The notes beneath the pieces were generated by a model. The model ran no database searches and had not been told where the DNA came from. It worked only from the letters and a program-made list of their open reading frames with translations. From an uncultured bacterium (lineage in GTDB: Bacteria > Oederibacteriota > Oederibacteriia > Oederibacteriales > Oederibacteriaceae): DNA of 64,000 nucleotides. The translations under genes were made by a program, and so were the position numbers. The stretch spans positions 2,048,001-2,112,000 of the forward strand of contig OZ218778.1 of assembly GCA_965112635.1 (NCBI GenBank), read 5' to 3'. Below, piece after piece: positions 1-64,000 of this stretch. Numbering within the stretch: position 1 is the stretch's first letter; each line of letters begins with the position of its first letter.

Positions 1-2
1 CC

Positions 3-1253
3 GCTCGTTTAAGCGAACAGATATCTGAATATCAACAATCCCTCCTTGAGCTGGGGAACCAAGAGTCCGGGCTTTTACAGATGGAACATGATGCGCTCAA
101 TAAATTGCAACAGGCGGAAGCCCATTATACGAATTTAGGAAAGACCCTGTCCGCGATGAATATTCATTTGGCCCAAAACCAGGAGAAGAAAGCCGCGGTC
201 ATGAAGGAAAGGGAAGAGAAGGTCCGTCAAGGCGATGAAGTCGAGCAGCAGCTCAATGATATGAATGTTTTCATCAATGAAAGCAAGGCCAGCCGGGATC
301 AAATTGAGGAGATGATCGGGAAGCTAGAGCAGGAACAGGAAAAGCTCAGGAATAATAAACAGAAGAAAGAGGAAAAATTAAAGGAAGAAGAGGGTTTGAA
401 AGACCAGGTCGCCGAAGAGTTGGTCGCCATTGATAATGAAGTTGTTGCTATGCGAAAAAACAAGGAAGAGGTGCAGCGTCAACTTCAAGAGGAGAAGATG
501 AAAGTTGAGAAATTGACCTGGAATGTGGAGCAACTAACTGGCCGGCTCAAGGCCGAATACAATTGGAGCGAGCAGGATTTTCAAGCCTTTGAGGAGAATT
601 ATTCTCTGGAATCCAATGAGACGCGCGTCAATGAGCTGAGAGAGAAAATTAAAGACCTCGGTGAAGTCAGCCAACTTGCAATCGAAGAGTATGACGAGCT
701 CTCCAAAAGGCTTACGTTTCTCGAGGAGCAGCAAAAGGACCTTGTAGAATCAAAAGCTTCGTTGCTCAAGTTAATACAACAGATCAACGCCAACAGCCGT
801 GAGCTTTTTAAGGACACTTTTGAAAAGGCCCGGCAGAATTTCAAGGAAATCTTCACGCGTCTTTTCAATGGAGGCGAGGCGGACATCACGTTGGTTGAGG
901 GCGAAGACGTTTTGGAGGCAGGGGTGGAAATCATGGCCCGTCCACCAGGGAAAAAGCTTCAGTCAGTCAGTCTGTTGTCTGGCGGCGAGAGGGCATTGTG
1001 CGCCATCGCCATCCTTTTTTCATTGTTTTTGGTCAGGCCTTCGCCTTTTTGCGTGTTGGATGAAGTAGATGCCCCATTGGATGATGCCAATGTCCATCGC
1101 TATACACGCTTGCTTGAGCAGTTTCTCAAAACCACGCAGTTTATCTTGATCACTCACAGCAAGCTGACTATGGAGATCGCGGACGTTTTATATGGCGTGA
1201 CAATGCAGGAACAAGGAGTGTCTAAAATCGTTTCTGTCAAATTCAAAGAGTAA
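3..1253 (+). CDS. smc: Chromosome segregation protein SMC, C-terminal part (5' end outside window)
   Basis: Coiled coil then ABC signature LSGGE and Walker B/D-loop VLDEVDAPLD; frame open to window start; smc-ftsY synteny. Confidence 0.96.
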   Translation, partial: ARLSEQISEYQQSLLELGNQESGLLQMEHDALNKLQQAEAHYTNLGKTLSAMNIHLAQNQEKKAAVMKEREEKVRQGDEVEQQLNDMNVFINESKASRDQIEEMIGKLEQEQEKLRNNKQKKEEKLKEEEGLKDQVAEELVAIDNEVVAMRKNKEEVQRQLQEEKMKVEKLTWNVEQLTGRLKAEYNWSEQDFQAFEENYSLESNETRVNELREKIKDLGEVSQLAIEEYDELSKRLTFLEEQQKDLVESKASLLKLIQQINANSRELFKDTFEKARQNFKEIFTRLFNGGEADITLVEGEDVLEAGVEIMARPPGKKLQSVSLLSGGERALCAIAILFSLFLVRPSPFCVLDEVDAPLDDANVHRYTRLLEQFLKTTQFILITHSKLTMEIADVLYGVTMQEQGVSKIVSVKFKE

Positions 1254-1300
1254 GTTCTTGCCAGTCAACGCTCGCCAACCGCAGAAGGACAGATGTCGCA

Positions 1301-2209
1301 GTGAGTTGGATAGACAAATTTAAAAATGTATTAAGCAAAACCCGCCAAAAAATATCCGATTCGCTTTTCCCGTTCCTCTTAAGCCAGACTTTCCCTGAGA
1401 CTTTTTGGGAGGGTTTGGAGGACGCTCTTTTATCATCCGATGTCGGCGGTCCTTTGACCGAAACCCTGCTCACGGAAGTTAAAAAAGAGTTGGCCCAGCG
1501 AAAAGTCCAAACTGCCCAAGAGGCCGTTGATATTTTAAAAGAGGTCCTTAAAAAGTTGTTTCCTCTGCCGTTGAAATTGCAAAACAAAATTCCCCAAGTC
1601 ATCCTTGTTGTAGGGGTTAATGGAAGTGGAAAAACAACCACCATAGCAAAATTGGGCCACTTTTATCAAAAAAACGGGAAGAAAGTCCTATTGGTAGCCG
1701 CAGACACATTTCGGGCCGCTGCCCAAGCACAGCTAAAAATATGGGGGGATAGGCTTGGGGTCCACGTGTTTTCCCTGGATGGCAACGCAGGCGCTTCTTC
1801 GGTCATCTTTGAGGCTCTTAAAAAATGCTATAACGAGAAAGTGGATGTTGTCCTCATTGATACCGCTGGCCGTTTACATACAAAATTGCCTTTGATTGAA
1901 GAGATGAAAAAGATCAAAAAAGTGATTCAAAAGTTTGATCCCGATGGTCCCCATCAGATTTTATTGGTCATTGACGCTTCCACCGGACAAAATGGGCTGA
2001 CACAGGCAAAGGTTTTTTATGATTCGCTTGGAATTACCGGGCTCATTTTGACCAAACTTGATGGAAGCGCTAAGGGAGGGATGGTTTTTTCTGTTGTCAG
2101 TGAGTTGAAAGTGCCGATTATTAAAGTGGGCATTGGTGAAGGGGTAGAGGATTTGGATGATTTTAGCGCAGATGATTTTATTGAAGCTATATTTTCTTTT
2201 CAAATATAA
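1301..2209 (+). CDS. ftsY: SRP receptor FtsY
   Basis: GVNGSGKTTT, DTFRAAA, DTAGR, TKLDGSAKGG motifs. Confidence 0.96.
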   Translation: MSWIDKFKNVLSKTRQKISDSLFPFLLSQTFPETFWEGLEDALLSSDVGGPLTETLLTEVKKELAQRKVQTAQEAVDILKEVLKKLFPLPLKLQNKIPQVILVVGVNGSGKTTTIAKLGHFYQKNGKKVLLVAADTFRAAAQAQLKIWGDRLGVHVFSLDGNAGASSVIFEALKKCYNEKVDVVLIDTAGRLHTKLPLIEEMKKIKKVIQKFDPDGPHQILLVIDASTGQNGLTQAKVFYDSLGITGLILTKLDGSAKGGMVFSVVSELKVPIIKVGIGEGVEDLDDFSADDFIEAIFSFQI

Positions 2210-2296
2210 AGTTTAAGTTATTTATTAGTAATTATGAGTTTTTCAAATATTTTTATATAAAATTTGTGAAGCTCCATGCATTATATTGGACGTCTA

Positions 2297-2324
2297 TTGA
2301 CAGATGTGATTACGGTGATATCAT
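2297..2324 (+). promoter_or_regulatory. Sigma70-type promoter of the flgF operon
   Basis: TTGACA (2297-2302), 16 bp spacer, extended -10 TGnTATCAT (-10 at 2319-2324). Confidence 0.7.
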
Positions 2325-2339
2325 TACGTCAGAAGGTGG

Positions 2340-2443
2340 AAACTAGTAAGGTAGGCTGGACTGCTTTGCAGAAGCCTGTAATTGCCGATTGACTGAGGCA
2401 ATTTTTTTACAGCGATTTAGTTCGAGCCGATCCTTACTGGTTT
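2340..2443 (+). ncRNA. Candidate cis-regulatory leader RNA, copy 1 (flgF leader)
   Basis: Hairpin A UAGGCU-GGA-CUGC-uuu-GCAG-A-AGCCUG (2352-2378); hairpin B AAUUGCC-GAUUGACUGA-GGCAAUU (2380-2403); closing helix 2340-2351/2432-2443; related copies at 21116 and 24548. Confidence 0.7.
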
Positions 2444-2467
2444 TTTACCAGTAAGGATTTTTTATTT
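2430..2467 (+). terminator. Intrinsic terminator inside the flgF 5' leader (attenuator)
   Basis: Perfect 12 bp stem ATCCTTACTGGT/ACCAGTAAGGAT followed by TTTTTATTT, just before the flgF SD (AGGAGG 2471-2476). Confidence 0.8.
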
Positions 2468-2483
2468 AGAAGGAGGGCTTCAA

Positions 2484-3272
2484 ATGATCGCTGGTATTTA
2501 TACCTCTGCTTCAGGAATGATCGCCTATCAAACCCAAATGGATGTTGTGGCGAATAATCTTGCCAATGTTTCCACGACTGGTTTTAAAAAAGACGAAGCC
2601 GTCTTCACGGCCTTTCCTTCCTGGGTCATTCATCGTGTCAATGACAATATCGTTCCCATGGGAAGCGGTGCATTAGATTTGAGGCCTGCCATCGGCGTGA
2701 GAGGCGGAGGCGTGCAAGTCATGGACAATAATGTCATCCCGCGTTTTGATCAAGGCTCTTTGCAAGGAACGGACAATCCTTTTGATCTTGCCATTGAAGG
2801 GTCCGGTTTTTTTTCAGTGCAGACTCCCCAGGGGATCCGGTATACCCGTAATGGAAATTTTACGCTAAGCAGCAATAAAGAGCTTGTCAATATGGAGGGG
2901 TGTCAAGTTTTAGGAAATGATAACAAGCCCATAGTCATAAATGGTGACAAGGTCAACGTGATCGGGGACGGCTCGGTCTATGTTGACGGCATAAAGACCA
3001 ATCAGGTCGCCCTGACCGAGTTTGCTAACCCCCAATCTCTGACCAAACAAGGCGATGGGTTGTTCATTGCTCCGCAGGGGGTGGCACTAAACACCGGGAC
3101 GCCACAGTCCAGAGTCCACCAGGGCTCTCTAGAGTCATCCAATGTCAATACAATTGGGGAAATGGTCAAAATGATCGCTACGATGAGAGCGTATGAGGCA
3201 AGCCAACGCATGATCAGTTACCAGGACAGCACGCTCGGACACGCGGTCAACGATATTGCCAGAATGGCTTAA
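2484..3272 (+). CDS. flgF: Flagellar basal-body rod protein FlgF
   Basis: ANNLANVSTTGFKK, DLAIEGSGFF, YTRNGNF, LESSNVN; precedes flgG. Confidence 0.9.
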   Translation: MIAGIYTSASGMIAYQTQMDVVANNLANVSTTGFKKDEAVFTAFPSWVIHRVNDNIVPMGSGALDLRPAIGVRGGGVQVMDNNVIPRFDQGSLQGTDNPFDLAIEGSGFFSVQTPQGIRYTRNGNFTLSSNKELVNMEGCQVLGNDNKPIVINGDKVNVIGDGSVYVDGIKTNQVALTEFANPQSLTKQGDGLFIAPQGVALNTGTPQSRVHQGSLESSNVNTIGEMVKMIATMRAYEASQRMISYQDSTLGHAVNDIARMA

Positions 3273-3314
3273 AGAAGAAATTATTAAAATCTTAAGCAGA
3301 GGAGGAACGGTTAG

Positions 3315-4112
3315 ATGATGAGGACATTGTGGTCAGCTGCGTCAGGCATGTTGGCCCAGCAATTGAATATTGATACAATCAGTAATAACCTGGCGAATGT
3401 GAGCACGACAGGTTATAAGAAAAGCAGGGTGGAATTCCAAGATCTGTTGTATCAAACCATTCGACCTTCAGGTGTTCCGCTTTCTACGGGCACGCAAACA
3501 GCCATTGGGGTGCAGGTAGGCACAGGTACAAAACCTGTGGCTATCCAAAAGCTGTTCACCCAGGGAGAGACCACGATTACCAACAATCCTCTGGACCTAG
3601 AGGTTGACGGAGATGGCTTCTTCCAGGTATCCCAGCCTGATGGAACTATCGCCTATACAAGGGACGGGAGTTTCAACCAGGATGCTGCCGGGCATATCGT
3701 TACGCCAGACGGCAATTATTTGCAGCCTGAAATTTCTATTCCGCAAGATATAACCAGCGTCAGCATCAGCTCGGAAGGCAAGGTTTTTGGGACGGTCCCC
3801 GGACAAACCGACCAATCGCTTTTGGGCGAAATTGAGTTAGTGAAATTTGTCAACCCTGCCGGGCTTAATGCTTTGGGGGGCAATCTGTACGCCGCCACCT
3901 CTGCTTCCGGTGAACCTATCCAGGGTGTCCCCGGTGTCAATGGGTTCGGGTCCATCGCCCAAGGTTCCTTGGAAAATTCAAATGTGCAAGTCGTGGAAGA
4001 AATGGTGAACATGATCATATCCCAAAGGGCTTATGAAGTTAACGCCAAGGCCATCACGACGGCGGACCAGATGCTTTCGTTGGCCAATAACCTCAGGGGA
4101 CAGAACGCATAA
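3315..4112 (+). CDS. flgG: Flagellar distal rod protein FlgG
   Basis: SNNLANVSTTGYKK, FQDLLYQ, QVGTG, YTRDGSF, LENSNVQVVEEMV. Confidence 0.95.
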   Translation: MMRTLWSAASGMLAQQLNIDTISNNLANVSTTGYKKSRVEFQDLLYQTIRPSGVPLSTGTQTAIGVQVGTGTKPVAIQKLFTQGETTITNNPLDLEVDGDGFFQVSQPDGTIAYTRDGSFNQDAAGHIVTPDGNYLQPEISIPQDITSVSISSEGKVFGTVPGQTDQSLLGEIELVKFVNPAGLNALGGNLYAATSASGEPIQGVPGVNGFGSIAQGSLENSNVQVVEEMVNMIISQRAYEVNAKAITTADQMLSLANNLRGQNA

Positions 4113-4127
4113 TAGGGGGGCTGTAGC

Positions 4128-5114
4128 TTGAGACTCAGGATCGGTAGTTTATTAATTTTAGCTTTAGTGGCCCTCTGCGGTGCGGGGCAAACCAAAGATG
4201 GGTCGGGGTCGATATCCATCAAACTTAAAGCGGGCGCTTTAGTCAACGGCAAGGTAGTTTGTCTTAAGGATATCGCGTCCGTGGAAGGGGACGAGGCCCG
4301 GGTATCGCAGTTATTGGAGACCCCTCTCATCGACGCGCCTGCCCCTGCTGAAAGCGTCAAAATGACAGAGCAGCAGCTGGAAGCCATCCTGTTCAGGAAG
4401 GGCATTGATGCAAGCAGTTTTGCTATCAGTGGGGCCAGTGAGATCCAGATCACAGCAAATTTTAAGGAAATAAAGCATGATGATTTTATCGCCATGGTCA
4501 AAGATTACCTCCTCAAAACCATCAGGGTTGATCCCAACGAGCGCCTTACTTTGGACCCCATCTCTTTGCCTGGGGAAGGCGATCTTGTCCTGCCGCATGG
4601 CAACATTTCCGTTGAAGTGACCGGCGAGGTCAATCCGAAGAGCAAGCAGATCATGGTACCCGTAAGGATCAAGGTTGATGGGGTCTATTACAAACATTGT
4701 TCCGTTGCTTTTAAAGTTCACCGCCTAGCGGATGTCGCGGTGGCTAAAAGGAAGATGGAGCGGCACAAGGTCTTGGAGAACGAAGACATTACCATTGAAG
4801 AGAGAGATCTCAATGCCATGTCAGGCGAAGCGATCACTGACATCGGTAGTATTGTTGGAAAGAGGACCACGAGAGCCGTTGCCCCAAAACAGCCCGTGGT
4901 GGCCAGTATGGTCGAGATGCCTCCCCTGATCAAAAGGGGGGATGCGGTCACCGTGGTAGCTCGTTATAAGAACTTGCGGATCACCACTTTGGCCGAAGCC
5001 AAAGATGACGGTCGTTTAGGGGAAACCATTCGTTTGGAGAACGTGGATTCCAAGAAAGAGGTTAAGGCGATTGTAACCGGGGATAAGCAAGCAGAGATAG
5101 AAGTGAAATTATAG
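4128..5114 (+). CDS. flgA: P-ring assembly chaperone FlgA
   Basis: Signal peptide; C-terminal SAF-type segment PPLIKRGDAV..DGRLGETIRLEN; between flgG and flgH. Confidence 0.9.
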   Translation: MRLRIGSLLILALVALCGAGQTKDGSGSISIKLKAGALVNGKVVCLKDIASVEGDEARVSQLLETPLIDAPAPAESVKMTEQQLEAILFRKGIDASSFAISGASEIQITANFKEIKHDDFIAMVKDYLLKTIRVDPNERLTLDPISLPGEGDLVLPHGNISVEVTGEVNPKSKQIMVPVRIKVDGVYYKHCSVAFKVHRLADVAVAKRKMERHKVLENEDITIEERDLNAMSGEAITDIGSIVGKRTTRAVAPKQPVVASMVEMPPLIKRGDAVTVVARYKNLRITTLAEAKDDGRLGETIRLENVDSKKEVKAIVTGDKQAEIEVKL

Positions 5115-5130
5115 ATTCGAGGGGGTTTGT

Positions 5131-5757
5131 ATGAAAAAGTCGTTCGTTGTTCCGAAGATAATCCTTGCGGTCCTTCTGGCCAGTGTTTTAGGGTCCATTG
5201 CATTCGCGGACTCTTTATGGAGCCCCAATGGTTCAACGGATACCCCGAATTCCCTGTTTTCGGATAAAAGGTCTTTTAAAGTTGGCGATACGGTGGTGGT
5301 GCAGATCGTCGAGTCTGCCCAAGCGTCCCAGAACATTTCAACTTCAACACAAAAAGACGGATCACTCAGCGGCGGTGTGGGGACCAATCTAGCCGGCTCT
5401 ATGAACAATGCGGGCGGTGGTACCTGGTCGGGGGTGGGAGCTAATGAAACCTATAACGGGTTAGGAAAAAACTCGCGGAGCGGCTCTTTTCAAGGCACCA
5501 TCTCGGTAACGATTAACAAGGTTTTGCCCAACGGGAACCTGGAAATCAAGGGTAGCAGGGTCGTCACCATCAATGATGAGAAAGAGAATATCGAGGTTTC
5601 AGGGATAATACGTCCCTGCGACATCAATTCTTCCAATACGGTCCTTTCTACAGCGATCGCCGAAGCCCGGATATTATACGAAGGCAAGGGACCCTTGGGA
5701 GAAAAGGCACGCCCTGGCTTTTTGACCCGGTTATTGGATTGGTTGTGGATATTTTAA
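5131..5757 (+). CDS. flgH: L-ring protein FlgH
   Basis: SLFSDKR..VGDTVVV, VLPNGNLEIKG, SGIIRP..IAEARI motifs. Confidence 0.92.
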   Translation: MKKSFVVPKIILAVLLASVLGSIAFADSLWSPNGSTDTPNSLFSDKRSFKVGDTVVVQIVESAQASQNISTSTQKDGSLSGGVGTNLAGSMNNAGGGTWSGVGANETYNGLGKNSRSGSFQGTISVTINKVLPNGNLEIKGSRVVTINDEKENIEVSGIIRPCDINSSNTVLSTAIAEARILYEGKGPLGEKARPGFLTRLLDWLWIF

Positions 5758-5779
5758 GAAGGACAAGGGGAGTTCAATT

Positions 5780-6901
5780 ATGTTGAGACGGCATTCAAGC
5801 ATAATAAAAGTTATTCTTTTCTTGCTGGCTGTCGGAGTCATGGCTCAATCTGCCGACGCCGGTAATGTGCGTGTTCGCAACGCAGCCAGGATACAGGGGG
5901 TCAGAGAGAATCAACTTTTAGGCTACGGGCTTGTCGTGGGGCTGCAGTCCACGGGTGACCGTCCTACCAGTATATACAGCACCGGCAACGTCACGGTTCA
6001 GACCGTAGTCAACATGCTGCAAAAATTTGGTGTGGTCGTCGCTCCAGGCCAGATCAAGCCGAACAATGTGGCCGCCGTGATGGTTTCAGCGACCTTGCCT
6101 CCTTTTGTTAAATCAGGGGATAAAATTGATGTGACCGCATCCTCAGTCGGGGACGCCAGAAGCTTGCAGGGAGGCACTCTGTTGGAGACGCCGCTTTTGG
6201 GAGCAGACGGAAATGTCTATGCCGTGGCCCAGGGGAGCGTCTCCGTAGGCGGAGCGGAAACGCAGCCTGGTTTTATTTTCCAAAAACTACCCGTCAACGC
6301 GGGCCGTATCCCTGAGGGGGCTTTGGTAGAAAAAGAAGTCCCCACCAGCATCGTAGAAAGAGGGACCTATTTAAATATTATCCTCAACAGGCCGGATTTC
6401 ACCTCGGCGACAAATCTTACGGATGTTATCAATAAGCAGTTCTGGGGACCTATTGCCAGCGCCAAGGATGCTGCGACCATCAAGATCGAGATACCCTTGG
6501 ATTATCAAAAGAATATCGTCGAATTTATTGCGGCCTTGGAAGGGCTGGATTTCGATGAAGAGGAGGTTTCCAACAAAGTCGTTATTAATGAACGTACGGG
6601 AACCATTGTGATGGGCTTTGACGTACGGATCGACACGGTCGCTATTTCACACGGGAACCTTAGTGTTTATATCTCTCCAGCGCAAGCCATTGTCAATGGA
6701 GGCATTCCCGGCGAGACCGTTAAAGTTCCCAAGGGCGATGAGGGCAAGGGGAACTTGTTGGTCATCCCCGGGGAGGCCGTATCGCTTTCGGAAGTTGTCG
6801 GAGTTCTGAATAGCATTGGCGCAACTCCCAAAGAAATGATTGCTATTATTCAGGCTATCAAAGACGCTGGCGCGTTGCACGCGACATTAGAGATCATGTA
6901 A
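5780..6901 (+). CDS. flgI: P-ring protein FlgI
   Basis: GVRENQLLGYGLVVGL, NVAAVMV, SLQGGTLL, VINERTGTIV, AGALHA. Confidence 0.96.
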   Translation: MLRRHSSIIKVILFLLAVGVMAQSADAGNVRVRNAARIQGVRENQLLGYGLVVGLQSTGDRPTSIYSTGNVTVQTVVNMLQKFGVVVAPGQIKPNNVAAVMVSATLPPFVKSGDKIDVTASSVGDARSLQGGTLLETPLLGADGNVYAVAQGSVSVGGAETQPGFIFQKLPVNAGRIPEGALVEKEVPTSIVERGTYLNIILNRPDFTSATNLTDVINKQFWGPIASAKDAATIKIEIPLDYQKNIVEFIAALEGLDFDEEEVSNKVVINERTGTIVMGFDVRIDTVAISHGNLSVYISPAQAIVNGGIPGETVKVPKGDEGKGNLLVIPGEAVSLSEVVGVLNSIGATPKEMIAIIQAIKDAGALHATLEIM

Positions 6902-6928
6902 ACCCAATAAATTTGGGGAGGCCACTGC

Positions 6929-7273
6929 ATGGACGGCATAAACAAAATCTCTTTGAACGCAAGTTCTTACGGGATACAAAAAATGTACGGCGCTAATTCC
7001 TCATCGCGTCGTCAGGCTGAGTCTGTTTCTCCCGCCCAACAAAAACAATTGGACAAATTAAAGGAAACTGCTCAAGAGTTTGAGTCGCTTTTCCTGTCTT
7101 CGATTTTAAATAAAATGAGTGATGTTATTTTCAAATCGGACCTGACCGAGGAAAGCAACGCCACGACAATTTTCAGAGAGATGCGCAACCAGGAGTTGGC
7201 GCGGTCGATGTCTAAAGCCGGCGGAATAGGGCTGAGCAAAATCCTATACGACCAATTATCGAAAAATATATAA
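6929..7273 (+). CDS. flgJ: Single-domain FlgJ (rod-binding, no muramidase domain)
   Basis: LKETAQEFESLF and GGIGLSKILYDQL; follows flgI. Confidence 0.85.
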   Translation: MDGINKISLNASSYGIQKMYGANSSSRRQAESVSPAQQKQLDKLKETAQEFESLFLSSILNKMSDVIFKSDLTEESNATTIFREMRNQELARSMSKAGGIGLSKILYDQLSKNI

Positions 7274-7294
7274 AAGGAGTTATCGGGGGCCGTT

Positions 7295-7591
7295 ATGGCG
7301 ATGGTGAATTGTACCAAGTGCGGAAAATTATTTCTCCAAGCGGGGGACAAGCCCATTTGTCTCGAATGTTTGTCTCTCGCGGCCAAAGATTATAAAAAGG
7401 TTCATAGTTTTCTAAAACAACATCCGGGAGCCAGGGTGGATGAGGTGAGCGAGAAAACAGGCATCAGCGAAACAATGATCCTGGATTTTTTAAGGGAAGG
7501 CAGGCTTTCTTTGCGGGTAAGCAAGAGTTCCGTGTGCCAGTCATGCGGGGTGCCGATCGATAAAGGAAGTTATTGCGATAAGTGTTCCTAA
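7295..7591 (+). CDS. YvyF-like flagellar operon Zn-finger protein
   Basis: NCTKCGKLF..CLEC, central HTH-like EVSEKTGI..FLREGRL, terminal CQSCG..YCDKC. Confidence 0.8.
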   Translation: MAMVNCTKCGKLFLQAGDKPICLECLSLAAKDYKKVHSFLKQHPGARVDEVSEKTGISETMILDFLREGRLSLRVSKSSVCQSCGVPIDKGSYCDKCS

Positions 7592-7612
7592 TAAATTACT
7601 GGGGAAGATACA

Positions 7613-8128
7613 ATGCAAAACAAATTACTTAAAGACCTTTGGAGCGTATTGCAGGAGGAAATAAACGTTTATAAGGAGCTCTACAAGCTTTCCGAAGAGG
7701 AGAACCGCTTGTTGGTCAACAACGACCTGGAAGCTTTCCAAAAAGTCGTGCAAAAACAGGAGAAGCTGATTTTGGAGATCCATACGATGGACAACGTGAG
7801 GCAAAAAGTGGCTTCGACCATGACCAAAGAACTAGGGGATTCATCCAAGGCGGCCAACATCCCCGACCTTTTTGACAGCTTGGAAGAAGGTGACAAAGCG
7901 AAATTAAAGCAGTTGCAAGGGCAAGTCGTCCAATTAAAAGAAAAGCTTGATGCGATCAACAAGACCAATGGCGTGCTGATATCCAATGCCCTCCAATATT
8001 TGAAGTTTTCCCACAGGATCTCAGGCGGCAAGCCGGAGAAAAATCCCCAGGGAGAGGTTTATAGCGATCTGAAGGAACCGAAAAAAAAGACACCACGCAA
8101 ATCTTCGACGATTGATACGAAGATCTGA
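7613..8128 (+). CDS. flgN: Export chaperone FlgN
   Basis: Helical protein with LDAINKTNGVLI motif, directly upstream of flgK. Confidence 0.82.
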   Translation: MQNKLLKDLWSVLQEEINVYKELYKLSEEENRLLVNNDLEAFQKVVQKQEKLILEIHTMDNVRQKVASTMTKELGDSSKAANIPDLFDSLEEGDKAKLKQLQGQVVQLKEKLDAINKTNGVLISNALQYLKFSHRISGGKPEKNPQGEVYSDLKEPKKKTPRKSSTIDTKI

Positions 8129-8146
8129 GAAAAGGAGGTCGTCACT

Positions 8147-10351
8147 ATGAATTTCAGCGGATTGGGTTTCAGTATCGCCAACAGCGCTTTTGGGGCCTTG
8201 TCACAAGCCCTGGATGTTTACGGAAATAATGTCGCCAATGCCAACACGCCGGGTTACAGCCAGGAGGTCGCAGACCTTTCCGAGGGGATACCGCTTGACG
8301 GGTCCGGCGTCGCAGCCGGGCAAATAGGGACAGGAGTCCGTCTGGTCAGTATTTCAAGAATGAGGGACGAGTATCTCGATCTGCAGACCTATTATCAAAA
8401 TATGATCCTGGGGCAGAACGAGTCTTTGAACGACGTTTATAACCAGTTGAAAGTGATATTCCCCGATGCGGTTTCCATGACCGCCACCGGTCTTTCCGCC
8501 GCGATGAGCCAATTTTTTACCGACTGGTCAGCTTTAGCCGCGGATCCCTCCAGCGGGACTTTGCGTTCCAATTTAATGAATGACGCAGTCAGCATGTCCT
8601 CTCTGTTCAATAGTACAGCCAAGCAGTTGGTTTCCGAGGTTACCACAGTAAATCAGCAAATTTCATCAGATATAAACCAGGTCAATAGCTATTTGACCCA
8701 AATTGCATCTCTGAATCAAAGTATTACGGTAGCCAGCGGTAATGGGCAGAATCCCAATCAATTGCTGGACCAGAGGAATCTCCTAATAACCAACCTTTCG
8801 GAGTTGATCAATTTTTCTACAGTTACGCTTTCCGACAATACCATTACTTTACAAATTAACGGTATCGCTTTGGTGCAGGGCGGAACTGCCAACCAATTAA
8901 GCGCCTGCGCCGATCCGAATAATCCGTCTTTTATTGATGTAGGATGGAGGCAGGGGTCGGCTAGTTCTACGCCGACCTATGATCTGACCAGCAAGATCAC
9001 CGGCGGGAAGATCGGGGGGCTCATCCAAAGCCGTACCAGCGTTTTGTTGCCTTTGCAGTCAGAACTAAACCAAATCGCGAGCAGTATGATAACCCAGGTC
9101 AACACTTATCATGAGGCCGGTTATAATACGACCGATGGGACAACCTATGGTATTGGGATAAATACTGAGATACCTTTTTTTGATGGAACCAATGCTCAGT
9201 CCATCTGCGTGAATCCAGCCATTCAGGATAACGTTTCTTTGATCGCGGCTAGCAAAGACCTCAATCCAGTTACCGGCGCTGTGGATGGCCAGAATGCAGA
9301 TCTTATTGCCGGGTTGCAAGATGTGCTTCTCAACAGCAATGAGCAGTCCGTGATCGCGATGAATTTTGGGAAGCCCGGCCGGATCGATCCGGCTATGCCT
9401 ATGAGTTGGGGGGTTACGACTGCGATCAATGGCGCAGGGACCAACCTCACCAATTTTTCTCTTGCTCCCAACCCCGCGGGAGGGACCCTTTCAGTGGACG
9501 GCGTTGCGGTGCCGTGGTTGGCCGGCCAATCTTTGAACACTATCATCAATAACATCAACCTTGCTTTGGGCGGCCAGGCGTTTGCCTGCTTTAATACCAC
9601 AACGCAAGAAGTCACTTTTACGGGCAGCCAGCAGGTAATCCTTCGCGATGTGTCAGGAAACTTGACCACAGTGTTCAGGGCGGCCTTGCAGCTCTACAGC
9701 GCCACTAATATCAACATTGAACCAGGGCCGAACCAGATGCGCGTGGACCCGGCCATGCCTATGAATATTAATCCATCTCCGGCCACGGACCCGGTGAATT
9801 TATTGGGTTATAATGAGATCAATTTCTTTGTCGCGCCCAGCCAGTTTGGGACGGTCAGTGTCAATAACAACCCCATCGCCTATACCGATGCCACACCTAT
9901 TAATACGATTGTCGGCGCTATCCAAGGTATCCCAGGATTCGGCACTTCCTTTTTTAATACTGCGACACAGCAGTTGGTTCTGCGCACATCGCCGGCACAG
10001 GGGATAAGCGTGGAAGATATTGGCGGAAACTTTAACGAGTTCATGCAAATGCCTCCGACAGGGGATTTCAGCGATGTTTATAACGACCTTATTTCCAAAG
10101 TCAGTGATGGGGCCACCGCTGTCACCAACAATCTTACGACAGCCAACGGGGCTTTGACCCAGATCCAGAACAACCAGGACAGCGTCGCCAAGGTGAATAT
10201 TGACCAGCAGGACGCGATCATTGACCAACTGGGCAAAACCGCTGAAGCGGTTTTACGTTATGAAGAGACCCTTAATGAATTGCTCAATGTCTTGATAAAC
10301 GGTATGGGGTCAAACAATAATAATAATCCATCTTCTTCCTCTCCAGCATAG
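8147..10351 (+). CDS. flgK: Hook-associated protein FlgK, enlarged, with duplicated insert domain
   Basis: NNVANANTPGYS, GQIGTGV..ISRMRDEYLD, NQLLDQRN, GGKIGGL; divergent C-terminus. Confidence 0.88.
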   Translation: MNFSGLGFSIANSAFGALSQALDVYGNNVANANTPGYSQEVADLSEGIPLDGSGVAAGQIGTGVRLVSISRMRDEYLDLQTYYQNMILGQNESLNDVYNQLKVIFPDAVSMTATGLSAAMSQFFTDWSALAADPSSGTLRSNLMNDAVSMSSLFNSTAKQLVSEVTTVNQQISSDINQVNSYLTQIASLNQSITVASGNGQNPNQLLDQRNLLITNLSELINFSTVTLSDNTITLQINGIALVQGGTANQLSACADPNNPSFIDVGWRQGSASSTPTYDLTSKITGGKIGGLIQSRTSVLLPLQSELNQIASSMITQVNTYHEAGYNTTDGTTYGIGINTEIPFFDGTNAQSICVNPAIQDNVSLIAASKDLNPVTGAVDGQNADLIAGLQDVLLNSNEQSVIAMNFGKPGRIDPAMPMSWGVTTAINGAGTNLTNFSLAPNPAGGTLSVDGVAVPWLAGQSLNTIINNINLALGGQAFACFNTTTQEVTFTGSQQVILRDVSGNLTTVFRAALQLYSATNINIEPGPNQMRVDPAMPMNINPSPATDPVNLLGYNEINFFVAPSQFGTVSVNNNPIAYTDATPINTIVGAIQGIPGFGTSFFNTATQQLVLRTSPAQGISVEDIGGNFNEFMQMPPTGDFSDVYNDLISKVSDGATAVTNNLTTANGALTQIQNNQDSVAKVNIDQQDAIIDQLGKTAEAVLRYEETLNELLNVLINGMGSNNNNNPSSSSPA

Positions 10352-10523
10352 GATAAGGCGTAAAGCAGGTTTTTCGTCCTTTTGAGGGGTTTTTTGTTGC
10401 CAGAAAAGAAAAAAGGACGCCCCACCAGGTGTCATATTTTATTCCTAGATTTAGGAACTTTTGTTTAAGTATTGCGTCTAATATATAATAGAAGTAAGGG
10501 AAAAGTTAGAGGAGGGGCGCGAG

Positions 10524-12338
10524 GTGAAAAATTTACTTAAAAAGCGTATTTTGGTCCTGGGGTTTGTTTTGACTTTTGGCTGGTCATCCTCTGTTTGGGC
10601 TGCGGATTGGCCGATTTTTCATTTTGACGGCAGTTCCGGTTTTACCACGGACAGTATTGGGGCGCAGAATCTGGAGAGGTGGAATCATCCTTGTCCCAAT
10701 GCACCCACTTCATGCGTAGTGATTAATGGTTTCACCTATTACACCACCCAAGCAGGAGTTTATAAACTGGACAGCACCGGAGCTCTATCCTCCACTTGGC
10801 CGATAAATCCGGTCAATCCTTCCAGTCTTTCCACAACCTACTACACGATGCCGGCTTACTGGAATAGCGTGATCTATGTCGGGGCCTGGGACCCTACCCA
10901 ATCCAGTAAGAACGGCGTTTATGCGATCAAAACTGCTGATGGCTCTGCGTATTGGACCAATCCGCCGACCTGTCCTGGTTACTGCAACTACAATACCTCC
11001 CAGATCAATACCTACGCGGCTCCCATAGTCGGAAATGCCGGAGCGGTGGAGGCTGTTTTTGTGGGGGATACTGGCGGTAATATTTACGCTTTTGACACGA
11101 CCAAAACAATCCCTACCGCTCTCTGGAGCCACAACCTGGGAACCATGGGACTTTATTCCACTCCGGCTTATTGGACAGATGGAACAGATGCCTGGGTCTA
11201 TTTTGCAATGGTTGCCAGTAACCCCATCAATAGCAAGATATACAAAGTTTTTGCGTCCAGCGGTTTTTGGTTTGGCCCGCCCTTCGGTGTTCATTCCAAT
11301 CCCTGGGCTTGGCCGGCGGTAGGGACCGTAGAAGGTTTTTATTCCTCGCCGGCTGTGGACAGCAGCGGCAATGTATATGTTGGATGCGATAACGATAATG
11401 TCTATTCTATATCTTTGACCGAGACGATGAATTGGACCTTTACGGCTGGGGATGTCGTAAGATCGAGCCCTGCAGTAGCCACGCTGGGCGGGACTCACTA
11501 TGTTTTTGTGGGTTCCAACGACGGCAATCTCTATGCGCTCAATGCGAATACTGGAGCGCAGATATGGAATTATCAGGTGGGAGTCCCTGGTTACGCCGCA
11601 TTGGGTGCTCCGGCAATCAGCCGGGATGGCCTGGTTTATTTTGGCAGCGGGAGTCTCTCGGCTAATATGTATATTTTTCAGGGCAATCCACTTCCATCCA
11701 CTACGCCTCAAGTGGTAGCCACGGTAGGCCCGTGGGGTGTTAACAGCATATTATCCCCAGCACTCAGCGATACAACCGCAGGCGGCGGATTTCCTGCCGC
11801 TTATGTTGCCGCGGATAAAATCTATTGCTTGGGACCGACCTATACTTTGACCCAGTCGGCTACGCCTACGGTGACTGGGACGCCCGGCCCGCCTAGCACT
11901 TCAACGCCAACTTTGACGCCCTTGACTCCGTTTAATACTCCCACTATTACCGTAACATTCACCTGCACTTTGACTCCCACAATTACCACGACGGCCACTG
12001 CCACTCAGACAACTACCATGACCCCCACCATCAGCCCCACTAGTACTCTTACCCTGACATTGACGCCGCCCCCGTATATCATCGTATATCCCAATCCGAT
12101 GAATTTCAGCCAATATAAAGGGGTTAAGATCATCGGAACGCCTATTCTTGGCGCCGATATTGCCATCTATACTATTTCAGGAGAAACAGTGAGAAAGGTT
12201 TCCAAAAATACAGCTTACCCATTTATTTGGGACGGTAATAATGACGACGGTGTACCTGTGGTCACGGGCCTTTATCTCTATATCATCAACACCGCTGACG
12301 GCAATAGCATCAAAGGCAAGTTAGCCATCATTCGTTAA
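10524..12338 (+). CDS. Secreted PQQ-like beta-propeller protein with Thr/Pro linker and T9SS-type (FlgD Ig-like) C-terminal sorting domain
   Basis: Signal peptide VWA-ADWP; repeats SSPAV/VFVGSNDGNLYALNANTG; T/P tract ~11838-12074; tail VYPNP..IYTISGETV..WDGNNDDG..TGLYLY..KLAIIR. Confidence 0.8.
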   Translation: MKNLLKKRILVLGFVLTFGWSSSVWAADWPIFHFDGSSGFTTDSIGAQNLERWNHPCPNAPTSCVVINGFTYYTTQAGVYKLDSTGALSSTWPINPVNPSSLSTTYYTMPAYWNSVIYVGAWDPTQSSKNGVYAIKTADGSAYWTNPPTCPGYCNYNTSQINTYAAPIVGNAGAVEAVFVGDTGGNIYAFDTTKTIPTALWSHNLGTMGLYSTPAYWTDGTDAWVYFAMVASNPINSKIYKVFASSGFWFGPPFGVHSNPWAWPAVGTVEGFYSSPAVDSSGNVYVGCDNDNVYSISLTETMNWTFTAGDVVRSSPAVATLGGTHYVFVGSNDGNLYALNANTGAQIWNYQVGVPGYAALGAPAISRDGLVYFGSGSLSANMYIFQGNPLPSTTPQVVATVGPWGVNSILSPALSDTTAGGGFPAAYVAADKIYCLGPTYTLTQSATPTVTGTPGPPSTSTPTLTPLTPFNTPTITVTFTCTLTPTITTTATATQTTTMTPTISPTSTLTLTLTPPPYIIVYPNPMNFSQYKGVKIIGTPILGADIAIYTISGETVRKVSKNTAYPFIWDGNNDDGVPVVTGLYLYIINTADGNSIKGKLAIIR

Positions 12339-12353
12339 CCTGGGGGAATCTGT

Positions 12354-13469
12354 TTGAAAATTTTATTGTGGCCGGCAACAATATCCCGTCCTAAGGCCGA
12401 GCCCCAAAACCATAGAGGTGTTTTAGTCGGCAGTGCCGCAATGAACCCAGCCACAATCCCCGATATCAAACCTTGTCCACGGTGGACATCACGACTGCTT
12501 CTGGGAATAGCAGTTTTATTGGTATTCCCGGCTTTAAACGCTCAGAAGGCCATGGCTCAAGAGTCTCGTGGGGGGACAACGGCCGCCAATTTTCTGAAGA
12601 TAGGTGTGGGGGCCAGGCCGCTGGGCATGGGCGGAGCCTACGTGGCTATTGCCGATGACTCGAGCAGCGCTTACTGGAACCCGGCGGGATTAGCCAATAT
12701 GGACGCTCAAGTCATCCAATTGGAGCACGCGGAATGGTATGAAGGCATACAATATGAATATTTTGTCGTTGCCCAGCCCGCAGAGTCCTTCGGCCTTCCT
12801 ATTTGGGGCGCTATGGCCTTCTCTTGGTATTATTTGCACATGGGTGATATCCAGCGGACCTTAGAAGACAATATGAGCGGCGACGTGGTCATTCCAGGCG
12901 GCTCCTATTCCGCGGCAGACAGTATTCTTGCCATTTCGTACGGGGGCCAGCTGACCAATTTCCAGGCTTTTGGCATTGGTCTGAAATTCCTGAATCAAAA
13001 GCTGGATTATCTAAATAATAGCGGGATGGCATTTGATTTTGGGATCCAAAGCGCGGCGCCATTAAAAAATTTAAAGATAGGCCTGACCCTGTCCAATATG
13101 GGCCAGGATTTTATGGGCAGCCCGTTACCCACTACATTTAAAATGGGTGTTAATTATAAACTTGCCGGGAGGGGATTCCCCGGCGAATGGAACAACGAGA
13201 TAGACGGGTTGCTGCCGCTGATCAATAGCGATCAAATACCCCAGGCCCTTTTTGGCTCGGAATATGCCATCAACATGAGCACTCAAAAATATTCGTTCCG
13301 GGTCGGGTATGACACGGGTAGAGAGATTGGAACTGCTTTTACAGGGCTTTCCCTTGGCCTAGGATACCTTATCCGATTGGGAAGGTTGGACCTGGGAATA
13401 GATTACGCCTATCTATTTCAGGGAGACTTTGGCGCGACCCACCACTTTACTCTCAATTTAACTTTTTAA
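12354..13469 (+). CDS. PorV/PorQ-family outer-membrane beta-barrel (start uncertain)
   Basis: FLKIGVGARPLGMGGAYVAIADDSSSAYWNPAGL motif; ends IDYAY..HHFTLNLTF. Confidence 0.85.
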   Translation: MKILLWPATISRPKAEPQNHRGVLVGSAAMNPATIPDIKPCPRWTSRLLLGIAVLLVFPALNAQKAMAQESRGGTTAANFLKIGVGARPLGMGGAYVAIADDSSSAYWNPAGLANMDAQVIQLEHAEWYEGIQYEYFVVAQPAESFGLPIWGAMAFSWYYLHMGDIQRTLEDNMSGDVVIPGGSYSAADSILAISYGGQLTNFQAFGIGLKFLNQKLDYLNNSGMAFDFGIQSAAPLKNLKIGLTLSNMGQDFMGSPLPTTFKMGVNYKLAGRGFPGEWNNEIDGLLPLINSDQIPQALFGSEYAINMSTQKYSFRVGYDTGREIGTAFTGLSLGLGYLIRLGRLDLGIDYAYLFQGDFGATHHFTLNLTF

Positions 13470-13499
13470 TTTTCCAGTCAAATTATCTTTAGAAAGTTG

Positions 13500-13527
13500 T
13501 TGACAAAAAAAGAAGTTAAACTAATGT
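13500..13527 (+). promoter_or_regulatory. Possible sigma70 promoter
   Basis: TTGACA-N16-TAATGT upstream of the FlgN-like gene. Confidence 0.45.
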
Positions 13528-13606
13528 ATGGGTAAGATATTTCTTATGTTTTGGTTTCATGAAGGTTTTGTTAAGATGATTTTCGATTTTGCAGGGAGAA
13601 GATATT

Positions 13607-14056
13607 TTGAACCAAGAACTCATTACCCGCAGCGTTGAAAACCTTTATAATAACTTCCAAAAAGAAATTGTTTTGTATGAAGAAGTATTCCAACTCACTC
13701 AACAGGAACATAAAAGCATAGTCAACGGCGCCCTGGATGAAACGCTAAAATATGTTAATGAAAAGCAGGATATCCTCAATAAAATAGAACTTATTGAAGA
13801 GGAACAAAAGGATCTAAAGAAGATTTGGGTCCAATCGCGCTACAAAGTCACAGAGGAGATCAGGAAAAAAATAAGGGAAAGCCTGGCGGTATTAGGGAGA
13901 CTCCTGGAAGACTTGATTAATTTGGAAAAACAAAATGAAAGAACATTGTCAGATCAGATCGGAATGTTCAGCGTTTTAAAAAGTGACAATAAGATAGCCC
14001 CTAAAAATGCCGCGGATGCCTATAAAAAGAACGACGACTCGCCGATAAAAAGCTGA
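13607..14056 (+). CDS. Second FlgN/FliT-like helical chaperone
   Basis: All-helical; LYEEVFQLTQQEH..EKQDILNKIE, terminal AADAYKK; TTG start after GGGAG. Confidence 0.55.
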   Translation: MNQELITRSVENLYNNFQKEIVLYEEVFQLTQQEHKSIVNGALDETLKYVNEKQDILNKIELIEEEQKDLKKIWVQSRYKVTEEIRKKIRESLAVLGRLLEDLINLEKQNERTLSDQIGMFSVLKSDNKIAPKNAADAYKKNDDSPIKS

Positions 14057-14153
14057 ATTAAAATTTTCAATTTCAATCTCCAATTTATTCCGAATATAAA
14101 TTTTTTCTTAATATTATCTCTGTTATTGTTAAATTTAGTGTAAGGCTTCCGCC

Positions 14154-14181
14154 TTGACACTTGTTGCCTGTCTGTTATAAT
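14154..14181 (+). promoter_or_regulatory. Strong sigma70 promoter of the flgB operon
   Basis: TTGACA-N16-TATAAT with extended TG. Confidence 0.8.
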
Positions 14182-14250
14182 TTGGCTCAAATCATTTTTT
14201 AGATGGTTTTTTCAGTTTTTTTATTAAAAATTCAGGGAAATGTGTGGAAA

Positions 14251-14670
14251 ATGGTTGAAAAAATATTTTCTGGTGAAGCATTAACGATCCTACGAAAAGC
14301 CTTGGATGCCGCTTCATTAAGACATCAGGTTTTGTCAGATAATATTGCCAATGTTAATACGCCTGGATTTAAGCGTTCGGATGTAGTATTTCAACAGGAA
14401 TTGAAAGCTGCACTTTCCGCCAACGAAGGGGTATTGCCTTTAAATACAACTGACCCTAAACATATTCAATTTCCAGAAGAAATTCAGCTTGATAAAGTTA
14501 GCCCGAAAATCATTCTGCAAAACGACACAATTTCCCGTAACGATCTCAATAATGTCGATATTGATACCGAAATGGCGAAGTTGGCAGAGAACACTATCTA
14601 TTATAATTCCCTGGCGCAAATGACTTCATTGAAACTGACGAGTTTAAGGTCTGTCCTCAACAACCAATAG
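14251..14670 (+). CDS. flgB: Proximal rod protein FlgB
   Basis: LSDNIANVNTPGFKRSDV, RNDLNNVDIDTEM. Confidence 0.95.
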   Translation: MVEKIFSGEALTILRKALDAASLRHQVLSDNIANVNTPGFKRSDVVFQQELKAALSANEGVLPLNTTDPKHIQFPEEIQLDKVSPKIILQNDTISRNDLNNVDIDTEMAKLAENTIYYNSLAQMTSLKLTSLRSVLNNQ

Positions 14671-14689
14671 CAATAGATGGAGGGGTTAA

Positions 14690-15136
14690 GTGAGTTTTTT
14701 TAACTCATTAGCGATTAGTGCTTCTGGGTTGTCAGCGGAGCGCTTGAGGATGGACGTTATTGCCAACAATCTGGCTAATGTGAATACCACGCGTACCCTT
14801 GAAGGCGGCCCCTATAGAAGGCAGAGGGTTGTTTTCGCCCCTAGGACTCCCAGACCCCCGTTTTTTGTTCCTTCGTCACCAGCTCCCGAGGTGAATTTTT
14901 CAGGTACTGGCGTCAAGGTCGTGGGTATTGTCCCGGATCCCAGTCAACCAAAGCGGGTCTATGATCCCAACCATCCAGATGCGAACGCTGAAGGTTATGT
15001 TTTAATGCCCAATGTGAATACTGTAACGGAAATGGTAGATATGATCTCGGCCTCTAGGGCTTATGAGGCCAATGTGACCGCCATCAATTCAGCGAAGAGT
15101 ATGGCAAATGCAGCTTTGCAGATAGGGAAAGCTTAA
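14690..15136 (+). CDS. flgC: Proximal rod protein FlgC
   Basis: ANNLANVNTT..PYRR, YDPNHPDA..GYVLMPNVN, SRAYEAN. Confidence 0.96.
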   Translation: MSFFNSLAISASGLSAERLRMDVIANNLANVNTTRTLEGGPYRRQRVVFAPRTPRPPFFVPSSPAPEVNFSGTGVKVVGIVPDPSQPKRVYDPNHPDANAEGYVLMPNVNTVTEMVDMISASRAYEANVTAINSAKSMANAALQIGKA

Positions 15137-15179
15137 TTAATTTCAAAAAATGATTTTGATGTTCTAGGGAGGTAGTTCA

Positions 15180-15485
15180 ATGGACATTAGTCCCATAAAC
15201 GGCAACGAGCTATTGCCAGAGATGACGCCGATCAAAAATACGAATTTGGTTCCTGAAAATAAGGCTGTGAATTTCAAAGATCTGTTGGATACCGCCATGA
15301 GCCAAGTCAATGATTTGCAATTAAAGTCCGATCAGGCCATAAAGGCGTTTGCCACTGGTGAACCGATTGAATTGCACGATGTTATGATTTCCATGGAAAA
15401 AGCGAATCTTGCTTTGCAGCTAACTGTTCAGGTCAGGAATAGACTGGTCGAAGCATATCAACAGCTCAACCAAATGCAGGTTTAA
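15180..15485 (+). CDS. fliE: Hook-basal body protein FliE
   Basis: LHDVMI..VQVRNRLVEAYQ..MQV. Confidence 0.95.
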   Translation: MDISPINGNELLPEMTPIKNTNLVPENKAVNFKDLLDTAMSQVNDLQLKSDQAIKAFATGEPIELHDVMISMEKANLALQLTVQVRNRLVEAYQQLNQMQV

Positions 15486-15521
15486 TAAAATAAGCAATCC
15501 TTTAAGGTGCTTTCATAAAAA

Positions 15522-17231
15522 ATGATGAACTTTCTGCGGCAATTTTATAATCAAATGTTGTCAGTCTGGAATAGACTGAGCACCCCCCAAAAAGTGATCG
15601 TTACGGTCATTCCGTTAGTTGCAGTTGGGGCGATAATTTTTCTTATTGTTTGGCTCTCCCATCCAGGTTATGCCATCCTATATTCCAATCTATCGTCCCA
15701 AGATGCAGGGGCTATCGTTAATAAACTTAAAGAGATGAAGTCCCCCTATGAATTATCTGACCAAGGGGCAGCCATCGCGGTACCCACCAATAACGTTTAT
15801 GAGATAAGGTTGCAACTGGCGAGCCAAGGTTTGCCCCAAGAGGGAGGGGTTGGTTTTGAGATATTTGACCGCAGTTCGCTGATGCCTCCGACCGATTTTG
15901 TCCAGAAGTTGAATTACCAAAGGGCATTGCAGGGGGAACTCGCGCGGACCATTATGAGTTTAGAGGCCGTTAAAAGAGCCAGGGTCCACTTGGTCATTCC
16001 TCAGCCAGAACTATATACCGACAAAGAGAAAGACACCACAGCTTCAGTCGTGGTTGAGTTGCGGCCTGAAACAAAATTGAATCTTGAGCAGATCAAAGGC
16101 ATCATCCATCTTGTTTCCAGCAGCGTCGAAGGCTTAAAACAAGAGAATGTCACGGTTGTTGATGTCACGGGGACGGTCCTCTCCGACTATGTCAAAGATG
16201 AACTTATAGCTGAGCAAAACCCGCTCAAGTCTGGAGCGGGGCAGCTTAAGCTCACTGCGCAGCAAATCGAGATCCAGCAAAGCCTAGAGCACGAATTGGA
16301 GAAAAGAATTCAGTCGATGTTGGAAAGGGTCGTGGGGAACAATAAAGCGACCGTCAGGGTCAGTGCTGTTCTGGATTTCAACACAGTTGAAACCCAGAAG
16401 GAAACCTATGAGCCTGTTTTGGCGAACGGCGGCATTACACGTAGTCAGCAAAAAAAGGAAGAAAAATATGAAGGGGTAGGGAATGTTCCCGGAGGCGTAC
16501 CAGGCATTGAGTCCAATGTGCCCGGTTATCAAGCCGTAACCTATGGAAATGCCCGTTATTCGAAGAGTGAGGAAATCAATAACTATGAAATTAACAAGAG
16601 ATTGGATCATATTGTAAATCTTCCAGGCAGCATCAAAAGGCTTTCGGTTGGTGTCATTGTTGACAATTTGCAACCGCAGCAAGTAGATGCAATCAAAGCG
16701 GCTGTTATTGCGGCGGCTGGTCTGGATCTTGCCAGGGGCGATAATATAGCCGTGGAAAATATGGCCTATAACACGTCAGAAGTGGACAAGGTTCAGAGAG
16801 AGTGGAACCAGGAAAAGAAAGAAGAGTTCTGGTTCGCTGTTAGCAAGATTGCCGTCCTATTTTTATTGGCAATTTTCACCCTTTTCTTTGTCAGAATGAT
16901 CCTTAAGCCTAGGGAGATCAGGCATCCTTATCCATTAATTCCGAAGGAAATATTGCCTCAAAAGGAACCGTTTTTCATTCGTTTGAAGGATGGGTTCATT
17001 GCATTTTTAAAGAAGTTCAAGCGAAAGAAAAAAGAGGAGCCAAAGATTGAAGAAGAGGAAACCATTGCTACAATAGAAGAGATACGGCCTATCGAGGAAG
17101 TGGTTTTAGAAAAGACCTCGCTGGAACAACAGCGCAAAGAACAGATCAAGCAGAAATTGATCACTACTGCGCAAGAGAACCCAGATGTCATTGCCCAGGT
17201 CATCAAGGGCTGGATGTCCGAAGAAAAATAG
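15522..17231 (+). CDS. fliF: MS-ring protein FliF
   Basis: Two TM segments; GVGFEIFD, YQRALQGELARTI, ARVHLV, SSSVEGL. Confidence 0.96.
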   Translation: MMNFLRQFYNQMLSVWNRLSTPQKVIVTVIPLVAVGAIIFLIVWLSHPGYAILYSNLSSQDAGAIVNKLKEMKSPYELSDQGAAIAVPTNNVYEIRLQLASQGLPQEGGVGFEIFDRSSLMPPTDFVQKLNYQRALQGELARTIMSLEAVKRARVHLVIPQPELYTDKEKDTTASVVVELRPETKLNLEQIKGIIHLVSSSVEGLKQENVTVVDVTGTVLSDYVKDELIAEQNPLKSGAGQLKLTAQQIEIQQSLEHELEKRIQSMLERVVGNNKATVRVSAVLDFNTVETQKETYEPVLANGGITRSQQKKEEKYEGVGNVPGGVPGIESNVPGYQAVTYGNARYSKSEEINNYEINKRLDHIVNLPGSIKRLSVGVIVDNLQPQQVDAIKAAVIAAAGLDLARGDNIAVENMAYNTSEVDKVQREWNQEKKEEFWFAVSKIAVLFLLAIFTLFFVRMILKPREIRHPYPLIPKEILPQKEPFFIRLKDGFIAFLKKFKRKKKEEPKIEEEETIATIEEIRPIEEVVLEKTSLEQQRKEQIKQKLITTAQENPDVIAQVIKGWMSEEK

Positions 17232-17240
17232 GAGACAGGA

Positions 17241-18263
17241 ATGCCCCAACCTCAAGCAAAAGCTACAGCGTTAACTGGAGAGAAAAAGGCAGCTATGCTG
17301 TTGATCTCCTTGGGCCAAAGACTGGCTGCTGAAGTATATAAAAGACTCTCTGAGGGCCAAGTAGAGCAGGTTACTTTACAGATAGCGAACATTAAAAAGA
17401 TCACCGTGCAAGAGCGAGACCAGGTTTTAGAGGAAGCGTATGAAATAGCAAAGAACAAGGACATTCTTCCCCAGGGCGGACTTGATTATGCCAGAGATAT
17501 TCTTGAGCACGCTTTGGGCAACCATAAAGCGATGGATATTCTGAACCGTCTGCAGGGTTCTCTGCGGGTGACCCCTTTTGATTTTATCAGACACGCTGAT
17601 GCCCAACAGATCATCAACTTTATCCAAAATGAACATCCTCAAACGATTGCATTGATCATCGCCCATTTAAGCCCCGACCAAGCCGCGATGATCTTGGCGG
17701 CCCTTCCCAATGACGTGCAGGTTGAAGTCACGAAGCGTATTGCCATGATGGACCGTGCGACCCCGGATGTCATTATGGAAGTCGAAAGGATCTTAGAACG
17801 CAAAATGTCTTCGGTCTTTACGCAGGAGATCACCCAGGCTGGCGGCGTCAGAGCTGTTGCTGAAATTCTCAACCGAACCGACAGGGGAACTGAAAAAGGC
17901 ATTATGGAGAAATTGGACGAAGAAAATCCGCAGCTCGCCGATGAGGTCAAGAGATTGATGTTCGTGTTCGAAGACATCATTCTCCTGGACGACAGGACTA
18001 TTCAGCAAGTTTTGAGGGAGATCGATACCAAGGACCTCGCCGTGGCCTTAAAAGGCTCAAGCGAAGAAGTCAAAATGAAGATCTTGAAGAATATGTCCTC
18101 AAGAGCGAAAGCGATGATTTTGGAAGATATGGAAGTTATGGGGCCGGTAAGATTGAAACATACAGAGGAAGCGCAGCAGAAAGTTGTAAATGTTATCAGG
18201 CAGCTTGAAGAAGCAGGTGAAATCATCATCGCCCGCGGCGGGGAGGAAGAAGTTTTTGTCTAA
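17241..18263 (+). CDS. fliG: Motor switch protein FliG
   Basis: EHPQTIALI, GGVRAVAEILN, MFVFEDI, NMSSRA, GPVRL. Confidence 0.97.
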   Translation: MPQPQAKATALTGEKKAAMLLISLGQRLAAEVYKRLSEGQVEQVTLQIANIKKITVQERDQVLEEAYEIAKNKDILPQGGLDYARDILEHALGNHKAMDILNRLQGSLRVTPFDFIRHADAQQIINFIQNEHPQTIALIIAHLSPDQAAMILAALPNDVQVEVTKRIAMMDRATPDVIMEVERILERKMSSVFTQEITQAGGVRAVAEILNRTDRGTEKGIMEKLDEENPQLADEVKRLMFVFEDIILLDDRTIQQVLREIDTKDLAVALKGSSEEVKMKILKNMSSRAKAMILEDMEVMGPVRLKHTEEAQQKVVNVIRQLEEAGEIIIARGGEEEVFV

Positions 18264-19146
18264 GGTTGAATTTGCCAAAAGCATCCTTGTAAAAAGAAAT
18301 TATTTTTACCAGAAAGAAGCTTTTTTTTTGCAAAATATGATGTGGGAGAGGCTGAAGGCTGCTGCTCTCAGCGGTGAAATGTCCTCTGATTCTGAAGATG
18401 GGGCCGCAATCACCGAGAAAGACCAAGAAGTTGCCCAAATAAGGCGGGCAAAAGATATCTTCCGTGAAGCCACAGAGAAATCAGCTCAAATAATAGAGGA
18501 AGCAAAAGGCGAAACCCAAAAGATCATTAAAAAAGCATTAGCCGATAGCCAATCCCAAGCTGAACAAATCACAGCCGAAGCTGAAGCAAAAGCACAAAAA
18601 TTCATTGCGGAGTCAGAAAAGCAGGGCAAAGATATCAGAGAAAGCGCCTATGGGAAAGGTTACGAAGAAGGTTTTTTAAAGGGCATCAAAGAGGGCAGTT
18701 TTCAGGGTGAGTCCAAGGGTTTTGAAAAATGGCAAGATTGCATTAATCGCTGGGAAGAGGCCTTAAAGGGTATTTTGGCGCAGAAAGAGATCTTTCTAAA
18801 GCAATCCGAGTCGTCCCTATTTGAATTGGCGATCGCCATTGCTGAAAAAGTCATTGCAGGGTCTGTTCCATTGGACAAGAAGATCATTCTAAGGCAGGTC
18901 CAAGAGGCCATAAAACAGTCCATAGACAAAGAGTGGGTACTGGTGAGGGTGAACAGCGAAGATTTTGAAACCCTTAAAAAAGCACGCACAGACCTCGTGG
19001 AAAAAAGCGGGATACAAAAGATCGAAATTATAGAGGATGATTCCATTGGGGCTGGTGGGTGCATTATTGAGACGCCGTCAGGCAATATCGATTCGCGTCT
19101 TACCGAACAAATGAATGCAGTTGTCAAAGAATTGAGAGAGGTTTAG
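18256..19146 (+). CDS. fliH: Flagellar assembly protein FliH
   Basis: GxxxG repeats (AYGKGYEEGFLKG), GGCIIET..IDSR; TTG start after GGAGGA, overlapping fliG stop. Confidence 0.88.
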   Translation: MSKVEFAKSILVKRNYFYQKEAFFLQNMMWERLKAAALSGEMSSDSEDGAAITEKDQEVAQIRRAKDIFREATEKSAQIIEEAKGETQKIIKKALADSQSQAEQITAEAEAKAQKFIAESEKQGKDIRESAYGKGYEEGFLKGIKEGSFQGESKGFEKWQDCINRWEEALKGILAQKEIFLKQSESSLFELAIAIAEKVIAGSVPLDKKIILRQVQEAIKQSIDKEWVLVRVNSEDFETLKKARTDLVEKSGIQKIEIIEDDSIGAGGCIIETPSGNIDSRLTEQMNAVVKELREV

Positions 19147-19148
19147 TC

Positions 19149-20504
19149 ATCAAAGATATCACTCCTAGATTTTCAAAATATCATGAAAAGTTAACCGAAG
19201 TAAAACTCAGACAACTCCATGGTAAGGTCGAAGATTTAATTGGTATTGTTATCGAGGGTGTAGGGCCGAAGACTTTTATCGGAGAAATTTGCGATATTTG
19301 CTCTCCTCTCGACGGGCAGCGAGTCAAGGCTGAGGTAGTAGGTTTCAAGGGCAACAGAATGGTCCTCATGCCTTTGGGAGAAATGAGAGGTATTTCTCCG
19401 GGTAGCGAGATCATCCCCACCGGAAGTCCATTTGAGGTAGTTGTCGGCGATGATTTATTAGGCAGAGTCATTGACGGACTAGGAAACCCTTTAGATGACA
19501 AAGGACCCATCAGGGGCCAGTCCACTTATCCTGTCCACCAGTTTCCCTCTCATCCCTATAGCAGGCAGCGTATCCATGAGATCCTTGTCACTGGGGTACG
19601 CGCGATCGATGGTTTGTTGACATGTGGGCAGGGCCAGAGGATCGGTATATTTTCCGGCAGTGGTGTTGGAAAAAGCACGCTGCTAGGTATGATCGGAAGA
19701 TATACTGAAGCTGATGTCAATGTTATTGCACTAGTCGGTGAGAGAGGCAGGGAAGTCAGGGATTTTATTGAGAAGGACCTTGGCGAAGCCGGGCTGAAAA
19801 GATCCGTGGTGGTGGCGGCCACCTCTGACCAACCCCCGCTGGTCAGAGTGCAGGGCGCTTTTGTTGCAACCGCCATTGCAGAATATTTTAGAGATCAAGG
19901 GAAAAAGGTCATTTTAATGATGGATTCTGTCACACGTCTGGCGATGGCCCAAAGAGAGATAGGCCTGGCGATAGGTGAGCCACCCGCAACAAAAGGATAT
20001 ACCCCTTCTGTATTTTCAATGTTACCCAGATTGCTAGAACGAGCGGGTACTACTTCACACCAAGGCAATATTACGGGAATTTATACTGTTCTGGTCGAGG
20101 CGGATGATATCAATGAGCCAATCTCAGACGCGGTGCGTGCTATTTTGGATGGTCATATAGTTCTATCCAGGGAGTTGGCCTCCCAGAATCATTATCCCCC
20201 TATTGATATCCTCGAAAGCATCAGCAGGCTCATGAACGACCTAGTTCCGAAGTACCACAAGAATATCGCGGGGCAGATCCGGGAATATTTGGCTGTTTAT
20301 AAAAACGCGAGGGATTTGATAAATATCGGGGCCTATGTCTCTGGCAGCAACCCCAAAATTGATGCTGCTTTGCATTATGTGAATACAATAGAATCGTTTT
20401 TGAAACAGGCTGTTGAAGAAAAGTCTTCATTCCAAGAAACCATAGATGGGATGGGGAAATTGTTCGTTTCGGCCCCTTCTGACCAAAAACAACCTGCTTT
20501 ATAA
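19149..20504 (+). CDS. fliI: Flagellar export ATPase FliI (apparent ATC start)
   Basis: GSGVGKS, GERGREV, DSVTR, GEPP; frame extends upstream of the track start through GKVEDLIGIVIEGVGP with no ATG/GTG/TTG. Confidence 0.93.
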   Translation: MKDITPRFSKYHEKLTEVKLRQLHGKVEDLIGIVIEGVGPKTFIGEICDICSPLDGQRVKAEVVGFKGNRMVLMPLGEMRGISPGSEIIPTGSPFEVVVGDDLLGRVIDGLGNPLDDKGPIRGQSTYPVHQFPSHPYSRQRIHEILVTGVRAIDGLLTCGQGQRIGIFSGSGVGKSTLLGMIGRYTEADVNVIALVGERGREVRDFIEKDLGEAGLKRSVVVAATSDQPPLVRVQGAFVATAIAEYFRDQGKKVILMMDSVTRLAMAQREIGLAIGEPPATKGYTPSVFSMLPRLLERAGTTSHQGNITGIYTVLVEADDINEPISDAVRAILDGHIVLSRELASQNHYPPIDILESISRLMNDLVPKYHKNIAGQIREYLAVYKNARDLINIGAYVSGSNPKIDAALHYVNTIESFLKQAVEEKSSFQETIDGMGKLFVSAPSDQKQPAL

Positions 20505-20531
20505 ACTCAAAAATCGGGGTATTGAGCATAA

Positions 20532-20978
20532 TTGAAAAAATTTAGCTTTTCATTACAGCCTGTCTTGGATTATCGGAAAACTATCGAAGAAGCCTTAAAA
20601 AGGGAGTTTTCTGCCTCCCAATCAGTTTTGCAAGAGGATATGCGTCATCTCGAGGTTTTGGTTGATAAAAAGGATGATTGTCAAGACGAGTTGGCCAAGA
20701 AAAGAACTAAAGATATGGGAATACAGGAATTAAGCGAATATCAAAATTATCTGGATCTGATAATGCAGAATATTAGGGGACAAAAAGTTAAAATACAGGC
20801 AGATTTAAAGGAAATAGACGAAAAGAGGACCCAACTAACAGAAGCTTCAAAGAAAAAGAAGGTTTTAGAGCGTCTGAGAGAAAAACACCTGTTATTGTTT
20901 ATGAAAACACTGGATAAGTGGGAACAGCATTTTCTCGATGAAATCTCGAGAAATCGGTATATTAGCGAAAAGCTTTGA
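20532..20978 (+). CDS. fliJ: Export protein FliJ
   Basis: MKKFSFSLQPVLDYR..LERLREK..EQHFLDE; follows fliI. Confidence 0.9.
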   Translation: MKKFSFSLQPVLDYRKTIEEALKREFSASQSVLQEDMRHLEVLVDKKDDCQDELAKKRTKDMGIQELSEYQNYLDLIMQNIRGQKVKIQADLKEIDEKRTQLTEASKKKKVLERLREKHLLLFMKTLDKWEQHFLDEISRNRYISEKL

Positions 20979-21064
20979 TATTGCTGGGGTTGTAGGATTT
21001 TCAGGGTTAAATTCATTTTATAAAGTTTTTTTCAGGGTATTTCAGAGACTTTTAAGGGGTACCC

Positions 21065-21092
21065 TTGACAAAGCTGGATCTAGGAGTATAAA
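21065..21092 (+). promoter_or_regulatory. Internal sigma70 promoter for fliK-flgD-flgE
   Basis: TTGACA-N16-TATAAA in a long intergenic region. Confidence 0.6.
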
Positions 21093-21115
21093 TAAGAATA
21101 GAAACAGAAAAATTT

Positions 21116-21189
21116 AGGACATAAATGGCTGGACTGCTTAGCAGAAGCCAATGGTTGCTGAATGAATGAAGCAATCAGTTTTATGTCCT
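21116..21189 (+). ncRNA. Candidate cis-regulatory leader RNA, copy 2 (fliK leader)
   Basis: UGGCU-GGA-CUGC-uua-GCAG-A-AGCCA; UGGUUGCU-GAAUGAAUGA-AGCAAUCA; closing helix AGGACAUAAA/UUUAUGUCCU. Confidence 0.7.
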
Positions 21190-21366
21190 CACGTTGCAGG
21201 TGAGGAAAATGAGAGCGGTCAATTTAGATCTCAAAAAAGATTTCCTAACCCACCAAAGTTTTTTTCTTGAAGTTTATCTTTCTCAATTCATGAAGAATAT
21301 ATTTGATGATTGTTTGTTGCTGCCTCATTGTTTTTGTTTGATTCCTGCAGAAGGGAGGCAGATCAA

Positions 21367-23646
21367 ATGATTATCAATCAACCCTCCCAGGCACTACCTA
21401 TCTTGAATTTCCTTGATGGTGCTGGCAATCAATCGCAGCAGGGAACACCTGGTGGCCAGACATTCAGTGATGCTTTCATTGCGGCTAGCCAGGGATTGGC
21501 TGGCCTGCCTATTTCACCCGCCATTCAAAATAGTCCCAACACAATAAATGTCGATCCTGAAAAAATAAACCAGGCTACCATGCAGTTAATAAGCGACGTT
21601 AATTCGATGCCAGTCTCGAATCAAAATCATGCCTGGAATAATGTTCCTGATCAGTTAGTCCAATCCCAAAAATCCAATGAGGTCAATTTATTCGGAAATG
21701 GCTATAATGCCATGACAATAGATAATCTGCAGGTCCAGCAAAACAGTGTTCCCTCCAATCAAGGCGTGATGAGTAACGGCGCACCCTCTTTACCTTACAT
21801 TGATAACGAGAGTGAGGCAAACGGTTCATTTGAGCTTAAGACCCAGGGCGTATTTGGCAGCAACAATATCGTGCCGCAGCAAGGTCAAGAACAGCAGGGT
21901 CTTGTGGTAAGCCAAAAGCAAATGCAGGTGTCCGCTTCAGATTCCATAAAAGAGAATAGCTCTATTGATGCTGCGACAATGTCGCCCGCGAGTGAAAACA
22001 TCCTGGGCAGCCAGATTGATTCAGTGAGCCAGGATATCTTCGCTTCCTCAAATCTAAGTGCATTGACAGATTCCAGCAAAGTTAGTCCAGTTGCTAGTTT
22101 AATTTATGGACACGAACTTGGCTCTCCAGCTGTTTCGCAGTTCTCCGGACCAAGCGCAGATCCTTTATTAAGTACTGCCGGACCCAATATCCAAGTTCAA
22201 CCGCAAGCAGTTGCTTCGCCTGTTCCACTATACCGGGGAGATCAGCCAGTTCTCTATTCAGATAGCGGAAGCATGGGAACATTTGGGACGGAAAATTCGG
22301 TAACTCTTAGCCGGCAAGATAGTGATGGACAAACGAAGGACATGGCTCAACCGACAGCTACCCAATCGAGCATCATGGCGGGAGCTTTGTGGGCCAGTGC
22401 TGTCAATCAGGGAGCCTATTTTATTCCTGAGGCTGAGAGCAATTCTATTGCTACTAATAATGCGACTTCGTCAGAAGCACTTACGAGCAATGCAGCGGGA
22501 GCTGGGTTAAACGTAGTAACTGACGACCAATTGAGTAGCCAAGGTGCCTTAAATAATGACGCTGTGCTGAATGTGAGCAGTACGACGGAAGGTCAAAATT
22601 TGGATTTATCAAATTATCAAGACGTATTTAATCAGGTTACTGGTACGCAAGCGGGAACCGGCTCCCTCAATAATTCACCATCAGAAAAGATGCTTTCTAT
22701 GCAAAGCAGCTACGATATAAATAAGTCGATTGATGATGAGCTGCCGGTTGTTTCAGAGAATGTTTTAGGTGCACCGCAGTCTTCCAATACCCCAGTTATA
22801 CCTGCATCAAATTACGTTGTTGCAGCGAACACCCAGGTTCCCGCAATAAACGCAGTTCTTTCCGGCCAGTTTGGCCAGAATATAGGGGTAGCCAACGCAA
22901 AATCCAATATTGTGGTGCTAAATCAAAATCACGAGGTTCTGCCCGAGACCGTTTCTTCCCTAGATAATAATGGCAACAACTTCGTTCAAAATCCTCAAAA
23001 TACCGGAAATCCCCTTGAATTAAAGGCATTTGTTGGCCTTATGGGCAGTGGCGGCCTGTCAATCTCCGGAGGCAATAATTTTAACGGAAGTAGCAGCTTG
23101 CCGATCATAGCTCCCCAAGTGAAACCGGAGGACCTGCAGATTGGCTTAAACCCCAGCGTTGTGGATTTAGCCAGCAGCCGGCCTGGTAACAGTGATATGA
23201 AAATCCTCCAAAATAATGTGCAGAAATCGGTCAATGATGAGGTATTCAGCCAAATTGTTGAAAAGGCTAACCTTATGATAAATGCAGGAGTCAGTCAGAT
23301 CAATATTGTGCTTAAACCAGAACATTTAGGGACCCTGTTGCTCCAAGTCACTCATACCCAGAATGCTCTTTCCGCCTCAATCCAAACCCCCAATGCTGCG
23401 GTCAGCGATGTCCTTAAGTCCCAGTTGGGAGCTTTAAAGACATCTCTTGCGGCTGAGGGAGTCCATCTGCAAAATTTAAATGTTTTCACGGGGAGCAATT
23501 TTAACCAGAACGGGAACAATGCGGGTAATTGGGAAAGGGCGGATTACCCTAACATTTTGCCGGTTTCATTGAGATCTATTTCTAGCGAAGATAATTATTC
23601 CCTGAACCGTATCGGCAGCGACAGTTTAGTGGATGTTTTTGCTTAA
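21367..23646 (+). CDS. fliK: Hook-length control protein FliK (long, ~760 aa)
   Basis: Low-complexity S/N/Q-rich N-region; C-terminal IVLKPEHLGTL..LKSQLGALKTSL; precedes flgD. Confidence 0.88.
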   Translation: MIINQPSQALPILNFLDGAGNQSQQGTPGGQTFSDAFIAASQGLAGLPISPAIQNSPNTINVDPEKINQATMQLISDVNSMPVSNQNHAWNNVPDQLVQSQKSNEVNLFGNGYNAMTIDNLQVQQNSVPSNQGVMSNGAPSLPYIDNESEANGSFELKTQGVFGSNNIVPQQGQEQQGLVVSQKQMQVSASDSIKENSSIDAATMSPASENILGSQIDSVSQDIFASSNLSALTDSSKVSPVASLIYGHELGSPAVSQFSGPSADPLLSTAGPNIQVQPQAVASPVPLYRGDQPVLYSDSGSMGTFGTENSVTLSRQDSDGQTKDMAQPTATQSSIMAGALWASAVNQGAYFIPEAESNSIATNNATSSEALTSNAAGAGLNVVTDDQLSSQGALNNDAVLNVSSTTEGQNLDLSNYQDVFNQVTGTQAGTGSLNNSPSEKMLSMQSSYDINKSIDDELPVVSENVLGAPQSSNTPVIPASNYVVAANTQVPAINAVLSGQFGQNIGVANAKSNIVVLNQNHEVLPETVSSLDNNGNNFVQNPQNTGNPLELKAFVGLMGSGGLSISGGNNFNGSSSLPIIAPQVKPEDLQIGLNPSVVDLASSRPGNSDMKILQNNVQKSVNDEVFSQIVEKANLMINAGVSQINIVLKPEHLGTLLLQVTHTQNALSASIQTPNAAVSDVLKSQLGALKTSLAAEGVHLQNLNVFTGSNFNQNGNNAGNWERADYPNILPVSLRSISSEDNYSLNRIGSDSLVDVFA

Positions 23647-23675
23647 ATATTCTTAATCTTAAGGAGGTGAGTGAG

Positions 23676-24104
23676 ATGTCTACAGGCATTGGCAGTATCT
23701 TGAGCAGTTTGACCAGTAGTGCAAACACCACAAAGGACACTAATGCGTTAGCTTCTGGCCAAGCATTGACCGAGTCTGATTTTCTGAATATGCTGATCAC
23801 AGAGCTGGAGAACCAGGACCCGACCAATCCGGTGGATGATACGCAGATGGCCTCGCAAATGGCCCAATTCAGTTCCCTGGCAGCCATGACCAATATGTCG
23901 ACGACCCTGCAGTCCATGAGCAATTCCGAGTCTTTATACAGCGGAGTGGCGATGATAGGCAAAACTATCGCGGCGACAGACCCCAAGACCGGAGCAGTGA
24001 CCCAGGGAGTCGTCAGCCAAGTCCACATTGACGGCACCGGCAATACGACGCTTTTGGTGGGGAATTCGACCGTACCTTTATCCAATGTAACAACCGTAAT
24101 GTAA
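23676..24104 (+). CDS. flgD: Hook cap FlgD (short form)
   Basis: FLNMLITELENQDPTNP..QMAQFSSL..MIGK. Confidence 0.93.
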   Translation: MSTGIGSILSSLTSSANTTKDTNALASGQALTESDFLNMLITELENQDPTNPVDDTQMASQMAQFSSLAAMTNMSTTLQSMSNSESLYSGVAMIGKTIAATDPKTGAVTQGVVSQVHIDGTGNTTLLVGNSTVPLSNVTTVM

Positions 24105-24137
24105 AGAAACATAAACCATTAAAGGAGGTGATATCAG

Positions 24138-24527
24138 GTGGTAGATAGGATCCAGTCCCTAGGACAGACTCAAAACATTCCAGATTTGCTAAAAGACAGA
24201 GCTGTCAAAAAGCCCGCTAATGCTGGACCCTCATTCCAGGATGTTTTCCAAGGTGCGGCGGATAAGACCTCCCCGGTCAAATTTTCCGCGCATGCGCTAC
24301 AAAGGCTGCAAATGAGGAATATCCAGCTCAGCCCCCAGGATCTTTCCAAGATTGATGGGGCAGTCAATAAGGCAGCGAGCAAAGGGGCGCGCGAGTCATT
24401 GTTGGTAATGAACAATAATCTGGCGTTAGTGGTCAGCGTCAAGAACCGCACGGTCATTACGGCTGTGGACGGCCAGAGCATGAAAGACAATGTGTTCACC
24501 AACATTGATAGTGCGGTGATTCTATAA
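24138..24527 (+). CDS. Flagellar operon protein, TIGR02530-like
   Basis: KFSAHALQRLQMRNI..KGARESL..VSVKNRTVITA..VFTNIDSAV; between flgD and flgE. Confidence 0.88.
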   Translation: MVDRIQSLGQTQNIPDLLKDRAVKKPANAGPSFQDVFQGAADKTSPVKFSAHALQRLQMRNIQLSPQDLSKIDGAVNKAASKGARESLLVMNNNLALVVSVKNRTVITAVDGQSMKDNVFTNIDSAVIL

Positions 24528-24547
24528 AGTTAGAAAAATTATGTATT

Positions 24548-24609
24548 GTTCAAGCTGGACCTCGTTGAGGAAGCTTGAATCGGGGAGCCCAATAGTAAAT
24601 TGGGACTCC
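24548..24609 (+). ncRNA. Candidate leader RNA, copy 3 (flgE leader; hairpin A plus an unrelated hairpin)
   Basis: GUUCAAGCU-GGA-CCUC-guu-GAGG-A-AGCUUGAAU (24548-24580): same internal loop, covaried stems. Confidence 0.62.
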
Positions 24610-24633
24610 AAACTCAAAAGGAGGTTGATCGAT

Positions 24634-26373
24634 ATGGCGTTACTAGGAGCAATGGGAGCAGCAATATCAGGATTAGGTTCGTTCAACCAGTGGATGACTG
24701 TCATCGGTAACAATATCGCCAATGACAACACCACGGGTTATAAGTCGAGTACGGTAGAATTTTCAGATCTATTCAGCCAGACCCTCTCTGGCGCCAGCGG
24801 TTATGACTCATCATCCAACACGGGTGGTATTGATCCGCGGCAGATCGGTTTAGGCACCCAAATCTCATCGGTTTCTATGAATATGACCCAGGGTGCCATC
24901 CAAACCGCCAGTAGTCCTACGGATATGGCTATCCAGGGTAATGGTTTTTTTGTCACCAAGACCGGGCTGAACACCACTTATACCCGCGATGGGAGTTTTA
25001 GTTTTGATAATGACGGCAATTTGGTCTCTCCGAGTGGTGCTATTGCTCAGGGTTGGGTGGCCAGTGAAATTCAGGACGGCCTCAACATACCTGCTGCTCC
25101 TGCTGTGGCGGTTAATACGGTAATTCAAGGGGATAGTATCACAATGAATACTTCTGATACTTCTGCTATAACAAATATCAATATCCCTCAGCATGGACTG
25201 ACCATCGCTCAACAGACAACCCTTGTTGATATTCAGGGTAATTTGGATCAGAATACCGCCGCTAATGCAACAGACGCTGATATAACAGCGATGATTGGTC
25301 TTGGAGGGACCGATGTTTCAACGCTGCAAGGTGGGGGATTAGTTATACCTAGTGGGGATACAAATCCATTTGCTAATGTGACTCCTGATGCCACTACATC
25401 AACCACTGTTTATGATTCGCTGGGAAATCCTCAGGAGGTAACATTCTGGTACCTCAAAGATGCCAATAACGCCGATAATTCACCGACGTGGGATTGGTAT
25501 GCTTTTGATACGACCGGTGGAGTAACCCCTTCTAATACTAATTGTATCGGTGGGACTGGGTTGGAATACACTAATGCCAATGCCCCGAATCCTAATGGTT
25601 TGCCTAATGTAGTGACCGGCAAGGTTTGGGGTACCATACAATTTAATGCTGATGGTTCGTTAGCAAATAATGGGGGATTCCCAACTGCCGGTGCAAATGC
25701 TATGCAGGCAGACCCAATTCTTTGCTTCCAGCCAGCTCCACCTGATGCTGGGACCTTGGTTCTAAACGACGGCGCTATTTCTTCAATGAACTTTCAGGTA
25801 CATTTCGGCACCCCCAATACATGGGCAAATGCTGGAAATAATTTGGCGGGTGGAGACCCAGTTGCCCAGGTTAACAATGTGTTTGAGTTTGGGAAACGGG
25901 ATGGTTTGACTGGCGATGTAACTGGATCCTATCAATTGGAAAATGGAGTAGAAACATATGTGCCGAACAGTGACCCCAATGTAAAGGACCAGAATGGATA
26001 TACAGATGGTACCCTGAATGGGGTCAGTGTGGACCAATCAGGGAATATTGTTGGTTCCTTTACTAATGGGAAAAATATCACTCTGGCCAGGGTGGCGTTG
26101 GCGAATTTTGCCAATCCAGATGGTTTAACAAGGGTAGGCGGGAATCAATATATGTCTACCTCTAACTCTGGATTACCAGTAGTGGGTTCAGCCGGAACCT
26201 TTGGCCTGGGCAATATCGAGGGAGGTTCTCTGGAAGGGTCCAATGTGGACCTGGCCACCGAGCTGACCAATATGATCATTGCCCAGAGAGGCTTTGAATC
26301 CAACGCCAGGGTAGTTACCGAGGTAGATAATATGCTCGGTACCCTGGATTCGTTGGGTCAAGGCGGGGTTTAA
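24634..26373 (+). CDS. flgE: Flagellar hook protein FlgE with large insertions
   Basis: GNNIANDNTTGYK, QIGLG, YTRDGSF, VYDSLG, QNGYTDG, LEGSNVDLATELT; ATG after AGGAGG. Confidence 0.93.
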   Translation: MALLGAMGAAISGLGSFNQWMTVIGNNIANDNTTGYKSSTVEFSDLFSQTLSGASGYDSSSNTGGIDPRQIGLGTQISSVSMNMTQGAIQTASSPTDMAIQGNGFFVTKTGLNTTYTRDGSFSFDNDGNLVSPSGAIAQGWVASEIQDGLNIPAAPAVAVNTVIQGDSITMNTSDTSAITNINIPQHGLTIAQQTTLVDIQGNLDQNTAANATDADITAMIGLGGTDVSTLQGGGLVIPSGDTNPFANVTPDATTSTTVYDSLGNPQEVTFWYLKDANNADNSPTWDWYAFDTTGGVTPSNTNCIGGTGLEYTNANAPNPNGLPNVVTGKVWGTIQFNADGSLANNGGFPTAGANAMQADPILCFQPAPPDAGTLVLNDGAISSMNFQVHFGTPNTWANAGNNLAGGDPVAQVNNVFEFGKRDGLTGDVTGSYQLENGVETYVPNSDPNVKDQNGYTDGTLNGVSVDQSGNIVGSFTNGKNITLARVALANFANPDGLTRVGGNQYMSTSNSGLPVVGSAGTFGLGNIEGGSLEGSNVDLATELTNMIIAQRGFESNARVVTEVDNMLGTLDSLGQGGV

Positions 26374-26398
26374 AAGTAATATCAATATAAAATGGGCG

Positions 26399-26430
26399 CC
26401 CTCTAGGCTGTAAAAAAACAGCCTAGAGGG
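26399..26430 (+). terminator. Strong hairpin after flgE (weak terminator or mRNA stabiliser)
   Basis: 13 bp perfect stem CCCTCTAGGCTGT/ACAGCCTAGAGGG, poor U-tail. Confidence 0.5.
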
Positions 26431-26448
26431 TTGCTTATTAGGAAAAAT

Positions 26449-26679
26449 ATGATTAAATTAACGAGATTAAATAATCAGGAATTTGTTACTAACGCCGAAT
26501 TAATCGAATTTATTGATTCCACCCCGGAAACAATAATCTCTTTAACAACCGGGAAGAAAATTGTGGTCAAAGAAACAGCGGCAGAAGTTGTTGCAAAAGT
26601 GATTGAATATCGCCAAAAGGCATTTCCAATTGTTCGAAAACAGGAGTATTATACCCAGCAAGAACAAGGAAACAGTTAA
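26449..26679 (+). CDS. flbD: FlbD/SwrD family protein
   Basis: MIKLTRLN..NAELIEFI..TPETIISLTTGKK; flgE-flbD-motA synteny. Confidence 0.9.
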   Translation: MIKLTRLNNQEFVTNAELIEFIDSTPETIISLTTGKKIVVKETAAEVVAKVIEYRQKAFPIVRKQEYYTQQEQGNS

Positions 26680-26705
26680 AAAGTTTATAAAAGGGGAGTG
26701 ATAAC

Positions 26706-27497
26706 TTGGATCTGTCTAGTGTTTTGGGATTGGTTGTTGGTTGGGGTTGTTTATTGGCAGCTATTCTGATAGGCGGGTCGCATCTTGGTACTTTTTTTAA
26801 TATTGAAGGTGCATTAATCGTTTTGGGCGGCACGGCAGGAGCGGCAATTGTCAGTATCCCCTGGGCACAATTGAAGGAGATACCAGGAGTTTTGCGAAAA
26901 ACTTTTACCACAACAGAGATGAATCCCATGGAAGTTATCACCATCCTAGTAGGTTTTGCCACCAAAGCCAGGAGGGAAGGCCTACTCGGGCTGGAAGATG
27001 AAGCAGGACAACTGGAAGACAAGTTTTTGCAGAAAGGCATCCAGCTAGTGGTCGATGGAACAGACATGGAATTGGTACGCAATATCCTTGAAACCGACCT
27101 GGCCTTTTTGGAGGAAAGACATAAGCTAGGTGAAGGGATGTTTGGAACCATGGGCGGTTTTTCGCCAACTATGGGGATTATAGGTACTGTCATGGGTCTT
27201 ATTCGAGTGTTGGGTAGTTTGAGCGACCCGAGCAAGTTAGGTCCCGCCGTGGCTGTTGCTTTTATCGCTACCTTCTACGGGATTTCGTTCGCCAATCTGA
27301 TTTTCCTTCCTATTTCTTTCAAGTTAAAAGCTAAAAGCGCGGAAGAAGTGCTCGTGCGGCAGGTTATGATCGAGGGGGTCCTTTCAATTTCGGCAGGGGA
27401 TAATCCCAGGATTGTTGAAGAGAAATTGAGAGCGTTTATTCCGCCCAAAATCAAAGGCGCAATGACCAAAAAGCCTGCAGAAGAGGAAAAGAAATAG
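26706..27497 (+). CDS. motA: Stator MotA
   Basis: IVLGGT, ARREGLL, PTMGIIGTVMGL, ATFYG, GDNPR. Confidence 0.95.
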   Translation: MDLSSVLGLVVGWGCLLAAILIGGSHLGTFFNIEGALIVLGGTAGAAIVSIPWAQLKEIPGVLRKTFTTTEMNPMEVITILVGFATKARREGLLGLEDEAGQLEDKFLQKGIQLVVDGTDMELVRNILETDLAFLEERHKLGEGMFGTMGGFSPTMGIIGTVMGLIRVLGSLSDPSKLGPAVAVAFIATFYGISFANLIFLPISFKLKAKSAEEVLVRQVMIEGVLSISAGDNPRIVEEKLRAFIPPKIKGAMTKKPAEEEKK

Positions 27498-28300
27498 TGG
27501 CCCGTCCTAAACCAGGTGGCGGCGGCAAAACGGATATGGAATCCGCAGGAATGATGCGGTGGCTTCTCACTTATGCGGATATGATCACCCTGCTGCTTAT
27601 ATTTTTTATCGTAATGTATTCGGTTGCTGCTGAAAACCAAGAAGATATTAAAAAGCTTCTGGAAAATTTAAGGGCCACGTTTGGCGGCATCATGACGGGC
27701 GGAAAGGCCCCCATGAACACAGGGTCGGCTTCTGAAATATTGCCTTTTTCTCTATCCGATTACAATGTCCAGTATAGCCAAGCCAAGATAAAGATAACTG
27801 ATTTGACCAAACGTGGTTTGCCGGGCCATGTCCTGGTGCGGTATAATGAACGCGGTTTGGTTATCAGTTTGTTGACAGATGAAGTAGTTTTTGATAAAGG
27901 AAAAGCTGATTTGAAGCCGGCGGCAAAAAAGGTCCTTTCTGATGTGGCAGACGTCATTAAGAAAATGCCTAATCAGATTGCTGTGGAAGGCCACACGGAT
28001 GACTCTCCCGTAAAAGGAGGACTGTATCCCTCCAATTGGGAACTTTCTACGGCGCGGGCTTCAAGCGTGGTCAGATACTTGATTGAGCAGAAAAATATTC
28101 CGCCGTCACGGCTTTCTGCGGCAGGTTATGCGCAGTATAAGCCTCTGCTTCCGAATACGGTTGAATCAAATAAGACATTGAATCGGAGGGTCGATATCGT
28201 TCTCTTGCAAATCGAGCCGTCTAAGAAAACTGGTGAGGTCGCAGTGCCGCAAGCTCCATTTTTATCACCAGAAGAAGCTATTCAAGTAAATTGGAAATGA
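27497..28300 (+). CDS. motB: Stator MotB
   Basis: WLLTYADMITLLL; OmpA-like EGHTD, NWELSTARA, NRRVDI. Confidence 0.95.
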   Translation: MARPKPGGGGKTDMESAGMMRWLLTYADMITLLLIFFIVMYSVAAENQEDIKKLLENLRATFGGIMTGGKAPMNTGSASEILPFSLSDYNVQYSQAKIKITDLTKRGLPGHVLVRYNERGLVISLLTDEVVFDKGKADLKPAAKKVLSDVADVIKKMPNQIAVEGHTDDSPVKGGLYPSNWELSTARASSVVRYLIEQKNIPPSRLSAAGYAQYKPLLPNTVESNKTLNRRVDIVLLQIEPSKKTGEVAVPQAPFLSPEEAIQVNWK

Positions 28301-28335
28301 TTTTTTCTAAATAATCTTTAAGGAGGTTTGAATTT

Positions 28336-28833
28336 ATGGCTGACGTTCAGCAAGGCGGGGAAGTTAAAAAACAGATGACGCTGGTGACGGTTTTGTTGCT
28401 AGCGATTGTTTTGATGCTCATTGGTGTCATTATCACGATTTTTGTGATGAACACCAAGGCTCCGGAGGTAAAGAAGGTTGTCGTTAAAGAAACGCCGGAA
28501 ATAGGCCCGGTCAAATCCTTGGGTGATTTCATTTTGAACCTTGCTGACGCGGGCGAGCCTCGTTATGTTAAGTTGGGTATCAGCTTCGAGATCAAAAGAC
28601 AACAAACCGGAGCTGAGGGGACTGGGGATGATAATGCTAAAGCTGAACTTAAAATGAGAGACGCACAGTTGAAGGATATAGTGGTCGTCGTTGTTAGCAG
28701 TAAGACATCACAAGAACTTTCCACTCCAGAAGGTAAAGAGGCGCTGAAGAAAGAACTGAAGCAAAAATTGAGCGCAGTTTTGACAACCACTGAAGTTGTG
28801 AATATTTTCTTTGACAATTTTGCAATTCAATAA
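28336..28833 (+). CDS. fliL: FliL
   Basis: N-terminal TM; FILNLAD..RYVK..GKEALK..IFFDNFAIQ. Confidence 0.9.
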   Translation: MADVQQGGEVKKQMTLVTVLLLAIVLMLIGVIITIFVMNTKAPEVKKVVVKETPEIGPVKSLGDFILNLADAGEPRYVKLGISFEIKRQQTGAEGTGDDNAKAELKMRDAQLKDIVVVVVSSKTSQELSTPEGKEALKKELKQKLSAVLTTTEVVNIFFDNFAIQ

Positions 28834-28859
28834 AGTAATTTACTGATAAGGGAGGAAAT

Positions 28860-29900
28860 GTGGCAGCTATTTCTCAAGAGGAAATGGATGCCCTTTTAGG
28901 GGTTCTATCACAAGAGGCAGCAGGCAGCCAGAAAGAAGGGGAGGATGCTAGTGGTGTTTCCCCGGCTTCCCAGCCAGGTCTGGAACCTAGAGAGCGGAAA
29001 GTAAAAATTAAGCCCTATGATTTTCGTAGGCCGGACCGCTTTTCCAATGAACAAATGCGTACCTTGCAAATGTTGCATGAAAATTTCGGCCGTTTATTTG
29101 CTGCATCGTTATCTACTCATTTAAGGACCGTGGTAGAAATCAAGGTTTTGTCAGCTAACCAGATTACTTTTGAAGAATTTTTGAAAAGTGTTCCAAATCC
29201 TACTAATGTTAATATTTTCAGTATGTCCCCATTACAGGGAACTGCAATTCTTGAAATGAACCCTGTTTTGGTTTTTACTCTGATAGACCGTATTTTGGGT
29301 GGGCCAGGAAACCCGCCTTTGAAACAGAGGGATTTTACCGATATAGAGATGACCATTCTGGAAAAAGTCGTAAAGCGGGCTTTGGATAATCTCAAAGAAG
29401 CGTGGCAGCATGCTGCTTCTTTAAATTTTAAATTAGAGGCTATGGAGAGCAATCCTCTTTTTGTACAAATCGTGTCGCCGGACGAGACTGTTGCTCTTAT
29501 AAACCTTGAAGTAAAGATCAAATCCGTGACCAGTACGATGAATGTGTGTATACCTTATGTTGTACTAGAAACAATAATTTCCAAATTAAGCGCTCATCAG
29601 TGGTTCACCGTTGTAAAAAAAGCTGAAAGCGGGATTTCTGCTGAAGATTTGAAAAAGAATTTGAAAACAACTTTTGTCCGGGTCAGCGTCCAGCTTGGCG
29701 TTACGCATATCACGATCAGGGATTTGCTTAGTCTGAAAGTTGGGGATGTCGTCAGATTGGACAACGGGATTAACGAGGATTTAAAAATCTATGTTGGGGA
29801 TAGGCACACATTTAGTGGGCGACCTGGTTTGATCAGAAAGAGGAAGGGAGTGCAAATTGTTTCGATTTTAAAACAACAAGAGGAGGGGTTAGATGGGTAG
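28860..29900 (+). CDS. fliM: Switch protein FliM
   Basis: ISQEEMDALL, YDFRRPDRFS, IDRILGG, ESNP. Confidence 0.95.
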   Translation: MAAISQEEMDALLGVLSQEAAGSQKEGEDASGVSPASQPGLEPRERKVKIKPYDFRRPDRFSNEQMRTLQMLHENFGRLFAASLSTHLRTVVEIKVLSANQITFEEFLKSVPNPTNVNIFSMSPLQGTAILEMNPVLVFTLIDRILGGPGNPPLKQRDFTDIEMTILEKVVKRALDNLKEAWQHAASLNFKLEAMESNPLFVQIVSPDETVALINLEVKIKSVTSTMNVCIPYVVLETIISKLSAHQWFTVVKKAESGISAEDLKKNLKTTFVRVSVQLGVTHITIRDLLSLKVGDVVRLDNGINEDLKIYVGDRHTFSGRPGLIRKRKGVQIVSILKQQEEGLDG

Positions 29901-30867
29901 CCTACTGGAAGCAGAAAAAAGCAAATTATTGAGTGTTTTTAAAACTGCAATTATTCCAGTGGCTTCGAATCTAGCCGCTTTACTGGGGAAAAATGTGGAA
30001 CTTAACCCCAGTGAGGTTGTCGAGGTGCCTTGGGCTGAACTTAAGAAAGATGCTAGCCGCTATGTGAATATCCGTGTTCAACTTGGCGGTGATTTGGAGG
30101 GTTATCAATTAGTTCTTTTTAAAGAAAAAGATGCGGCCTTAATGGCCAGCTTGATGATTGGTGAGGCAGGCGGGAAAGCTCCTGAAACCCTCGATGACCT
30201 TTATTTTTCAGCAGCGAGTGAAATTCTTGGCCAGATGATGGATTCACTTGTTACGTCGTTATCTATGACCACATCAAGAAAGATTACGAGCAGCGCTCCG
30301 GATATTCGCAAGATTACATTGGATAGTGAAAGTAATGCTATGTCGCGATTGGTAGGAGGATCCGAAGCTGTTAAAATGGGAATAAATTTTTCTGTCGAGG
30401 GCTTTGCTGACAGTAATATTTACCTAATTTTAAGCGCTGCTATGGCAAAGGAGCTTGCAACTTCTTCCACGGTAGCAACGCAAGCAATGGAGGCGCAGGC
30501 CGGTATGTCTAAAGTAGGTGTTAATACTAGCAGTTTTCAAGAAACTTCAGCTCCAGTCGTGCAACCTGTTCAAATGCCACCTTTGTTGAACAAAACTTTG
30601 GGTAGTAAGGAAAGCAATATTGATCTCCTGATGGATGTTTCGCTTCTTGTGTCTGTAGAGCTTGGAAGGACCCATAAGTATGTTAAGGAAGTTCTCAGCC
30701 TAGGATCAGGGTCTGTTATACAGCTGGATAAATTGGCTGGAGAACCCGTGGATGTTTTGGTCAATGAAAAACTAATTGCTAAAGGTGAAGTAGTGGTTAT
30801 TAATGAGAATTTTGGCGTGAGAATAACTGAAATTATCAGCCCTCAAGAGCGAATTGAGCATCTTTAA
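29893..30867 (+). CDS. fliY: FliY/FliN switch protein (CheC-like plus SpoA domain)
   Basis: CheC-like region then NIDLLMDV..VELGR..AGEPVD..GEVVVINENFGVRIT. Confidence 0.85.
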   Translation: MGSLLEAEKSKLLSVFKTAIIPVASNLAALLGKNVELNPSEVVEVPWAELKKDASRYVNIRVQLGGDLEGYQLVLFKEKDAALMASLMIGEAGGKAPETLDDLYFSAASEILGQMMDSLVTSLSMTTSRKITSSAPDIRKITLDSESNAMSRLVGGSEAVKMGINFSVEGFADSNIYLILSAAMAKELATSSTVATQAMEAQAGMSKVGVNTSSFQETSAPVVQPVQMPPLLNKTLGSKESNIDLLMDVSLLVSVELGRTHKYVKEVLSLGSGSVIQLDKLAGEPVDVLVNEKLIAKGEVVVINENFGVRITEIISPQERIEHL

Positions 30868-30877
30868 AGGTTTATGA

Positions 30878-31495
30878 ATGAAAAAGTTAATTGTATTCCT
30901 GTTTTCTTGCAGTGTTATTTTATCGAGCCTTTCCGTGATCGCTAGAAATACCAGCGTTATAAATAGCGTTACCCCTACCGTTCAAGCCGCTTACCTAGAA
31001 AAAGAAATCCAAAATGTCGAGAAAGGCCCCGTAGCACCGGAAGTCCTATCTTTAGGCTTTTTTGTCAGGGTTGTATTTTCATTAGTATTTGTTGCTGCGG
31101 TTATTTATTTTTTTTCTTTTATTCTAAAAAAAGTGGGTACTAAAGATTTATTTCAACAGCAAGTTCGAAATATCAAGGTTCTGGAAAAAATAACACTGGA
31201 ACCTAAAAAGAACCTTTATTTAATAAGAGTGTCTGGCAGTTTTTTTATCATTGGTTCAAGCGAAAACAAGTTGTTCTTGCTGTCCGAGATTAAAGGAGAT
31301 AAAAATATAAAGGAAATATCAAGTTCTTATGACGAGAAAGAGTCTAGCAAAGCTTTTCAGGATCACTTAGAACATTATAATGCTCTTAGTAAAAGGAATC
31401 TTTGGAGCGATACATATAAAATTACTAACCAGGTTAACGGTGTTCTCAAGGAGAAGATTAAAGGGCTAAAAAAAACTAATGGAACTGGTGTTTAG
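30878..31495 (+). CDS. fliO: FliO/FliZ
   Basis: Signal plus TM, then IKVLEKITLEPKKNLYLIRV..LLSEI; precedes fliP. Confidence 0.82.
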   Translation: MKKLIVFLFSCSVILSSLSVIARNTSVINSVTPTVQAAYLEKEIQNVEKGPVAPEVLSLGFFVRVVFSLVFVAAVIYFFSFILKKVGTKDLFQQQVRNIKVLEKITLEPKKNLYLIRVSGSFFIIGSSENKLFLLSEIKGDKNIKEISSSYDEKESSKAFQDHLEHYNALSKRNLWSDTYKITNQVNGVLKEKIKGLKKTNGTGV

Positions 31496-31599
31496 CAGTA
31501 TTTATTAGTTTAGTAAATAATTTCTTGTGTTTTTTCCCTAAAAGCTTAAATTAGTATTACTTTATAAAGACCTAACTCGCCTACTGAGAAAGAAGAATA

Positions 31600-32361
31600 A
31601 TGGCCAGAAAAAAGATTGCTTTTATTGTCTTGTTAACAATATTTATTGTGTGCATTCAAACACAATTATCATTTTCTCAGAATATCCCCATCCCTAAAAT
31701 ATCCTTTGAAATTGGTCAAGCTAAAAATCCATCGCAAGTTTCATCAGCTTTAGAAGTTTTATTTTTACTGACCCTTCTTTCTTTGGCTCCGGCCATTTTA
31801 ATAATGACAACATCATTCACCAGAATAGTGATTGTCCTTTCATTCTTAAGACAAGCTTTGGGTGTTCAAACAATTCCCCCTAATCAAGTCGTGGTTGGTT
31901 TATCTTTATTCCTAACATTTTTCATTATGCTTCCTGTTGGCCAAAAAATTAATGATAATGCCCTTACTCCCTATTTGAATGGAAAAATAGAACAGCGAGT
32001 GGCCTTAAAAAATGCTATTGCGCCATTAAGGGAGTTTATGCTGAAACAAACTAGGGAAAAAGACCTAGCTTTATTTATTCACTTGTCTAAATCAAAACGA
32101 CCCGCAAACCCTGATGAAGTTGAAACACTAGTGTTGATCCCAGCATTTATCATCAGTGAATTAAAAACTGCTTTTACTATGGGTTTTGTTATTTATCTCC
32201 CATTTCTTGTTGTTGATATGATTGTGGCAAGTACTTTGATGTCTATGGGCATGCTTATGTTACCTCCCGTTATGATTTCTTTGCCTTTTAAGCTTTTATT
32301 GTTCGTGATGATAGATGGCTGGAACTTATTAATTAGTGCTTTAATTACAAGTTTCCGTTAA
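31600..32361 (+). CDS. fliP: Export gate FliP
   Basis: MTTSFTRI, PPNQV, PAFIISEL, GMLMLPP..LPFK..DGW. Confidence 0.97.
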   Translation: MARKKIAFIVLLTIFIVCIQTQLSFSQNIPIPKISFEIGQAKNPSQVSSALEVLFLLTLLSLAPAILIMTTSFTRIVIVLSFLRQALGVQTIPPNQVVVGLSLFLTFFIMLPVGQKINDNALTPYLNGKIEQRVALKNAIAPLREFMLKQTREKDLALFIHLSKSKRPANPDEVETLVLIPAFIISELKTAFTMGFVIYLPFLVVDMIVASTLMSMGMLMLPPVMISLPFKLLLFVMIDGWNLLISALITSFR

Positions 32362-32376
32362 TTACAAGGGAATAAA

Positions 32377-32646
32377 ATGACACCAGAAGTGGCTATAGAA
32401 CTGGGCAATAGGTCGCTGATATTAGCGTTAATCATCTCGATGCCATTATTAGGTTTGGGCCTTGTTGTAGGGGTCATTATAAGTATTTTTCAATCAGTAA
32501 CCCAAATACAAGAAATGACCTTAACCTTTGTCCCCAAGCTGCTTGTGACCCTTTTGGCTTTAATATTTATTGGTCCTTGGATGTTGTCTGTCCTAATAAA
32601 CTTCACCGTGAATTTGTTCAATAATATTCCTGCTTATATAAAATAG
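32377..32646 (+). CDS. fliQ: Export gate FliQ
   Basis: FQSVTQIQEMTLTFVPK. Confidence 0.97.
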   Translation: MTPEVAIELGNRSLILALIISMPLLGLGLVVGVIISIFQSVTQIQEMTLTFVPKLLVTLLALIFIGPWMLSVLINFTVNLFNNIPAYIK

Positions 32647-32696
32647 CGCTTGCCAATAAATCAATTCGATTGTTTTGGTTGATAGGAGAGGATGTA

Positions 32697-33467
32697 TTGA
32701 ATTTATTATCTCTTTCTGTTGTCCAAATAGAAGTATTTTTTCTTATATTTATTAGAGTTACTACTTTATTTTTAGTTGCGCCAATTTTCAGCAGTAGGAA
32801 TATCCCGCCTCAAGTGAAAATTTGGACCTCTTTTTTTATCGCCCTTATTCTATATCCGTTCGCAACAATAGGAATTCTTCCTGATACAACCTATGGATTT
32901 ATACTTTTGATTGGAAGAGAGATTTTGCTTGGGCTTGTTATTGGGTCAATTATTTATTTACTCTTTGTTGGCGTTCAACTGGCCGGTCAGGTTGTTGATC
33001 TCCAAATCGGATTTGGTATAGCTAATGTTATTGACCCGTTAAATAGTATGCAAATATCCATTTTGGGGCAATTCTATTATATTGTGGCCTTGCTAATTTT
33101 TTTGTGTCTGAATGGACATTATATTTTAATAGAGGCCCTTGTAAAAAGTTTCACTTTGATTCCTCTTGGGAAATTCGTTCTTTCGGGAACATTAGTCCAT
33201 GTTTTAATTGATTTGGCTGGGAAGCTATTTATGGTAGCGCTGCAAATTGGCGGTCCGGTAATGATTGTTCTGCTCCTCACTAATATCGCTTTCGGTATTA
33301 TTGCTCGAACAATACCTCAACTAAATATTTTAATGACTGGTTTGCCAATTAATGCTCTTGTCGGAATAATTACAATATTGCTAACCATGGCTTTTTTCTT
33401 GCCTTTCTTTCAAAATATTATCAAAATGATGTGGGAGAATGTAAATTTTGTTTTGATAAAAAGCTGA
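32697..33467 (+). CDS. fliR: Export gate FliR
   Basis: AGQVVDLQIGF..DP, LNGH, ARTIPQLNI; TTG start after GGAGAGG. Confidence 0.94.
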   Translation: MNLLSLSVVQIEVFFLIFIRVTTLFLVAPIFSSRNIPPQVKIWTSFFIALILYPFATIGILPDTTYGFILLIGREILLGLVIGSIIYLLFVGVQLAGQVVDLQIGFGIANVIDPLNSMQISILGQFYYIVALLIFLCLNGHYILIEALVKSFTLIPLGKFVLSGTLVHVLIDLAGKLFMVALQIGGPVMIVLLLTNIAFGIIARTIPQLNILMTGLPINALVGIITILLTMAFFLPFFQNIIKMMWENVNFVLIKS

Positions 33468-33522
33468 CCAATTTAACTTATTGCAGTCGGTTAAATCAAA
33501 TCTGCATTGCAGGTGAAATCAA

Positions 33523-34656
33523 ATGGCTGATCCTGAAAGAACTGAACCGGCAACCCCTAGGCATAGGGAAGAAGTCAGAAAAAGAGGCCAGATTGCAAAA
33601 AGCGCCGAGGTCAATGCAGTTTTAGTATTAATCAGCGCTTTGGTTTATTTTAACATCGAAGGTAATGTTTTTTATGAACAAATAGCTTCTTTAATGAAAA
33701 AACATATTGGTCAAATTGCCAATGTTCAGATCTATCAGGATAATTTTGCAAATAATTTTCAGACGTTTATGGTCCATTTTGTTGTTTTGCTATTCCCCTT
33801 TTTGCTAATTGTTCTCCTGGCGGCGATATTTGCTAATGTAATTCAGTTTGGGTTTTTATTTTCCGTAACTCCTCTTACTCCCAAATGGGAGAATCTCAGT
33901 GCTGTAACAGGTTTCAAGAGGATATTTTCTTTAAGAACATTTGCTGAGCTGATAAAATCTTTATTGAAGATAGGAATTATTGTTGGCATAACTTTTGTTA
34001 CATTAAAAAAAGAAATCCCAACCATTTTATTGGCTGGAGGAACCGATAAGCAGGCATTCGCTTATTTTTTTGCATCGATCATTTTCAAGCTTTGTTTAAG
34101 GTTGTTATTGGCCCTACTTGTGATTGCTATATTAGATTTTATTTATCAAAAATGGCAATATGAGCAAAGTATTCGAATGACAAGGCAGGAAATTAGAGAC
34201 GAGATGAAGCAAACTGAGGGCGATCCTTATATAAAAAGCAGGATAAGATCTATTCAGCGGGAGATGGCGCGCAGAAGGATGATGGAAGATTTACCGAGCG
34301 CCGATGTTGTTATTACAAACCCAACCCATTTAGCTGTGGCACTAAGGTATAAAGATGACGAAAAGAAACACGGAGGCGCTCCAGTAGTGGTCGCCAAGGG
34401 TACTCGTTTAGTGGCCGAAAGGATTAAAATGGATGCTTTTAAATTTAGGATACCTGTGATAGAAAATAGAGTCCTTGCCAAATCGCTGTTTGACACAACA
34501 GAAATCGGGCAAAGAATCCCGGTTGATCTTTATAAAACGGTTGCTGAAATCATAGCGTTTATATACAGGCTGAGAGAACATGGGGATATGCATACTGTGA
34601 AATTAGAGGGGCCATCCTTGTTGATTAGTCCTTCGTTGTTACAAAAAGAGGTTTGA
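33523..34656 (+). CDS. flhB: FlhB
   Basis: RTEPATP, KQTEGDP, intact NPTH autocleavage site. Confidence 0.96.
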   Translation: MADPERTEPATPRHREEVRKRGQIAKSAEVNAVLVLISALVYFNIEGNVFYEQIASLMKKHIGQIANVQIYQDNFANNFQTFMVHFVVLLFPFLLIVLLAAIFANVIQFGFLFSVTPLTPKWENLSAVTGFKRIFSLRTFAELIKSLLKIGIIVGITFVTLKKEIPTILLAGGTDKQAFAYFFASIIFKLCLRLLLALLVIAILDFIYQKWQYEQSIRMTRQEIRDEMKQTEGDPYIKSRIRSIQREMARRRMMEDLPSADVVITNPTHLAVALRYKDDEKKHGGAPVVVAKGTRLVAERIKMDAFKFRIPVIENRVLAKSLFDTTEIGQRIPVDLYKTVAEIIAFIYRLREHGDMHTVKLEGPSLLISPSLLQKEV

Positions 34657-34660
34657 TGTT

Positions 34661-36763
34661 ATGCCAGGTGAAAATTTAGCTCTACCTTCTATGAACAATT
34701 GGACCAAATATAGCGATGTTATTTTGTCGATTGCTGTTGTTGTGGTGGTTGTGATGATGATAGTGCCTCTGCCGCCTATCATGTTGGATCTTTTGCTGAC
34801 TTTGAATATAACGGCGGCTCTAACTATTTTATTGGTCACGATGTATACGCTTGAGCCCCTTCAATTCTCCGTATTTCCTTCGCTTCTTTTAATCGCAACT
34901 ATTTTCAGATTGGCCCTAAATGTTTCTGCCACACGTCTTGTCCTTGCCAATGCCTACGCAGGCGAAGTCATTAAGATTTTCGGAAGTTTCGTGGTTGGTG
35001 GTGGCGGTGATATCACAGCCGTGGTGGTTGGTGCGGTCATATTCCTGATCATCGTAGTTATTCAATTTGTTGTTATCACCAGCGGTGCTCAGCGTGTGGC
35101 TGAGGTTGCTGCGCGTTTTACCTTAGATGCTATGCCTGGCAAACAAATGGCAATTGACGCGGATCTAAATGCGGGATTGATCACGGACGATGAGGCTAGG
35201 GCGAGACGCCGGGGTATTGAAAAGGAGGCAGATTTTTATGGGGCCATGGATGGCGCGAGTAAATTCGTTCGTGGAGACGCCATCGCGGCAATTATTATTA
35301 CCATTATTAATATTATTGCCGGTCTGGCCATCGGTGTAACCTTAAAGGGTTTCGCGCCCAGTGTGGCTGTATTGACCTACACTATCCTGACAATTGGCGA
35401 AGGCCTGGTGACTCAGATTCCCGCCCTTTTGCTTTCCACAGCCACCGGTTTGATTGTCACAAGAGCGGCTTCTGAGTCCAATCTTGGGCAAGACCTTTCC
35501 AGGCAAATCATTCATCAGCCTAGGGTTTTCTATGTTGTTGCAGCGGTATTATTTGTCTTTGGTCTTATTTTTCCATCGTGGATCAAAGTGCCTTTTATTA
35601 TGATCGCAATTTTATGTGCCATTGGAGCATATCTTATGTCCAAAGCTTATAGCCAAGAAATTGTTTTAAAAGAGTCCAAGGCAAAAGAGCAAAAGGAGGC
35701 TGTTAAAACTCCAGAAGACATGGTTCCGTTGTTACAAGTGGATCCTTTAGAGATCGAGCTCGGATACGCGCTTATTCCTTTAGTTGAAGTGTCTCAAGGG
35801 GGCGATTTGTTAGATCGGATCACAAATATTAGAAAACAAATTGCGTTAGATTTGGGGCTGGTAGTCCCACCCATACGGGTGAGGGATAATGTCCAATTAA
35901 AGCCTACCTATTATCTTATCAAAATAAAAGGCGCTGAAGTTGCAAAGGGCGAAATCGTTTTGGGACATTATCTTGCCATTAACTCTGGCGCTGTTACTGA
36001 GAATATTTCTGGCATACCGACCAAAGAGCCGACCTTCGGTCTTCCTGCCCAATGGATCACAGAAGCTGAAAAAGAAAAGGCAGAACTTGCCGGCTATACT
36101 GTTGTCGACGCCACAGCAGTTATTGCCACACATCTTACAGAGGTAATCAGGTTCAATGCAGATTTATTATTAGGGCGCCAAGAAGTTCAAAAACTGATCG
36201 ATCATGTGAAACGGACAAATCCAGCAGTAGTAGAAGAGTTGACGCCTTCTTTGATGATGATAGGAGAGATCCAAAAGGTTTTAAAAAATTTATTAAAGGA
36301 GAAAGTTTCCATCAGAGATTTGGTGACTATTTTCGAAGCATTAGCCGACCAGGCCAGGAATACCAAGGATTTAGAAACATTAACGGAATATGCGCGGCAG
36401 GCATGCAATCGTTCTATCACAAAACAGTACCTCAATGAGGAGGGTAAATTGCCTGCGTTGACCCTTGATCCAAAACTAGAACAAATCATCCAGGAAAGTA
36501 TACAACAAACCGAGAGAGGTTATGTGCTGGCTATCGAACCAAAAGTCGGGAGGCAGATCTTCAGTAGTCTAGCCAGAGAAATTGAAAGGATTGCCAGGGA
36601 AGGTTTTTTGCCTGTATTATTGTGTGCTCCTGTTATTAGACCCTTTTTGAAAAGATTTGTTGAAAAAATATTGCCCAATCTAGTTATTTTATCGTTTAAT
36701 GATATATCTTCTAATGTCGAAGTCCAATCCTTGGGAATTGTAGGTATTCCAAATGAAAATTAA
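34661..36763 (+). CDS. flhA: FlhA
   Basis: RVAEVAARFTLDAMPGKQMAIDADL, FYGAMDGASKFV. Confidence 0.97.
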   Translation: MPGENLALPSMNNWTKYSDVILSIAVVVVVVMMIVPLPPIMLDLLLTLNITAALTILLVTMYTLEPLQFSVFPSLLLIATIFRLALNVSATRLVLANAYAGEVIKIFGSFVVGGGGDITAVVVGAVIFLIIVVIQFVVITSGAQRVAEVAARFTLDAMPGKQMAIDADLNAGLITDDEARARRRGIEKEADFYGAMDGASKFVRGDAIAAIIITIINIIAGLAIGVTLKGFAPSVAVLTYTILTIGEGLVTQIPALLLSTATGLIVTRAASESNLGQDLSRQIIHQPRVFYVVAAVLFVFGLIFPSWIKVPFIMIAILCAIGAYLMSKAYSQEIVLKESKAKEQKEAVKTPEDMVPLLQVDPLEIELGYALIPLVEVSQGGDLLDRITNIRKQIALDLGLVVPPIRVRDNVQLKPTYYLIKIKGAEVAKGEIVLGHYLAINSGAVTENISGIPTKEPTFGLPAQWITEAEKEKAELAGYTVVDATAVIATHLTEVIRFNADLLLGRQEVQKLIDHVKRTNPAVVEELTPSLMMIGEIQKVLKNLLKEKVSIRDLVTIFEALADQARNTKDLETLTEYARQACNRSITKQYLNEEGKLPALTLDPKLEQIIQESIQQTERGYVLAIEPKVGRQIFSSLAREIERIAREGFLPVLLCAPVIRPFLKRFVEKILPNLVILSFNDISSNVEVQSLGIVGIPNEN

Positions 36764-37943
36764 AAGATTTACCGGCAATTCAATTCAGGAGGTTTTTGCC
36801 AAGGTTAAGATGGAAGTCGGCCCAGATGCAGTCATTTTAAACAATAGGCAAGTCAGGGAAGGTGGTATTTTTGGTCTTTTTAGCAAAAAGATCGTTGAGG
36901 TTACTGTTGATCTGGGTGTGGAAAAAAAGAAGGAAACTCCAGGAAGATTTGCTTTTTTCCCTTCGATAAAAAAAGTGTTTGGAAAGAAGGATGTTAACGT
37001 CTCGTCGCAGAAGGAGGATTTGAACCCCAAGTCTTCCAATGCTCTTGGAAATCCTCCTTCATGGCAAACCCCTATTTTACAAAGTGAATTGAATGAGATG
37101 AAAGTAATTTTGCGTCCTAAATTAAAAATCAAAGGCCATGAAGAAAATACCAATTTATCGTTACCCTTCCAGAAGATGTTCCAATCTCTTTTACATCGCG
37201 GAGTCCATGAAGATATAGCTAAATCGTTATTAAGGCAACTCGAAGCAGAATCCCCCCAATTTTTTTCAGATTCTCAATTGCAGGCTCAGAAAGCTTTTAG
37301 AGAATGGCTGATTCCTTATATAAAAACTTCAGGACCCATAAAAGTTGTTTCCGGAAAGAGTAAAATTGTCGCAGTGATAGGGCCAACCGGAGTGGGTAAA
37401 ACAACAACGCTAGCCAAGTTAGCCGCTCATTACTCTTTAAAAGAAAACCGGAAGATAGCGTTAGTTACTTTAGACACCTATAGAATTGCAGCCGTAGAGC
37501 AGCTAAGAACCTATGCAAAAATCTTAGATGTTGGCCTTGGTGTAGCTACGAAGCCACAAGAGCTGAGCATTATATTTAATAATTTTAAAGATAGAGATTT
37601 AATTCTTATGGATACAGCTGGAATGAGTCCTTACGGCTCTCGCCAACTGAAAGATTTGCAGGAGTTGTTCAGGGGTTGGAATGTCGAAATATATTTATTA
37701 ATTTCGGCAATAACAAATTTTAGCGATATGAAAACCATATATGATCATTTTTCTGTTCTCCCATTGAAAAGGGTAATCATTACAAAAGTTGACGAAACTA
37801 AAAACCACGGAGTTTTGCTTAATGCTGCAATCCAATTTCCCATCCCCATTTCCTATCTTACTATTGGCCAAAATGTTCCTCAGGATATAGAAATTGCTGA
37901 TCCAAGTCGAATAGCAAGATATATCATTGATAATCGCCCATAA
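36753..37943 (+). CDS. flhF: SRP-type GTPase FlhF
   Basis: GPTGVGKTTT, DTYRIAAVEQL, DTAG, TKVDE, GQNVPQD. Confidence 0.94.
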   Translation: MKIKRFTGNSIQEVFAKVKMEVGPDAVILNNRQVREGGIFGLFSKKIVEVTVDLGVEKKKETPGRFAFFPSIKKVFGKKDVNVSSQKEDLNPKSSNALGNPPSWQTPILQSELNEMKVILRPKLKIKGHEENTNLSLPFQKMFQSLLHRGVHEDIAKSLLRQLEAESPQFFSDSQLQAQKAFREWLIPYIKTSGPIKVVSGKSKIVAVIGPTGVGKTTTLAKLAAHYSLKENRKIALVTLDTYRIAAVEQLRTYAKILDVGLGVATKPQELSIIFNNFKDRDLILMDTAGMSPYGSRQLKDLQELFRGWNVEIYLLISAITNFSDMKTIYDHFSVLPLKRVIITKVDETKNHGVLLNAAIQFPIPISYLTIGQNVPQDIEIADPSRIARYIIDNRP

Positions 37944-38070
37944 TAGACTCAACCCAATCTCAGGTGCCGCGTTGTACTGACAAAAAAATAAGACCTTTGT
38001 ATTTTTAGATGTACTCAAAATGATTTTCAATCCGAATTAATTATATTAAGAGATTTTGCTGAGGGAAAAT

Positions 38071-38514
38071 ATGAGCAATAAGTCTGTCCAAAAGATGCTT
38101 TTGTTGAAAGTGGGCATATATAGCGGAACAATTTCGGGCGCCTTGGTTGGATTAGCCTTTCTAGTTAATGGAAAAGATTTGAAGTACTTGCCGTTATGGT
38201 TGATTGTTTCTTTGTTATTTTTTGGTTTGTTAGGTTATCTATTCATAATAGCAATTGATGAATTTTGTGTTGATTTAGGGGTAAACCCAAGGGATTTTAT
38301 TTCAAAACAAAACAAGGATCAAGTTAAAAAAAATATCAATTATAACGATAACAAATATGCCGGAGTGCCTGTTGAAGGAATAGGCATAAATAATGGTGAG
38401 ACCTTTACAAAGCAAAAGCAAAACATTATTGGCTCAGAAAAACCCCAAGATGACATTAAACCATTTGATTTTGCTGAAATTACGGCAAGAAATGATAGCG
38501 GCTCGGAGGTTTGA
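38071..38514 (+). CDS. Hypothetical two-TM membrane protein
   Basis: Two hydrophobic helices then a polar tail; SD GAGGG. Confidence 0.6.
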   Translation: MSNKSVQKMLLLKVGIYSGTISGALVGLAFLVNGKDLKYLPLWLIVSLLFFGLLGYLFIIAIDEFCVDLGVNPRDFISKQNKDQVKKNINYNDNKYAGVPVEGIGINNGETFTKQKQNIIGSEKPQDDIKPFDFAEITARNDSGSEV

Positions 38515-38600
38515 TTTTTCATCAATGTTTGATATAGTTTGAATGGCATTTCTTGGAAATATTTAGTTATCTGTTTTCTTGATTTTAGTGAAGAAAGAGG

Positions 38601-40085
38601 ATGCTTGTGGAAAATAAACCTAGTATACCCGCCAACAATACCGACAGCCAGCAGAGACCCAAAGGCAAAATAGATTCACAAGTGTTTATTCAAGTTTCCA
38701 AAGATGAAAGTTCGGCTACCATTACAGTAATACCTCCTCAGCCGGGTGGAAAGTTAGTCGCTGAAGAGGATATTCGTTTGGCTCTAGCTACTGCGGGTGT
38801 TGTTTATGGAGTCAAGGAGGAAACCGTTGCGAATATTATTGCAAATCCCCCCAAAGATGATGTTCTTGAAACAGTCATTGCGACTGGAGAAAAGGGGGAG
38901 CCAGGGGTTGACGCTTCGATAGAATTTTTTATCGATATAAACAAGAAAGAAAAAGAGCTGAAGCCTGAAGAATTAGAAGACGGACGCATTGACTATTACA
39001 ATATCAGTTCGATCCAAAATGTAACCAAGGGGAAGCAGTTAGCCAGGAAGATCCCGGCTACCCCAGGAAAGCCTGGAAAGTCCGTCACCGGTAAAGAAAC
39101 ACCTCCTGTGCCCGGTAAAGATATTTCTGTTGTTGTGAGCAAGGGTGTTGAAAAATCGCCAGATGATGAGAATTTGTTCTTAGCGGCAATCGATGGCCAA
39201 GTCGCCTATAACGACAAGAAGTTGCAGGTTCTCTCCATCTATGAAGTAAAGGGTGATGTAGATTTTTCCATTGGCAATATTGATTTTGTAGGGAGCGTCA
39301 TTGTTCATGGAAATGTGAAGGATGATTTTAAAATTCAGGCGGGCGGTGATATTTTAGTTGACGGAGTCGTGGAGGGAGCGCAGGTCATTAGTAGCGGCAA
39401 GGTCACTTTAAAGGGTGGAGTGTTAGGTCACGACCATGCCATTATTAAAGCCAAGGGAGATATTGTTGCAAAATATTTGCGTAATTGCACCGCTGAGACA
39501 GAAAAAAATATCGTAGTCAATGAAGCCATCATGCATAGTAAAGTAACGGCTGGTGAGAAGATCGTTGTTTCCGGGAAAAAGGGGCTGATTGTGGGAGGGT
39601 TAACCATCGCTGGATCCGAAATCACAGCGAAAGTTTACGGCTCCAACTTCGCAACTTTAACTGAGCTTGAGGTGGGGACTAAACCCCAGACCCGCGAGGA
39701 AGTCCTAGAGCTGACTGCAAAAATTCAACATACCGAACAGGAGTTGGATAAAATCAAAAAAGGCCTGGCCTTTTTAAAGGAGTTGGCTACAAAGACCCCA
39801 GGGGGGCTTCCTGCGCCCCGCAAAGAAATGATGGCCAAGCTAACTCGAAATCAGTTCAGTTTGATCGCTGAGCTCAAGCCCCTCCAGGAACAGTTGGTAA
39901 CACTGGAGAGAGAGGAAGAAAAGATCCGGCTTACTAAAAAAGGCCGGATAATAGTCATGGGAATGATGAATACCGGTGTAAAGATCACCATTCAAAAGGC
40001 TTACAGACAGGTCAATGAAGAGCTTAAATATTGCACAATTCTTGAGGATAACGGTGAGATCAAAATAGGTCCCTACAAGGGATAA
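38601..40085 (+). CDS. fapA: FapA / DUF342 family protein
   Basis: GRIDYYN..V.KG.QLA, VDFSIGNIDFVG beta-helix, GLIVGG. Confidence 0.88.
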   Translation: MLVENKPSIPANNTDSQQRPKGKIDSQVFIQVSKDESSATITVIPPQPGGKLVAEEDIRLALATAGVVYGVKEETVANIIANPPKDDVLETVIATGEKGEPGVDASIEFFIDINKKEKELKPEELEDGRIDYYNISSIQNVTKGKQLARKIPATPGKPGKSVTGKETPPVPGKDISVVVSKGVEKSPDDENLFLAAIDGQVAYNDKKLQVLSIYEVKGDVDFSIGNIDFVGSVIVHGNVKDDFKIQAGGDILVDGVVEGAQVISSGKVTLKGGVLGHDHAIIKAKGDIVAKYLRNCTAETEKNIVVNEAIMHSKVTAGEKIVVSGKKGLIVGGLTIAGSEITAKVYGSNFATLTELEVGTKPQTREEVLELTAKIQHTEQELDKIKKGLAFLKELATKTPGGLPAPRKEMMAKLTRNQFSLIAELKPLQEQLVTLEREEEKIRLTKKGRIIVMGMMNTGVKITIQKAYRQVNEELKYCTILEDNGEIKIGPYKG

Positions 40086-40094
40086 AGGATCTTT

Positions 40095-40427
40095 ATGGTT
40101 AGACCGATCGATATCCAGAATATTTATTTTAGAACCGCCGATCTAGAAAAAATGCAGCAGAACCAACAGCAACAGATGAGTAACCAGCAGGTGGGCCTAG
40201 GTTCTGAGTTCCAGAAAAGGGTCGTCCAAAGGCAGGCCCAGGTCCGGCAAACTAACCCTTCAGGCAAAATTGAAGCAACAGAAGAAAAAAACGCCAACCC
40301 CTCAAGACGGAAGAGAAGCCAGCCTTATCGCAGGAATAAATCATTAAAACAAAACAGTGAGTCTGGCAGCGAAAGCGATTCTGCGTCTCCTGATGCTCAA
40401 CAGAGCGGTTTCAATTCGCTAGCATAG
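40095..40427 (+). CDS. Hypothetical flagellar-cluster protein, Gln-rich
   Basis: N-terminal RPIDIQ motif, as recalled for the small gene following DUF342 in Clostridia-type clusters. Confidence 0.6.
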   Translation: MVRPIDIQNIYFRTADLEKMQQNQQQQMSNQQVGLGSEFQKRVVQRQAQVRQTNPSGKIEATEEKNANPSRRKRSQPYRRNKSLKQNSESGSESDSASPDAQQSGFNSLA

Positions 40428-40520
40428 TTAGGCGGGCCTAGGCGCTAGGGCTCAGGTTATTAGCGATGATTAGATTAGGAAAGCGCACGCATGGTTTAAA
40501 TACCTTGTGTACAATAAAAT

Positions 40521-40548
40521 AAGGAAGGGCAACCTTCCTTTTTTCTTT
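40521..40548 (+). terminator. Intrinsic terminator-like hairpin inside the cluster
   Basis: AAGGAAGG-GCAA-CCTTCCTT then TTTTCTTT, directly before the next SD. Confidence 0.65.
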
Positions 40549-40561
40549 AGGGAGAATAATT

Positions 40562-41191
40562 ATGTATTATATTTTTGTAGTCCTTCAAATCACTATAGAT
40601 TGTTGTTTCGTGGGTTTACTTCTGCATTATATCTATCGTCTGGTCAAGCCGTCTGGAAGCTCCATAATCTATAAGGAATTTTTGGAAATGCAAGATAACA
40701 TCACCGAGCTTACCTTAGAACTTAACAAAATTAGCCAGCTGACATCTGGTGATATTGAAAAAAAACTTGGGCAATTAAAAAAATTTGTTGAAGCGGCTGA
40801 CCGCAGAATTGAAAAAATAAAGAAAGCAGCTTCACAGGGTCATCTTACATTAGAGAAAAATGAGAAAACCCATAAACAAACGGTCAACACGCAGCCCCCT
40901 TCGGTCCCTCAGGCTGAGCCGTTGGGCAGTTCTAGCCAGAATAAATTCCAGACACCGGAGCCTGCCAAATGGGCTTCTCGCTCTGGTGCGACAGGGCAGA
41001 ACAAAGTTGATTTGCAGAAAATAACAGAAAAAATCAATCCTCCCAAACCCAAACCATTAAAAAAGAAAAAGTATTTAATGGTTACTGAGTTATTTGCCAA
41101 AGGGAAAAATGCCAAACAGATTTCTGAGCTCCTTAGTATGAACGAAGGGGAAGTGCAGCTCATTCTAAATTTAAATAACAAAAACCTTTAG
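40562..41191 (+). CDS. SwrB/DUF2802/DUF6115-like membrane-anchored protein
   Basis: N-terminal TM, coiled coil, C-terminal HTH-like GKNAKQISELLSMNEGEVQLILNL. Confidence 0.65.
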   Translation: MYYIFVVLQITIDCCFVGLLLHYIYRLVKPSGSSIIYKEFLEMQDNITELTLELNKISQLTSGDIEKKLGQLKKFVEAADRRIEKIKKAASQGHLTLEKNEKTHKQTVNTQPPSVPQAEPLGSSSQNKFQTPEPAKWASRSGATGQNKVDLQKITEKINPPKPKPLKKKKYLMVTELFAKGKNAKQISELLSMNEGEVQLILNLNNKNL

Positions 41192-41204
41192 TGGAGGAAT
41201 TGCC

Positions 41205-43802
41205 ATGGCTGTTGTAAACGCCACAGGTCAAACAGTTAATATTTATTTGGCGCCGAAGGATTGGCCTGATTTAAAGCAAAGCCTACAACCTGGCCAGCGT
41301 CTTACAGGAAGGGTCGTGGAGCTTTTTCCAGACAACAAGATGCTCTTAAATATTAAGGGCTTTAATGTTGTGGCCGAGTCGCCAAATCTTACTTTTCAAA
41401 AGGGAGACATTTTGAATGCCCAAGTGACGAGCCTTGGTGATAAAGCCATTCTGAGGGTACTGCTGCCTGAGTCTGCGGCTGCAGGTATGATTGAACAGTC
41501 AACTTCCCCGGATATCATGGGCATTGTCGGCAGTTTAAAAGTGCCTCTTAATGAGCAGAGCCTGACCATAGCAAGGCAGCTTATAAACAATAACATTCCT
41601 GTCACAAAGGATAATATTCTTGAGGTCCTCAATGGCGTGAGAGGTCTTTCGCAAAATACTGCTTCTGCAGGATCAAATGGGTTCAGTACCATCTCCCAAC
41701 TAGTAAACAATTTTGATGAGATCCAAAACAAGCTTTCAGAACTAGAAGCCAGATTGCAAACTATGCCCAATAGTTCTCCCATGCTCACATCTTTATCGGC
41801 CTTGAAGAATAATCTCAGGCAGCAGATGAATTTTATAAGCCAAATTCAAGATGAGGCGGACGGCAATCAACAATCTATAATTTTAGAAAATAATTCTGGA
41901 GAAAATATATTAGCTCAACTTCAAGGTGTTCCGCTTACTGATGGCGGGGGTGACAATTTTGCCAATTACATTAGTGGTTTTGAAAAGTTCTCCGAAAATT
42001 ACGCTGCGTTTACCGCGGGCGGCCAGGATCTGAATCCTTTAAGCTTGTCTAATTCTATCTTGGACCTCCAAAAGGCTGCCTTGGATGTTTTCAAGCAAGA
42101 CCGAATAGTCGCGCAAAATCCAGGATTTTTAAATAGTGTTGGATTATTTCTTGCAGGGCAGCGGCAATTCATCAATGCCCAGATCCAAAATTGGCAAAAC
42201 CAGTTGGCTTCTTGGCAGGCTGGTTTGACATCACAAAGCGGCAAAAGCCTGAACGGCCTTTTGCAGGATCTGAGCCGCAATATTGGCGCCAATTATCCAA
42301 CGAGCCAGATCCAGAATCAGGCTTTTCAGGGATTGTTCCTGAGAATGAGTAAAGTTGCGACAACTTCTGAGGAGGAAAGCGCTATCCAGACGCTCGGGAA
42401 AGATTTTCAGGAAGTTTCAGCGCAGCAGATTGGTAATATCACCAAGGGCTTCGAGCAGGTGTTTGGCAGCGTTCCATTCAAGCAAATGGAGCAGATGGCA
42501 TCAGGTTCAAGCGATGGAGCTCTAAAAAACATGGTGGGACTGTTAAAAGACCAAGCATCTCTATTGAAGGACGGAGTATTTATGTCCTCTTCCTTAGACG
42601 AGGCAGATTTGACGGCAGCCAGGGATATCTTGCTCCAAACCGCAGGGGACGATGCCGGGAAGCGTCTCGAAGTTAACAATTTTTTTATCGGTCTTTCAAA
42701 TCTTGAAGATAAAGTTTCCAGCTGGAATAACCATAGCGGGCTGGAAACACTCAGCAATATCGCTCTAGACCCTAAGCAGGCGAACCTACTGCAGAGAGTA
42801 ATGGGGCGCGTAAGTTCTCCCGAGGGTTCTGTCTGGGAGAAAAAGGCAGCGGCGGAGGTCCAGGATACCCTGAGCCGGTCCTCCGGGCCTTTTTCACGAG
42901 GAGGCATTACTCTAAACCAGGCCGTTGAAATAGCTGTTTTTTTAAAGGCCCATTCTTTACCCATCAATGGCGAATCGTTAAAAATAGCGAAATACTTTCT
43001 GACGACCAATCCAGCTCTTTCCCAGGAAATAGAGTCGATGAAGGCGGAGATTGCCAGTTTGCGCAATAGCGGAGCGCTCCCCAAGAGTTTAGAGACCGAA
43101 ATTGGAAATTTTATGCAAACCTATGCGGAAGTATCCCTAAAATTGAACCAGGAAAGAATTTCTTCTCAGCTGGAAAGCTATGTTGAAAACGGCGGGATCC
43201 AGTTAGAAAGCAAGTTGAGGAGCGCGCTGGGTGACCCTACCCTGCAGAATACCATTCAAAATGACCTGAAGGGGATCCTTGGGAAGATAAGCCATTCTTT
43301 AAATAGCAGCACCGATCCTCAAAATGAAACTTATAAGAACCTCCAGCAAAAAGTCGAGTCGGTCCTGCAGACCATCACGGGTCAGCAGATGATGAATAAT
43401 TTATCGCCTCAGATCCCCACCAGGACCATCTATCTCCAACTGCCTTTCTGGCTGAACCAGGGGATGCAGCATGGCGAGGTCATGATCCAATACCGCAATA
43501 AGAAGAAGCTGGCCCTCAAAGGGCCGGATCCGGTCAATTTGCTTTTTACCCTTCAAACGAGCAGGCTGGGCGAAGTAAAAATAAAAGCTCAGCTACAAAA
43601 TGACAGAGCAAATATAAAAATAAATTTTGCCAATGAGACCTTGGCCCGATGGGCTTCGCAATTTGAGCATGAGCTTAAATCATCCATGGGCCAATTTGAA
43701 CTTAATCTTGATCCGGTCCAGTGGGGGTCCGCTGACAGGGAAGATAGGGTTGAGGAACCCCCAGAGCAACCTTATCCTGGAAAAATCAATATTAAAGTCT
43801 GA
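41205..43802 (+). CDS. Second FliK-like protein (YlqG-like)
   Basis: N-terminal beta domain LQPGQRLTGRV; C-terminal YLQLPF..LQTSRLGEV..INIKV; paired with a FlhB-C paralog. Confidence 0.65.
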   Translation: MAVVNATGQTVNIYLAPKDWPDLKQSLQPGQRLTGRVVELFPDNKMLLNIKGFNVVAESPNLTFQKGDILNAQVTSLGDKAILRVLLPESAAAGMIEQSTSPDIMGIVGSLKVPLNEQSLTIARQLINNNIPVTKDNILEVLNGVRGLSQNTASAGSNGFSTISQLVNNFDEIQNKLSELEARLQTMPNSSPMLTSLSALKNNLRQQMNFISQIQDEADGNQQSIILENNSGENILAQLQGVPLTDGGGDNFANYISGFEKFSENYAAFTAGGQDLNPLSLSNSILDLQKAALDVFKQDRIVAQNPGFLNSVGLFLAGQRQFINAQIQNWQNQLASWQAGLTSQSGKSLNGLLQDLSRNIGANYPTSQIQNQAFQGLFLRMSKVATTSEEESAIQTLGKDFQEVSAQQIGNITKGFEQVFGSVPFKQMEQMASGSSDGALKNMVGLLKDQASLLKDGVFMSSSLDEADLTAARDILLQTAGDDAGKRLEVNNFFIGLSNLEDKVSSWNNHSGLETLSNIALDPKQANLLQRVMGRVSSPEGSVWEKKAAAEVQDTLSRSSGPFSRGGITLNQAVEIAVFLKAHSLPINGESLKIAKYFLTTNPALSQEIESMKAEIASLRNSGALPKSLETEIGNFMQTYAEVSLKLNQERISSQLESYVENGGIQLESKLRSALGDPTLQNTIQNDLKGILGKISHSLNSSTDPQNETYKNLQQKVESVLQTITGQQMMNNLSPQIPTRTIYLQLPFWLNQGMQHGEVMIQYRNKKKLALKGPDPVNLLFTLQTSRLGEVKIKAQLQNDRANIKINFANETLARWASQFEHELKSSMGQFELNLDPVQWGSADREDRVEEPPEQPYPGKINIKV

Positions 43803-43810
43803 GGCGGGTT

Positions 43811-44098
43811 ATGGCCACTGAGCGCGAAAAAAGAAAATCCGTAGTTGCTATAAAATTTCAACCTGGCCAACAGAGCACTCCCGAAGTGGTGGCAAAGGGC
43901 CGCGGGGTCATTGCCGAGAAGATAATCGAAATAGCCAAACAGAACAATATTTTCATCCATGAAGACCCTGACCTGGTCGAGGTCCTTTCCAAGCTCGATA
44001 TAAAACAGGAGATCCCGCCTGACCTTTATAAAGTAGTCGCGGAAATTTTGCTTTTTGTTTATAAACTGAACAACCGTGGTAAAATCCAAAAGAGGTAA
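43811..44098 (+). CDS. Stand-alone FlhB cytoplasmic-domain protein (YlqH/FlhX-like)
   Basis: PEVVAKGRGVIAEKII..EIPPDLYKVVAEIL. Confidence 0.9.
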   Translation: MATEREKRKSVVAIKFQPGQQSTPEVVAKGRGVIAEKIIEIAKQNNIFIHEDPDLVEVLSKLDIKQEIPPDLYKVVAEILLFVYKLNNRGKIQKR

Positions 44099-44130
44099 AG
44101 GCATTTTTTGTTTACTCCAGGAGGCTTCTT

Positions 44131-45291
44131 GTGGTTCGTAAAGCAGGGATAACCTTTTTATTGATCGCTGTTCTTGGGTTACTCTTTTTTGGCTCCACTG
44201 TTCTTGCCCGTTCAAATAACGCGGTAGCCTACAATAATGCCGGAGTTGAATACGACAACAGAGGCATGGTCGATGACGCGATTGACGCCTATAGAAAGGC
44301 CATTGAGATGGACAGCGATTATCCCGATCCCTATTACAACCTGGGCGTCCTTTATTATGAGCAGAAAAAATACGACTCCGCGGTGGAATATCTTAGCCAA
44401 GCGGTAAAACTAAAAAGTGATTATGCCGAAGCACATCTTTATTTGGGGTTTACCTTGATGAAAACGGACGTAATGGATAAAGCGCAAGCTGAATTTGAGG
44501 AGGCCCTTAAAATTAAACCCATGCTGGCAGAAGCCTATTATGGGCTAGGTCTTGTCTATAGCAAGCAGGGCGACTATGCCAAAGCCAGGGAGTTTGCTGA
44601 AAAAGCCCTAGCCATCAATGCTCAAGATGCTAAAATTTTGAATTTATTAGGTTTGACCCTTTACAAAACCGGGGCCTATCCGGATGCTCAGACGAAATTT
44701 GAGCAGGCATTGGATATTGATCCGGAAAACGCGGAAATCTATTATAACTACGGGAATTATTATTTTGAAATGAACCAGTGGGACAAAGCTCTTTCCAAAT
44801 ACGAGGAGATGAAAAGACGCAAACCTAACGGTTGGCCTGACGCTTTAGTCTCCATGGGGATTTGTTATTTGCGCAAAGGCGATCAGGGCAAAGCAGCTGA
44901 ATTTTTTAAAGAGGGCATGAAATATAAACTTTCCCAGCCTTTAGGGAGTTATTATTATGCTATTGTGTGTTTGAACAAGAACAATGCCGAGGATGCCATC
45001 AAATACTTGAACCAAGCGGTTTATTGGGACAATAGTTTGAGCGCCAAGGCTTACAGCGACGAAGAACTGGCGGGTTTGAAAAAGGACGCCCGGTTTTTCC
45101 TGATTGCCAAGCCGTTGCCGACGCCGACGGCAGTTCCGATCTCTCCCGCAAAAAAGTCCCAAGCCAAATCTGACAAAGTTGAAGCCAAATCAGAAACCCC
45201 AGGGCCTACTCCAGTGCTTACTGCGGTAAACACTCCCGTTCCGGCTGTGTCCAGCACCACTAGTACGCCGAGCGGCGGCGCTGCCCAATGA
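44131..45291 (+). CDS. Exported TPR protein with P/T-rich tail
   Basis: Signal peptide and multiple TPRs (YYNLGVLY, AYYGLGLVY). Confidence 0.85.
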   Translation: MVRKAGITFLLIAVLGLLFFGSTVLARSNNAVAYNNAGVEYDNRGMVDDAIDAYRKAIEMDSDYPDPYYNLGVLYYEQKKYDSAVEYLSQAVKLKSDYAEAHLYLGFTLMKTDVMDKAQAEFEEALKIKPMLAEAYYGLGLVYSKQGDYAKAREFAEKALAINAQDAKILNLLGLTLYKTGAYPDAQTKFEQALDIDPENAEIYYNYGNYYFEMNQWDKALSKYEEMKRRKPNGWPDALVSMGICYLRKGDQGKAAEFFKEGMKYKLSQPLGSYYYAIVCLNKNNAEDAIKYLNQAVYWDNSLSAKAYSDEELAGLKKDARFFLIAKPLPTPTAVPISPAKKSQAKSDKVEAKSETPGPTPVLTAVNTPVPAVSSTTSTPSGGAAQ

Positions 45292-45782
45292 GGGCTAGCA
45301 GCAACCCCAGGACTACCCGTTTTTTCCCCACCTTCATCCTTTTTTTGATACCAACAATTTTAAGTATGGCGGGTTTTTTATATGGGGACCAAGAAAGCAA
45401 CTACTGGGGGCCCTGGGAGCCATCCCATTCGGAGGCTTCCAATGGTTCTATCGAAAGCCGCAAGCCTGAAATTTCTAGCGATGCAGGCGAAATCACCACG
45501 CCAAAACTGGTTTTTCAAGCTGTGATCAAGTTCTACCAGGTATTTATTTCCCCGGCCATTCCTTCCCGGTGTAATTTTAATCCTTCGTGTTCCCAATACG
45601 CTTTTCTGGCCGTTGACCGATGCGGCATTTTGCAGGGGTCCGTGATGGCCGCCGAGAGGCTGATGCGCGACCATCCGGGCATCACGGGGTTATATTATTA
45701 CAATCCCAGGCTTAAGCATTTTGAGGACAGGGTAGAGGATAATATTTATTTTAGAAACCTTTTTGTTTTGTTCCCAATTTGA
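45288..45782 (+). CDS. YidD-like membrane protein insertion efficiency factor with N-terminal extension
   Basis: YQVFISP..CNFNPSCSQY..RLMRDHP. Confidence 0.78.
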   Translation: MRASSNPRTTRFFPTFILFLIPTILSMAGFLYGDQESNYWGPWEPSHSEASNGSIESRKPEISSDAGEITTPKLVFQAVIKFYQVFISPAIPSRCNFNPSCSQYAFLAVDRCGILQGSVMAAERLMRDHPGITGLYYYNPRLKHFEDRVEDNIYFRNLFVLFPI

Positions 45783-45804
45783 GAATGAGGAAGGGGAGCT
45801 TGTT

Positions 45805-46701
45805 ATGAGAATAAAATTATCAGTCTGCTTTTTGATCTTTCTGGCGCTTTATAGCTGTCCCCGGATCATTTTTGGACAAGCCCCGATCTCTAACGAGGCC
45901 TCTTTAAAGTTTGCGGACAGCCTTTTCGAGGATAAAGATTATTACCGAGCCGTGGGGGAGTACAAAAGGTGCCTGTTCCTTAGCCCAGCCCGCGCTGATG
46001 CCCAGGAAATCACCTACAAGATTGGTGTTTGTTACCTGAGAGGGAAACAATTCACGGATGCACTTTCTTATTTTGATAAGGCCGTAGAACTGAAGGCCAA
46101 TGGCCCGTGGGCTGAAAAAGCCGAGGTCAAGAAGGGTGATGTTTACTATTATGAAAAAAATTACGCGGATGCCCAGTCGCACTGGGTTGAGTTTTTGAAA
46201 AATAACCCCGAGTCTCCTTTGGCGCCGCGGGCTTTATACCTGCAAGGATGGGCCAAGGTGTATCAGCTCGATTTTCAGGGCGCCCGGAGCGCATTCGAAG
46301 AAGCAAGTAAAAATCCGGGGGCCTGGATGGACATCAAGGTCATGTCCGAGAAGACCACTCAGCGACTTAGAGAAGCTTCAAATATCCCCAGCCGTTCTCC
46401 GGTGGTGTCAGGGCTCTGCTCGCTGGTGCTGCCCGGCCTGGGCCAGCTCTATTGTGGCAGGACGTCGGACGCCATTGCCAGTTTTCTGCTCAATGGGCTG
46501 TTCGGTTATCTGTGCGTCAACGCCGTCCAACGCGAGGACACGGGGGGCACCGCGGTTTGGGGGACCTGTTTTTTCCTTTTTTACAGCGGTAATATTTACG
46601 GGGCCGCAGCTGATGCTTTCAGGTTCAATAAAAGCGCCACGCAGGATTTTGTTTCTCGTCTGGAAACGCTTAAACTTGTGGATATTGAAGAATCCTTTTG
46701 A
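45805..46701 (+). CDS. Exported TPR/BamD-like protein with C-terminal TM2-like membrane domain
   Basis: TPRs then SGLCSLVLPGLGQLYCG and hydrophobic helices. Confidence 0.7.
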   Translation: MRIKLSVCFLIFLALYSCPRIIFGQAPISNEASLKFADSLFEDKDYYRAVGEYKRCLFLSPARADAQEITYKIGVCYLRGKQFTDALSYFDKAVELKANGPWAEKAEVKKGDVYYYEKNYADAQSHWVEFLKNNPESPLAPRALYLQGWAKVYQLDFQGARSAFEEASKNPGAWMDIKVMSEKTTQRLREASNIPSRSPVVSGLCSLVLPGLGQLYCGRTSDAIASFLLNGLFGYLCVNAVQREDTGGTAVWGTCFFLFYSGNIYGAAADAFRFNKSATQDFVSRLETLKLVDIEESF

Positions 46702-46774
46702 TAATGAGGTTAAGAAAAGCTAATATATTAGTCTTGATATAAAAACTTTGCTAAAACAGAGAGCGAGGGGGATC

Positions 46775-47221
46775 ATGGAGCAAGTCCAACGGCGGCAGCT
46801 TACTTTGATGAGGGCCATCGTCACATTTGTCATTGCCTGGTTCGTCCTTGCCGCGGCCGTTTATGTCCTGCAGCTGGTCACCTGGCCCAAGGACGAACTG
46901 CAGTGCCGCATCAACCTGATGAAACTGGACAAAGCGGTCCAGGAGTACAACGCCTCTCACCCCAACGCGCCGCTGACCGAGGATATCCCCCAGGCTATGA
47001 TCGACCAGCTGGGCATACAGACCCATGATTCCAGCGGCAAGGAGATCCACTATTACTTTCTTGCGCCGAGTCCCCATGGGGGCGTTATGGCCAAATGCAA
47101 CGCCCATGAGATCAATCCCATCTCTTTGGAAATCCTAGGTGTAACCATCCTGGCGGTCATTGCCACCTTGTTGCTTCTTTCCTATCAAGGATTTTCAATA
47201 TTTGTCAAAGAGGGTTCTTAA
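46775..47221 (+). CDS. Hypothetical membrane protein with pseudopilin-like Cys pair
   Basis: TM, CRINLMKLDKAVQEYN, KCNAH, C-terminal TM. Confidence 0.55.
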   Translation: MEQVQRRQLTLMRAIVTFVIAWFVLAAAVYVLQLVTWPKDELQCRINLMKLDKAVQEYNASHPNAPLTEDIPQAMIDQLGIQTHDSSGKEIHYYFLAPSPHGGVMAKCNAHEINPISLEILGVTILAVIATLLLLSYQGFSIFVKEGS

Positions 47222-47228
47222 AGAACCC

Positions 47229-48113
47229 ATGCTGACCGGTAATCTCCCTGCCTGGCTCAAAAAACCTTCCTCGCCGGGCCGTGCTGTGCAGAAAATGCGC
47301 ACCCTGCTCAGGGAACATCGTTTACAGACCATCTGCGAGAACGCCCTTTGTCCCAACCGGGGCGAGTGCTATTCCAACGGCACTGTCACTTTTCTTATCC
47401 TCGGCAATCTTTGCACCAGAGCCTGCCGTTTTTGCAATGTGTCCCTGGGGAAGCCCCAGCCTCCGGATGCAGGGGAACCAGACCGCGTCGCTCAAGCAGT
47501 ACAAAGCCTGGGGCTGAATTACGCGGTCATCACATCTGTGACTCGGGATGACCTGGAAGACGGCGGGGCGGGCCACTTTGCCAGGGTTATCCGGGCTGTA
47601 CGCCAGGCTAGGCCCAAGGCGGTCGTAGAGGTCTTGACCCCGGATTTTCAGGCTAGGGAAGCTTCTTTGGCCACGGTATGCGAAGCAAGGCCTGATATTT
47701 TCAACCATAATCTGGAGGTTGTGGGCCGTCTTTACGGCAAGGTGAGGCCGCAGGCAATTTACGAGCGTTCCCTGGGAGTTTTGAGGGCCGTCAAAAGTAT
47801 GGCTCCCAATCTTTTGACCAAATCAGGCTTTATGCTGGGTTTGGGAGAGACCCAGGAGGAGGTTTGGGAAGTTTTTCGGCACCTAAAGGCGGTCAATTGT
47901 GATATTGTAACGGTTGGCCAATACCTCAATCCAAGGCCAGAATGCCTTCCGGTGGAGCGTTATGCCTCCCCTGAGGAATTTGAGTCCTACGGGGTTTTGG
48001 CCAAGGAAATGGGCCTTTCTTATGTCTTTTCCGGGCCTTTTGTCAGAAGTTCCTATCATGCCTCGCAGATTTTTGAGGCAGTCCAGGGAAAAAGGGAGGA
48101 CAGCCGGATATGA
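47229..48113 (+). CDS. lipA: Lipoyl synthase
   Basis: CENALCPNRGEC, CTRACRFC, RSSY motifs. Confidence 0.96.
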   Translation: MLTGNLPAWLKKPSSPGRAVQKMRTLLREHRLQTICENALCPNRGECYSNGTVTFLILGNLCTRACRFCNVSLGKPQPPDAGEPDRVAQAVQSLGLNYAVITSVTRDDLEDGGAGHFARVIRAVRQARPKAVVEVLTPDFQAREASLATVCEARPDIFNHNLEVVGRLYGKVRPQAIYERSLGVLRAVKSMAPNLLTKSGFMLGLGETQEEVWEVFRHLKAVNCDIVTVGQYLNPRPECLPVERYASPEEFESYGVLAKEMGLSYVFSGPFVRSSYHASQIFEAVQGKREDSRI

Positions 48114-49033
48114 GCGTTGTGGTCGTAGGTTCCGTGGCGTTGGACACAGTAGAAACGCCTTTTGGCAAGGTGGCGGATGTTTTAGGCGGGTCGGCCACTT
48201 ATTTTTCCGCGGCAGCCAGCTTTTTTACGCCGGTCAAGCTGGTCGCGGTGGTGGGCAAAGATTTTCCCAGGCCGCACATCAAGTTTTTAGAATCCCGCGG
48301 GGTCGATCTCAAGGGTTTAAAAGAAGAGAACGGTAAAACCTTCCGCTGGAGCGGCCGTTATCATGAAGACCTTAACCAGCGGGATACCCTGAGCCTCCAG
48401 CTGAACGTCTTTGAACAATTCAGCCCGGAACTCCCGGCCAGTTATACCAAGGAAAGCTGTGTTTTCCTGGCCAATATCGACCCGCTTTTGCAGGGAGAGG
48501 TGCTGCGTCAGGTCAAAAACCCCAAATTGGTGGTTTGCGATACCATGGACCATTGGATCACCCAAAAAAAGGACGCTTTGCTGCAGAATCTTCCCAAAGT
48601 CCATGTCTTTATTTTGAACGATAGTGAAGCCAAACTGCTCAGCGGCTGCTCCAATCTGATCAAAGCCGCCTCAGAGATCCTCAAGGCAGGCCCTAAGGTC
48701 GTAGTGGTCAAAAAAGGCGAACACGGCGCCCTGATGTTCCATCAGCTCGGTAAAAAGATGGAGCTCTTCGCGGTCCCCGCGTTCCCTCTGGATAACGCCA
48801 AAGACCCCACGGGAGCCGGGGACAGTTTTGCCGGAGGGTTTGTGGGCTACCTGTCTAAATTCCACGGCAAGTTAAATCCCATATTGTTGCGCCGGGCCAT
48901 GGTTTACGGCACTGTCATGGCCTCTTTCACAGTGGAGAAATTCGGAGTGGAAAGGTTCCAGGAGCTGACCTCGAACGATATCCATCAGCGATATAAAGAG
49001 TTCAGGAAGATCGTCAGTATCCCTGGAGAGTAA
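48110..49033 (+). CDS. PfkB-family sugar/nucleoside kinase
   Basis: LGGSATY, VKKGEHG, DPTGAGDSFAGG. Confidence 0.92.
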   Translation: MSVVVVGSVALDTVETPFGKVADVLGGSATYFSAAASFFTPVKLVAVVGKDFPRPHIKFLESRGVDLKGLKEENGKTFRWSGRYHEDLNQRDTLSLQLNVFEQFSPELPASYTKESCVFLANIDPLLQGEVLRQVKNPKLVVCDTMDHWITQKKDALLQNLPKVHVFILNDSEAKLLSGCSNLIKAASEILKAGPKVVVVKKGEHGALMFHQLGKKMELFAVPAFPLDNAKDPTGAGDSFAGGFVGYLSKFHGKLNPILLRRAMVYGTVMASFTVEKFGVERFQELTSNDIHQRYKEFRKIVSIPGE

Positions 49034-49065
49034 AATTTATCGTTTCATTGATCTAGGGAGGTATC

Positions 49066-50235
49066 ATGGAAATTTCCAAGCGCGTTAAAACCTTGCCGCC
49101 CTATCTGTTCGCCCGTATCAACGCCGTAAAGGCCGAAAACCGGGCCAAAGGCGTGGATGTGATCGACCTGGGGATGGGCAACCCTGACAGGCCCACCCCG
49201 CCCCATATCGTCCGCAAACTCATCGAGGCGGTCCAGGACAGCAAGACGCACCGCTATTCCACCTCCCGCGGTATCCCGCATCTGCGCAAGGCTGTCACTC
49301 AAATGTACAGCGAGCGGTTCGGAGTGGACCTGGACCCAGAAAAAGAGGCTGTGGCCGTCATCGGGACCAAGGAAGGCATTTCGCACCTGGCTTTCGCTTT
49401 GCTCGACCCGGGCGACGTGGTGCTGGCGCCTTCGCCGACCTACCCGGTCCATTCGTTTTGCGTGACCCTGGCAGGCGGGAACCTCATCTCTTTTCCCGTG
49501 ACCGAAGAGACCCATTTCGTGCCCAACTTGAGCGATATTTTCCAGCATACTTGGCCGAAACCCAAACTGCTTATCTTCAGCTATCCCCATAACCCCACCA
49601 CGGCCACGGTGGACCTGCGTTTTTTTGAGGAAGTGGTGGGTTTCGCCAAAAAAGAGGACCTCATCGTGGTCCATGATTTTGCCTATGCCGACATAACCTT
49701 TGACGGCTATAAGGCTCCCAGCTTTTTGCAGGCCCGCGGGGCCAAAGAGGTCGGGGCGGAATTCTACAGCCTGACCAAGACCTACAACATGGCCGGCTGG
49801 AGGGTGGGTTTCCTGGTGGGCAACCGCGAGATGGTGCAGGCGCTGGCCAATCTAAAAAGCTATATCGATTACGGCATCTTCACGCCCATCCAGGTGGCGG
49901 CCATTGCCGCTCTCAAGGGGCCCCGGGACTGCATCGAGGAGAACGTCAGGCATTACCAGAGCCGGCGGGATGTCATGGTCAAGGGCCTGAACCAGATGGG
50001 CTGGCCCGTGGAAAAACCAAAAGCGACCATGTACCTGTGGGCGCGCATCCCGGAGAAGTTCAAGCACATGAATTCCATGGATTTCTCCATCATGCTCCTG
50101 GAAAAAGCCGAGGTCGCGGTCTCGCCCGGCATCGGGTTCGGGCCATGGGGCGAAGGTTATGTCAGGATGGCTTTGGTGGAGAACGAGGACCGCTTGAAGC
50201 AGGCCCTCAAAAACATGAAAAAAGTCTTTAAATAG
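49066..50235 (+). CDS. Class I aminotransferase (LL-diaminopimelate/AlaC-like)
   Basis: LPPYLFA, DLGMGNPD, GTKEG, HDFAY, SLTKTYNMAGWRVG. Confidence 0.88.
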   Translation: MEISKRVKTLPPYLFARINAVKAENRAKGVDVIDLGMGNPDRPTPPHIVRKLIEAVQDSKTHRYSTSRGIPHLRKAVTQMYSERFGVDLDPEKEAVAVIGTKEGISHLAFALLDPGDVVLAPSPTYPVHSFCVTLAGGNLISFPVTEETHFVPNLSDIFQHTWPKPKLLIFSYPHNPTTATVDLRFFEEVVGFAKKEDLIVVHDFAYADITFDGYKAPSFLQARGAKEVGAEFYSLTKTYNMAGWRVGFLVGNREMVQALANLKSYIDYGIFTPIQVAAIAALKGPRDCIEENVRHYQSRRDVMVKGLNQMGWPVEKPKATMYLWARIPEKFKHMNSMDFSIMLLEKAEVAVSPGIGFGPWGEGYVRMALVENEDRLKQALKNMKKVFK

Positions 50236-50295
50236 GCCGCGTAGCCCCAAGCCCGCGGAGTTTGTGGTATATTAACAAAAAAACATGGAGGGAAT

Positions 50296-51488
50296 ATGTT
50301 AGGGATATCCAAGTTAGCCAGCCATATCCTGCCTTCGGCCACTTTGGCCATTGAAGCCAAGGCCAAACAGATGAAAAAAGACGGGGTGGATGTCATTTCA
50401 TTCTCGGCCGGGGAGCCGGACTTTGACACACCGGTCTACATCAAAAAAGCGGCTATTGACTCCATTGACCAGGGGTTCACCAAGTATACACCGGCCTCGG
50501 GAATACCGGAACTCAAACAGGCTGTGTGCGGTTCGCTCAAAAAACTCTACGGGCTTGATTACCAGCCGGCCCAGGTCCTCATCTCCTGCGGGGCCAAGCA
50601 CTCCATCTACAACGCGCTTTTGGCCATCTGCCAGGAAGGGGACGAGGCTGTCATTCCGGCGCCTTACTGGGTGTCGTATCCCGAGATGGTCAAAATGACC
50701 GGAGCCAAGCCGGTTATCCTGCAGACCTCGGAAAAGAACCAGTTCAAGTTCACGGCTCAGGACCTGCAAAAGGTCGTGACCCCCAAGACCAAGGTCCTTA
50801 TCCTGAACAGCCCGTCCAACCCCACGGGGCAGGCCTACAAAAAAGAGGCCCTGCTGGAGATCGCCCAGGTCGCGGTCAAGAACAAGTTCTATATCCTATC
50901 CGACGAAATTTATGACCAGCTTGTTTACGGCGGGTTCAAACATTACAGCATTGCCTCCCTTTCTGCGGAGGTTTTCCAGCAGACCATCCTGGTCAACGGC
51001 GTTTCCAAGACCTTTGCCATGACCGGATGGAGGATAGGGTATGCCTGCGGGCCGCAGGATGTCATCAGCGCCATGTCCAACATCCAGAGCCAGTCCACCT
51101 CTAACCCGACCTCTATTTCCCAAAAGGCGGCTTTGTCCGCTTTGGCGGGTGAGGCTTCGGTGGAACAAGCCGTCAAGACTATGGTGGCGGAGTTCGCTAA
51201 ACGCAGGGAGTTCATGGTCCAGTTCCTCAACAAGATCCCAGGAGTGACCTGCTCTTTGCCCGAAGGGGCTTTTTACGCGTTCCCCAATTTCTCGGCCTAT
51301 GTGGGCAAGTCCATCAAAGGCAAGGAGATCAAGAACGCCAAGGACCTGGCCGCCTATCTTTTGGAGAGCGCCCATGTGGCGCTCGTGCCGGGGGATGAGT
51401 TCGGGGCAGCCGGGTATCTGAGGCTTTCCTACGCGACCTCCATGGCCAATATTGAGAACGGTCTGGAAAGGATCAAGGTGGCTTTGTC

Positions 51489-51492
<4 letters not shown>
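50296..51492 (+). CDS. Aspartate aminotransferase (class I)
   Basis: AGEPDFDTP, NSPSNPTG, DEIY, GVSKTFAMTGWRIG. Confidence 0.9.
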
Positions 51493-52802
<1,310 letters not shown>

Positions 52803-52804
52803 CC

Positions 52805-53887
52805 GTGTCAGCTGCCTGGCCCGGTGTCATCCGCAAATACGCCCAATATCTGCCTGTCAGCTCCAAGACCCCGGTCGTGACCCTGCTGGAGGGCAACACT
52901 CCGCTCATCGAATGCGTGCGGCTCAATCACAAGGTCGGCCAGGGTGTCCGCTTGTTCCTCAAATACGAAGGGCTCAACCCCACAGGCTCTTTCAAGGATA
53001 GGGGCATGACCTTGGCCATTTCCAAGGCCAAGGAAGAGGGTTCCCAGATGGTCATGTGCGCTTCCACGGGTAATACTTCTGCTTCGGCGGCGGCCTATGC
53101 CAGCCGGGCGGACATGAAATGTTTTGTGCTCATCCCTTCCGGCAATATCGCCCTGGGCAAACTGGCCCAAGCCCTGGTCCATGGCGCCCAGGTTCTGGCC
53201 ATCAAGGGAAATTTTGACCAGGCCCTGGAAATGGTCAAAACTATCACCAAAAAGCATCCGGTGACCCTGGTCAATTCGCTGAACCCTTACCGCATCGAGG
53301 GCCAAAAAAGCGCCGCGTTTGAAATATGCGATGTGCTGGGGAAAGCTCCGGATTTTCACGCTTTGCCCGTGGGCAACGCGGGGAACATCACGGCGTATTG
53401 GAAAGGCTACAAAGAATACAAATCCCGCAAGGTCGTGTCCAACCTGCCGGTCATGCTCGGATTCCAGGCCGCCGGGTCCGCGCCCATTGTGCTGGGCCGG
53501 CCGGTCAAAGACCCCCATACCCTGGCCACAGCCATCAAAATAGGCAACCCAGCCAGCTGGAAAACAGCCGTGGCAGCCAGGGACGAGTCCAAAGGCCTCA
53601 TCAAGGCGGTCACAGACGAGGAAATCGTTCAGGCCTACAATATGCTGGCCTGCCTGGAAGGCGTGTTTTGCGAGCCGGCTTCCGCGGCGTCAGTGGCCGG
53701 TGTGCTCAAACTCAGCCAGGCCGGGTATTTCGACAAACCCACCCAAAAAGGCAAGAAGCCCGTCACCATCGTCTGCACCCTGACCGGGCACGGTCTCAAA
53801 GACCCTGACCGCGCCATCGCGGTCTCGCCAAAGCCCAAGGAAGTCAAAGCCGACCTCAAGTCGGTCCTTAATGTCCTGGGGTTTTAA
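52805..53887 (+). CDS. thrC: Threonine synthase
   Basis: EGLNPTGSFKDRG, ASTGNTS, PVGNAGN, EPASA, TGHGLKD. Confidence 0.96.
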   Translation: MSAAWPGVIRKYAQYLPVSSKTPVVTLLEGNTPLIECVRLNHKVGQGVRLFLKYEGLNPTGSFKDRGMTLAISKAKEEGSQMVMCASTGNTSASAAAYASRADMKCFVLIPSGNIALGKLAQALVHGAQVLAIKGNFDQALEMVKTITKKHPVTLVNSLNPYRIEGQKSAAFEICDVLGKAPDFHALPVGNAGNITAYWKGYKEYKSRKVVSNLPVMLGFQAAGSAPIVLGRPVKDPHTLATAIKIGNPASWKTAVAARDESKGLIKAVTDEEIVQAYNMLACLEGVFCEPASAASVAGVLKLSQAGYFDKPTQKGKKPVTIVCTLTGHGLKDPDRAIAVSPKPKEVKADLKSVLNVLGF

Positions 53888-54029
53888 ACGTTATTAAAAG
53901 CTTCCATAGTAGGTCTTCACCATAAGCCATCAGCAATTCCACCAAAATCGTCCCCAAGAAGTTCATCGTGCTGCATTGACCACCATCATCAAAAAGCTGG
54001 CGATAGTCAGGTGAGCGTCAAGCTTCCCC

Positions 54030-54059
54030 AATTGGGACATGTCCCAATTAATGTCCCAA
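54030..54059. repeat. Perfect 20 bp palindrome plus partial third arm
   Basis: AATTGGGACATGTCCCAATT (54030-54049), ATGTCCCAA repeated at 54051-54059. Confidence 0.75.
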
Positions 54060-54160
54060 ATAGAAGCTTTGGAACGGCGGGGGCAATCTTATAGGTGAGG
54101 ATCTGACCCTGGTTCAGTATCTGTCTGAGACTCAGAAGTGCGGATGAGAAGGAGGGACTT

Positions 54161-54180
54161 AAGATTTAGACCTGACACCC
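54161..54180 (+). repeat. REP-like element, left
   Basis: AAGATTTAGACCTGACACCC, inverted partner at 54846-54865. Confidence 0.5.
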
Positions 54181-54194
54181 GCTGATTGGCAGCG

Positions 54195-54752
54195 CTACAA
54201 ATTAAAACTGCCTGTTGCTCCAATTCCCACGGTTGTGCAATTAATGCCGGGGAGCGTGCCGATTCCCACACCCCCTTTGTGCACATCAACGGGAGCGGAC
54301 GTTGGCTGACAAGACTGTGAGAGCGATATGAACATACCGGGGATAAGGTTAACGATAGCTTGTATTTCAAAACCCGGCATGGTAGTGCCTGCTAGGGAGC
54401 CGCTTAAAGCTGAAACGCCAAACACACCTCCCAGGGATATTCCCGGCCCCACCTCTGATCTTAGATCAATGCCTGTGGTAGTGATCAGCCCAAGATCGGC
54501 TTGCTGATTTCCTGCAACAGGCTGTACGAATTTATTGGACTCTACAATACCCAGGAAGATCCCTTTTGCTTGATAACCTATTTCCGTGACATCGCCCAGC
54601 ACACCGGTACTGCCGCTATTTCCGGTGACAACAGTGGAGGTAAAACTTCTAGAAAAGGAGATTTTACCGCTATCACTCTGACCCCGGGCTTGCATAAAAA
54701 ATAGAGTGGTTAAAAACAGCGTCACCACAGCCGAACGGATGATCTTTTTCAC
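54195..54752 (-). CDS. Hypothetical exported beta-rich (possible outer-membrane) protein
   Basis: Signal peptide, Gly-rich alternating strands; SD upstream of GTG start. Confidence 0.6.
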   Translation of the reverse strand: MKKIIRSAVVTLFLTTLFFMQARGQSDSGKISFSRSFTSTVVTGNSGSTGVLGDVTEIGYQAKGIFLGIVESNKFVQPVAGNQQADLGLITTTGIDLRSEVGPGISLGGVFGVSALSGSLAGTTMPGFEIQAIVNLIPGMFISLSQSCQPTSAPVDVHKGGVGIGTLPGINCTTVGIGATGSFNL

Positions 54753-54845
54753 TGTTTCCCCTTTCCCTTGGTAACTTTTGGGTTTATTATTTGGAATATT
54801 AGTGCGTTATTAGGAACATTGCAAGCCCAAAATGCTCTTGTAAAT

Positions 54846-54865
54846 GGCGTTAGGTCTTGGATCTT
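54846..54865 (-). repeat. REP-like element, right
   Basis: Reverse complement AAGATCCAAGACCTAACGCC resembles the left element. Confidence 0.5.
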
Positions 54866-55044
54866 GAATTTAACCATTGTTTTCCGGCTTGTTCCTTCCC
54901 GCAAATACCCTAGCCTCTTGGGCGGGGAAATACATGGGCAGGCGGCCCAGAACCTTTCATCCAAGGTGCCCCCTTTTAAACATGCGTCCTGTGGGGTATA
55001 GTAAAACTCAATGCTGTTTAATATTTTTTCCAAAGGGAGGGGTT

Positions 55045-55345
55045 ATGGTAAAAACGGCCTTTTTGACCGCTTTGTTGCTCGGTGTATCTCTTGTTGTATC
55101 TTTTGCTTTAATTGGCTGTGAAGGCTGCTACCAAGAAGAGAGATTCCACGATCAGCAGACCGAGACCGCTATCGCGGCGAAGGCGCAGGAGACCCCGGTT
55201 CCCACAGGTAACACCCACGCCCAAGCACCATACCTCAACCAAAAAAAGCGAGTCGCCCTTTAGTTTCTCTCCGTTTGGACTGCCGGGAACCTCGGGGTTC
55301 CCTAATCCAACCTCGCCGAATACCAGCACCACCCCCGGTCATTAA
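55045..55345 (+). pseudogene. Small lipoprotein-like gene, possibly frameshifted near 55201
   Basis: SD GGAGG, ATG, lipobox-like LIGC; a T/P-rich continuation lies in the +1 frame. Confidence 0.4.
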
Positions 55346-55690
55346 TACTGACCTGATAACTGGTAAAAGCAGGGGAATATGTTCAGGGCTGGAAAAAGAG
55401 ATAGACTAGGAACCTGAGGCAATAATTAGGTAGTGCTCCATTCAGGCCTCCTAGGAGTTCGCATGATCCAGACGTGATTCGCCGTCTAGGCGGGCCGGTC
55501 TCGGAGTGAACGGGGTCGCATTGACAATTGACATGCGGTAATTTTCCAGCCGCCTTCTCATGTTTACCGCTTTCCTTAAATTCAGGGGCCTCCAATTCTT
55601 GTTTTTTACCGAAAAGGAAACTCTTCCCTGTTCAACAAAAATTGGCCTAGAGAAGTTTGTAGTGCTAAAATGAGTATTTAAGGAGAAGGG

Positions 55691-56602
55691 ATGATAAAAA
55701 AGTTAGTCCTCATCATAATAATCCTTGCACTGCCCTGCCTGGGCCGGGCCCAATCCACGGTCCTTTCTTCGGCTTCCTATGCCATGCCTCTGGATGATGT
55801 TGGTATTTCCGCGAGGGCCAACGTGCTGGGCTCGTCTTTCGTGGGTTTGGCCAATGATTCTTCGGCCCTGTTCTGGAACCCGGCAGGGTTGGGCATGCTG
55901 GACAGCGGGCAGATATCCCTGCATCACAACAGCTGGCTGACCGACATCGACCAGGAGACCCTGGTCGTGGCTTTGCCCGTCGAGTACGGGACCTTTGGCG
56001 GAGCGTTGAATTACGTGAATTACGGGAGTTTCGAGGGAAGGGACATTGGAGGAGGCTTGACCTCTAACTACACGGCCAGCAATGTCGAAGTGGCTTTGGG
56101 TTTTGGGGCAGAAATAGTGGACAGGTATTATGGCGGGGGGACCGTGAAGTTCGCACAGCTGACCCTGGCTGGACAGGGTTCCACGGCCATTGCCTGCAAT
56201 GTCGGCGTGATGAAGCAGTTGACCAAGCAGATACGGTTAGGGTTGTCTTATTCCAATCTGGGGACAGCGGTGAACGGCGGCATGATGGACAGCGCACTGA
56301 GGCTGGGAGGCTCTTATATGGTCAGGCTTTCCCGGGTAAACCGCGTCTATCTTGCACTGGGCGGTCAGGTGGAGTCCAACAGCATGAACCAGGTCCAACT
56401 GGGAGCCGAAGATATCATTTATTCGGTGCTGGCGCTTAGAGCCGGATACCAGGTGAGCCTGACCAACATGGAGCTGGAAGGGCTGACCGGACTCAGGGCA
56501 GGGCTGGGGTTGATGTACCAGAATTTTGTGGTGGATTATGCATACCTTCCTTACGGCGACCTGGGCATTTCCAACCAGGTGAGCCTCAGTTACTTCTTTT
56601 AG
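55691..56602 (+). CDS. Second PorV/PorQ-family beta-barrel
   Basis: GISARANVLGSSFVGLANDSSALFWNPAGL; VDYAYLPYGDLG..SLSYFF. Confidence 0.85.
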   Translation: MIKKLVLIIIILALPCLGRAQSTVLSSASYAMPLDDVGISARANVLGSSFVGLANDSSALFWNPAGLGMLDSGQISLHHNSWLTDIDQETLVVALPVEYGTFGGALNYVNYGSFEGRDIGGGLTSNYTASNVEVALGFGAEIVDRYYGGGTVKFAQLTLAGQGSTAIACNVGVMKQLTKQIRLGLSYSNLGTAVNGGMMDSALRLGGSYMVRLSRVNRVYLALGGQVESNSMNQVQLGAEDIIYSVLALRAGYQVSLTNMELEGLTGLRAGLGLMYQNFVVDYAYLPYGDLGISNQVSLSYFF

Positions 56603-56717
56603 CAGAGCAAATCCATCCAAGACCACAGGGGTAGCTAATCGTCCGTTCCAAGGGTAAACTTGCCCTGGAAAAGGTAATTTTCAGTCTGAGACAAATCAGT
56701 TCCAAGAAAGGCAAGCC

Positions 56718-59700
56718 ATGAGACGAATCCTGTTTGTGCTGGTCCTATTATTATCGGGTCTTTCCCTCTGGGCCGGACCGGTCGCGGTTACCCATGACAA
56801 GCTCATGGTGGATGTGCCTGACCTGGATGGTTCGCTTTCCACCTGGCTCCCGGGCACCATGGGATATCCTTTGCCCCGCTATGAGCCCAGCCATCCCTTC
56901 CTGTCCAAACCCAAAGAGTTGGAGCTGGTCTGCCTGGAAAATGAGTATCTCAAGGTAAGGTTCATCCCGGATTTCGGGGCCAGGGTTTACGACCTGATAT
57001 GGAAAAAGAACGGAGCCAGCCCGGTTTTCCAGAAGAAAAAGGCTGATTTTGGAACCATGTACGGCGACGAGGGGCTGGGCTACATGGTGCATTTCGGTTC
57101 CATCAAATGGGGGTTCCCGTTCTTCGGGCATACGGCAACGGACCATATGCCCTGGCAGTATGAAGTCATCCGCCTGAAATCAGGAGGGGCTGTTTTCCAT
57201 GCCTGGCGGGTGGAGAATTATGTCACGGGCCTGCGGATGGACACAAGCATAACTCTGGAGCCGGGGGCCACGGCCCTGAAAACGGATTTCAAAATTTCCA
57301 ATCCCACGGACAGGACCAAGGTCTGGGACCTTTGGGTGGATATGTATGTGCCCTGCACCGAGTTCGTGGAACTGGCCCTGCCTACGGACCGGGTCATCAC
57401 CCACCAATCCGCCTGGAATTTTACCCGCAACATGATCATCCCCTGGCCGTTTTTAGGTAATGTGGACATGCGCTATCTGCGGGCGTGGCATGATTCCAAC
57501 GGCGTTTTTCCCCTGGCCCAGTCAGACCAGTTCAGCGGGTTTTATCTGCATGACCGCCAGCTGGGCATGTTCCGGACCTTTGAGCCGGGCAAGACCATAG
57601 GGACCAAGTTCTGGTTCACCAATCCCGAATGGTATTCGGATTTTGGCGAGATGTTCACGGGTGGGGAGCCGACCCATGACGAACGGGCGGAGCTCCTGCC
57701 CGGGGCAGCCGTGGAATGGAAGGAGCAGTGGATGGTCCTCCACGACCTCAAAGGGATAGATTGCGGGAATAGCGACCTGGCCTGCCACCTGGAATCCGAC
57801 GAGAATGGGACCAGTGTTTTCCTGGAGCCGGTAAGGCCGCTGGGGAAAGTCGACCTTACCGTGGAGACAGCGGGCGTGGGTAATGGGCGGACATCTGTAC
57901 TGGGCCAATGGCACGGTTCACTGGATACGATCGAACCCAGACAGGCGAAATTACCTGTCCTGCCTCCTTATGCAGGCTATGTCGTCTGCCGGATAAAATA
58001 CAGCGATAAGACCTATTCCTGGACCACCAGCGGAGAATTGGTCAAGAGACCGTTTGTCAGCGATAAGCTCAGCCAGGCGCGCTTGGATTACCAGAAATCC
58101 CTCAAGGGAAACGGGGCCAAAAACACAGTCGCGTCCAATCCGGATAGCGGTCAGGCCGCGATACCGGTCAAGACAGCCTATAAAAAGTCCAAGTTACTCA
58201 CAGCAGAAAAGACCAGTCGTCTATTTCGGCCTAATGCCGCCTGTAGGTTAGCCGATGGTTCCTTTGTTGTGGCGGATGCCAACCTTTTACTTCATTTTGA
58301 CGCTGATCTTAAATATTTGGGCAGATGGGGAGACAAGGAAAACCTTTTTAGTCCTTTAGGTTTGGCTTGTGACGGCCAGGGCCGGTTACTAGTAGCGGAC
58401 ACGGGTAACCGCAGGATTTTGAGGCTGACTCTCAGCGAAGAATGGAAGATAGACAAGTCCTGGGATGTGCAGGAAAGATGCGGAGAGGTTTGCTGGCACC
58501 AGGGAACTATCGCCTATACCTGTCCGCTTTCAGGAAAGGTCATGAGTTTTAGCGACGAGATGCCGGAGGGCAAAGTCGAGGCAAAATGTTTGGCCAAGGA
58601 CCTGCAGGGGCCCTTGGGAGTCTGTTTTGACGGTGATGAAGTAGTAGTCTGCGATACCCTCCATTCACGAGTGCTTAAACTGGCCAAGGACGGAAGCTTC
58701 CAAGTTTTAACTGGGCCCAAGGAAGGGTTGGTCAAACCTTCCAGGGTGTGTTCCAGGGACGGCGGTCTGCTGATCAGCGACGCGGGCAGGGCTTGTTTGC
58801 TCAGTTGGAAGGACGGCGTTTTAAAAACGGTGGTTGACGGCACCAATCTGAACAATATTTCCCTGAGCGTGCCCGGCGGATTAGCTGCAGCAGGCCAAAA
58901 CCTGTTTTTAACCATAGCAGACCCGGCCCGCCTGGTCCTTTTGGACCAGAATTACCAGTTGAGCAAGAGCTATGACGTCAATGATAACGGCGGGCCGTAT
59001 TACAGCATGCCCTCATCCGTGGCGGTCCTTCCGGACGGCCGCAAGATAGTTTTGGATAGCGGCGGAGGGCGAGTCAGGATATTTGACGCTAACGGCAAGC
59101 AGACCGGCCTTTTGGACAGCTGGGGCTGGGATGACGGGCAGTTATGGAAGCCGAGCTGTGTGCGGGCGGATTCCAAGGGTTATGTTTATATTTCCGATCT
59201 GCTCAACTTCCGGGTGCAAAGATTCGACCCTTCGCTGACCATGAGGGACGCCCTGGAGTTAAAAGGCGTCAGGACCGAGAGCGCGGTCAAAACCTCGACC
59301 TGGTATAGCCACGGGATCGCCGTGGGGCCCGATGACAAACTCTACGTGGCCGACCACGCCCACCAATGTGTCCATGTTTATTCGCCTGCCCCTGAAAACA
59401 AACCGCTTCAAACCATCCAGCTGGGCAGGGATGTTTACCCCCTCAGCGTGGCTGTGGACAACCAGGGAAGGGTCATTGTGGCCAATAGTTTCCGGTCAGA
59501 GGTCGTTATTTATGACCCGAACAGCCCGCTGACTTTGGACCACCGGGGCGTGGGGTTCGCGTTGCTCCAGCCTCTCCATGTGGCCTGGGACAAGGAAGGC
59601 GGATATTTCATCTCAGGCAGGAAGGCTCAGACCGACGCACTGCTGCATTTTAACAGCCGCCATACCTTGGCCCACTCTTTCACCCAAAACGAGGTTTATC

Positions 59701-60557
59701 AGGCTGAGGACATAGTCTGGCAGGGAGACGGTCTGGTCGTGGCCAGCCCGGGGGACCAGGGTTTTTATAAAGTTTCCCAGGACGACAAGGCCAGCCTCTG
59801 GTTCAGATATTCCGGCCAGCAAACTATCCCGGGAAAGGTCAGCTCGGTCAAAGCGGCGCTGTTGTTCAATGACGGGACCGGTGTGGCTGTGGATGACGAT
59901 ACCCCGGCGCTGCATTTTCTCGGGAAAGGGCTCGATGCCATGAACGACACCCAAGTCCTGGAAAAGATGCCGAACTGGGTGGAGCTTTTTGATGACGAGC
60001 TTATGCTGATGAGAAGAGGTAATCCGGTCCAGCAGATCCTGTCCCGGCACGACAGGACCGTCAAAAAAAGGTGGTTCAAAGGCGTCGCTCAACTTATGGG
60101 CGCTTTTTGTCTGGGAAACGACCTTTGGCTGGTCTCGGACGCAAGCAATGGATTACGGCTATTCCGGGGTACGGGAGATGAAGCCGTGGAAGCCAATGCG
60201 CCTGATTGGGCCAAAGGCCAGAAAATCCGTTTGATGGCCGGGGTTACCCTGCGGGATGGTTCTTACTGGTTTTCCGTAGGCATGAACGGAAGCCTGCAGT
60301 TCCTCCATGTCGATCACGACTTGAAACTCATGGCGTCTGTTCTTCAGCCCCGGGGAAGATTTTGCGACGCTCTTCTCAGGGACCCGGGGCAGGGCTTCGT
60401 TGCCTTTACCAGCCAGGGCGTCATCCGCTACGACCAGAACGGCGCCAATCCGGCCAATGTCCTCAGCGTACCCGCGATTTTCGGGGACATCACGCCTGAT
60501 AACAGGCTCTTGGTCGTGACAAGGGACGGAGAGCTGTGGTTGTGCGATCCCTTATAA
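56718..60557 (+). CDS. Large exported DUF5107-like plus NHL beta-propeller protein
   Basis: Signal peptide; LENEYLKVRFIPDFGARV; NHL repeats (PLGLACD..VADTGNRRI; GYVYISDLLNFRVQRF). Confidence 0.75.
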   Translation: MRRILFVLVLLLSGLSLWAGPVAVTHDKLMVDVPDLDGSLSTWLPGTMGYPLPRYEPSHPFLSKPKELELVCLENEYLKVRFIPDFGARVYDLIWKKNGASPVFQKKKADFGTMYGDEGLGYMVHFGSIKWGFPFFGHTATDHMPWQYEVIRLKSGGAVFHAWRVENYVTGLRMDTSITLEPGATALKTDFKISNPTDRTKVWDLWVDMYVPCTEFVELALPTDRVITHQSAWNFTRNMIIPWPFLGNVDMRYLRAWHDSNGVFPLAQSDQFSGFYLHDRQLGMFRTFEPGKTIGTKFWFTNPEWYSDFGEMFTGGEPTHDERAELLPGAAVEWKEQWMVLHDLKGIDCGNSDLACHLESDENGTSVFLEPVRPLGKVDLTVETAGVGNGRTSVLGQWHGSLDTIEPRQAKLPVLPPYAGYVVCRIKYSDKTYSWTTSGELVKRPFVSDKLSQARLDYQKSLKGNGAKNTVASNPDSGQAAIPVKTAYKKSKLLTAEKTSRLFRPNAACRLADGSFVVADANLLLHFDADLKYLGRWGDKENLFSPLGLACDGQGRLLVADTGNRRILRLTLSEEWKIDKSWDVQERCGEVCWHQGTIAYTCPLSGKVMSFSDEMPEGKVEAKCLAKDLQGPLGVCFDGDEVVVCDTLHSRVLKLAKDGSFQVLTGPKEGLVKPSRVCSRDGGLLISDAGRACLLSWKDGVLKTVVDGTNLNNISLSVPGGLAAAGQNLFLTIADPARLVLLDQNYQLSKSYDVNDNGGPYYSMPSSVAVLPDGRKIVLDSGGGRVRIFDANGKQTGLLDSWGWDDGQLWKPSCVRADSKGYVYISDLLNFRVQRFDPSLTMRDALELKGVRTESAVKTSTWYSHGIAVGPDDKLYVADHAHQCVHVYSPAPENKPLQTIQLGRDVYPLSVAVDNQGRVIVANSFRSEVVIYDPNSPLTLDHRGVGFALLQPLHVAWDKEGGYFISGRKAQTDALLHFNSRHTLAHSFTQNEVYQAEDIVWQGDGLVVASPGDQGFYKVSQDDKASLWFRYSGQQTIPGKVSSVKAALLFNDGTGVAVDDDTPALHFLGKGLDAMNDTQVLEKMPNWVELFDDELMLMRRGNPVQQILSRHDRTVKKRWFKGVAQLMGAFCLGNDLWLVSDASNGLRLFRGTGDEAVEANAPDWAKGQKIRLMAGVTLRDGSYWFSVGMNGSLQFLHVDHDLKLMASVLQPRGRFCDALLRDPGQGFVAFTSQGVIRYDQNGANPANVLSVPAIFGDITPDNRLLVVTRDGELWLCDPL

Positions 60558-60649
60558 TTCTATATGGAGATTTTAACTTGACTTATTAGTGCGGTGGGGT
60601 AGATTTAGGGAGTTAATCGATTTCAAAACTAATCTGAGGAGGTGAATTT

Positions 60650-60946
60650 ATGAAGAAAAGTTTGATCCTGTTGTTTTGTCTGGTGGTGCTCGTATTGCCA
60701 ATGGCCGGATGCATGGCCCATACCCATATCGTCGGCAACGGCGGTAGTAGCGGAGAATCTGTAGAGCAATGGCAGTGGTATGCCATATGGGGATTAGTGC
60801 CGTTGAATAATGTGGATACGCGTGAGATGGCCGGTGGTGCCTCGGATTACACGATCAAGACACAGATGTCCATCGTGAACATTATCCTTAACATTTTCAC
60901 TGAATATATCACGGTTGAAAGCAGGACCGTAACGGTCACGAAATAG
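60650..60946 (+). CDS. Bor/Iss-like lipoprotein
   Basis: Lipobox MAGC; QWYAIWGLVP; SRTVTV. Confidence 0.7.
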   Translation: MKKSLILLFCLVVLVLPMAGCMAHTHIVGNGGSSGESVEQWQWYAIWGLVPLNNVDTREMAGGASDYTIKTQMSIVNIILNIFTEYITVESRTVTVTK

Positions 60947-60961
60947 TTGTTGGGTAGAAAA

Positions 60962-60997
60962 ATGAGGGAGGCCCTTAAAAGTCTCCCTTATTTTTTT
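60962..60997 (+). terminator. Intrinsic terminator
   Basis: AGGGAGGC/GTCTCCCT stem followed by a T run. Confidence 0.65.
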
Positions 60998-61019
60998 GAA
61001 TTTTAAAAAGGAAATCTGA

Positions 61020-61667
61020 TTGAAAAACCAATTGCAGTTCGTCAAAAGGAACTCAATTTATTTACTTGCTATAGTTATTCCTTTTTTATGTTTGGTAGGG
61101 TGCCAGAGCAAGTCAGCGGAGATGGCCGCGTACGCGACCATTAAACAGATGTCCTTCAGGCCGGTTTCAAAAACAGATCCAATGCTTGGCACAAGATACA
61201 CGCATCCTAAAGTAGGATACTCCATCAGGCCGCCGGCCGGATGGCTGCTCCAGCCCAGCGTAGCCAAAGACGACCTCCACTACAGGTATCCCATAGCTTT
61301 CAAGGCCAGACTGCTCAGTGATTTCCTGGAAATAGGCTTGGTCGACAGCGGGATCAAGGATGTCAACGGCTACAGCCTCCATGTGCTGGCCAGTTCCTAT
61401 GCCAATGCCTTGAGCCGCGGCAATGTCATCAAAATATTAGGCACGGACGTTTTTCAGTACAACGGGATCAAGATCGTGCAGATCATGTCCGAAAGAGGGA
61501 ATGTGGTCATTTTGCAGCTGCTTATGTTCAAAGATTCCAGCCAATTTGTGCAGCTTACCTATGGTTTAGCCACGAGCCGCTATCAATTGATGGCCAGGGC
61601 TATTGAAGCGAGCATTGCTTCTTTTACATGGAATGAAAAATCAAAGGTTGTTACTCCCGCCAGGTAA
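61020..61667 (+). CDS. Hypothetical lipoprotein (possibly PsbP/DcrB-like)
   Basis: Lipobox LVGC; YTHPKVGYSIRPPAGW; terminal SIASFTW. Confidence 0.6.
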   Translation: MKNQLQFVKRNSIYLLAIVIPFLCLVGCQSKSAEMAAYATIKQMSFRPVSKTDPMLGTRYTHPKVGYSIRPPAGWLLQPSVAKDDLHYRYPIAFKARLLSDFLEIGLVDSGIKDVNGYSLHVLASSYANALSRGNVIKILGTDVFQYNGIKIVQIMSERGNVVILQLLMFKDSSQFVQLTYGLATSRYQLMARAIEASIASFTWNEKSKVVTPAR

Positions 61668-61815
61668 ACCTCGCCCTTGCACCATTGTCTTCCCAAAGCG
61701 TCTTTAGGGGAGTATGGGGCTTGATAAAAAACAGGTGGTATTTTAAAAGGAACGGGATATTATTTTTACAATATTCAGACAAGGGGCGATCGGCTCCTTA
61801 AAACAAGGAGGAGTT

Positions 61816-62292
61816 ATGAGAAAGACTATATTTGTTTTTGGTTTGACGGTCCTATTATTTTGCACGGCTAGCCAGGCGCAGGAAAAGGGTCTGGGATTAG
61901 GCGGTTTTATCGGGGAGCCATCTGGGTTATGCGGTAAGTTGTGGGTCACGGATACTACGGCCATTGACGCGGCGGTTTCCTGGTCCTTTACGGGTAACTA
62001 CAGCACGGCCTATTTGCAAGGCGACTATCTGCTCCATGATTTCACCCTGGTCCAGGTGGAGAACGGCAAACTGCCTATATATTATGGACTGGGCGCCAGG
62101 ATATTGAGCGACACGTTATCCAATACAACGCAGGTCGGCCTGCGCATCCCGGTCGGTTTTTCATACCTGTTGGAAAAGGCGCCATTTGAAGTGTTCGTGG
62201 AGCTGGCGCCGGTGATCAATTTTTCTCCCAACGGCGGTTTTCTGTTCAACGGATTTATCGGCGGAAGGTATTACTTTAATACAAAAAAGTAG
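61816..62292 (+). CDS. Small outer-membrane beta-barrel (DUF3996-like)
   Basis: GLGLGGFIGEPSGL, YYGLG, GLRIPVG, VFVELAP, GGRYYF. Confidence 0.75.
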   Translation: MRKTIFVFGLTVLLFCTASQAQEKGLGLGGFIGEPSGLCGKLWVTDTTAIDAAVSWSFTGNYSTAYLQGDYLLHDFTLVQVENGKLPIYYGLGARILSDTLSNTTQVGLRIPVGFSYLLEKAPFEVFVELAPVINFSPNGGFLFNGFIGGRYYFNTKK

Positions 62293-62300
62293 CCAGCGCT

Positions 62301-62822
62301 TTAGTCAGCGCTGGATTCGGCCATGCCTTTTTTCTTATTTTCTAATCTGGCCATAATGAAAAGGCAGTCGGATAAACGGTTGAGGTATTTGAGGGCCGTT
62401 GAGTCAACTTTTTCCTGACGGGAAAGGGAGACCAGGCGGCGTTCGGCCCGACGGCAGACCGTACGGGCTAGGTGCAATAACCCGGCTCCCTGAGTTCCTC
62501 CAGGCAAGATGAATTTTTTCAGAGGTTCCAAGTCAGCGCTCATTGTGTCTATTAGACCTTCTAGATTCTCTGCTTTTTTCTGGTCAGCCATATTTTTTTC
62601 ATTGCTGAGGTCCACAGAAAGAGCTATGAGATCGTCCTGCAGGGCCTTCAATGTTTTTTGGAGTTCAAGGTCCAAACCAAAAGAGGCCGCCGTGCCCAGC
62701 ATGGAATTGAGTTCGTCGAGCGTTCCCAGCACTTCTATCCGCAGGGAATCTTTGGGGACACGCCGGCCTTTAGGTAAACCTGTCGTGCCCTCATCGCCGG
62801 TATGGGTATAAATTTTTGACAT
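62301..62822 (-). CDS. PduO-type ATP:cob(I)alamin adenosyltransferase
   Basis: KIYTHTGDEGTT, GTLDELNS, FILPGG, RTVCRRAER, YLNRLSD. Confidence 0.94.
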   Translation of the reverse strand: MSKIYTHTGDEGTTGLPKGRRVPKDSLRIEVLGTLDELNSMLGTAASFGLDLELQKTLKALQDDLIALSVDLSNEKNMADQKKAENLEGLIDTMSADLEPLKKFILPGGTQGAGLLHLARTVCRRAERRLVSLSRQEKVDSTALKYLNRLSDCLFIMARLENKKKGMAESSAD

Positions 62823-62944
62823 AAAGCCCTTTCTTTTTTTGTTAGCGACCTATTATATTATACCTGCTTGCTTTTGTGGTTAGCGGATTAGGCCTTAAAT
62901 GTGCGTGGTATAATGCATAACGATTTAATCCTGAAGGAGAGAAT

Positions 62945-64000
62945 ATGAAATATGTGTTACTGGTTCTGGATGGGGCGGCTGACCGGCCTATCCCGGAATT
63001 GGGGGATAAAACCCCTTTGCAAACAGCTAAAAAACCCCATTTGGACGAGCTGGCCAAACAGGGCCAAAGCGGGCTTTTAAAAACATGCCCCGATGACGTG
63101 GCGCCAGGCAGCGACACGGCCAATTTGAGCTTGCTGGGCTATGACCCCAAGAAGTATTTCTCCGGCAGGGCTCCTTTGGAAGCCGCCAATATTGGCATAG
63201 ATCTTAAACCTAACCAGGTGGCTTTTCGCTGCAACCTGGTGACGGTCAAGGACGAGAAAATGTTGGATTATAGTGCCGGCCATATTTCGACCGGAGAGGC
63301 CAAACTTTTGATCGAGATGCTGGAGAAGAGGCTTAGTACCAAAAAGATCCATTTTTACCCAGGCGTGGGATACAGGCATCTCATGGTGTGGGAGGGAGGC
63401 CCTGACCAGCTGAAATGCATGCCGCCCCATGACATCATGGGCCGACCCATTGAGGACAACCTGCCCCAGGGAACCGGCAAGAAATTCGTCTGCCAATTGA
63501 TGAAGGACTCCCAATTGCTTTTGGAGGGGCACGAGGTCAACTGGCGCAGACGCCGCGAAAAGCTGAACACCGCGAACATGATCTGGCTATGGGGCTCAGG
63601 CAAAAAGCCCACCCTCCCGCTTTTGACGGAAAAGTACAAGATCACGGGTTCGGTCATCTCGGCCGTGGACTTGGTCAAGGGTATTGGGATCTATGCCGGG
63701 CTTAAAGTCCTCAATGTTCCCGGTGCCACGGGATATCTGGATACAAACTATGCTGGCAAGTGCGAGTATGCGTTAAAGGCCTTGAAAAAGGAAGATTTTG
63801 TCTGGATCCACGTGGAAGCTCCTGACGAGGCGGGTCATAATGGCGATGCGGCTTCCAAGATCAAGGCAATAGAAGATATCGACGAGAAGATTGTGGGTCC
63901 GCTTGTGGAAGGCCTGAAAAAACTAGGCGATTACAGGATCGTAGCCTGCCCGGACCATCCCACACCCATTTCCACTCGCACGCACAATAACGACAAGGTG
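62945..64000 (+). CDS. apgM: Cofactor-independent phosphoglycerate mutase ApgM family (runs off window; not in ORF track)
   Basis: MKYVLLVLDGAADRP..KTPLQ, PGSDTANLSLLGYDP, GRAPLEAA, HVEAPDEAGH, PDHPTP. Confidence 0.9.
   Translation, partial: MKYVLLVLDGAADRPIPELGDKTPLQTAKKPHLDELAKQGQSGLLKTCPDDVAPGSDTANLSLLGYDPKKYFSGRAPLEAANIGIDLKPNQVAFRCNLVTVKDEKMLDYSAGHISTGEAKLLIEMLEKRLSTKKIHFYPGVGYRHLMVWEGGPDQLKCMPPHDIMGRPIEDNLPQGTGKKFVCQLMKDSQLLLEGHEVNWRRRREKLNTANMIWLWGSGKKPTLPLLTEKYKITGSVISAVDLVKGIGIYAGLKVLNVPGATGYLDTNYAGKCEYALKALKKEDFVWIHVEAPDEAGHNGDAASKIKAIEDIDEKIVGPLVEGLKKLGDYRIVACPDHPTPISTRTHNNDKV

What the first reader, a model, noticed from the sequence alone, without database searches (positions are those of the whole stretch)
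2297..2483. flgF leader has a complete terminator/antiterminator switch
Seen: promoter, then AAACUAGUAAGG (2340-2351), the two motif hairpins, a 12 bp terminator with U tract (2430-2467) and the SD. Bases 2340-2351 can pair over 12 bp (one G-U) with the terminator 5' arm CCUUACUGGUUU (2432-2443), so closing the motif junction and forming the terminator are mutually exclusive. Inference: an ON-type attenuator gating flgF-G-A-H-I-J-yvyF-flgN-flgK.
Basis: partly seen in the sequence, partly recalled or inferred. Interest (0 to 1): 0.85.

Follow-up and report, generated by a model that had tools for sequence, protein, structure and literature searches.

The report
Flagellar leader RNA with terminator switch
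The RNA ahead of the flagellar rod gene flgF carries a two-hairpin element that also sits before rod and hook genes in many bacteria, and here it is joined to a transcription stop signal and a competing pairing that could switch the operon on or off.

Summary
Bases 2340-2351 pair over 12 bp (one G-U) with 2432-2443, which covers 10 of the 13 bases of the terminator 5' arm. Only 3 of 3000 shuffles pair as well.

The "two motif hairpins" are a real structured RNA. It has strong covariation and no Rfam match, and nine literature searches found no description. It occurs in 39 of 99 genomes of the window's phylum, 83 of 121 sampled Bacillales, and other lineages. In 57 of 63 instances a rod/hook-type gene follows.

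The junction-closing helix and the terminator are not part of the conserved motif. Among the 63 instances, convincing terminators follow only this genome's flgF copy and one paralogous copy. The third copy (fliK leader) has a 10-bp closing helix that overlaps a hairpin over a Shine-Dalgarno-like sequence, which is the same logic.

With the motif folded, predicted energies favour the "off" fold by about 3 kcal/mol in both leaders.

The attenuator architecture is supported. Conditional function, the ON direction and the effector are inferred. No close relatives or RNA data exist to test them.

The parts
2297..2324 (+). sigma-70-type promoter (TTGACA, 16-nt spacer, TGn-TATCAT); transcription start inferred near 2331
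   Evidence: 11 of 12, TG present; start site inferred from spacing, not measured
2338..2351 (+). 5' strand of the junction-closing helix P1, acting as antiterminator (core 2340-2351)
2354..2376 (+). hairpin P2 of the conserved motif (GGCU / GGA bulge / CUGC-UUU-GCAG / A / AGCC)
   Evidence: covariation; model R2, 64.2 bits
2380..2403 (+). hairpin P3 of the conserved motif (7 bp, 10-nt loop GAUUGACUGA fitting GANYGAHNGA)
2404..2428 (+). variable linker between P3 and the terminator; not conserved in the paralogous leader
2429..2469 (+). intrinsic terminator: 13-bp stem, 5-nt loop, U tract; bases 2432-2445 are also the 3' strand of P1
   Evidence: hairpin -19.1 kcal/mol
2470..2486 (+). Shine-Dalgarno AAGGAGGG and ATG of flgF
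2484..10351 (+). genes downstream of the leader: flgF, flgG, flgA, flgH, flgI, flgJ-like, yvyF-like, flgN, flgK (co-transcription inferred from spacing)
21116..21205 (+). second copy in the fliK leader: P1 21116-21125/21180-21189, P2 21127-21149, P3 21153-21176, then hairpin CCUCAC/GUGAGG 21187-21205 that overlaps P1 by 3 nt and covers a Shine-Dalgarno-like GUGAGG
21209..21370 (+). 53-codon ORF behind that hairpin; its stop overlaps the likely fliK ATG (21367)
   Evidence: no family match; reality of the ORF not shown

Best explanation
The flgF leader (about 2331-2483) is a transcription attenuator built on a widely conserved two-hairpin RNA element of flagellar rod/hook gene mRNAs.

After the promoter fires, the 5' strand 2338-2351, hairpins P2 and P3 and a linker are made. 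When 2432-2445 emerges it can pair back to 2338-2351 and close a three-way junction around the motif. This occupies 10 of the 13 bases of the terminator's 5' arm.

If the closed junction is held, the terminator cannot form and RNA polymerase reads into flgF through flgK. The holding agent is most likely an unknown factor that recognises the conserved bulge and loop of the motif. I put a protein at about 55%, a small molecule at about 25%, and neither at about 20%. If the junction is not held, the 3' arm 2447-2459 displaces the 5' strand, the 13-bp hairpin and U tract form, and transcription stops near 2465, leaving an RNA of about 135 nt.

Shown: the parts, their mutual exclusivity, their balanced predicted energies, and the reality and conservation of the motif. 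Inferred: that termination occurs, that it is conditional, that the effector favours read-through (ON, about 65% given that it is a switch), and what the effector is.
For: 1. The parts and the pairing are confirmed and are not chance (3 of 3000 shuffles).
2. Stepwise folding shows the closed junction is the minimum-energy fold for RNA ending at 2436-2456. The terminator fold takes over only from 2460, by 0.2 kcal/mol.
3. With P2 and P3 enforced the terminator wins by 3.4 kcal/mol. Partition functions give 226:1, and the direct-path barrier from P1 to terminator is 11.3 kcal/mol. A modest stabilisation of the junction would therefore flip the outcome.
4. Three paralogous leaders in one genome share the logic but differ in sequence:
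   - The fliK leader has a perfect 10-bp P1 of unrelated sequence (17 of 3000 shuffles). Its 3' strand overlaps a hairpin over a Shine-Dalgarno-like sequence. The closed form is -31.9 and the sequestered form -34.9 kcal/mol.
   - The third leader (L002) has the motif, a nearly identical 13-bp terminator and a weaker, interrupted upstream pairing (87 of 3000 shuffles).
5. The hairpins are a genuine conserved RNA. On 63 instances 95.4% of cells are paired, 13 of 15 pairs show changes on both sides and 0 of 500 shuffles reach this; slid controls give 26-52% paired. The alignment was fitted to the model, which favours it. Mutual information independently ranks the helix pairs on top.
6. The motif is tied to flagellar genes. 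57 of 63 instances are followed within 420 nt by an ORF with the rod/hook N-terminal signature. Others precede FliK and a flagellin-family gene.
7. The terminator hairpin is not a dispersed repeat; the genome has only the two copies.
Against: 1. P1 is not part of the conserved motif. Flank pairing across 63 instances has mean z -0.12, and only 6 have z < -2. Closing the junction therefore cannot be how the effector acts in most species.
2. Elsewhere the motif abuts the Shine-Dalgarno site with no terminator. My script flagged 6 of 63 instances. Only the two own copies have 13-bp terminator stems (as called by the scan tool) followed by a U run; one instance (L040) is ambiguous and three are not terminators.
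3. Enforcing the motif changes predicted Shine-Dalgarno accessibility in few instances (up in 11, down in 3 of 58). No general switching mechanism is visible.
4. In the unconstrained fold of the flgF leader neither low-energy state contains the conserved P2. The P1 state owes its stability to a non-conserved pairing of the P2 5' half with the linker.
5. The third leader's antiterminator pairing is weak.
6. The flgF and L002 leaders are likely duplicates, so their shared terminator is not independent evidence.
7. A 12-14 bp P1 is long for a ligand-gated helix and might form or fail regardless of any effector.
8. There is no expression or 3'-end data.
Confidence: 0.6

Rival explanations
1. The terminator is a fixed, leaky attenuator that sets a constant ratio of short leader RNA to operon mRNA. 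The motif works only at the level of translation or mRNA stability, as it seems to in other species. The upstream complementarity merely tunes basal read-through and is not gated by anything.
For: - Elsewhere the motif has no terminator and no P1.
- There is no general alternative structure.
- The two folds are nearly isoenergetic, which alone would give partial termination.
Against: - Three leaders in one genome each enclose the motif in a helix that overlaps an off-state hairpin, with similar energy gaps of 3.0 and 3.4 kcal/mol. This is hard to explain without coupling to the motif's state.
- The P1 sequences differ between the flgF and fliK leaders, which argues for selection on pairing.
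Confidence: 0.2
2. Promoter, motif and terminator form a small RNA gene of about 135 nt that acts in trans, for example by titrating the factor that binds the same motif on other flagellar mRNAs. Expression of flgF depends on read-through or on another start site.
For: - A strong promoter and a strong terminator bracket a structured RNA.
- A second such unit exists in the genome.
- The folding z-score is -4.7.
Against: - In 57 of 63 instances the motif lies in an mRNA directly before a rod/hook-type gene's start, which points to action in cis.
- No other promoter-like site was called between 2325 and the flgF ATG on the + strand.
- No sigma-70-type promoter was called before the L002 copy.
Confidence: 0.12
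3. The arrangement has no regulatory meaning. The hairpin is the terminator of the upstream ftsY gene, and the upstream complementarity is a remnant of a duplication.
For: - ftsY ends at 2209 and has no other strong terminator called before 2429.
- 2340-2351 resembles the terminator 3' arm in 10 of 12 positions.
Against: - The terminator lies after a near-consensus promoter and after an RNA motif specific to flagellar mRNAs.
- The same motif-terminator unit recurs before another gene, 1 Mb away.
- The chance of the pairing is about 0.1%.
Confidence: 0.04

Closest known systems
ON-type transcriptional riboswitches such as the pbuE (ydhL) adenine riboswitch (recalled, not tested here)
   Same: A helix that closes a multi-helix junction shares its 3' strand with the 5' arm of an intrinsic terminator, so a stabilised junction means read-through.
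   Different: The aptamer is unrelated. The ligand is unknown and may be a protein. P1 is 12-14 bp long and 28 nt away from P3, and it is absent from the motif in other species.
Protein-stabilised antiterminators (LicT/SacY-type RAT elements; recalled)
   Same: An antiterminator structure overlaps the terminator 5' arm and would be held by a bound factor, giving an ON response.
   Different: There is no sequence or structure likeness to RAT. No PRD-type antiterminator was linked to this locus. The binder is unknown.
c-di-GMP-I riboswitch before the flgB operon of Clostridioides difficile (recalled)
   Same: The leader of a flagellar operon contains an intrinsic terminator.
   Different: No Rfam match was found to c-di-GMP-I, c-di-GMP-II or any other family. 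That switch is OFF-type.
CsrA-FliW control of flagellin mRNA leaders (recalled; listed)
   Same: It is post-transcriptional control of a flagellar axial protein through leader hairpins and GGA elements near the Shine-Dalgarno site.
   Different: The window's genome has no CsrA gene (0 of 1, with controls positive). The conserved GGA sits in an internal bulge and the second conserved loop has no GGA. The targets are rod/hook genes rather than flagellin.
Termite-flg (RF01729) and flg-Rhizobiales (RF01736) candidate RNAs
   Same: Both are candidate cis-regulatory RNAs named for flagellar genes (table passages of PMC2864571; that they lie upstream of flagellar genes is recalled, not seen in those passages).
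   Different: Neither Rfam model matched this leader or six other instances, even at E up to 1-10. Their taxa differ (termite-gut metagenome; Rhizobiales).
Guanidine-II (mini-ykkC) riboswitch (recalled)
   Same: It has two tandem hairpins with conserved loops directly before the Shine-Dalgarno site, a variable linker and no closing helix. This is how the motif looks in most species.
   Different: The loops and gene context differ. There the two hairpins are alike; here they are unlike.

Membership tests
Intrinsic (Rho-independent) terminator | G+C-containing stem-loop directly followed by a U run | tested here: met
   13 pairs (5 G-C), 5-nt loop, UUUUUUAUUU; hairpin -19.1 kcal/mol
Intrinsic (Rho-independent) terminator | transcripts actually end there | not testable with these tools
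   no RNA run holds the stretch
Terminator/antiterminator attenuator | terminator lies between the promoter and the first gene | tested here: met
   promoter 2297-2324, terminator 2429-2469, ATG 2484
Terminator/antiterminator attenuator | an alternative pairing that excludes the terminator and is comparably stable | tested here: met
   12-14 bp with 2338-2351; -46.2 versus -46.4 kcal/mol
Terminator/antiterminator attenuator | alternative pairing kept by compensatory changes in relatives | tested here: inconclusive
   no close relatives were found. Within the genome the fliK leader keeps a P1 of different sequence and the L002 leader keeps a weak one. Most other species have none.
Riboswitch | conserved structured aptamer supported by covariation | tested here: met
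   13 of 15 pairs show changes on both sides, 0 of 500 shuffles reach this, n=63
Riboswitch | binds a small-molecule ligand | not testable with these tools
   no assay was possible; the gene context (rod/hook genes) names no metabolite
Riboswitch | ligand-dependent alternative structure in the expression platform | tested here: inconclusive
   seen in the window genome's three leaders only; elsewhere Shine-Dalgarno accessibility is mostly unchanged (11 up, 3 down of 58)
Any Rfam 15 family (including c-di-GMP-I/II, Termite-flg, flg-Rhizobiales) | match to the covariance model | tested here: not met
   0 matches at gathering score in the window. The best hit in 2150-2600 is 17.5 bits against a threshold of 100 and is driven by the terminator. 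0 matches at E<=1 in 7 loci.
CsrA-regulated leader | a CsrA gene in the genome | tested here: not met
   PF02599: 0 of 1, genome 96.9% complete in one contig; controls positive in 3 of 14

The most novel reading that the evidence does not exclude
The two-hairpin element is a new, ancient class of ligand- or assembly-sensing RNA that tags the mRNAs of exported flagellar axial proteins. It was seen before FlgE, FlgG, FlgF, a FlgD-like gene, FliK and a flagellin-family gene. It occurs in Bacillota, the phylum whose record titles read FCPU426, and in MAGs titled Armatimonadetes and Eisenbacteria. On this reading it is either a new riboswitch for a motility signal or the RNA half of an undescribed partner-switch that couples rod/hook synthesis to export. 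In this genome it has been wired into ON-type attenuators and a translational switch.
Probability: 0.3. Interest if true: 0.9.

Novelty: new variant of a known kind. Interest (0 to 1): 0.74.

Why it matters
No RNA-level regulator of rod and hook genes turned up in Rfam 15 or in my literature searches. Yet the element under this leader is present once per genome in 83 of 121 sampled Bacillales, an order with easily handled laboratory species, and in several distant lineages.

The window's genome is useful because it is the only one seen where the element is attached to readable expression platforms: two terminators and one hairpin over a Shine-Dalgarno-like sequence. These platforms give a first prediction of which fold means "on". 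They also give a simple read-out, termination at about 2465, for finding the effector.

If the effector is tied to flagellar assembly or to a motility signal, this would be a new checkpoint in flagellar biogenesis. It could be tested directly in Bacillus or Paenibacillus.

Tried and rejected
- **Known RNA families:** none matched.
- **CsrA as binder:** rejected for this genome, which has no CsrA gene.
- **YvyF-like zinc-ribbon protein (encoded in the regulated operon) as binder:** its family is in 61 of 99 genomes of the phylum, all below the curated score. These include motif-negative flagellated families (f6 4/4, f12 8/8, f17 3/3). It therefore does not track the motif. This neither supports nor excludes it.
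- **Pseudoknot or loop contacts:** mutual information over 63 instances ranks only the helix pairs. No loop-flank or loop-bulge covariation was seen; the bulge and loop are nearly invariant, so this says little.
- **General Shine-Dalgarno sequestration switch:** not seen.
- **Conserved P1:** not seen outside this genome.
- **Dispersed repeat or mobile element:** only two copies of the terminator unit exist.
- **Expression data:** no RNA holder is listed; read laying was not used because contigs cannot show ends.
- **Close relatives for covariation of the switch:** 126 stretches matched the peptide patterns, and one relative at 31% identity was confirmed.
- **Identity of the 161-aa ORF behind the third copy:** no Pfam or NCBIfam family, and the Atlas hits were uninformative.
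- **fliK leader promoter:** the scan tool called none.
- **Literature:** nine searches ran and none turned up this motif. One search (short sequence words) returned 3,783 unrelated papers and was useless. Subscription journals and supplements were not searchable. Additional file 1 of PMC2864571, which describes Termite-flg, could not be seen.
- **My own error:** I mis-set P3 of the L002 leader by one base in two constrained folds (the -28.1 and -16.5 values). I do not use those numbers.

Full report
**Observation.**
- The promoter is TTGACA (2297-2302), a 16-nt spacer and TGn-TATCAT (2317-2324). It matches 11 of 12 positions and is the best of 24 promoter-like sites in 1200-14000.
- The terminator is a 13-pair stem (2429-2441/2447-2459; 12 Watson-Crick pairs plus a basal G-U) with a 5-nt loop and UUUUUUAUUU (2460-2469). 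It is the longest of 16 terminator-like sites. That count is no higher than the shuffles give, so only the site's quality and position count.
- The Shine-Dalgarno site (SD) AAGGAGGG (2470-2477) and the ATG at 2484 follow.
- Bases 2340-2351 are complementary to 2432-2443 with one G-U, and two more G-U pairs can extend the helix.
- The 12-mer occurs exactly only at these two places in the window.
- 3 of 3000 shuffles of the 23 nt between the inferred start (about 2331) and the motif pair as well with the terminator 5' arm. So do 3 of 2775 other 23-mers of the window.
- The gene names are right.

**The motif.** The two hairpins (P2 2354-2376, P3 2380-2403) occur three times in this 2.88-Mb genome:
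- here, before flgF;
- at 21127-21176, between fliJ and fliK;
- 1 Mb away (locus L002), before a 161-aa ORF with no known family.

A covariance model of the three copies found the element in 20 of 61 related genomes. A model rebuilt from 19 sequences found it in 39 of 99 genomes of the phylum, while 76 of those 99 have rod/hook genes. Several flagellated families lack a detectable copy.

A pattern scan of one genome per species gave 52 loci, of which 33 matched the model at E<=0.01. Five carry titles reading "candidate division FCPU426". Some of these are the same sequences as loci from the phylum search (compare), so that is probably the window's phylum. Other loci are from Paenibacillus, Siminovitchia, Bacillus and Syntrophomonadales, and from MAGs titled Clostridiales, Armatimonadetes and Eisenbacteria. 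In the order of the Siminovitchia genome, 83 of 121 sampled genomes have exactly one match.

On 63 instances the structure is strongly supported. 95.4% of cells are paired, 13 of 15 pairs show changes on both sides, and 0 of 500 shuffles reach this. Slid controls give 26-52% paired. The alignment was fitted to the model, but mutual information also ranks the helix pairs first.

The consensus has four parts:
- (A)AC before P2;
- GGCY, a GGA bulge, an invariant C-G pair, a variable inner stem, A, then RGCC;
- a linker of variable length;
- a 7-bp P3 with the loop GANYGAHNGA.

No Rfam 15 family matches. Termite-flg and flg-Rhizobiales are both in Rfam (passages of PMC2864571) and did not match. 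Nine literature searches found no description.

**Context.** In 57 of 63 instances an ORF with the rod/hook N-terminal signature starts within 420 nt. 30 of these have the FlgG-like QSLYT start and 27 do not; the 27 include FlgE-like genes and the window's FlgF.

The other six are the window's fliK and 161-aa ORF, a FlgN-like ORF (by eye), an HTH-like ORF (by eye), a FlgD-like ORF (by eye) and one unresolved.

A MAG titled Armatimonadetes has four copies. One precedes a FliK gene and one a flagellin-family gene.

In Bacillales the element fills the gap between the stop of a gene ending like the TIGR02530 family and the flgE SD. That family was confirmed by NCBIfam only for the window's own copy at 24138-24527. 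In most species the motif ends 3-60 nt before the SD.

**What is special here.** A helix closing the junction is not part of the motif. Flank pairing over 63 instances has mean z -0.12. Only 6 instances have z < -2, and these include all three copies of this genome.

My terminator script flagged 6 of 63 instances:
- Only the flgF and L002 copies have 13-bp terminator stems (as called by the scan tool) followed by a U run.
- One (L040) is an ambiguous 7-bp hairpin.
- Three are not terminators; two of these are SD-containing hairpins.

The switch parts are therefore a lineage-specific expression platform grafted onto a conserved element.

**Energetics of the flgF leader (2331-2470).**
- Unconstrained, the terminator fold is -46.4 and the closed-junction fold -46.2 kcal/mol.
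- With the conserved P2 and P3 enforced, the values are -44.0 and -40.6.
- Ensemble fractions are 0.19 terminator and 0.38 P1. With the motif enforced the terminator is favoured 226:1. The direct-path barrier from P1 to terminator is 11.3 kcal/mol.
- Growing-chain folding shows that the junction closes as soon as 2436-2444 is out. The terminator wins only after 2460.
- One caveat applies: in the unconstrained folds P2 is replaced by non-conserved pairings.

**The fliK leader.** A perfect 10-bp P1 of unrelated sequence (21116-21125/21180-21189; 17 of 3000 shuffles) overlaps by 3 nt a hairpin CCUCAC/GUGAGG. That hairpin covers a Shine-Dalgarno-like sequence before a 53-codon ORF whose stop overlaps the fliK ATG. 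The closed form is -31.9 and the sequestered form -34.9 kcal/mol.

The flgF and fliK platforms are different, yet they share the same topology and the same gap of about 3 kcal/mol. The L002 leader has a nearly identical terminator but only an interrupted upstream pairing (87 of 3000 shuffles).

**Mechanism.** I commit to an attenuator in which a factor that recognises the conserved bulge and loop stabilises the closed junction and so blocks the terminator (ON). My confidence that the leader is a conditional terminator/antiterminator is about 0.6. Given that, ON is about 65% likely.

For the effector I estimate a protein at about 55%, a small molecule at about 25%, and neither at about 20% (a stabiliser or processing element). 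Four observations favour a protein:
- the motif lacks a closing helix in most species;
- the linker is variable;
- the motif lies next to the SD without an alternative fold;
- assembly-coupled feedback is usual in flagellar systems (recalled).

CsrA is excluded for this genome. The YvyF-like protein does not track the motif.

**Limits.** No RNA data exist. No close relatives were found. The flgF and L002 leaders are probably duplicates.

**Verdict.** The larger result is that the hairpins belong to a widespread flagellar RNA element that I could not find described. This genome's leaders give its first readable expression platforms.

Noticed in passing
window 21209-21370: A 53-codon ORF lies directly behind the SD-like hairpin of the fliK leader. 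Its TGA overlaps the likely fliK ATG at 21367 (ATGA), which suggests translational coupling. It has no family match.
   Followed up: partly
L002 1711-2196 (G000:C1, about 1.01 Mb): A 161-aa Ser/Thr/Asn/Gln-rich ORF with a run of seven His sits behind the third motif-plus-terminator leader. It has no Pfam or NCBIfam family. It may be an unrecognised flagellar protein.
   Followed up: partly
window 10524-13469: Two non-canonical genes lie between flgK and the flgB/flgC cluster. One is a 604-aa beta-propeller (PQQ_2-like) protein with a weak FlgD Ig-like end. The other is a 371-aa protein with a weak PorV-like match (below cut-off).
   Followed up: no
window 13589-14056: A second, weak FlgN-like ORF (25.7 bits, below the cut-off of 30.5) lies upstream of flgB.
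   Followed up: no
L032 (oriented 1565-1690; same sequence as L101): A G+C-rich palindrome (CCCTCTCCCCC..GGGGGAGAGGG) is inserted between the motif and flgG. It lengthens the spacer to 125 nt.
   Followed up: no
L121 (G103:C7:9703-9763): In a weaker motif instance the P3 hairpin itself is G+C-rich and followed by TTTTT. It could be a terminator made from P3.
   Followed up: no
L094, L066, L078 (Syntrophomonadales-type loci): The 3' strand of P3 overlaps a short hairpin that contains the flgE SD (ACAUCCU/AGGAGGU). This is a possible translational platform like that of the fliK leader.
   Followed up: partly
window 3273-3314 and 24528-24540: In this genome the flgF-flgG and TIGR02530-flgE gaps, where relatives carry the motif, are short (42 and 13 nt) and have no motif. 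The element seems to have moved to promoter-proximal leaders.
   Followed up: partly
window 50824-50880: A weak match to the motif model (14.3 bits, E 0.046) is probably chance.
   Followed up: no

What the first reader, a model, noticed from the sequence alone, without database searches (positions are those of the whole stretch)
2340..24609. Three-copy structured leader RNA on rod/hook genes: candidate new riboswitch or antitermination element
Seen: the hairpin stem-GGA-[4 bp]-3 nt loop-[4 bp]-A-stem (GCUGGA-NNNN-nnn-NNNN-AAGC) occurs at 2352-2378 (flgF), 21126-21150 (fliK) and 24548-24580 (flgE). The GGA/A internal loop is invariant while stems covary (CUGC/GCAG vs CCUC/GAGG; GGCU/AGCC vs AGCU/AGCU). 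Copies 1 and 2 share a second hairpin with loop GAwUGAmUGA and a compensatory C-G to U-A closing pair, and each is enclosed by a helix of different sequence. Copies 1 and 2 start just after a sigma70 promoter, so the element would be transcribed. All copies precede rod/hook-stage genes. Knowledge: it does not match the c-di-GMP-I or -II consensus as I recall them. Inference: an RNA-level checkpoint for rod/hook assembly in a cluster that shows no FliA/FlgM.
Basis: partly seen in the sequence, partly recalled or inferred. Interest (0 to 1): 0.92.

Follow-up and report, generated by a model that had tools for sequence, protein, structure and literature searches.

The report
Conserved leader RNA before rod/hook genes
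A small folded RNA element that sits just in front of flagellar rod and hook genes is real, is conserved in hundreds of bacteria from at least two phyla, matches no catalogued RNA family, and probably serves as the docking site of a still unknown regulator of flagellum building.

Summary
The hairpin RGGCY-GGA-C[stem]G-R-RGCCY occurs three times in the window, before flgF, a short ORF coupled to fliK, and flgE. A fourth copy lies elsewhere in the genome. Covariance models built from these copies find the element in 41 of 99 genomes of the window's phylum, which includes MAGs titled 'candidate division FCPU426'. They also find it in 91 of 151 sampled genomes of a Bacillota-type phylum, including 75 of 151 in one of its classes. 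In that class all 75 carriers are among the 93 genomes with rod/hook genes, and none of the 58 without them carries it. Located hits lie on the sense strand directly upstream of flgG or flgE. Both helices covary. No Rfam 15 family matches, and eight literature searches found no description. Hairpin 1 is the universal module; the second hairpin, with loop GANYGANNGA, is optional. In the window's organism, copy 1 and the fourth copy are enclosed by a helix that competes with a strong terminator. In copy 2 the enclosing helix competes with a Shine-Dalgarno-sequestering hairpin. Terminators are otherwise rare, and the element usually abuts the ribosome-binding site. I read it as a new cis-regulatory leader, more likely bound by a protein than a metabolite. 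The partner is unknown: CsrA and L7Ae are absent from this genome.

The parts
2297..2324 (+). sigma-70-like promoter before copy 1 (TTGACA-16-TATCAT, TG extended)
   Evidence: 11 of 12 consensus positions. This is a consensus match only; no transcript data are available.
2342..2351 (+). 5' flank of copy 1 (ACUAGUAAGG), the antiterminator strand that pairs with 2431-2440
   Evidence: duplex -18.4 kcal/mol against -20.3 for the terminator. The centroid fold shows this helix.
2351..2379 (+). copy 1, hairpin 1: GGCU-GGA-CUGC-UUU-GCAG-A-AGCC with an extended outer stem
   Evidence: model R3 scores 33.9 bits
2380..2406 (+). copy 1, hairpin 2: 7-bp stem with loop GAUUGACUGA
   Evidence: R1/R2 match at 2350-2408
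2429..2467 (+). intrinsic terminator (13-bp stem plus U tract) between copy 1 and the flgF Shine-Dalgarno sequence (2471-2477; ATG at 2484)
21065..21092 (+). promoter-like TTGACA-16-TATAAA before copy 2
   Evidence: read. The scan does not list it because the -10 hexamer lacks the final T.
21116..21125 (+). copy 2, 5' strand of the enclosing helix (AGGACAUAAA), which pairs with 21180-21189
   Evidence: MFE fold; duplex -12.5 kcal/mol
21126..21150 (+). copy 2, hairpin 1
   Evidence: R3 scores 36.8 bits
21153..21176 (+). copy 2, hairpin 2 with loop GAAUGAAUGA
21180..21205 (+). 3' strand of the enclosing helix (21180-21189), overlapping a hairpin CCUCAC/GUGAGG (21187-21205) that holds the Shine-Dalgarno sequence of the ORF starting at 21209
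   Evidence: the sequestor duplex is -13.3 against -12.5 kcal/mol for the enclosing helix
21209..21370 (+). 53-codon upstream ORF whose stop overlaps the likely fliK start (ATGA; fliK ATG at 21367)
   Evidence: Whether it is translated is not shown.
24548..24580 (+). copy 3, hairpin 1 (9-bp outer stem, GGA, CCUC-GUU-GAGG, A), between the PF12611 gene (ends 24527) and flgE
   Evidence: R3 scores 27.9 bits
24584..24609 (+). copy 3, second hairpin with unrelated sequence (loop AGUAA), followed by an A-rich spacer, the Shine-Dalgarno sequence at 24620-24624 and the flgE ATG at 24634
   Evidence: Four relatives have the same hairpin-1-plus-unrelated-hairpin layout before flgE.

Best explanation
The element is a cis-acting structured leader RNA of flagellar distal-rod and hook genes. 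It is old, widespread and uncatalogued. Its constant part is hairpin 1, a helix interrupted by an asymmetric internal loop with GGA on the 5' side and one purine on the 3' side. The loop is closed by a Y-R pair on the outer side and a C-G pair on the inner side. A second hairpin with the loop GANYGANNGA accompanies it in most flgG leaders and many flgE leaders. In other flgE leaders an unrelated hairpin takes its place. I infer that hairpin 1 is the docking site of a trans-acting factor dedicated to the flagellar system, more likely a protein than a metabolite. In most organisms the element lies 10-70 nt before the start codon with no terminator, so control is probably at translation initiation. 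In the window's organism the same module has been built into switches. In copy 1 and in the fourth copy, the 5' flank pairs with the 5' half of a strong intrinsic terminator. A folded or bound element closed by that helix would therefore favour read-through. In copy 2 the enclosing helix competes with a hairpin that sequesters the Shine-Dalgarno sequence. These three platforms all predict that binding switches expression on. What is shown: the structure, its conservation, its gene association, and the competing helices as thermodynamic predictions. What is inferred: that a factor binds, what it is, and the sign of regulation.
For: Reality and structure:
- Three matches against 0.04 expected by chance.
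- In the own genome the hairpin-1 model gives four hits at 27.9-36.8 bits, and the next best is 17.4.
- Alignment A5 (50 sequences): 96.3% of cells paired against 83.6% in shuffles, 11 of 15 pairs changed on both sides, 0 of 500 shuffles as high, slid controls 36-47%.
- The MAFFT-only alignment A7 (54 sequences) gives 93.7% paired and 8 of 10 pairs changed on both sides. The later sets A8 and A9 give 94.1% and 95.3%.
- One pair is U-G in 18 sequences, C-G in 16 and U-A in 16. This fits an RNA on the sense strand.

Conserved letters:
- GGAC is present in 82 of 84 distinct full copies.
- The loop GANYGANNGA is present in 77 of 84.

Distribution:
- 41 of 99 genomes of the phylum.
- 10 of 21, 75 of 151 and 91 of 151 genomes in three outside groups.
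- All 75 carriers are among the 93 of 151 genomes with Flg_bbr_C.
- All 41 carriers in the phylum are among the 77 of 99 with Flg_bbr_C.

Gene association:
- Of 66 hits, 41 lie before flgG, 16 before flgE and 7 before other genes, and 2 are duplicate loci.
- 24 of 24 and 9 of 9 later hits lie before flgG or flgE.

Hairpin 1 alone:
- Found before flgE in 4 of 5 loci from family f8.
- Found in 17 of 18 loci from families negative for the full model.

Switch architecture in this genome:
- Antiterminator -18.4 and -17.6 kcal/mol against terminator -20.3 and -19.5.
- Enclosing helix -12.5 against SD sequestor -13.3.
Against: No binding partner was found. CsrA is absent from this genome, and so is any L7Ae-family protein. 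The protein of the PF12611 gene next to flgE copies gave a model of mean pLDDT 76, and that model had no PDB fold match below E 0.5. No expression data exist for the organism, so promoters, terminator use and the sign of regulation rest on folding energies alone. In the folded prefix of copy 1 the antiterminator forms together with an alternative pairing of the hairpin 1 5' strand. The link between a folded element and read-through is therefore not forced. Only 2 of 84 distinct full copies have a strong terminator. In relatives I found no uniform alternative structure involving the Shine-Dalgarno sequence. Nearly invariant loop letters across phyla fit a ligand pocket as well as a protein site. 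Alignments A5, A8 and A9 were fitted to the model, which leans towards the structure. Part of the sequences came from a pattern scan that fixed some letters.
Confidence: 0.5

Rival explanations
1. The element is a riboswitch. The two hairpins, or two hairpin-1 units, form a pocket for a small molecule or second messenger that governs motility. The bound state closes the enclosing helix and prevents the terminator or SD sequestor from forming.
For: About 20 nearly invariant unpaired letters lie inside covarying helices. Three own copies have an enclosing helix that excludes an OFF structure, which is the classic riboswitch layout. In some lineages the hairpin 2 loop is complementary to a downstream segment over 8-9 bp, as an expression platform would be: 12 of 77 have z below -1.5. 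c-di-GMP riboswitches are known before flagellar genes (passages of PMC1950547 and of PMC8237595).
Against: The element is found only before rod/hook structural genes, never before other gene classes in the hits examined. Half of the conserved letters (hairpin 2) can be lost while the element stays in place. Strong terminators occur in 2 of 84 copies, although Bacillota riboswitches usually end in terminators; that last point rests on my own knowledge. Over all copies the loop is not significantly complementary to downstream sequence (mean z -0.24). No Rfam riboswitch family matches.
Confidence: 0.15
2. The element is an RNA processing or stability signal. It is an intercistronic hairpin that is cut by, or blocks, a ribonuclease. 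This would give the abundant products FlgG and FlgE their own stable, well-translated mRNA segment, separate from the upstream genes flgF and flgD, whose products are needed in smaller amounts.
For: Most copies lie between genes of one operon: flgF|flgG and PF12611 gene|flgE. The element is followed by an A-rich spacer and a strong Shine-Dalgarno sequence. No uniform switch structure is seen in relatives. That 5' hairpins stabilise mRNAs and that RNase III sites carry internal loops is established knowledge that I recall here.
Against: Nearly invariant letters (GGAC in 82 of 84) across phyla are unusual for nuclease sites or stabilisers. Copies 1 and 2 follow promoter-like sites rather than genes of the same operon. 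The terminator and sequestor platforms in this genome imply a regulated decision.
Confidence: 0.15
3. The element is an RNA acting on RNA polymerase, like the two-hairpin put RNA of phage HK022 or the EAR element. Alternatively it is a short stand-alone RNA: copies 1 and 4 from their transcription start to the terminator, about 130 nt. Such an RNA would titrate the factor that binds the mRNA copies.
For: The layout is two adjacent hairpins inside long flagellar operons. Copy 4 ends in a terminator about 100 nt before an orphan ORF, far from flagellar genes. Copies 1 and 4 share nearly the same terminator. The put and EAR comparison is recalled from memory, not tested.
Against: In most genomes the element abuts the ribosome-binding site and no terminator follows. 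flgF has no other promoter-like site between the terminator and its start, so read-through must occur. No Rfam match, EAR included, was returned.
Confidence: 0.07
4. The element is a chance repeat or a DNA operator with no role as RNA.
For: The three window copies alone are few, and two of them are nearly identical in hairpin 1.
Against: Hundreds of independent occurrences show compensatory changes and G-U pairs on the sense strand only. Orientation relative to the downstream gene is fixed.
Confidence: 0.01

Closest known systems
c-di-GMP-I (GEMM) riboswitch before flagellar operons, e.g. the flgB leader of Clostridioides difficile
   Same: A structured 5' leader that controls early flagellar genes. 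A terminator-based platform is present in two copies of this genome. GEMM is listed before flgB, flgC, flgG and other motility genes (passage of PMC1950547; passage of PMC8237595).
   Different: No match to the Rfam model even at E up to 10. The element here is about 59 nt, or about 30 nt for hairpin 1 alone. It is tied only to rod/hook genes and usually has no terminator.
CsrA binding sites in flagellin mRNA leaders (FliW-CsrA-flagellin partner switch)
   Same: A GGA-bearing hairpin close to the ribosome-binding site of a flagellar structural gene. The model is translation coupled to assembly (abstract of PMC4894983 as listed).
   Different: Here the GGA sits in an internal loop, not an apical loop. 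The targets are rod/hook genes, not flagellin. This genome has no CsrA and no flagellin.
Candidate flagellar RNA motifs in Rfam (Termite-flg, flg-Rhizobiales; names recalled)
   Same: Conserved structures upstream of flagellar genes with an unknown mechanism.
   Different: cmscan against all 4227 Rfam families returned neither of them at the element in the window or in 20 related loci.
RAT hairpin bound by LicT/SacY-type antiterminators (recalled)
   Same: A hairpin of about 30 nt with asymmetric internal loops that a protein stabilises so that a terminator does not form.
   Different: RAT overlaps the terminator itself and controls sugar operons. Here the 5' flank, not the hairpin, pairs with the terminator. 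No test of relatedness was possible.
K-loop / K-turn bound by L7Ae-family proteins (recalled geometry)
   Same: Hairpin 2 could close its loop with tandem G-A pairs (GA...GA), as a K-loop does.
   Different: No L7Ae-family gene is present in this genome. Hairpin 1 lacks the tandem G-A next to its 3-nt bulge.

Membership tests
Any Rfam 15 family (including GEMM-I/II, Termite-flg, flg-Rhizobiales, EAR, SRP RNA) | Score at or above the family's gathering threshold | tested here: not met
   There are 0 matches in the whole window at gathering. At E up to 10 nothing relevant falls on copies 2 and 3. On copy 1 only weak hits appear that span the terminator (best PyrR at 20.5 bits against a threshold of 54). 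Nothing falls at the element in 8 plus 12 related loci.
Riboswitch (general definition) | Conserved, covarying aptamer-like structure in a 5' leader | tested here: met
Riboswitch (general definition) | Expression platform with mutually exclusive structures | tested here: inconclusive
   Predicted in 3 of the 4 copies of this genome. A strong terminator is present in only 2 of 84 distinct copies overall. No uniform alternative fold appears in relatives.
Riboswitch (general definition) | Direct binding of a small molecule | not testable with these tools
   Needs in-line probing or ITC.
CsrA/RsmA regulon site | A CsrA protein encoded by the organism | tested here: not met
   PF02599 gives 0 matches in the complete 2.88-Mb genome. 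The control search finds it in E. coli, B. subtilis and T. maritima.
CsrA/RsmA regulon site | GGA presented in the apical loop of a hairpin | tested here: not met
   The GGA lies in an internal loop flanked by two covarying helices.
K-turn / K-loop with L7Ae-type partner | An L7Ae-family protein in the genome | tested here: not met
   PF01248 gives 0 matches in the own genome. The control search finds it in 7 named genomes.
Transcription attenuator (terminator/antiterminator leader) | An intrinsic terminator between the promoter and the gene, and an upstream segment able to pair with its 5' half | tested here: met
   Copy 1 (window 2342-2351 pairing with 2431-2440; terminator 2429-2459) and copy 4 (L031 2081-2110). 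Not met for copies 2 and 3.

The most novel reading that the evidence does not exclude
Hairpin 1 is the operator of an unrecognised post-transcriptional checkpoint of flagellar assembly, shared by Bacillota-type bacteria and the FCPU426-type phylum. A dedicated RNA-binding factor would couple synthesis of the distal rod, hook cap, hook and hook ruler to the state of the export apparatus. That factor might itself be exported or held by the flagellar type III apparatus, and might be the uncharacterised TIGR02530/PF12611 protein encoded next to flgE. The arrangement would be analogous to FliW-CsrA for flagellin, but one stage earlier in assembly.
Probability: 0.25. Interest if true: 0.9.

Novelty: new variant of a known kind. 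Interest (0 to 1): 0.8.

Why it matters
Control of flagellar genes is textbook material at the level of transcription cascades. At the RNA level it is known for flagellin (CsrA/FliW) and for some c-di-GMP riboswitches. I know of no conserved RNA element dedicated to the rod and hook stage, and eight searches of the paper library found none. This element is small and sharply defined. By the samples searched here it is present in most flagellated genomes of a Bacillota class (75 of 93). It could therefore be studied in any culturable motile carrier of that group; none was identified by name here. Finding its partner would show how cells set the very different amounts of rod and hook proteins made from shared operons. 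It would also show whether hook-stage synthesis is coupled to assembly. In the window's phylum most genomes have rod and hook genes but no recognisable flagellin, FliA, FlgM or CsrA, so this RNA may be one of the few regulatory handles on that unusual apparatus.

Tried and rejected
**Rfam.** Five scans found no family at the element.

**CsrA as partner.** Rejected for this genome, which has no CsrA.

**L7Ae/K-loop partner.** Rejected for this genome, which has no L7Ae-family gene.

**The PF12611/TIGR02530 protein as an RNA binder.**
- The AlphaFold model has mean pLDDT 76. Foldseek against the PDB gave no match below E 0.5, so there is no fold evidence either way.
- The protein occurs in 60 of 99 genomes of the phylum. 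That range is wider than the full motif but similar to that of hairpin 1.

**A universal pseudoknot between the hairpin 2 loop and downstream sequence.**
- Not supported: mean z is -0.24, and 12 of 77 copies have z below -1.5.
- A linker-to-loop pairing (GUUC:GAAC) seen by eye in family f8 is absent from the own copies.

**Anticorrelation of the motif with flagellin.**
- Within the phylum, flagellin is found in 13 of 99 genomes, and only G021 has both flagellin and the motif.
- Outside the phylum, 4 of 5 carriers have flagellin. I treat the pattern as phylogenetic coincidence.

**The ORF after copy 4 (161 aa).** It has no Pfam family and no homologue other than itself. The atlas search was uninformative.

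**Pairing of the hairpin 1 5' strand with the true Shine-Dalgarno sequence.** Judged too weak by eye and not pursued.

**Resemblance of hairpin 1 to SRP RNA domain IV (recalled).** No Rfam SRP match was returned.

**Expression data.** No RNA holder was listed for the stretch queried, and read laying was not used.

**Literature.**
- Eight searches found no description of this element.
- I read passages only of PMC1950547, PMC5737381 and PMC8237595. For all other papers I saw search listings only.
- The motif lists of the large discovery papers are in supplements that I could not see, so an unnamed listing there cannot be excluded.

**Rows dropped.**
- L061, L118, L121 and L123 were left out of alignment A7 because their hairpin 1 was aberrant or ambiguously aligned.
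- L132 was dropped as a non-flagellar weak hit.
- Five pattern hits not confirmed by the model were dropped: two Streptomyces, Sutterella, and the Muribaculaceae and Acetobacteraceae MAGs.

**Gene assignments made by eye or by context.**
- In the tally, the downstream genes of L034 and L107 were assigned by eye. The ORF found for L054 starts inside the leader.
- L084 and L087 were called flgE-like from their neighbour gene, although their best BLAST hit was FlgG at 36%.

Full report
**What is in the window.**
Pfam confirms the gene names. The products are:
- flgF at 2484-3272, followed by flgG, flgA, flgH, flgI, a rod-binding protein and FlgN.
- FlgK, FlgB, FlgC, FliE and FliF.
- FliI, FliJ, FliK, FlgD, a PF12611 'putative flagellar' protein at 24138-24527, FlgE from 24634, FlbD, MotA, MotB and FliL.

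The pattern GCTGGAC-N-GAAGC matches exactly three times, all on the + strand. Chance expectation is 0.04, and none of 100 shuffles reaches three. A structured scan and a pattern search of the whole 2.88-Mb genome found a fourth copy at G000:C1:1010348-1010370. It lies before an orphan 161-codon ORF. A hairpin-1 covariance model gives these four sites 27.9-36.8 bits, and the next best site in the genome scores 17.4.

**Anatomy of the four copies.**
Copies 1, 2 and 4 each have two hairpins.
- Hairpin 1 is GGCU-GGA-CUGC-loop-GCAG-A-AGCC.
- Hairpin 2 is a 7-8 bp stem with a 10-nt loop, GAUUGACUGA or GAAUGAAUGA.

Copy 3 keeps hairpin 1 with a different inner stem (CCUC/GAGG). An unrelated hairpin follows it.

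Copy 1 follows a promoter-like site with 11 of 12 consensus positions. A 13-bp terminator with a U tract at 2429-2459 follows it, just before the flgF Shine-Dalgarno sequence. The ten bases before hairpin 1 (2342-2351) can pair with the 5' half of that terminator. That duplex is -18.4 kcal/mol against -20.3 for the terminator, and the helix appears in the centroid fold.

Copy 4 has nearly the same terminator and an equivalent competing pairing, -17.6 against -19.5 kcal/mol. No consensus promoter was listed before it.

Copy 2 follows TTGACA-16-TATAAA, which the scan does not list because the -10 hexamer lacks its last T. It is enclosed by a 10-bp helix. The 3' strand of that helix overlaps a hairpin holding the Shine-Dalgarno sequence of a 53-codon ORF. 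The two competing duplexes are -12.5 and -13.3 kcal/mol. The stop of that ORF overlaps the likely fliK start as ATGA.

So copies 1, 2 and 4 share one logic: the helix that closes the element excludes an OFF structure. These are folding predictions, not measurements.

**Not a known family.**
cmscan against all 4227 Rfam 15 families found nothing at gathering thresholds in the window. Permissive scans found nothing relevant on the three copies or on 20 related loci. Eight full-text searches found no paper describing such an element. GEMM is reported before flgG and other motility genes (passage of PMC1950547), but this element does not match it. Supplements were closed, so an unnamed entry in a motif list cannot be excluded.

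**Relatives in the window's phylum.**
A model built from the three full own copies (R1) found strong matches in relatives. A second model built from 50 sequences (R2) matched 41 of the 99 genomes held for the phylum at E up to 0.01. An exact pattern scan of 185,579 species genomes returned 47 loci, and R1 confirmed 42 of them. Their record titles include 'candidate division FCPU426', several 'Bacillota bacterium' MAGs, 'Armatimonadetes' MAGs and a 'Selenomonadales' MAG.

**Relatives outside the phylum.**
The element was found in:
- 5 of 5 genomes reached through those loci.
- 10 of 21 genomes of one class.
- 75 of 151 sampled genomes of the class that holds the 'Selenomonadales' MAG.
- 91 of 151 sampled genomes of the phylum that holds both of those classes.

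In the class sample, 93 of 151 genomes have rod/hook proteins. All 75 carriers are among those 93, and none of the 58 other genomes has the element. In the window's phylum all 41 carriers are among the 77 of 99 genomes with rod/hook proteins. Related genomes are not independent, so I attach no test statistic.

**Structure support.**

| Alignment | Sequences | Cells paired | Shuffle mean | Pairs changed on both sides |
|---|---|---|---|---|
| A5 (fitted to the model) | 50 | 96.3% | 83.6% | 11 of 15 |
| A7 (MAFFT only, hairpin 1) | 54 | 93.7% | 82.9% | 8 of 10 |
| A8 (later set) | 24 | 94.1% | 81.2% | 11 of 15 |
| A9 (later set) | 18 | 95.3% | 86.4% | 5 of 10 |

For A5, 0 of 500 shuffles reached the observed value, and slid controls gave 36-47% paired. 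One pair is U-G, C-G or U-A in nearly equal shares, which fits an RNA read from the sense strand. The unpaired letters are nearly fixed: GGAC in 82 of 84 distinct full copies and the loop GANYGANNGA in 77 of 84.

**Gene association.**
Of the 66 model hits in the first set:
- 41 lie between flgF and flgG.
- 16 lie before flgE, after the PF12611 gene or flgD.
- One each lies before flgF, the fliK upstream ORF, flgD, a FlgN-like gene, a FlgF/G-like gene, the orphan ORF, and a MerR-like ORF preceding flgB.
- Two were duplicate loci.

Later sets gave 24 of 24 and 9 of 9 before flgG or flgE. All hits are on the strand of the downstream gene.

**Hairpin 1 is the core.**
In family f8 of the phylum the flgG leader has the full element. 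The flgE leader has hairpin 1, then GAAUC, then an unrelated hairpin, in 4 of 5 loci tested. That is the layout of window copy 3. I also tested families where the full model found nothing. There the hairpin-1 model finds a hit directly after the PF12611 gene, on the expected strand, in 17 of 18 loci (E from 7e-7 to 0.04). In those hits the inner stem is often longer.

**Mechanism.**
Outside this genome the element usually ends 10-70 nt before the start codon. Terminator-like sites follow 5 of 84 distinct copies. Only the two from this genome are strong. No uniform alternative fold with the Shine-Dalgarno sequence emerged. Complementarity between the hairpin 2 loop and downstream sequence is not general, although 12 of 77 copies show it.

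Three features point to a dedicated protein rather than a metabolite. These are the narrow gene association, the survival of hairpin 1 without hairpin 2, and the lack of terminators in Bacillota-type genomes. That protein was not identified:
- CsrA is absent from the genome.
- L7Ae-family proteins are absent.
- The neighbouring PF12611 protein has no recognisable RNA-binding fold.

A riboswitch, a processing or stability signal, and an RNA acting on polymerase or as a decoy remain possible. I rate them at 0.15, 0.15 and 0.07.

**Verdict.**
The reading as a new structured leader with antitermination features is supported. The riboswitch label is not. The element is a new, sharply defined and very widespread RNA family specific to the rod and hook stage of the flagellum, and its partner is unknown.

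Noticed in passing
whole genome G000; phylum searches: The complete genome has rod, hook, ring, motor and export genes. It has no match to flagellin (PF00669) or FlgM, and no sigma factor reaching the FliA cut-off. In the phylum, 77 of 99 genomes have rod/hook proteins but only 13 of 99 have flagellin. In family f8 the figures are 30 of 31 and 0 of 31. This may be a flagellar apparatus without a recognisable filament protein.
   Followed up: partly
window 10524-13469: FlgL would be expected after flgK. Instead there is a 604-aa beta-propeller protein with a weak FlgD-Ig/CHU_C-like C-terminus, followed by a 371-aa PorV/FadL-like outer-membrane protein.
   Followed up: no
window 41205-43802: A second large FliK-like ORF (865 aa) has a weak Flg_hook domain (E 1.2e-4, below the Pfam cut-off). 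It lies downstream of FapA and three small ORFs without any family.
   Followed up: no
window 7295-7591: A 98-aa ORF sits where flgM usually lies, just before flgN. It has only a weak double-zinc-ribbon match and faint HTH matches. It could be an unrecognised regulator.
   Followed up: no
window 14154-14181: A perfect sigma-70 consensus (TTGACA-16-TATAAT with TG, 12 of 12) lies 22 nt before flgB. There is no structured leader there.
   Followed up: no
window 21209-21370: A 53-codon ORF with its own Shine-Dalgarno sequence lies between fliJ and fliK. Its TGA stop overlaps the likely fliK ATG at 21367. The fliK ORF listed from TTG 21310 probably starts later.
   Followed up: partly
L031 2210-2695 (G000:C1:1010558-1011043): The 161-aa ORF behind the fourth copy is an orphan. 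It has no Pfam family and no homologue among 5.8 billion clustered proteins other than itself.
   Followed up: partly
L061 (G010:C221), L120 (G023:C307): L061 carries a variant of the element with GGC instead of GGA. It lies before a MerR-like ORF that precedes flgB. In L120 one contig carries two copies, one before flgD and one before flgE.
   Followed up: no
L178, L181, L182, L058, L183: In some Bacillota-type and phylum relatives the hairpin 2 loop is complementary over 8-9 bp to a segment 5-45 nt downstream. This may be a lineage-specific alternative pairing.
   Followed up: partly

Follow-up and report, generated by a model that had tools for sequence, protein, structure and literature searches.

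Intact flagellar superclusters without filament genes in the phylum Oederibacteriota: evidence for a probably filament-less, stator-driven machine

The window analyzed here is a stretch of 64,000 nucleotides (OZ218778.1, positions 2,048,001–2,112,000 of the forward strand) from the assembly GCA_965112635.1 of an uncultured member of the Oederibacteriaceae, phylum Oederibacteriota. The genome to which it belongs, labeled G000 here, is a single contig of 2,876,006 bases (2.88 Mb) and is 96.9% complete. Positions 2484–44098 of the window hold an intact flagellar supercluster, entirely on the plus strand, that encodes the rod, L and P rings, MS and C rings, export gate, hook, FlgK, and stators. 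Its features are as follows.

2297..2324, +, flgF operon promoter, sigma-70 type (TTGACA-16-TATCAT, with TG preceding the -10 element)
2354..2415, +, leader RNA motif, copy 1 (R1), two-hairpin (69.9 bits)
2429..2459, +, terminator-like hairpin (13 pairs and a T run) between the RNA motif and the flgF start
2484..7273, +, flgF, flgG, flgA, flgH (L ring; Pfam, 173.7 bits), flgI (P ring; Pfam, 378 bits), and flgJ (rod-binding domain only)
7295..7591, +, YvyF-like zinc-ribbon protein, 98 aa (TIGR03826, 94.5 bits)
7613..8128, +, flgN, hook-associated protein chaperone (Pfam FlgN, 74 bits)
8147..10351, +, long flgK, 734 aa (Pfam)
10524..13469, +, beta-propeller protein with a T9SS type-A tail (604 aa) and PorV/PorQ-family barrel (371 aa; PorV_fam, 138.5 bits, cut-off 90)
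13589..14056, +, second, FlgN-like protein, 155 aa (Pfam FlgN, E = 1.7e-5)
14154..14181, +, consensus sigma-70 promoter before flgB (TTGACA-16-TATAAT, 12/12)
14203..20978, +, flgB, flgC, fliE, fliF, fliG, fliH, fliI, and fliJ (Pfam)
21127..21188, +, leader RNA motif, copy 2, after a TTGACA...TATAAA promoter and before fliK (72 bits)
21310..24527, +, fliK (778-aa ruler), flgD, and TIGR02530 protein (profile matches)
24550..24602, +, leader RNA motif, weaker variant, immediately upstream of the revised flgE start (26.1 bits, E = 9.8e-5)
24634..26373, +, flgE, hook protein (Pfam and start revision)
26431..28833, +, flbD, motA, motB, and fliL, the stator set (Pfam, motifs)
28860..37943, +, fliM, fliY, fliO, fliP, fliQ, fliR, flhB, flhA, and flhF (Pfam, motifs)
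38056..38514, +, membrane protein, 152 aa, the sole gene between flhF and fapA
38601..44098, +, fapA, two small genes of unknown function, FliK-like 865-aa protein, and a protein like the FlhB C-terminal domain (95 aa, no NPTH)

The cluster comprises about 40 genes across 42 kb with no internal stop, and all the structural genes gave complete, uninterrupted Pfam matches, which were full-length for the export gate, MS and C rings, rod, and hook. The start of flgE was moved from 24541 to 24634, and the ribosome-binding site AAAGGAGG lies upstream of the revised start. The N-terminal domain of fliI is in frame from about 19150, yet has no ATG, GTG, or TTG start. FlgK has normal N- and C-terminal axial regions and an insert of about 270–350 aa composed of two repeated units, and the YvyF-like protein lacks the basic tail seen in the f7, f8, and f13 relatives.

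In Bacillus subtilis-type loci, the gene order is flgB-flgC-fliE-fliF-fliG-fliH-fliI-fliJ-fliK-flgD-flgE-flbD-motAB-fliL-fliM-fliY-fliOPQR-flhBA-flhF-(flhG)-(fliA)-fapA. The window shares this order, YvyF, the TIGR02530 protein, and FlbD with the fla/che superclusters of the Firmicutes/Spirochaete type; it differs from them in adding flgA, flgH, and flgI (a diderm feature) and in lacking cheY between fliY and fliO, as well as flgL, hag, fliD, fliS, fliW, and csrA. The first-pass annotation had proposed that the sigma-28, filament, and chemotaxis genes are missing from each of their syntenic slots, and every slot proved to be as it described. yvyF ends 21 bases before flgN (7613), so that the FlgM slot is vacant, and flgK is followed not by flgL but by the non-flagellar pair of beta-propeller and PorV/PorQ-family barrel, which occupies the would-be flgL position, and then by the FlgN-like gene, for which tblastn gave no match in the Type A regions of the six relatives compared. 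fliY (29893–30867) abuts fliO, and because it also does so in the clusters of the six relatives compared with the region by tblastn, cheY was never present there in this type of system. Only the 152-aa membrane protein separates flhF (ending at 37943) from fapA (38601).

Absence was assessed with homology searches, and for fliC, fliD, fliS, fliW, and csrA, reported missing from the window, it extends to the entire one-contig genome. Flagellin_N gave no match at E ≤ 0.01 and Flagellin_C none at E ≤ 1; the best FliD_C match was 15.1 bits (cut-off 25.4), the best FliS match 14 bits, and the best FliA match 114.3 bits (cut-off 189.6), so sigma-28 was not identified. CheW, MCPsignal, and FlgM also had no matches genome-wide, and CheA, FlgL, and FliW are likewise absent. 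When 35,536 stop-to-stop frames of at least 40 aa were searched by phmmer with queries from within the phylum (three flagellins, FlgL, FliD, FliS, FliW, CheW, MCP, CheX, and four FlgM), there were no matches at E ≤ 10, and CsrA had none in 62,716 frames of at least 25 aa. The genome-wide HMM check proposed earlier thus found no second locus with fliC, fliD, flgL, fliA, flgM, or che genes. G000 has stators, export gate and ATPase, rings, rod, a hook with its cap and length ruler, FlgN, and FlgK; it has no flagellin filament, FlgL junction, FliD cap, FliS, FliA/FlgM hierarchy, or CheA/CheW/MCP.

We refer to the flagellar system of the window as Type A and to a second, canonical flagellar cluster as Type B. 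The phylum survey covered 41 genomes, namely G000 and 40 relatives, the latter being multi-contig assemblies of 74–100% estimated completeness. FlhA was found in 29 of these genomes, FlgI in 28, FlgK in 25, Flagellin_N in 7, and FliD in 6. One of the seven Flagellin_N matches is a truncated FlgL remnant (G017), so true flagellin and FliD occur together in 6 of 41, and these six genomes carry Type B. The other 23 genomes with FlhA, 2.0–4.7 Mb in size and from at least 10 families, have Type A only; none of them encodes FlgL, flagellin, FliD, or FliS. Completeness reaches 95% or more in 14 of them, among which G014 and G020 comprise 5 contigs each and G005 comprises 20. In relatives, flgK is followed by fliK-flgD-flgE or by a housekeeping gene (Lnt, S6PP, SurE), never by flgL. 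In five of the 23 (G001, G007, G023, G027, and G038) the FlgK match is also missing, and since G001 and G007 lack FlgI as well, the Type A system is not uniform. In the FlhA tree, Type A formed one clade (22 rows, SH-aLRT 97) in which families grouped together, and Type B a separate clade (5 rows, 100). Both systems are present as separate clusters in G012 and G025; the fragmented assembly G021 also scores for both, its clusters not having been inspected. In a control clade, the relatives of a Zixibacteria genome, FlhA and flagellin were both present in 31 of 31 genomes, and flagellin was present in all five other named genomes with a similar FlhA. Judged by gene content, filament loss is therefore not private to G000, and most FlhA-bearing genomes of the phylum lack filament genes.

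The first-pass annotation had treated the three tiers as one loss, which does not hold: FliA is kept in 16 of the 23 Type-A-only genomes and CheW in 16 of the 23. Because such relatives have no flagellin or FliD but retain FliA, CheW, FlgM, and FlhG, the tiers were lost as separate events. FlgM, FlhG, and FliA in their clusters sit exactly in the slots that are vacant in G000. The FlgM proteins are 96–136 aa long (Pfam E 9e-10 to 8e-5), and four of the five tested exceeded the 25-bit cut-off, with that of G005 at 23.2 bits; the flhF–fapA slot of G005 holds an FlhG/MinD-like gene (314 aa), a PilZ-like gene, a 106-aa ORF, and FliA (251 aa; 213 bits). On this comparison, FlgM, FliA, FlhG, and the chemotaxis genes are additional losses of G000 itself.

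The stators, C ring, export gate, and L/P rings, described earlier as looking intact, also keep their functional motifs. The MotB Asp lies within the motif YADMITLL, the charged and EHPQ/MFVF motifs of MotA and FliG and the Walker A of FliI are kept, and the NPTH of FlhB is at residue 266. FliM retains the CheY-binding N-terminal peptide ISQEEMDALL although CheA, CheW, and MCP are absent. motA, motB, and fliL were kept in G000 and in all six relatives' clusters, with identities of 57–66% for MotA and 67–71% for FliG, whose torque region is kept. Retention of MotA, MotB, FliL, and FlbD with intact torque and proton-path motifs favors rotation. A non-flagellar type III injectisome (secretin, needle, translocon) was rejected: injectisome-specific families had no match in a scan of all window ORFs, and the cluster instead has FlgH, FlgI, FlgE, and MotAB.

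The promoters before flgB and flgF are of the sigma-70 type, as first noted, and no sigma-28 motif occurs in the window. The flgF leader has an attenuator-type layout with a predicted terminator-type expression platform. Covariation supports the two-hairpin structure. Copies of the motif precede flgG/flgE in relatives and in Paenibacillus as well, and Paenibacillus and Bacillus loci share it. Rfam gave no match at E ≤ 1 for the window and no relevant match at E ≤ 10 for the 291-base leader. The RNA appears to be previously undescribed and points to an undescribed control layer of rod and hook genes.

We consider, with a probability of about 60%, that Type A is a complete, selectively maintained machine derived from the flagellum, conserved, stator-driven, and filament-less, in which the hook, with a long FlgK as its cap, is the outermost part. 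Its type III gate would follow the usual order in exporting rod, hook, and FlgK subunits, with the FliK/FlhB-NPTH switch retained, and MotA/MotB would turn the rotor, yielding a short rotating hook–FlgK stub on the cell surface rather than a swimming filament. Later losses in the G000 lineage would comprise the FlgM/sigma-28 checkpoint, FlhG, and every chemotaxis gene, and the rod and hook operons would be driven by sigma-70-type promoters, each with the conserved leader RNA, and with a terminator in that of flgF. With motor, rod, hook, and hook-tip protein complete but no genes for filament, cap, or adaptor, the machine is probably used for a task other than ordinary swimming; the candidates are surface interaction, stirring, movement over short distances, and secretion. 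Of the earlier suggestion of a filament-less rotary appendage or secretion device, the filament-less part is borne out by the genome-wide absence and phylum-wide conservation, and between rotation and secretion the retained stators and motor motifs favor the former. A fuller version, possible rather than probable as a whole, is a phylum-wide, stator-driven, hook-only flagellum with the FlgE hook and long FlgK as its working tip, a non-swimming or short-range role, the capacity to coexist with a canonical flagellum, and rod and hook genes under a leader RNA shared with Firmicutes. It draws on the long FliK rulers (778–1079 aa) and on the hook and FlgK operons found behind sigma-28 promoters in relatives. 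Canonical flagella reserve the sigma-28 tier for flagellin.

The main rival, which we regard as unlikely, is a swimming flagellum whose filament, adaptor, and cap proteins either have diverged from flagellin, FlgL, and FliD beyond recognition or bear no relation to them. Stators, FliL, FlbD, a C ring with FliY, the FliM peptide, and the FliK/FlhB switch, together with the FlgM, sigma-28 promoters, FliA, and chemotaxis genes of relatives, are what swimming needs, and G000 encodes both the second FlgN-like protein and an orphan 161-aa protein (Ser/Thr/Asn/Gln-rich, disordered, Cys-free) that shares its leader RNA with the rod and hook operons. However, the orphan was not found in the 40 relatives and so cannot be the filament of the phylum. 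A composition scan of 3,365 G000 ORFs returned only the orphan, FlgG, an unrelated 212-aa ORF, and one spurious frame; neither Pfam models, in-phylum flagellin, FlgL, and FliD queries, nor the G017 remnant found a match in G000. Five Type-A-only genomes contained 95 sigma-28 motif matches, and downstream of the 50 looked at were flgM-flgN-flgK, flgD-flgE, a FliK-like gene, yvyF, one serpin-like ORF, and several unannotated ORFs (e.g., 421, 249, and 239 aa), among which no filament candidate was recognized or recurred. CheW also occurs in 7 of the 12 genomes of the phylum without FlhA, and therefore does not track Type A.

A device for secretion or surface signals only, in which rotation has no role, a function proposed for the filament-less basal bodies of Buchnera, is less likely again. 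Buchnera aphidicola, a reduced endosymbiont, keeps basal body, export gate, and partial hook (flgD, flgE, flgK) without flagellin, structures thought to serve a non-motility role (PMC8109811); the export gate of G000 is also complete, and its disordered, Cys-free orphan shares the leader RNA. However, the same paper describes all Buchnera lineages as lacking motA and motB, and hook genes and fliI are being shed among them, whereas Type A keeps stators, FliL, the FliG torque region, full C ring, and L/P rings in genomes of 2.0–4.7 Mb across the phylum, some with a canonical flagellum too, and no conserved effector candidates were found in the clusters. Early decay of an ordinary locus after late-gene deletion, to which the cleanly deleted FlgM and FlhG-FliA slots of G000, the seemingly further reduced G001 and G007, and the FlgL remnant of G017 might point, is very improbable given the open frames, the same filament-less content in 23 genomes with an FlhA tree that follows families, and protein identities of only 23–71% between clusters, which indicate long divergence with reading frames maintained.

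The type III remnant of Lysobacter enzymogenes (PMC9927559) is likewise a case of a non-flagellated, free-living bacterium keeping some flagellar export genes in a diverged role, but it is much more degraded, without flgK, flgL, flgB, fliE, fliG, fliM, motA, and motB. The MAG of Candidatus Hatepunaea meridiana, phylum Electryoneota (PMC9324843), shows the same pattern as Type-A-only versus Type B genomes, in one remark on one MAG without analysis. Endosymbionts with shrinking genomes already provide examples of filament-less basal bodies, but these have lost the motor, and decay can reasonably account for them. Type A, found in no fewer than 23 genomes from 10 or more families and at times alongside a normal flagellum, retains an intact motor, hook, and hook-tip protein without the filament tier. 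What flagellar motors may do other than drive a propeller, a long-standing question, thereby becomes directly testable, as do the first evolutionary steps toward injectisome-like and other derived machines. The genomes supply a natural series: Type A together with Type B; Type A alone, with sigma-28 and chemotaxis retained; Type A alone, with both gone; and forms reduced still further.

A second line of inquiry is the leader RNA. GEMM/c-di-GMP-I riboswitches are structured leaders before flgB, flgC, flgG, and similar genes (PMC1950547), and the G000 motif likewise precedes flagellar genes; it differs in its two-hairpin architecture, and assignment to this class was rejected, no RF01051 match having been found. 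The control layer to which the motif points appears to extend to the bench-tractable Bacillus and Paenibacillus.

The first-pass annotation had reported that the window carries a flagellar supercluster without the sigma-28, filament, and chemotaxis tier. We searched the whole genome holding the window (G000; a single contig of 2,876,006 bases, estimated to be 96.9% complete) and the absence of the filament, FlgL, FliD, FliS, FliW, CsrA, FlgM, FliA, CheW, and MCP tier holds genome-wide, in the sense that these proteins were not found with the queries used. In the family search, Flagellin_N had no match at E ≤ 0.01, Flagellin_C had none at E ≤ 1, and CheW, the MCP signaling domain, and FlgM had none at all. 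The best scores were 15.1 bits for FliD_C (cut-off, 25.4), 14 bits for FliS, and 114.3 bits for FliA/WhiG (cut-off, 189.6). Queries from within the phylum were taken from the canonical cluster on contig 14 of a relative, G012 (three flagellins, FlgL, FliD, FliS, FliW, CheW, MCP, and CheX), and four FlgM queries came from relatives. None had a match at E ≤ 10 among the 35,536 stop-to-stop frames of ≥ 40 aa in G000, a search in which the FlgK query from within the phylum recovered the window FlgK at 1.6e-49. A CsrA query from the G012 cluster had no match in the 62,716 G000 frames of ≥ 25 aa. Because both kinds of search were empty, a second fliC/fliD/flgL/fliA/flgM/che locus, which the first-pass annotation had named as the refuting result, was not found in G000.

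On the plus strand of the window, between 2484 and 44098, the long ORFs all matched flagellar families over their full length in the family search, and no gene of the supercluster contained an internal stop.

Gene content of the window supercluster, in order
Block 1, plus strand: flgF, flgG, flgA, flgH, flgI, flgJ (rod-binding domain only), YvyF-like zinc-ribbon protein, flgN, flgK (734 aa)
Block 2, plus strand, three inserted genes: beta-propeller with T9SS type-A tail, PorV/PorQ-family barrel, FlgN-like protein
Block 3a, plus strand: flgB, flgC, fliE, fliF, fliG, fliH, fliI, fliJ, fliK, flgD, TIGR02530 protein, flgE
Block 3b, plus strand: flbD, motA, motB, fliL, fliM, fliY, fliO, fliP, fliQ, fliR, flhB, flhA, flhF
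Block 4, plus strand: 152-aa membrane protein, fapA, two small unknown genes, FliK-like 865-aa protein, FlhB C-terminal-domain-like protein

The G000 proteins retain the MotB aspartate (within YADMITLL), the charged regions of MotA and FliG, the EHPQ and MFVF motifs of FliG, NPTH at residue 266 of FlhB, the Walker A motif of FliI, and the N-terminal FliM peptide ISQEEMDALL, which binds CheY-P in other bacteria. The gene model of flgE was revised to start at 24634 instead of 24541. The N-terminal domain of fliI (window 19071-19359) is encoded in frame ahead of the first ATG, from about 19150 on, and no ATG, GTG, or TTG start was found for it; an ATC preceded by a GAGAGG box at about this position points to a non-canonical start codon.

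The survey of the phylum covered G000 and 40 relatives, all related at the phylum level only, with G000 alone in its own family and most of the genomes being incomplete assemblies; 31 genomes of a control clade and five other named genomes were added to these 41.

Genomes with a match among the 41 genomes of the phylum
FlhA: 29 of 41
FlgI: 28 of 41
FlgK: 25 of 41
CheW: 29 of 41
FliA (E ≤ 1e-40): 26 of 41
Flagellin_N: 7 of 41
FliD: 6 of 41

Two flagellar systems were distinguished. In five of the six FliD-positive genomes (G011, G012, G018, G021, G025, and G040), one contig carries the flagellins together with an FlgK that is short (471-489 aa) and an FlhA that scores lower (811-830 bits); this canonical cluster is referred to as Type B. 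In G012 it contains cheA, W, R, B, D, X, and Y, MCPs, fliS, fliD, three flagellins, fliW, csrA, flgL, flgK, flgN, the L/P rings, a sigma-54 activator, and fliA. In Type A, the system of the window, FlgK is long, its open frames spanning 587-824 aa and the 13 gene models constructed (G000 among them) 697-821 aa, and FlhA scores 845-910 bits. Both types are present in separate clusters in G012 and G025, and G021 scores for both, judged by scores only in a fragmented assembly. FlhA without flagellin was found in 23 genomes, 14 of which are ≥ 95% complete. As a control against assembly artefacts, FlhA and flagellin were both detected in all 31 genomes related to a named Zixibacteria genome, and also in all five other named genomes. 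In G001 and G007, FlhA was present with no FlgI or FlgK match, and these systems look further reduced.

The seventh Flagellin_N match (G017; 28-31 bits), the single weak one in a family with Type A, was rejected as a flagellin, because the frame (L214:142-1332, contig 141) is FlgL-like and N-terminally shortened. Its first ~35 residues (the N-terminal helix) are missing, it continues from an epimerase fragment, and it adjoins radical-SAM and glycosyltransferase genes. As a query it had no match in G000, and it is probably either left over from a junction gene that was lost or the product of chimeric assembly.

Among other genomes, FlhA matches came from many phyla (37-56% identity in a search of genome contigs), the FlgK look-up returned generic FlgK protein clusters only, and the FlgK query found no relative in metagenome contigs. 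We constructed an FlhA tree of 66 rows, namely G000, 26 full-length sequences of relatives, and 39 of 80 named loci picked to span phyla, with fragmentary pieces excluded. Type A FlhA formed one clade (22 rows; SH-aLRT 97), within which the families cluster together, and Type B FlhA formed another (5 rows; support 100); the named FCB-group sequences were placed outside both.

The gene order of the Type A clusters of six relatives is that of the window, with protein identities of 23-71% (FliG, 67-71%; FliI, 63-67%; FlhA, 54-58%; MotA, 57-66%). In 13 relatives the flgK region reads flgF-flgG-flgA-flgH-flgI-flgJ-(yvyF)-FlgM-flgN-long flgK, followed by fliK-flgD-TIGR02530-flgE or housekeeping genes (Lnt, S6PP, SurE), and in none by flgL. 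The earlier observations on two slots of the window were borne out: yvyF directly precedes flgN, with 21 bases in G000 where the relatives hold FlgM, and only the 152-aa membrane protein separates flhF from fapA, where G005 has a MinD/FlhG-like ATPase, a PilZ-like protein, a 106-aa ORF, and FliA (213 bits; 199.6 bits in G037). The absence of cheY between fliY and fliO is common to all clusters compared. FliA was detected in 16 of the 23 Type-A-only genomes (not found in G000, G003, G007, G010, G023, G027, and G029), as was CheW (not found in G000, G006, G010, G013, G023, G027, and G029). CheW does not track the Type A system, because it also occurs in 7 of the 12 genomes without FlhA.

TAAAG-N16/17-CGATAW promoters precede flgM in relatives of four families (f6, f7, f10, and f12), and families f8 and f13 have a variant -10 there. 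In the latter (loci L116, L117, L119, and L127 of G014, G020, G026, and G032), the -35-like CTMAAGTTTT is kept and the -10 is CGTTAG versus CGATAT, possibly reflecting a shift in sigma-28 specificity. When five genomes were scanned for the sigma-28 motif, 95 matches were obtained versus 44 for the reversed pattern (24/12, 11/9, 18/6, 18/7, and 24/10 per genome). Among the 50 matches inspected, the recurring intergenic ones lie before flgM-flgN-flgK; before flgD in G006 or within the 3' end of fliJ in G005 and G036; and before the FliK-like gene and a separate yvyF in the latter two genomes. Two matches in G031 agree with these locations, judged by the distance from flhA only. From these motif matches, the hook and FlgK operons of the relatives appear to be sigma-28 "late" genes. 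In the G000 window no sigma-28 motif was found, and sigma-70-type promoters precede flgF, flgB, and fliK. At window 40095-43802, the FliK-like 865-aa protein (weak Flg_hook domain) is followed by the FlhB C-terminal-like protein, which lacks NPTH; in relatives this pair has its own sigma-28 promoter upstream, as a motif match.

The flgF leader of G000 contains, in this order, two hairpins, a 13-pair terminator, and the ribosome-binding site. Hairpin 1 has a GGA bulge and the loop of hairpin 2 is GAnYGAnYGA.

Copies of the leader RNA motif in G000
Window 2354-2415: leader RNA motif, in the flgF leader
Window 21127-21188: leader RNA motif, before fliK
Window 24550-24602: weaker variant, directly before flgE
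Genome 1010345-1010409 (L200:2346-2410): further copy, before an orphan 161-aa protein gene

An Rfam search of the window was empty at E ≤ 1, and that of the flgF leader alone yielded nothing relevant at E ≤ 10, so a c-di-GMP-I riboswitch was rejected for this leader; nor can the RNA be a CsrA site in G000, because CsrA was not found there. In metagenome contigs, an exact-pattern scan matched 10 times, in each case either in the flgF-flgG interval or a short distance upstream of flgG. With nhmmer, diverged copies were found between flgF and flgG in four relatives (G006, G014, G020, and G037); Paenibacillus and Bacillus loci also gave copies, at roughly 8 kb upstream of flhA. Across 18 sequences, a manually written structure was 92.7% paired and 14 of its 17 pairs had compensatory changes; the first hairpin is invariant in the 10 metagenome rows because the search pattern fixed it. 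None of 500 shuffles reached any of the measures, and slid controls were ≤ 51% paired. A covariance model detected the motif in 24 of the 41 phylum genomes at E ≤ 0.01 (three of these matches being short and partial), with second copies directly upstream of flgE, and in none of the three Type-B-only genomes. In the literature outside subscription journals, GEMM was the only RNA found upstream of flagellar genes (PMC1950547).

We consider, with a probability of roughly 60%, that Type A encodes a rotating, filament-less hook-FlgK organelle, a reading that depends on sequence comparison. This figure and the standing of the alternatives were assigned from the evidence on filament candidates and the evidence against a Buchnera-type relic and against decay. 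A hidden filament is unlikely: no candidate emerged from the homology searches, from the composition scan of G000, or from the sigma-28 promoter survey, in which 50 of the 95 matches in the five genomes were inspected and several of the downstream ORFs were without annotation. A non-homologous filament could escape all three. A 212-aa Gln/Thr-rich ORF (genome 665999-666637) had no family and no flagellar neighbors. The orphan 161-aa protein (genome 1010558-1011043; L200:2559-3044) is encoded downstream of the same leader RNA and a terminator, bordering a transposase/integrase region. It is Ser/Thr/Asn/Gln-rich (67% Ser/Thr/Ala/Asn/Gly/Gln), Cys-free, and carries a His7 run, with no Pfam family and no relative in the 40 phylum genomes; it is possibly a lineage-specific export substrate.

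A system serving secretion only seems improbable. Reduced flagellar sets are described in reports on Buchnera (PMC8109811) and Lysobacter (PMC9927559). According to the former, motA and motB are gone from every Buchnera lineage, whereas Type A retains its stators, which argues against a secretion-only relic of the Buchnera type. Decay is very improbable, given that the frames have stayed open and the key motifs intact over the long term, that Type A is inherited by clade, and that it coexists with a canonical flagellum.

Two further loci of G000 were recorded. Genome 1788412-1792053 (L212:10419-14057) encodes a pair of large outer-membrane proteins that are PorV/FadL-like and carry FlgD-Ig and fn3 domains, between ahcY and ribD and 258 kb away from the flagellar cluster; relatives from four or more families have this pair directly upstream of flgF, and it possibly serves the Type A motor as an outer-membrane accessory. 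G000 has a second flagellum-derived rotor at genome 1811106-1814355 (L213:13107-16356), where a 554-aa fusion protein, FliF(C-terminal)-FliG(M,C), is accompanied by a separate MotA/MotB pair.

Follow-up and report, generated by a model that had tools for sequence, protein, structure and literature searches.

The flagellar locus in the 64,000-nt stretch of DNA analysed here (the window) raises the question of whether a small gene between flgD and flgE encodes the trans-acting partner of a GGA-bulged RNA hairpin that recurs nearby. A sequence-only reading of this DNA had proposed that the encoded protein binds the hairpin and that the two form a regulatory pair for hook genes. We addressed this proposal through the identity and predicted fold of the protein, the structure and conservation of the RNA, and the joint occurrence of gene and RNA across genomes.

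A TIGR02530 gene between flgD and flgE

The open reading frame is genuine, with start codon, AGGAGG and family match all present (Table 1). Its product scored 117.3 bits with the NCBIfam family TIGR02530 (cut-off 83.2), the match covering the entire profile (positions 1-96 of 96), and its C-terminus matched the Pfam family PF12611 (53.1 bits against 21.1). NCBIfam names the family 'flagellar biosynthesis protein' and its description places the gene in the flagellar operon between flgD and flgE. The same position was found in the window, with intergenic gaps of 33 nt on the flgD side and 106 nt on the flgE side, and in 80 related loci, where FlgD was encoded upstream in 78 and the FlgE N-terminus downstream in 74. 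No antitoxin-like neighbour was present, flgD and flgE being the flanking genes here as in those loci.

TIGR02530 is a large family, comprising 2,356 clusters at 50 % identity. The protein encoded in the window is basic, as had been read from its sequence (pI 9.82 for the whole protein and 10.0 for residues 46-129), and the median pI across 41 relatives was 9.35. Residues 1-29 were predicted to be disordered, and the ~30 N-terminal residues were also poorly conserved. Across 75 representatives, each drawn from a distinct 50 %-identity cluster, F33, S50, H52, R56, T108, T121, I123 and D124 were invariant and R60 was nearly so.

Table 1 Flagellar genes and RNA elements of the window discussed in the text
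Feature	Position in window	Strand	Details
Motif copy 1	2351..2403	+	P1 2351-2379; P2 2380-2403; covariance-model match 2350-2413, 52 bits
Motif copy 2	21126..21177	+	P1 21126-21150; P2 21152-21177, loop UGAAUGAAUGA; covariance-model match 21123-21186, 55 bits
flgD (hook cap)	23667..24104	+	Family profile matches; directly upstream of TIGR02530 gene
TIGR02530 (flg_new) gene	24138..24527	+	129 aa; GTG start; AGGAGG 8 nt upstream
Motif copy 3, hairpin P1	24549..24579	+	Fold; covariance-model match 24549-24600, 32 bits
Motif copy 3, hairpin P2	24584..24609	+	Fold; loop short, as is typical for flgE leaders of this phylum
flgE (hook protein)	24634..26373	+	Family profile matches; gene behind motif copy 3
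14-bp hairpin without U run	26398..26431	+	Directly 3' of flgE

Predicted fold and resemblance to RelE-type toxins

The AlphaFold2 model of the protein reached pLDDT values above 90 over most of residues 50-129 and contained two helices (51-59 and 66-81) and four strands (86-90, 95-100, 105-111 and 125-128). Residues ~44-129 would thereby form a helix-helix-three-strand-strand domain of the RelE/BECR type, an assignment that carries modest scores; the order of the elements agrees with a RelE/ParE fold, in which two N-terminal helices pack on an antiparallel sheet. In a structural search, the best 14 of 48,161 chains all belonged to the RelE/ParE superfamily; they were 13 toxins and the RelE-like C-terminal part of Cami1, and included PrpT, ParE1, YafQ, RelE and HigB2. 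These matches aligned 63-78 residues at an rmsd of 2.9-4.1 with Z values of 4.7-5.8, a middling range, as values below 8 can mean a common arrangement. Foldseek against the PDB returned nothing at E <= 0.001 (the best RelE rows had E values of 0.4-0.5). The comparison of predicted structures, which had been suggested as a check on the proposal, was on balance favourable at these modest scores. Superfamily toxins of this kind (RelE, YafQ, HigB, YoeB, ParE, PrpT) are the best structural matches of the model, and differ from it in sequence (4-19 % identity) and in that the TIGR02530 gene has no antitoxin. Searches of PDB sequences with the single protein and with the profile found no relative, the sole match (E 1.3) being noise, and a search of the ESM Atlas found only the protein's own family.

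A segment of the protein had been likened to the start of DUF4258 and RelE-like RNA-interacting folds. Pfam DUF4258 (PF14076) matched the protein below its gathering score (E 0.21; 12.3 bits against 25), over residues 49-63, which correspond to profile positions 1-15 of 71. The same weak match was found in 25 of the 41 relatives, with a best E value of 7e-4. When the TIGR02530 family was aligned by hhalign with nine DUF4258 proteins from related genomes, the probability was 89.9 % (E 1.7e-6) over 65 columns (residues 38-104). The first helix of the folded domain bears the motif F49-S50-x-H52-A53-x-x-R56, whose H-A-x-x-R core was invariant in 75/75 diverse family members. Taken with the 14 structural matches, this indicates that the resemblance is real but remote.

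DUF4258/Ntox49-type toxins have the BECR fold and belong to type II toxin-antitoxin and polymorphic toxin systems. They share with the TIGR02530 protein the N-terminal helix motif (F/W)-x-x-H-A-x-x-R-x-x-x-R-x-I and the order of elements, helix, helix, three strands. However, the TIGR02530 protein misses the Pfam threshold, its gene lacks an antitoxin or immunity gene and is fixed between flgD and flgE, and it has an N-terminal extension of ~45 residues and a conserved C-terminal NVFTNIDSA strand of its own (PF12611). The structural matches also included phage T4 RegB (2hx6; Z 3.5 over 100 aligned residues), an endoribonuclease with a RelE-like fold that cuts mRNAs at GGAG. This enzyme is a precedent for the fold acting sequence-specifically in a non-toxin role, although its structural score is low, its sequence unrelated and its biological setting different. 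DUF4258 itself is described as lacking a tested function in the available part of PMC11980606, and is moved to the colicin-like branch in the available part of a 2026 preprint on BECR proteins; neither 'flagell' nor 'TIGR02530' occurs in the accessible text of these two sources.

A conserved two-hairpin RNA before hook and rod genes

Copy 3 of the RNA motif follows the gene closely, as the sequence-only reading had noted, with P1 beginning 21 nt past the TIGR02530 stop codon. Its P1 has an outer stem closed by GCU/AGC, a GGA bulge on the 5' side, an inner stem of CCUC/GAGG and a single bulged A on the 3' side. P2 is followed by the Shine-Dalgarno sequence AAAGGAGG (24618-24625) and by the ATG at 24634, the likely start of flgE. 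The fold z-score of this copy, the flgE leader of the window, was -3.2; it has an atypical P2 and reached only 32 bits. The hairpin at 26398-26431 may be the 3' end or a stabiliser of the flgE transcript.

Copy 2 occupies the fliJ-fliK spacer, preceded by a sigma-70-like promoter (TTGACA, 21065-21070; TATAAA, 21087-21092). It lies on the same strand as fliK-flgD-TIGR02530 and upstream of them, so that the gene is indeed downstream of this copy. Two rod-type genes (2484-3272 and 3315-4112) have copy 1 as their leader, with a promoter-like site before it (2297-2324), a terminator-like hairpin with a U run after it (2430-2463), and mutually exclusive folds of the leader that involve the terminator. 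A promoter precedes and a terminator follows both this copy, at window position 2351, and a further one at genome position 1010348. In its strict form (gcuGGA, 4 bp, 3-nt loop, 4 bp, A, agc) the hairpin occurred only four times in the 2.88-Mb genome, always on the + strand and three times within the window. A repeat search of the window did not pick up the motif, its copies being short.

A simple pattern scan of 60 relatives gave mostly chance matches in coding DNA and three real ones, and covariance models were used instead. In 75 sequences, aligned by fitting to the covariance model, 94.8 % of cells pair, compensatory change was seen in 14 of 15 pairs, and 0/500 shuffles reached the covariation score. 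Conservation of the P1 bulge was almost complete (GG in 75/75, A in 72/75, the next C in 75/75). The consensus leader, ~65 nt long, consists of P1, which carries the 5' GGA bulge, and P2, whose loop reads GAnnGAnnGA.

No Rfam family matched the window or four related loci at thresholds, and E-value scans of three sets of leaders gave nothing relevant; a match to the L10 leader (E 0.34) reflects the terminator only. Two other identities were rejected by eye. A sigma-54 promoter reading of CTGGAC...TTGCA has a GG-to-GC spacing of 8 rather than 10, and copy 3 lacks the GC; a K-turn reading of the 3-nt bulge lacks the G-A pairs after the bulge. The Termite-flg RNA (RF01729; Weinberg et al. 2010, PMC2864571) is likewise a structured RNA and has been reported upstream of flagellar genes. 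It was rejected as an identity of the present motif, as it matched 0/4 copies in this genome. Its sole match in the genome lay elsewhere (14.7 bits, E 8; gathering score 40), and it was absent from the E-value scans of the leader sets.

Across related loci, a covariance-model match lay just 3' of the TIGR02530 gene in 78/80, spanning many phyla, and in 45 of these 78 the start of P1 lay between -3 and +3 nt from the stop codon. Extra copies, unlinked to the gene, were present in only about half of the carrier genomes. Fourteen of the 20 that were fetched preceded flgG-like genes, one a second flgE-like gene and one a flagellin-like gene, and four had no assigned gene.

Joint occurrence of gene and RNA across genomes

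Gene and RNA were counted in two phylum-wide samples. The first consisted of 151 genomes with a completeness of at least 90 %, all from the phylum to which a Clostridiaceae-labelled MAG (G099) belongs; the gene was found in 105, the RNA in 102 and both in 101. All four gene-positive genomes lacking a model match carry a divergent RNA copy when inspected by eye, and the one RNA-only genome (G129) also lacks FlgD, its RNA match being a flgG leader. The gene occurred in 105 of the 121 FlgD-positive genomes of this phylum, and the RNA in none of the 16 FlgD-positive genomes without it.

The second sample comprised 99 genomes of the window's own phylum (gene, 60; RNA, 46; both, 42). Eighteen genomes had the gene only, and a divergent GGA-bulged copy was evident in 14 of the 15 that were fetched. 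The four RNA-only genomes are all fragmented assemblies of one family, and their matches were taken to be the flgG-leader copy from their position relative to other members of the family. The RNA was again absent from FlgD-positive genomes without the gene (0/7). Unlinked flgG-leader copies were likewise found in 0/23 such genomes over both samples. The expectation that gene and motif occur together was therefore borne out in each phylum, unlinked RNA copies included.

These counts come from related genomes that are not independent, with at least seven FlgE sequence types seen by eye in the 13 loci read from the G099 phylum. Since the RNA model was trained on gene-adjacent sequences, RNA variants in gene-less genomes could be missed, and against this 19 flgD-flgE junctions were read by eye. 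A single deletion would remove both gene and main RNA copy because they are adjacent. Co-occurrence alone cannot prove partnership, given that motif and gene are in contact at nearly every locus and that the genomes are related.

A putative protein-RNA pair and its alternatives

Given that this small, highly conserved gene was found only in bacteria with a conserved folded RNA before hook and rod genes, gene and RNA probably constitute a mode of controlling flagellum construction that has not been described before. The best-supported reading is that the TIGR02530 protein and the leader RNA are a protein-RNA pair, which we judge to have an even chance of being correct, weakened as it is by physical linkage and shared ancestry. 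Fold class and co-occurrence speak for such a regulatory pair, whereas its limitation to hook genes was too narrow, as the extra copies mostly precede flgG-like rod genes.

We infer binding, cleavage or regulation, and a direction of effect along the following lines. The TIGR02530 protein would be a BECR-fold (Barnase-EndoU-Colicin-RelE) protein that has been domesticated, with the DUF4258 toxins as its nearest family, and its dedicated role in the flagellar system would be to recognise RNA. The target proposed for it is the two-hairpin leader before flgE, before flgG-type rod genes and, in this genome, before fliK. The basic folded domain may dock on the P1 bulge and the P2 loop through the helix bearing the invariant His52 and Arg56, and the docked protein may then either cut the polycistronic RNA at that site or hold the leader in one fold. 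The outcome would be to set the amounts of hook and distal-rod proteins relative to the products of the other genes in the long operons. At the copies at window position 2351 and genome position 1010348, such binding would determine whether transcription reads through or terminates.

In a more specific version, which we consider a long shot, a tamed toxin-type endoribonuclease would cut or clamp the leader and so set the output of FlgE of the hook and FlgG of the distal rod, the two most abundant axial parts, and the disordered N-terminus would allow its removal by the export gate once the basal body is ready. If true, bacteria that lack the hierarchy of model organisms would have a checkpoint at the hook stage, analogous to FlgM or FliW-CsrA and made of an RNase fold and an RNA dedicated to it.

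A different account, which we regard as doubtful, makes the protein a hook-assembly or export accessory, such as a FlgE/FlgD escort or an export-gate substrate, and the RNA an independent cis element, for example a 5' stabiliser or processing site raising flgE/flgG output. Their joint travel would then reflect one ancestral operon layout. The consistent placement of the gene between flgD and flgE, the NCBIfam label and the disordered, poorly conserved N-terminus, a feature common to many exported flagellar proteins, all suit an accessory of this kind, yet the folded domain is assigned to the RNase-toxin (BECR) class and keeps the H-A-x-x-R motif of DUF4258 invariant. The strong hairpin that also follows flgE fits simple transcript stabilisation, whereas a stabilising hairpin would need neither an invariant GGA bulge nor a GAnnGAnnGA loop. 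Common layout agrees with the physical adjacency of gene and main RNA copy, but not with the lack of unlinked flgG-leader copies in all 23 FlgD-positive genomes without the gene.

It is unlikely that the RNA is read by a small-molecule ligand, as a riboswitch, or by another protein, with the RelE-like protein acting elsewhere, for example on the ribosome during axial-protein translation. The site of action of RelE relatives, the ribosomal A site according to the available part of PMC11980606, would be consistent with such a role. A riboswitch-like arrangement, with the structured leader between promoter and terminator, is seen at two copies in this genome, but by eye most genomes show neither a terminator nor an obvious Shine-Dalgarno-sequestering helix after the motif, and two short hairpins would offer little enclosed pocket. 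The abutment of P1 on the TIGR02530 stop codon in 45/78 loci can also be accommodated, although the strict co-occurrence with one small gene would be left unexplained if the RNA sensed a ligand.

A functional parallel is FliW-CsrA, in which the GGA-bearing leader of a flagellar structural gene is read post-transcriptionally (B. subtilis hag); CsrA targets have a two-site GGA layout. Control of flagellin leaders by FliW-CsrA, extended to C. jejuni flaA in the available part of PMC4894983, is the same in outline, with a small protein and a GGA-bearing structured leader, and differs in that the TIGR02530 fold is another one and the genes concerned are those of hook and rod, not of the filament. 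That the leader is itself a CsrA site as in flagellin leaders, with TIGR02530 unrelated to it, is very improbable: the invariant P1 GGA and a GGA within the Shine-Dalgarno sequence do resemble the two-site layout, but the P1 GGA lies in an internal bulge rather than a hairpin loop, and the distribution of CsrA mismatches that of the motif, with no match to CsrA in this genome (a single contig of 2.88 Mb with four motif copies), none at E <= 0.001 in at least 10 of the 105 gene-carrying genomes of the G099 phylum, and CsrA present in 8 of the 16 flagellated genomes of that phylum without the RNA.

Model organisms and wider occurrence

The TIGR02530 gene was found in 0 of 14 control genomes, four of which are FlgD-positive (E. 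coli, B. subtilis, C. vibrioides and T. maritima), and the gene table of C. difficile 630 lists flgE directly after flgD. Cultured carriers include Sporomusa malonica DSM 5090 and Fuchsiella alkaliacetigena. Such absence from model organisms would explain why gene and RNA are unstudied; our literature search found no functional work on TIGR02530/PF12611, DUF4258 or flgE leaders. If the pair is real, a large proportion of flagellated bacteria would have a new post-transcriptional layer in the control of flagellar assembly. The pair would also be a clear example of housekeeping regulation that has recruited a toxin-type RNase fold, and would give a first functional handle on the DUF4258 branch.

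A TIGR02530-like ORF is mentioned in the available part of the megaphage G paper and was not reproduced in the phage collection at E <= 1e-3. One unannotated record of this collection ('Bacteriophage sp.') showed 36 % identity to the TIGR02530 protein.

Genomic context of the TIGR02530 gene

The open reading frame (ORF) between flgD and flgE matched NCBIfam TIGR02530 ('flg_new') over all 96 model positions (117.3 bits against a cut-off of 83.2), and the C-terminus of its product also matched Pfam PF12611. The span 24138-24609 marked in the sequence-only reading comprises the gene and two hairpins 3' of it. The surrounding string (fliI, fliJ, a spacer, fliK, flgD, the TIGR02530 gene, flgE, flbD, motA, motB, fliL and fliM) is the classical flagellar gene order. 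Eighty loci encoding relatives of the protein were fetched, labelled as candidate division FCPU426 (closest), Negativicutes, Clostridia, Eremiobacterota and many others; FlgD was encoded upstream in 78, and in 74 the N-terminus of FlgE was encoded next. No antitoxin-like neighbour accompanies the gene, in contrast to a type II toxin gene.

The fliJ-fliK spacer contained a sigma-70-like promoter, so that an internal promoter seems to drive fliK-flgD-TIGR02530, as well as copy 2 of the RNA motif and an additional hairpin (CCUCAC...GUGAGG). The flgE stop codon is immediately followed by a perfect 14-bp hairpin without a U run, a candidate 3' stabiliser or site of processing that would give flgE a structured end on either side. 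The flagellar cluster also held two unexpected genes, the first encoding a beta-propeller protein (604 aa) in which a FlgD-Ig/T9SS C-terminal domain was weakly indicated and the second a 371-aa PorV/FadL-like barrel (sub-threshold matches).

Positions of genes and RNA features (window coordinates unless stated)
Feature	Position	Strand	Remarks
Sigma-70-like promoter	2297-2324		Upstream of copy 1
Motif copy 1, P1	2351-2379	+	Two rod-type genes downstream
Terminator-like hairpin	2430-2463		With U run; downstream of copy 1
Two unexpected genes	10524-13469		Within flagellar cluster
fliJ-fliK spacer	20979-21366		390 nt, non-coding
Motif copy 2, P1	21126-21150	+	fliJ-fliK spacer, downstream of second promoter-like site
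fliK	21367-23646
flgD	23667-24104
TIGR02530 ORF	24138-24527	+	129 residues; GTG start; AGGAGG 8 nt upstream
Motif copy 3, P1	24548-24580	+	Leader of flgE
flgE	24634 (likely start)
Perfect 14-bp hairpin	26398-26431
Motif copy 4	Genome position 1010348 (locus L032, G000:C1:1010344-1011043)	+	Precedes 161-residue protein

A two-hairpin RNA follows the gene across distant lineages

A structural scan of the window found three similar hairpins (P1), each built from an outer stem closing with GCU/AGC and a 4-bp inner stem capped by a 3-nt loop, with a GGA bulge on the 5' side and one A also bulged out. The 2.88 Mb source genome (G000) holds only four such hairpins, all on the + strand and each trailed by a second hairpin (P2). 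In almost all 80 related loci, the TIGR02530 stop codon was followed by gggCUGGACCUC-loop-GAGGAAGCCC, then by a hairpin whose loop resembles GAAUGACAGA, and further on by a Shine-Dalgarno sequence and flgE. A covariance model built from the sequences 3' of the relatives' genes matched immediately 3' of the gene in 78/80 loci, with no further matches within 6 kb either side. Among 75 motif matches, 94.8% of cells paired, compensatory changes occurred in 14/15 pairs, and neither 500 shuffles nor the slid controls came near the real score, although these pair statistics favour structure because the alignment was fitted to the model. A separate MAFFT/RNAalifold run, done before, gave covariation in 6/6 P2 pairs. 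The bulge was conserved as GG (75/75) and A (72/75) followed by C (75/75), and the P2 loop had the consensus GAnnGAnnGA. The RNA motif is genuine and spread far beyond the window. No Rfam 15 family matched any motif copy. Termite-flg (RF01729), to our knowledge the sole published flagellar leader motif, was rejected as its Rfam model matched 0/4 copies in the source genome.

Copy 4 scored 58.7 bits with the covariance model and has its own terminator, near-identical to that of copy 1. The protein behind it is Ser/Thr/Asn/Gln-rich with a His7 run and had no match in Pfam. By eye, 'NDFADLLLSQL' at its N-terminus resembles FlgD-type N-termini, which makes it a possible flagellar export substrate, so far unrecognised. 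In four Bacillota loci (L045, L062, L086 and L040), the stretch from motif to flgE Shine-Dalgarno is filled by short tandem repeats rich in CUAG/UAAC (e.g. 'ctagcaactagtaactgg...') or by 'cattcatcgtt' repeats. At a further locus, L157 (G211:C89), an insertion of ~90 nt that contains 'caattgaca' tandem repeats interrupts the P1 loop of the flgE leader, with both P1 arms and P2 kept.

Gene and RNA are jointly present and jointly absent

Co-occurrence was scored in the phylum of the source genome (own phylum) and in that of G099, a Clostridiaceae-labelled metagenome-assembled genome (second sample). In this check, proposed in the sequence-only reading, gene and RNA were jointly present and jointly absent in both samples; the genomes are related rather than independent, the second sample is without taxonomy, the counts are of genomes rather than losses, and the RNA model was trained on sequences beside the gene.

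Numbers of genomes with the TIGR02530 gene, RNA model match and FlgD
Category	Own phylum (n = 99)	Phylum of G099 (n = 151, each at least 90% complete)
Gene present	60	105
RNA model match	46	102
FlgD present	67	121
Gene and RNA both	42	101
Gene only	18	4
RNA only	4	1
FlgD-positive without gene	7	16
RNA match among FlgD-positive without gene	0	0

Among the own-phylum gene-only genomes, 14 of the 15 fetched carried, downstream of the gene, a divergent GGA-bulged hairpin and a second, short one; in the fifteenth, the script did not locate the gene end. All four second-sample equivalents had a divergent copy by eye, one with a long P1-loop insertion. The RNA-only genomes of the own phylum are all fragmented assemblies from a single family, and in one of them FlgD lies on the last bases of a contig; judged by position relative to family members, their matches look like the flgG-leader copy. 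The sole RNA-only genome of the second sample also lacked FlgD, and its match was a flgG leader.

Where FlgD occurred without the gene, flgE began 18-46 nt after flgD in the six own-phylum loci read, and directly followed flgD in 13 of the 14 read in the second sample. These 13 loci, among which seven or more FlgE types could be told apart by eye, had gaps of ~30 nt or less (8) or 74-151 nt (5); folding and reading of the five longer gaps revealed no GGA-bulged hairpin. Since the gene and main RNA copy adjoin, one deletion removes both; unlinked copies obey the same presence/absence rule.

The largest own-phylum family has a second copy between flgF and flgG. Twenty extra copies (second sample and Sporomusa) preceded flgG-like genes (14), a second flgE-like gene (1) and a flagellin-like gene (1), the other four being unassignable (names from N-terminal resemblance by eye). 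The motif sits in leaders of flgE, of flgG-type genes and, in the source genome, of fliK. The copy ahead of the flagellin-like gene, not a rod/hook gene, is that at locus L175 (G201:C6), whose genome has four copies in all.

The protein is basic and probably BECR/DUF4258-related

A pI of 9.82 (median of 41 relatives, 9.35) agreed with the earlier description of a basic protein. The AlphaFold2 model, which used 41 relatives, comprised a disordered N-terminus (residues 1-29, pLDDT <50) and a confident domain (pLDDT >90 over most of residues 50-129) with helices at 51-59 and 66-81 followed by strands at 86-90, 95-100, 105-111 and 125-128. The proposed resemblance to DUF4258/RelE-like folds held in part. 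Foldseek against the PDB gave no match at E ≤ 0.001 (RelE entries only at E 0.4-0.5), whereas a Foldseek-independent search of 48,161 chains placed RelE/ParE-superfamily proteins in the first 14 places, including PrpT, the RelE-like C-terminal part of Cami1, ParE1, YafQ, a Helicobacter toxin, archaeal and E. coli RelE, and HigB2. These aligned over 63-78 residues (rmsd 2.9-4.1) at Z 4.7-5.8, modest scores that can mirror a common arrangement, so that the fold alone is suggestive. T4 RegB and the RNase domains of colicin and CDI type came further down the ranking.

The FSAHALQRLQMRNI segment matched DUF4258 below the Pfam threshold (E 0.21), as did 25/41 relatives (best E 7e-4), but profile-profile comparison with nine DUF4258 proteins of related genomes supported the relationship (probability 89.9%, E 1.7e-6, 65 columns). 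Across 75 sequences, each representing a different 50%-identity cluster, F33, S50, H52, R56, T108, T121, I123 and D124 never varied and R60 hardly did. PMC11980606 gives DUF4258 among the BECR-fold toxin families, with its activity unknown, and a 2026 BECR preprint places it in the colicin-like branch; in the available texts of both (supplement of the preprint aside), 'flagell' and 'TIGR02530' are absent.

The TIGR02530 family is catalogued, with no tested function for it or PF12611 found in the literature searched, which names it only in passing. None of the 14 control genomes has it, not even the four that have FlgD, and flgD adjoins flgE in the C. difficile 630 gene table; this may explain its neglect.

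A possible protein-leader RNA pair

We hold with middling confidence that the TIGR02530 protein and the leader RNA form a functional pair. The operon position and disordered N-terminus would also fit an exported assembly factor, which we consider less likely. Reading of the leader by CsrA, invited by the invariant GGA, is argued against by distribution, as CsrA had no match at E ≤ 0.01 in the source genome (single contig, 96.9% complete, full flagellar gene set, four motif copies), was likewise without a match (E ≤ 0.001) in at least 10 second-sample genomes with gene and RNA, and was present in 8/16 flagellated ones without the RNA.

In a functional pair, the protein would recognise the RNA, probably via its invariant His/Arg helix, and then either cut long operon transcripts at the leader or fix the leader's fold, setting the output of high-copy axial parts. 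Such a role fits FlgE and FlgG, the most abundant hook-basal-body subunits, the protected 5' end that leader hairpins would form after a cut, and the hairpin trailing flgE. In outline, the pair would act like FliW-CsrA on flagellin leaders or a hairpin-specific processing enzyme, without being a member of either; if real, it would couple a leader RNA with a protein derived from a toxin-type RNase fold.

In the minimum-energy fold of copy 1, the 5' flank pairs with the left terminator arm at the cost of P1; given the near-identical terminators of copies 1 and 4, P1/P2 binding could choose between termination and read-through. P1 started ≤3 nt from the TIGR02530 stop codon in 45/78 loci; there, a ribosome reaching the end of the gene has to unfold P1, a hint of coupling or autoregulation.
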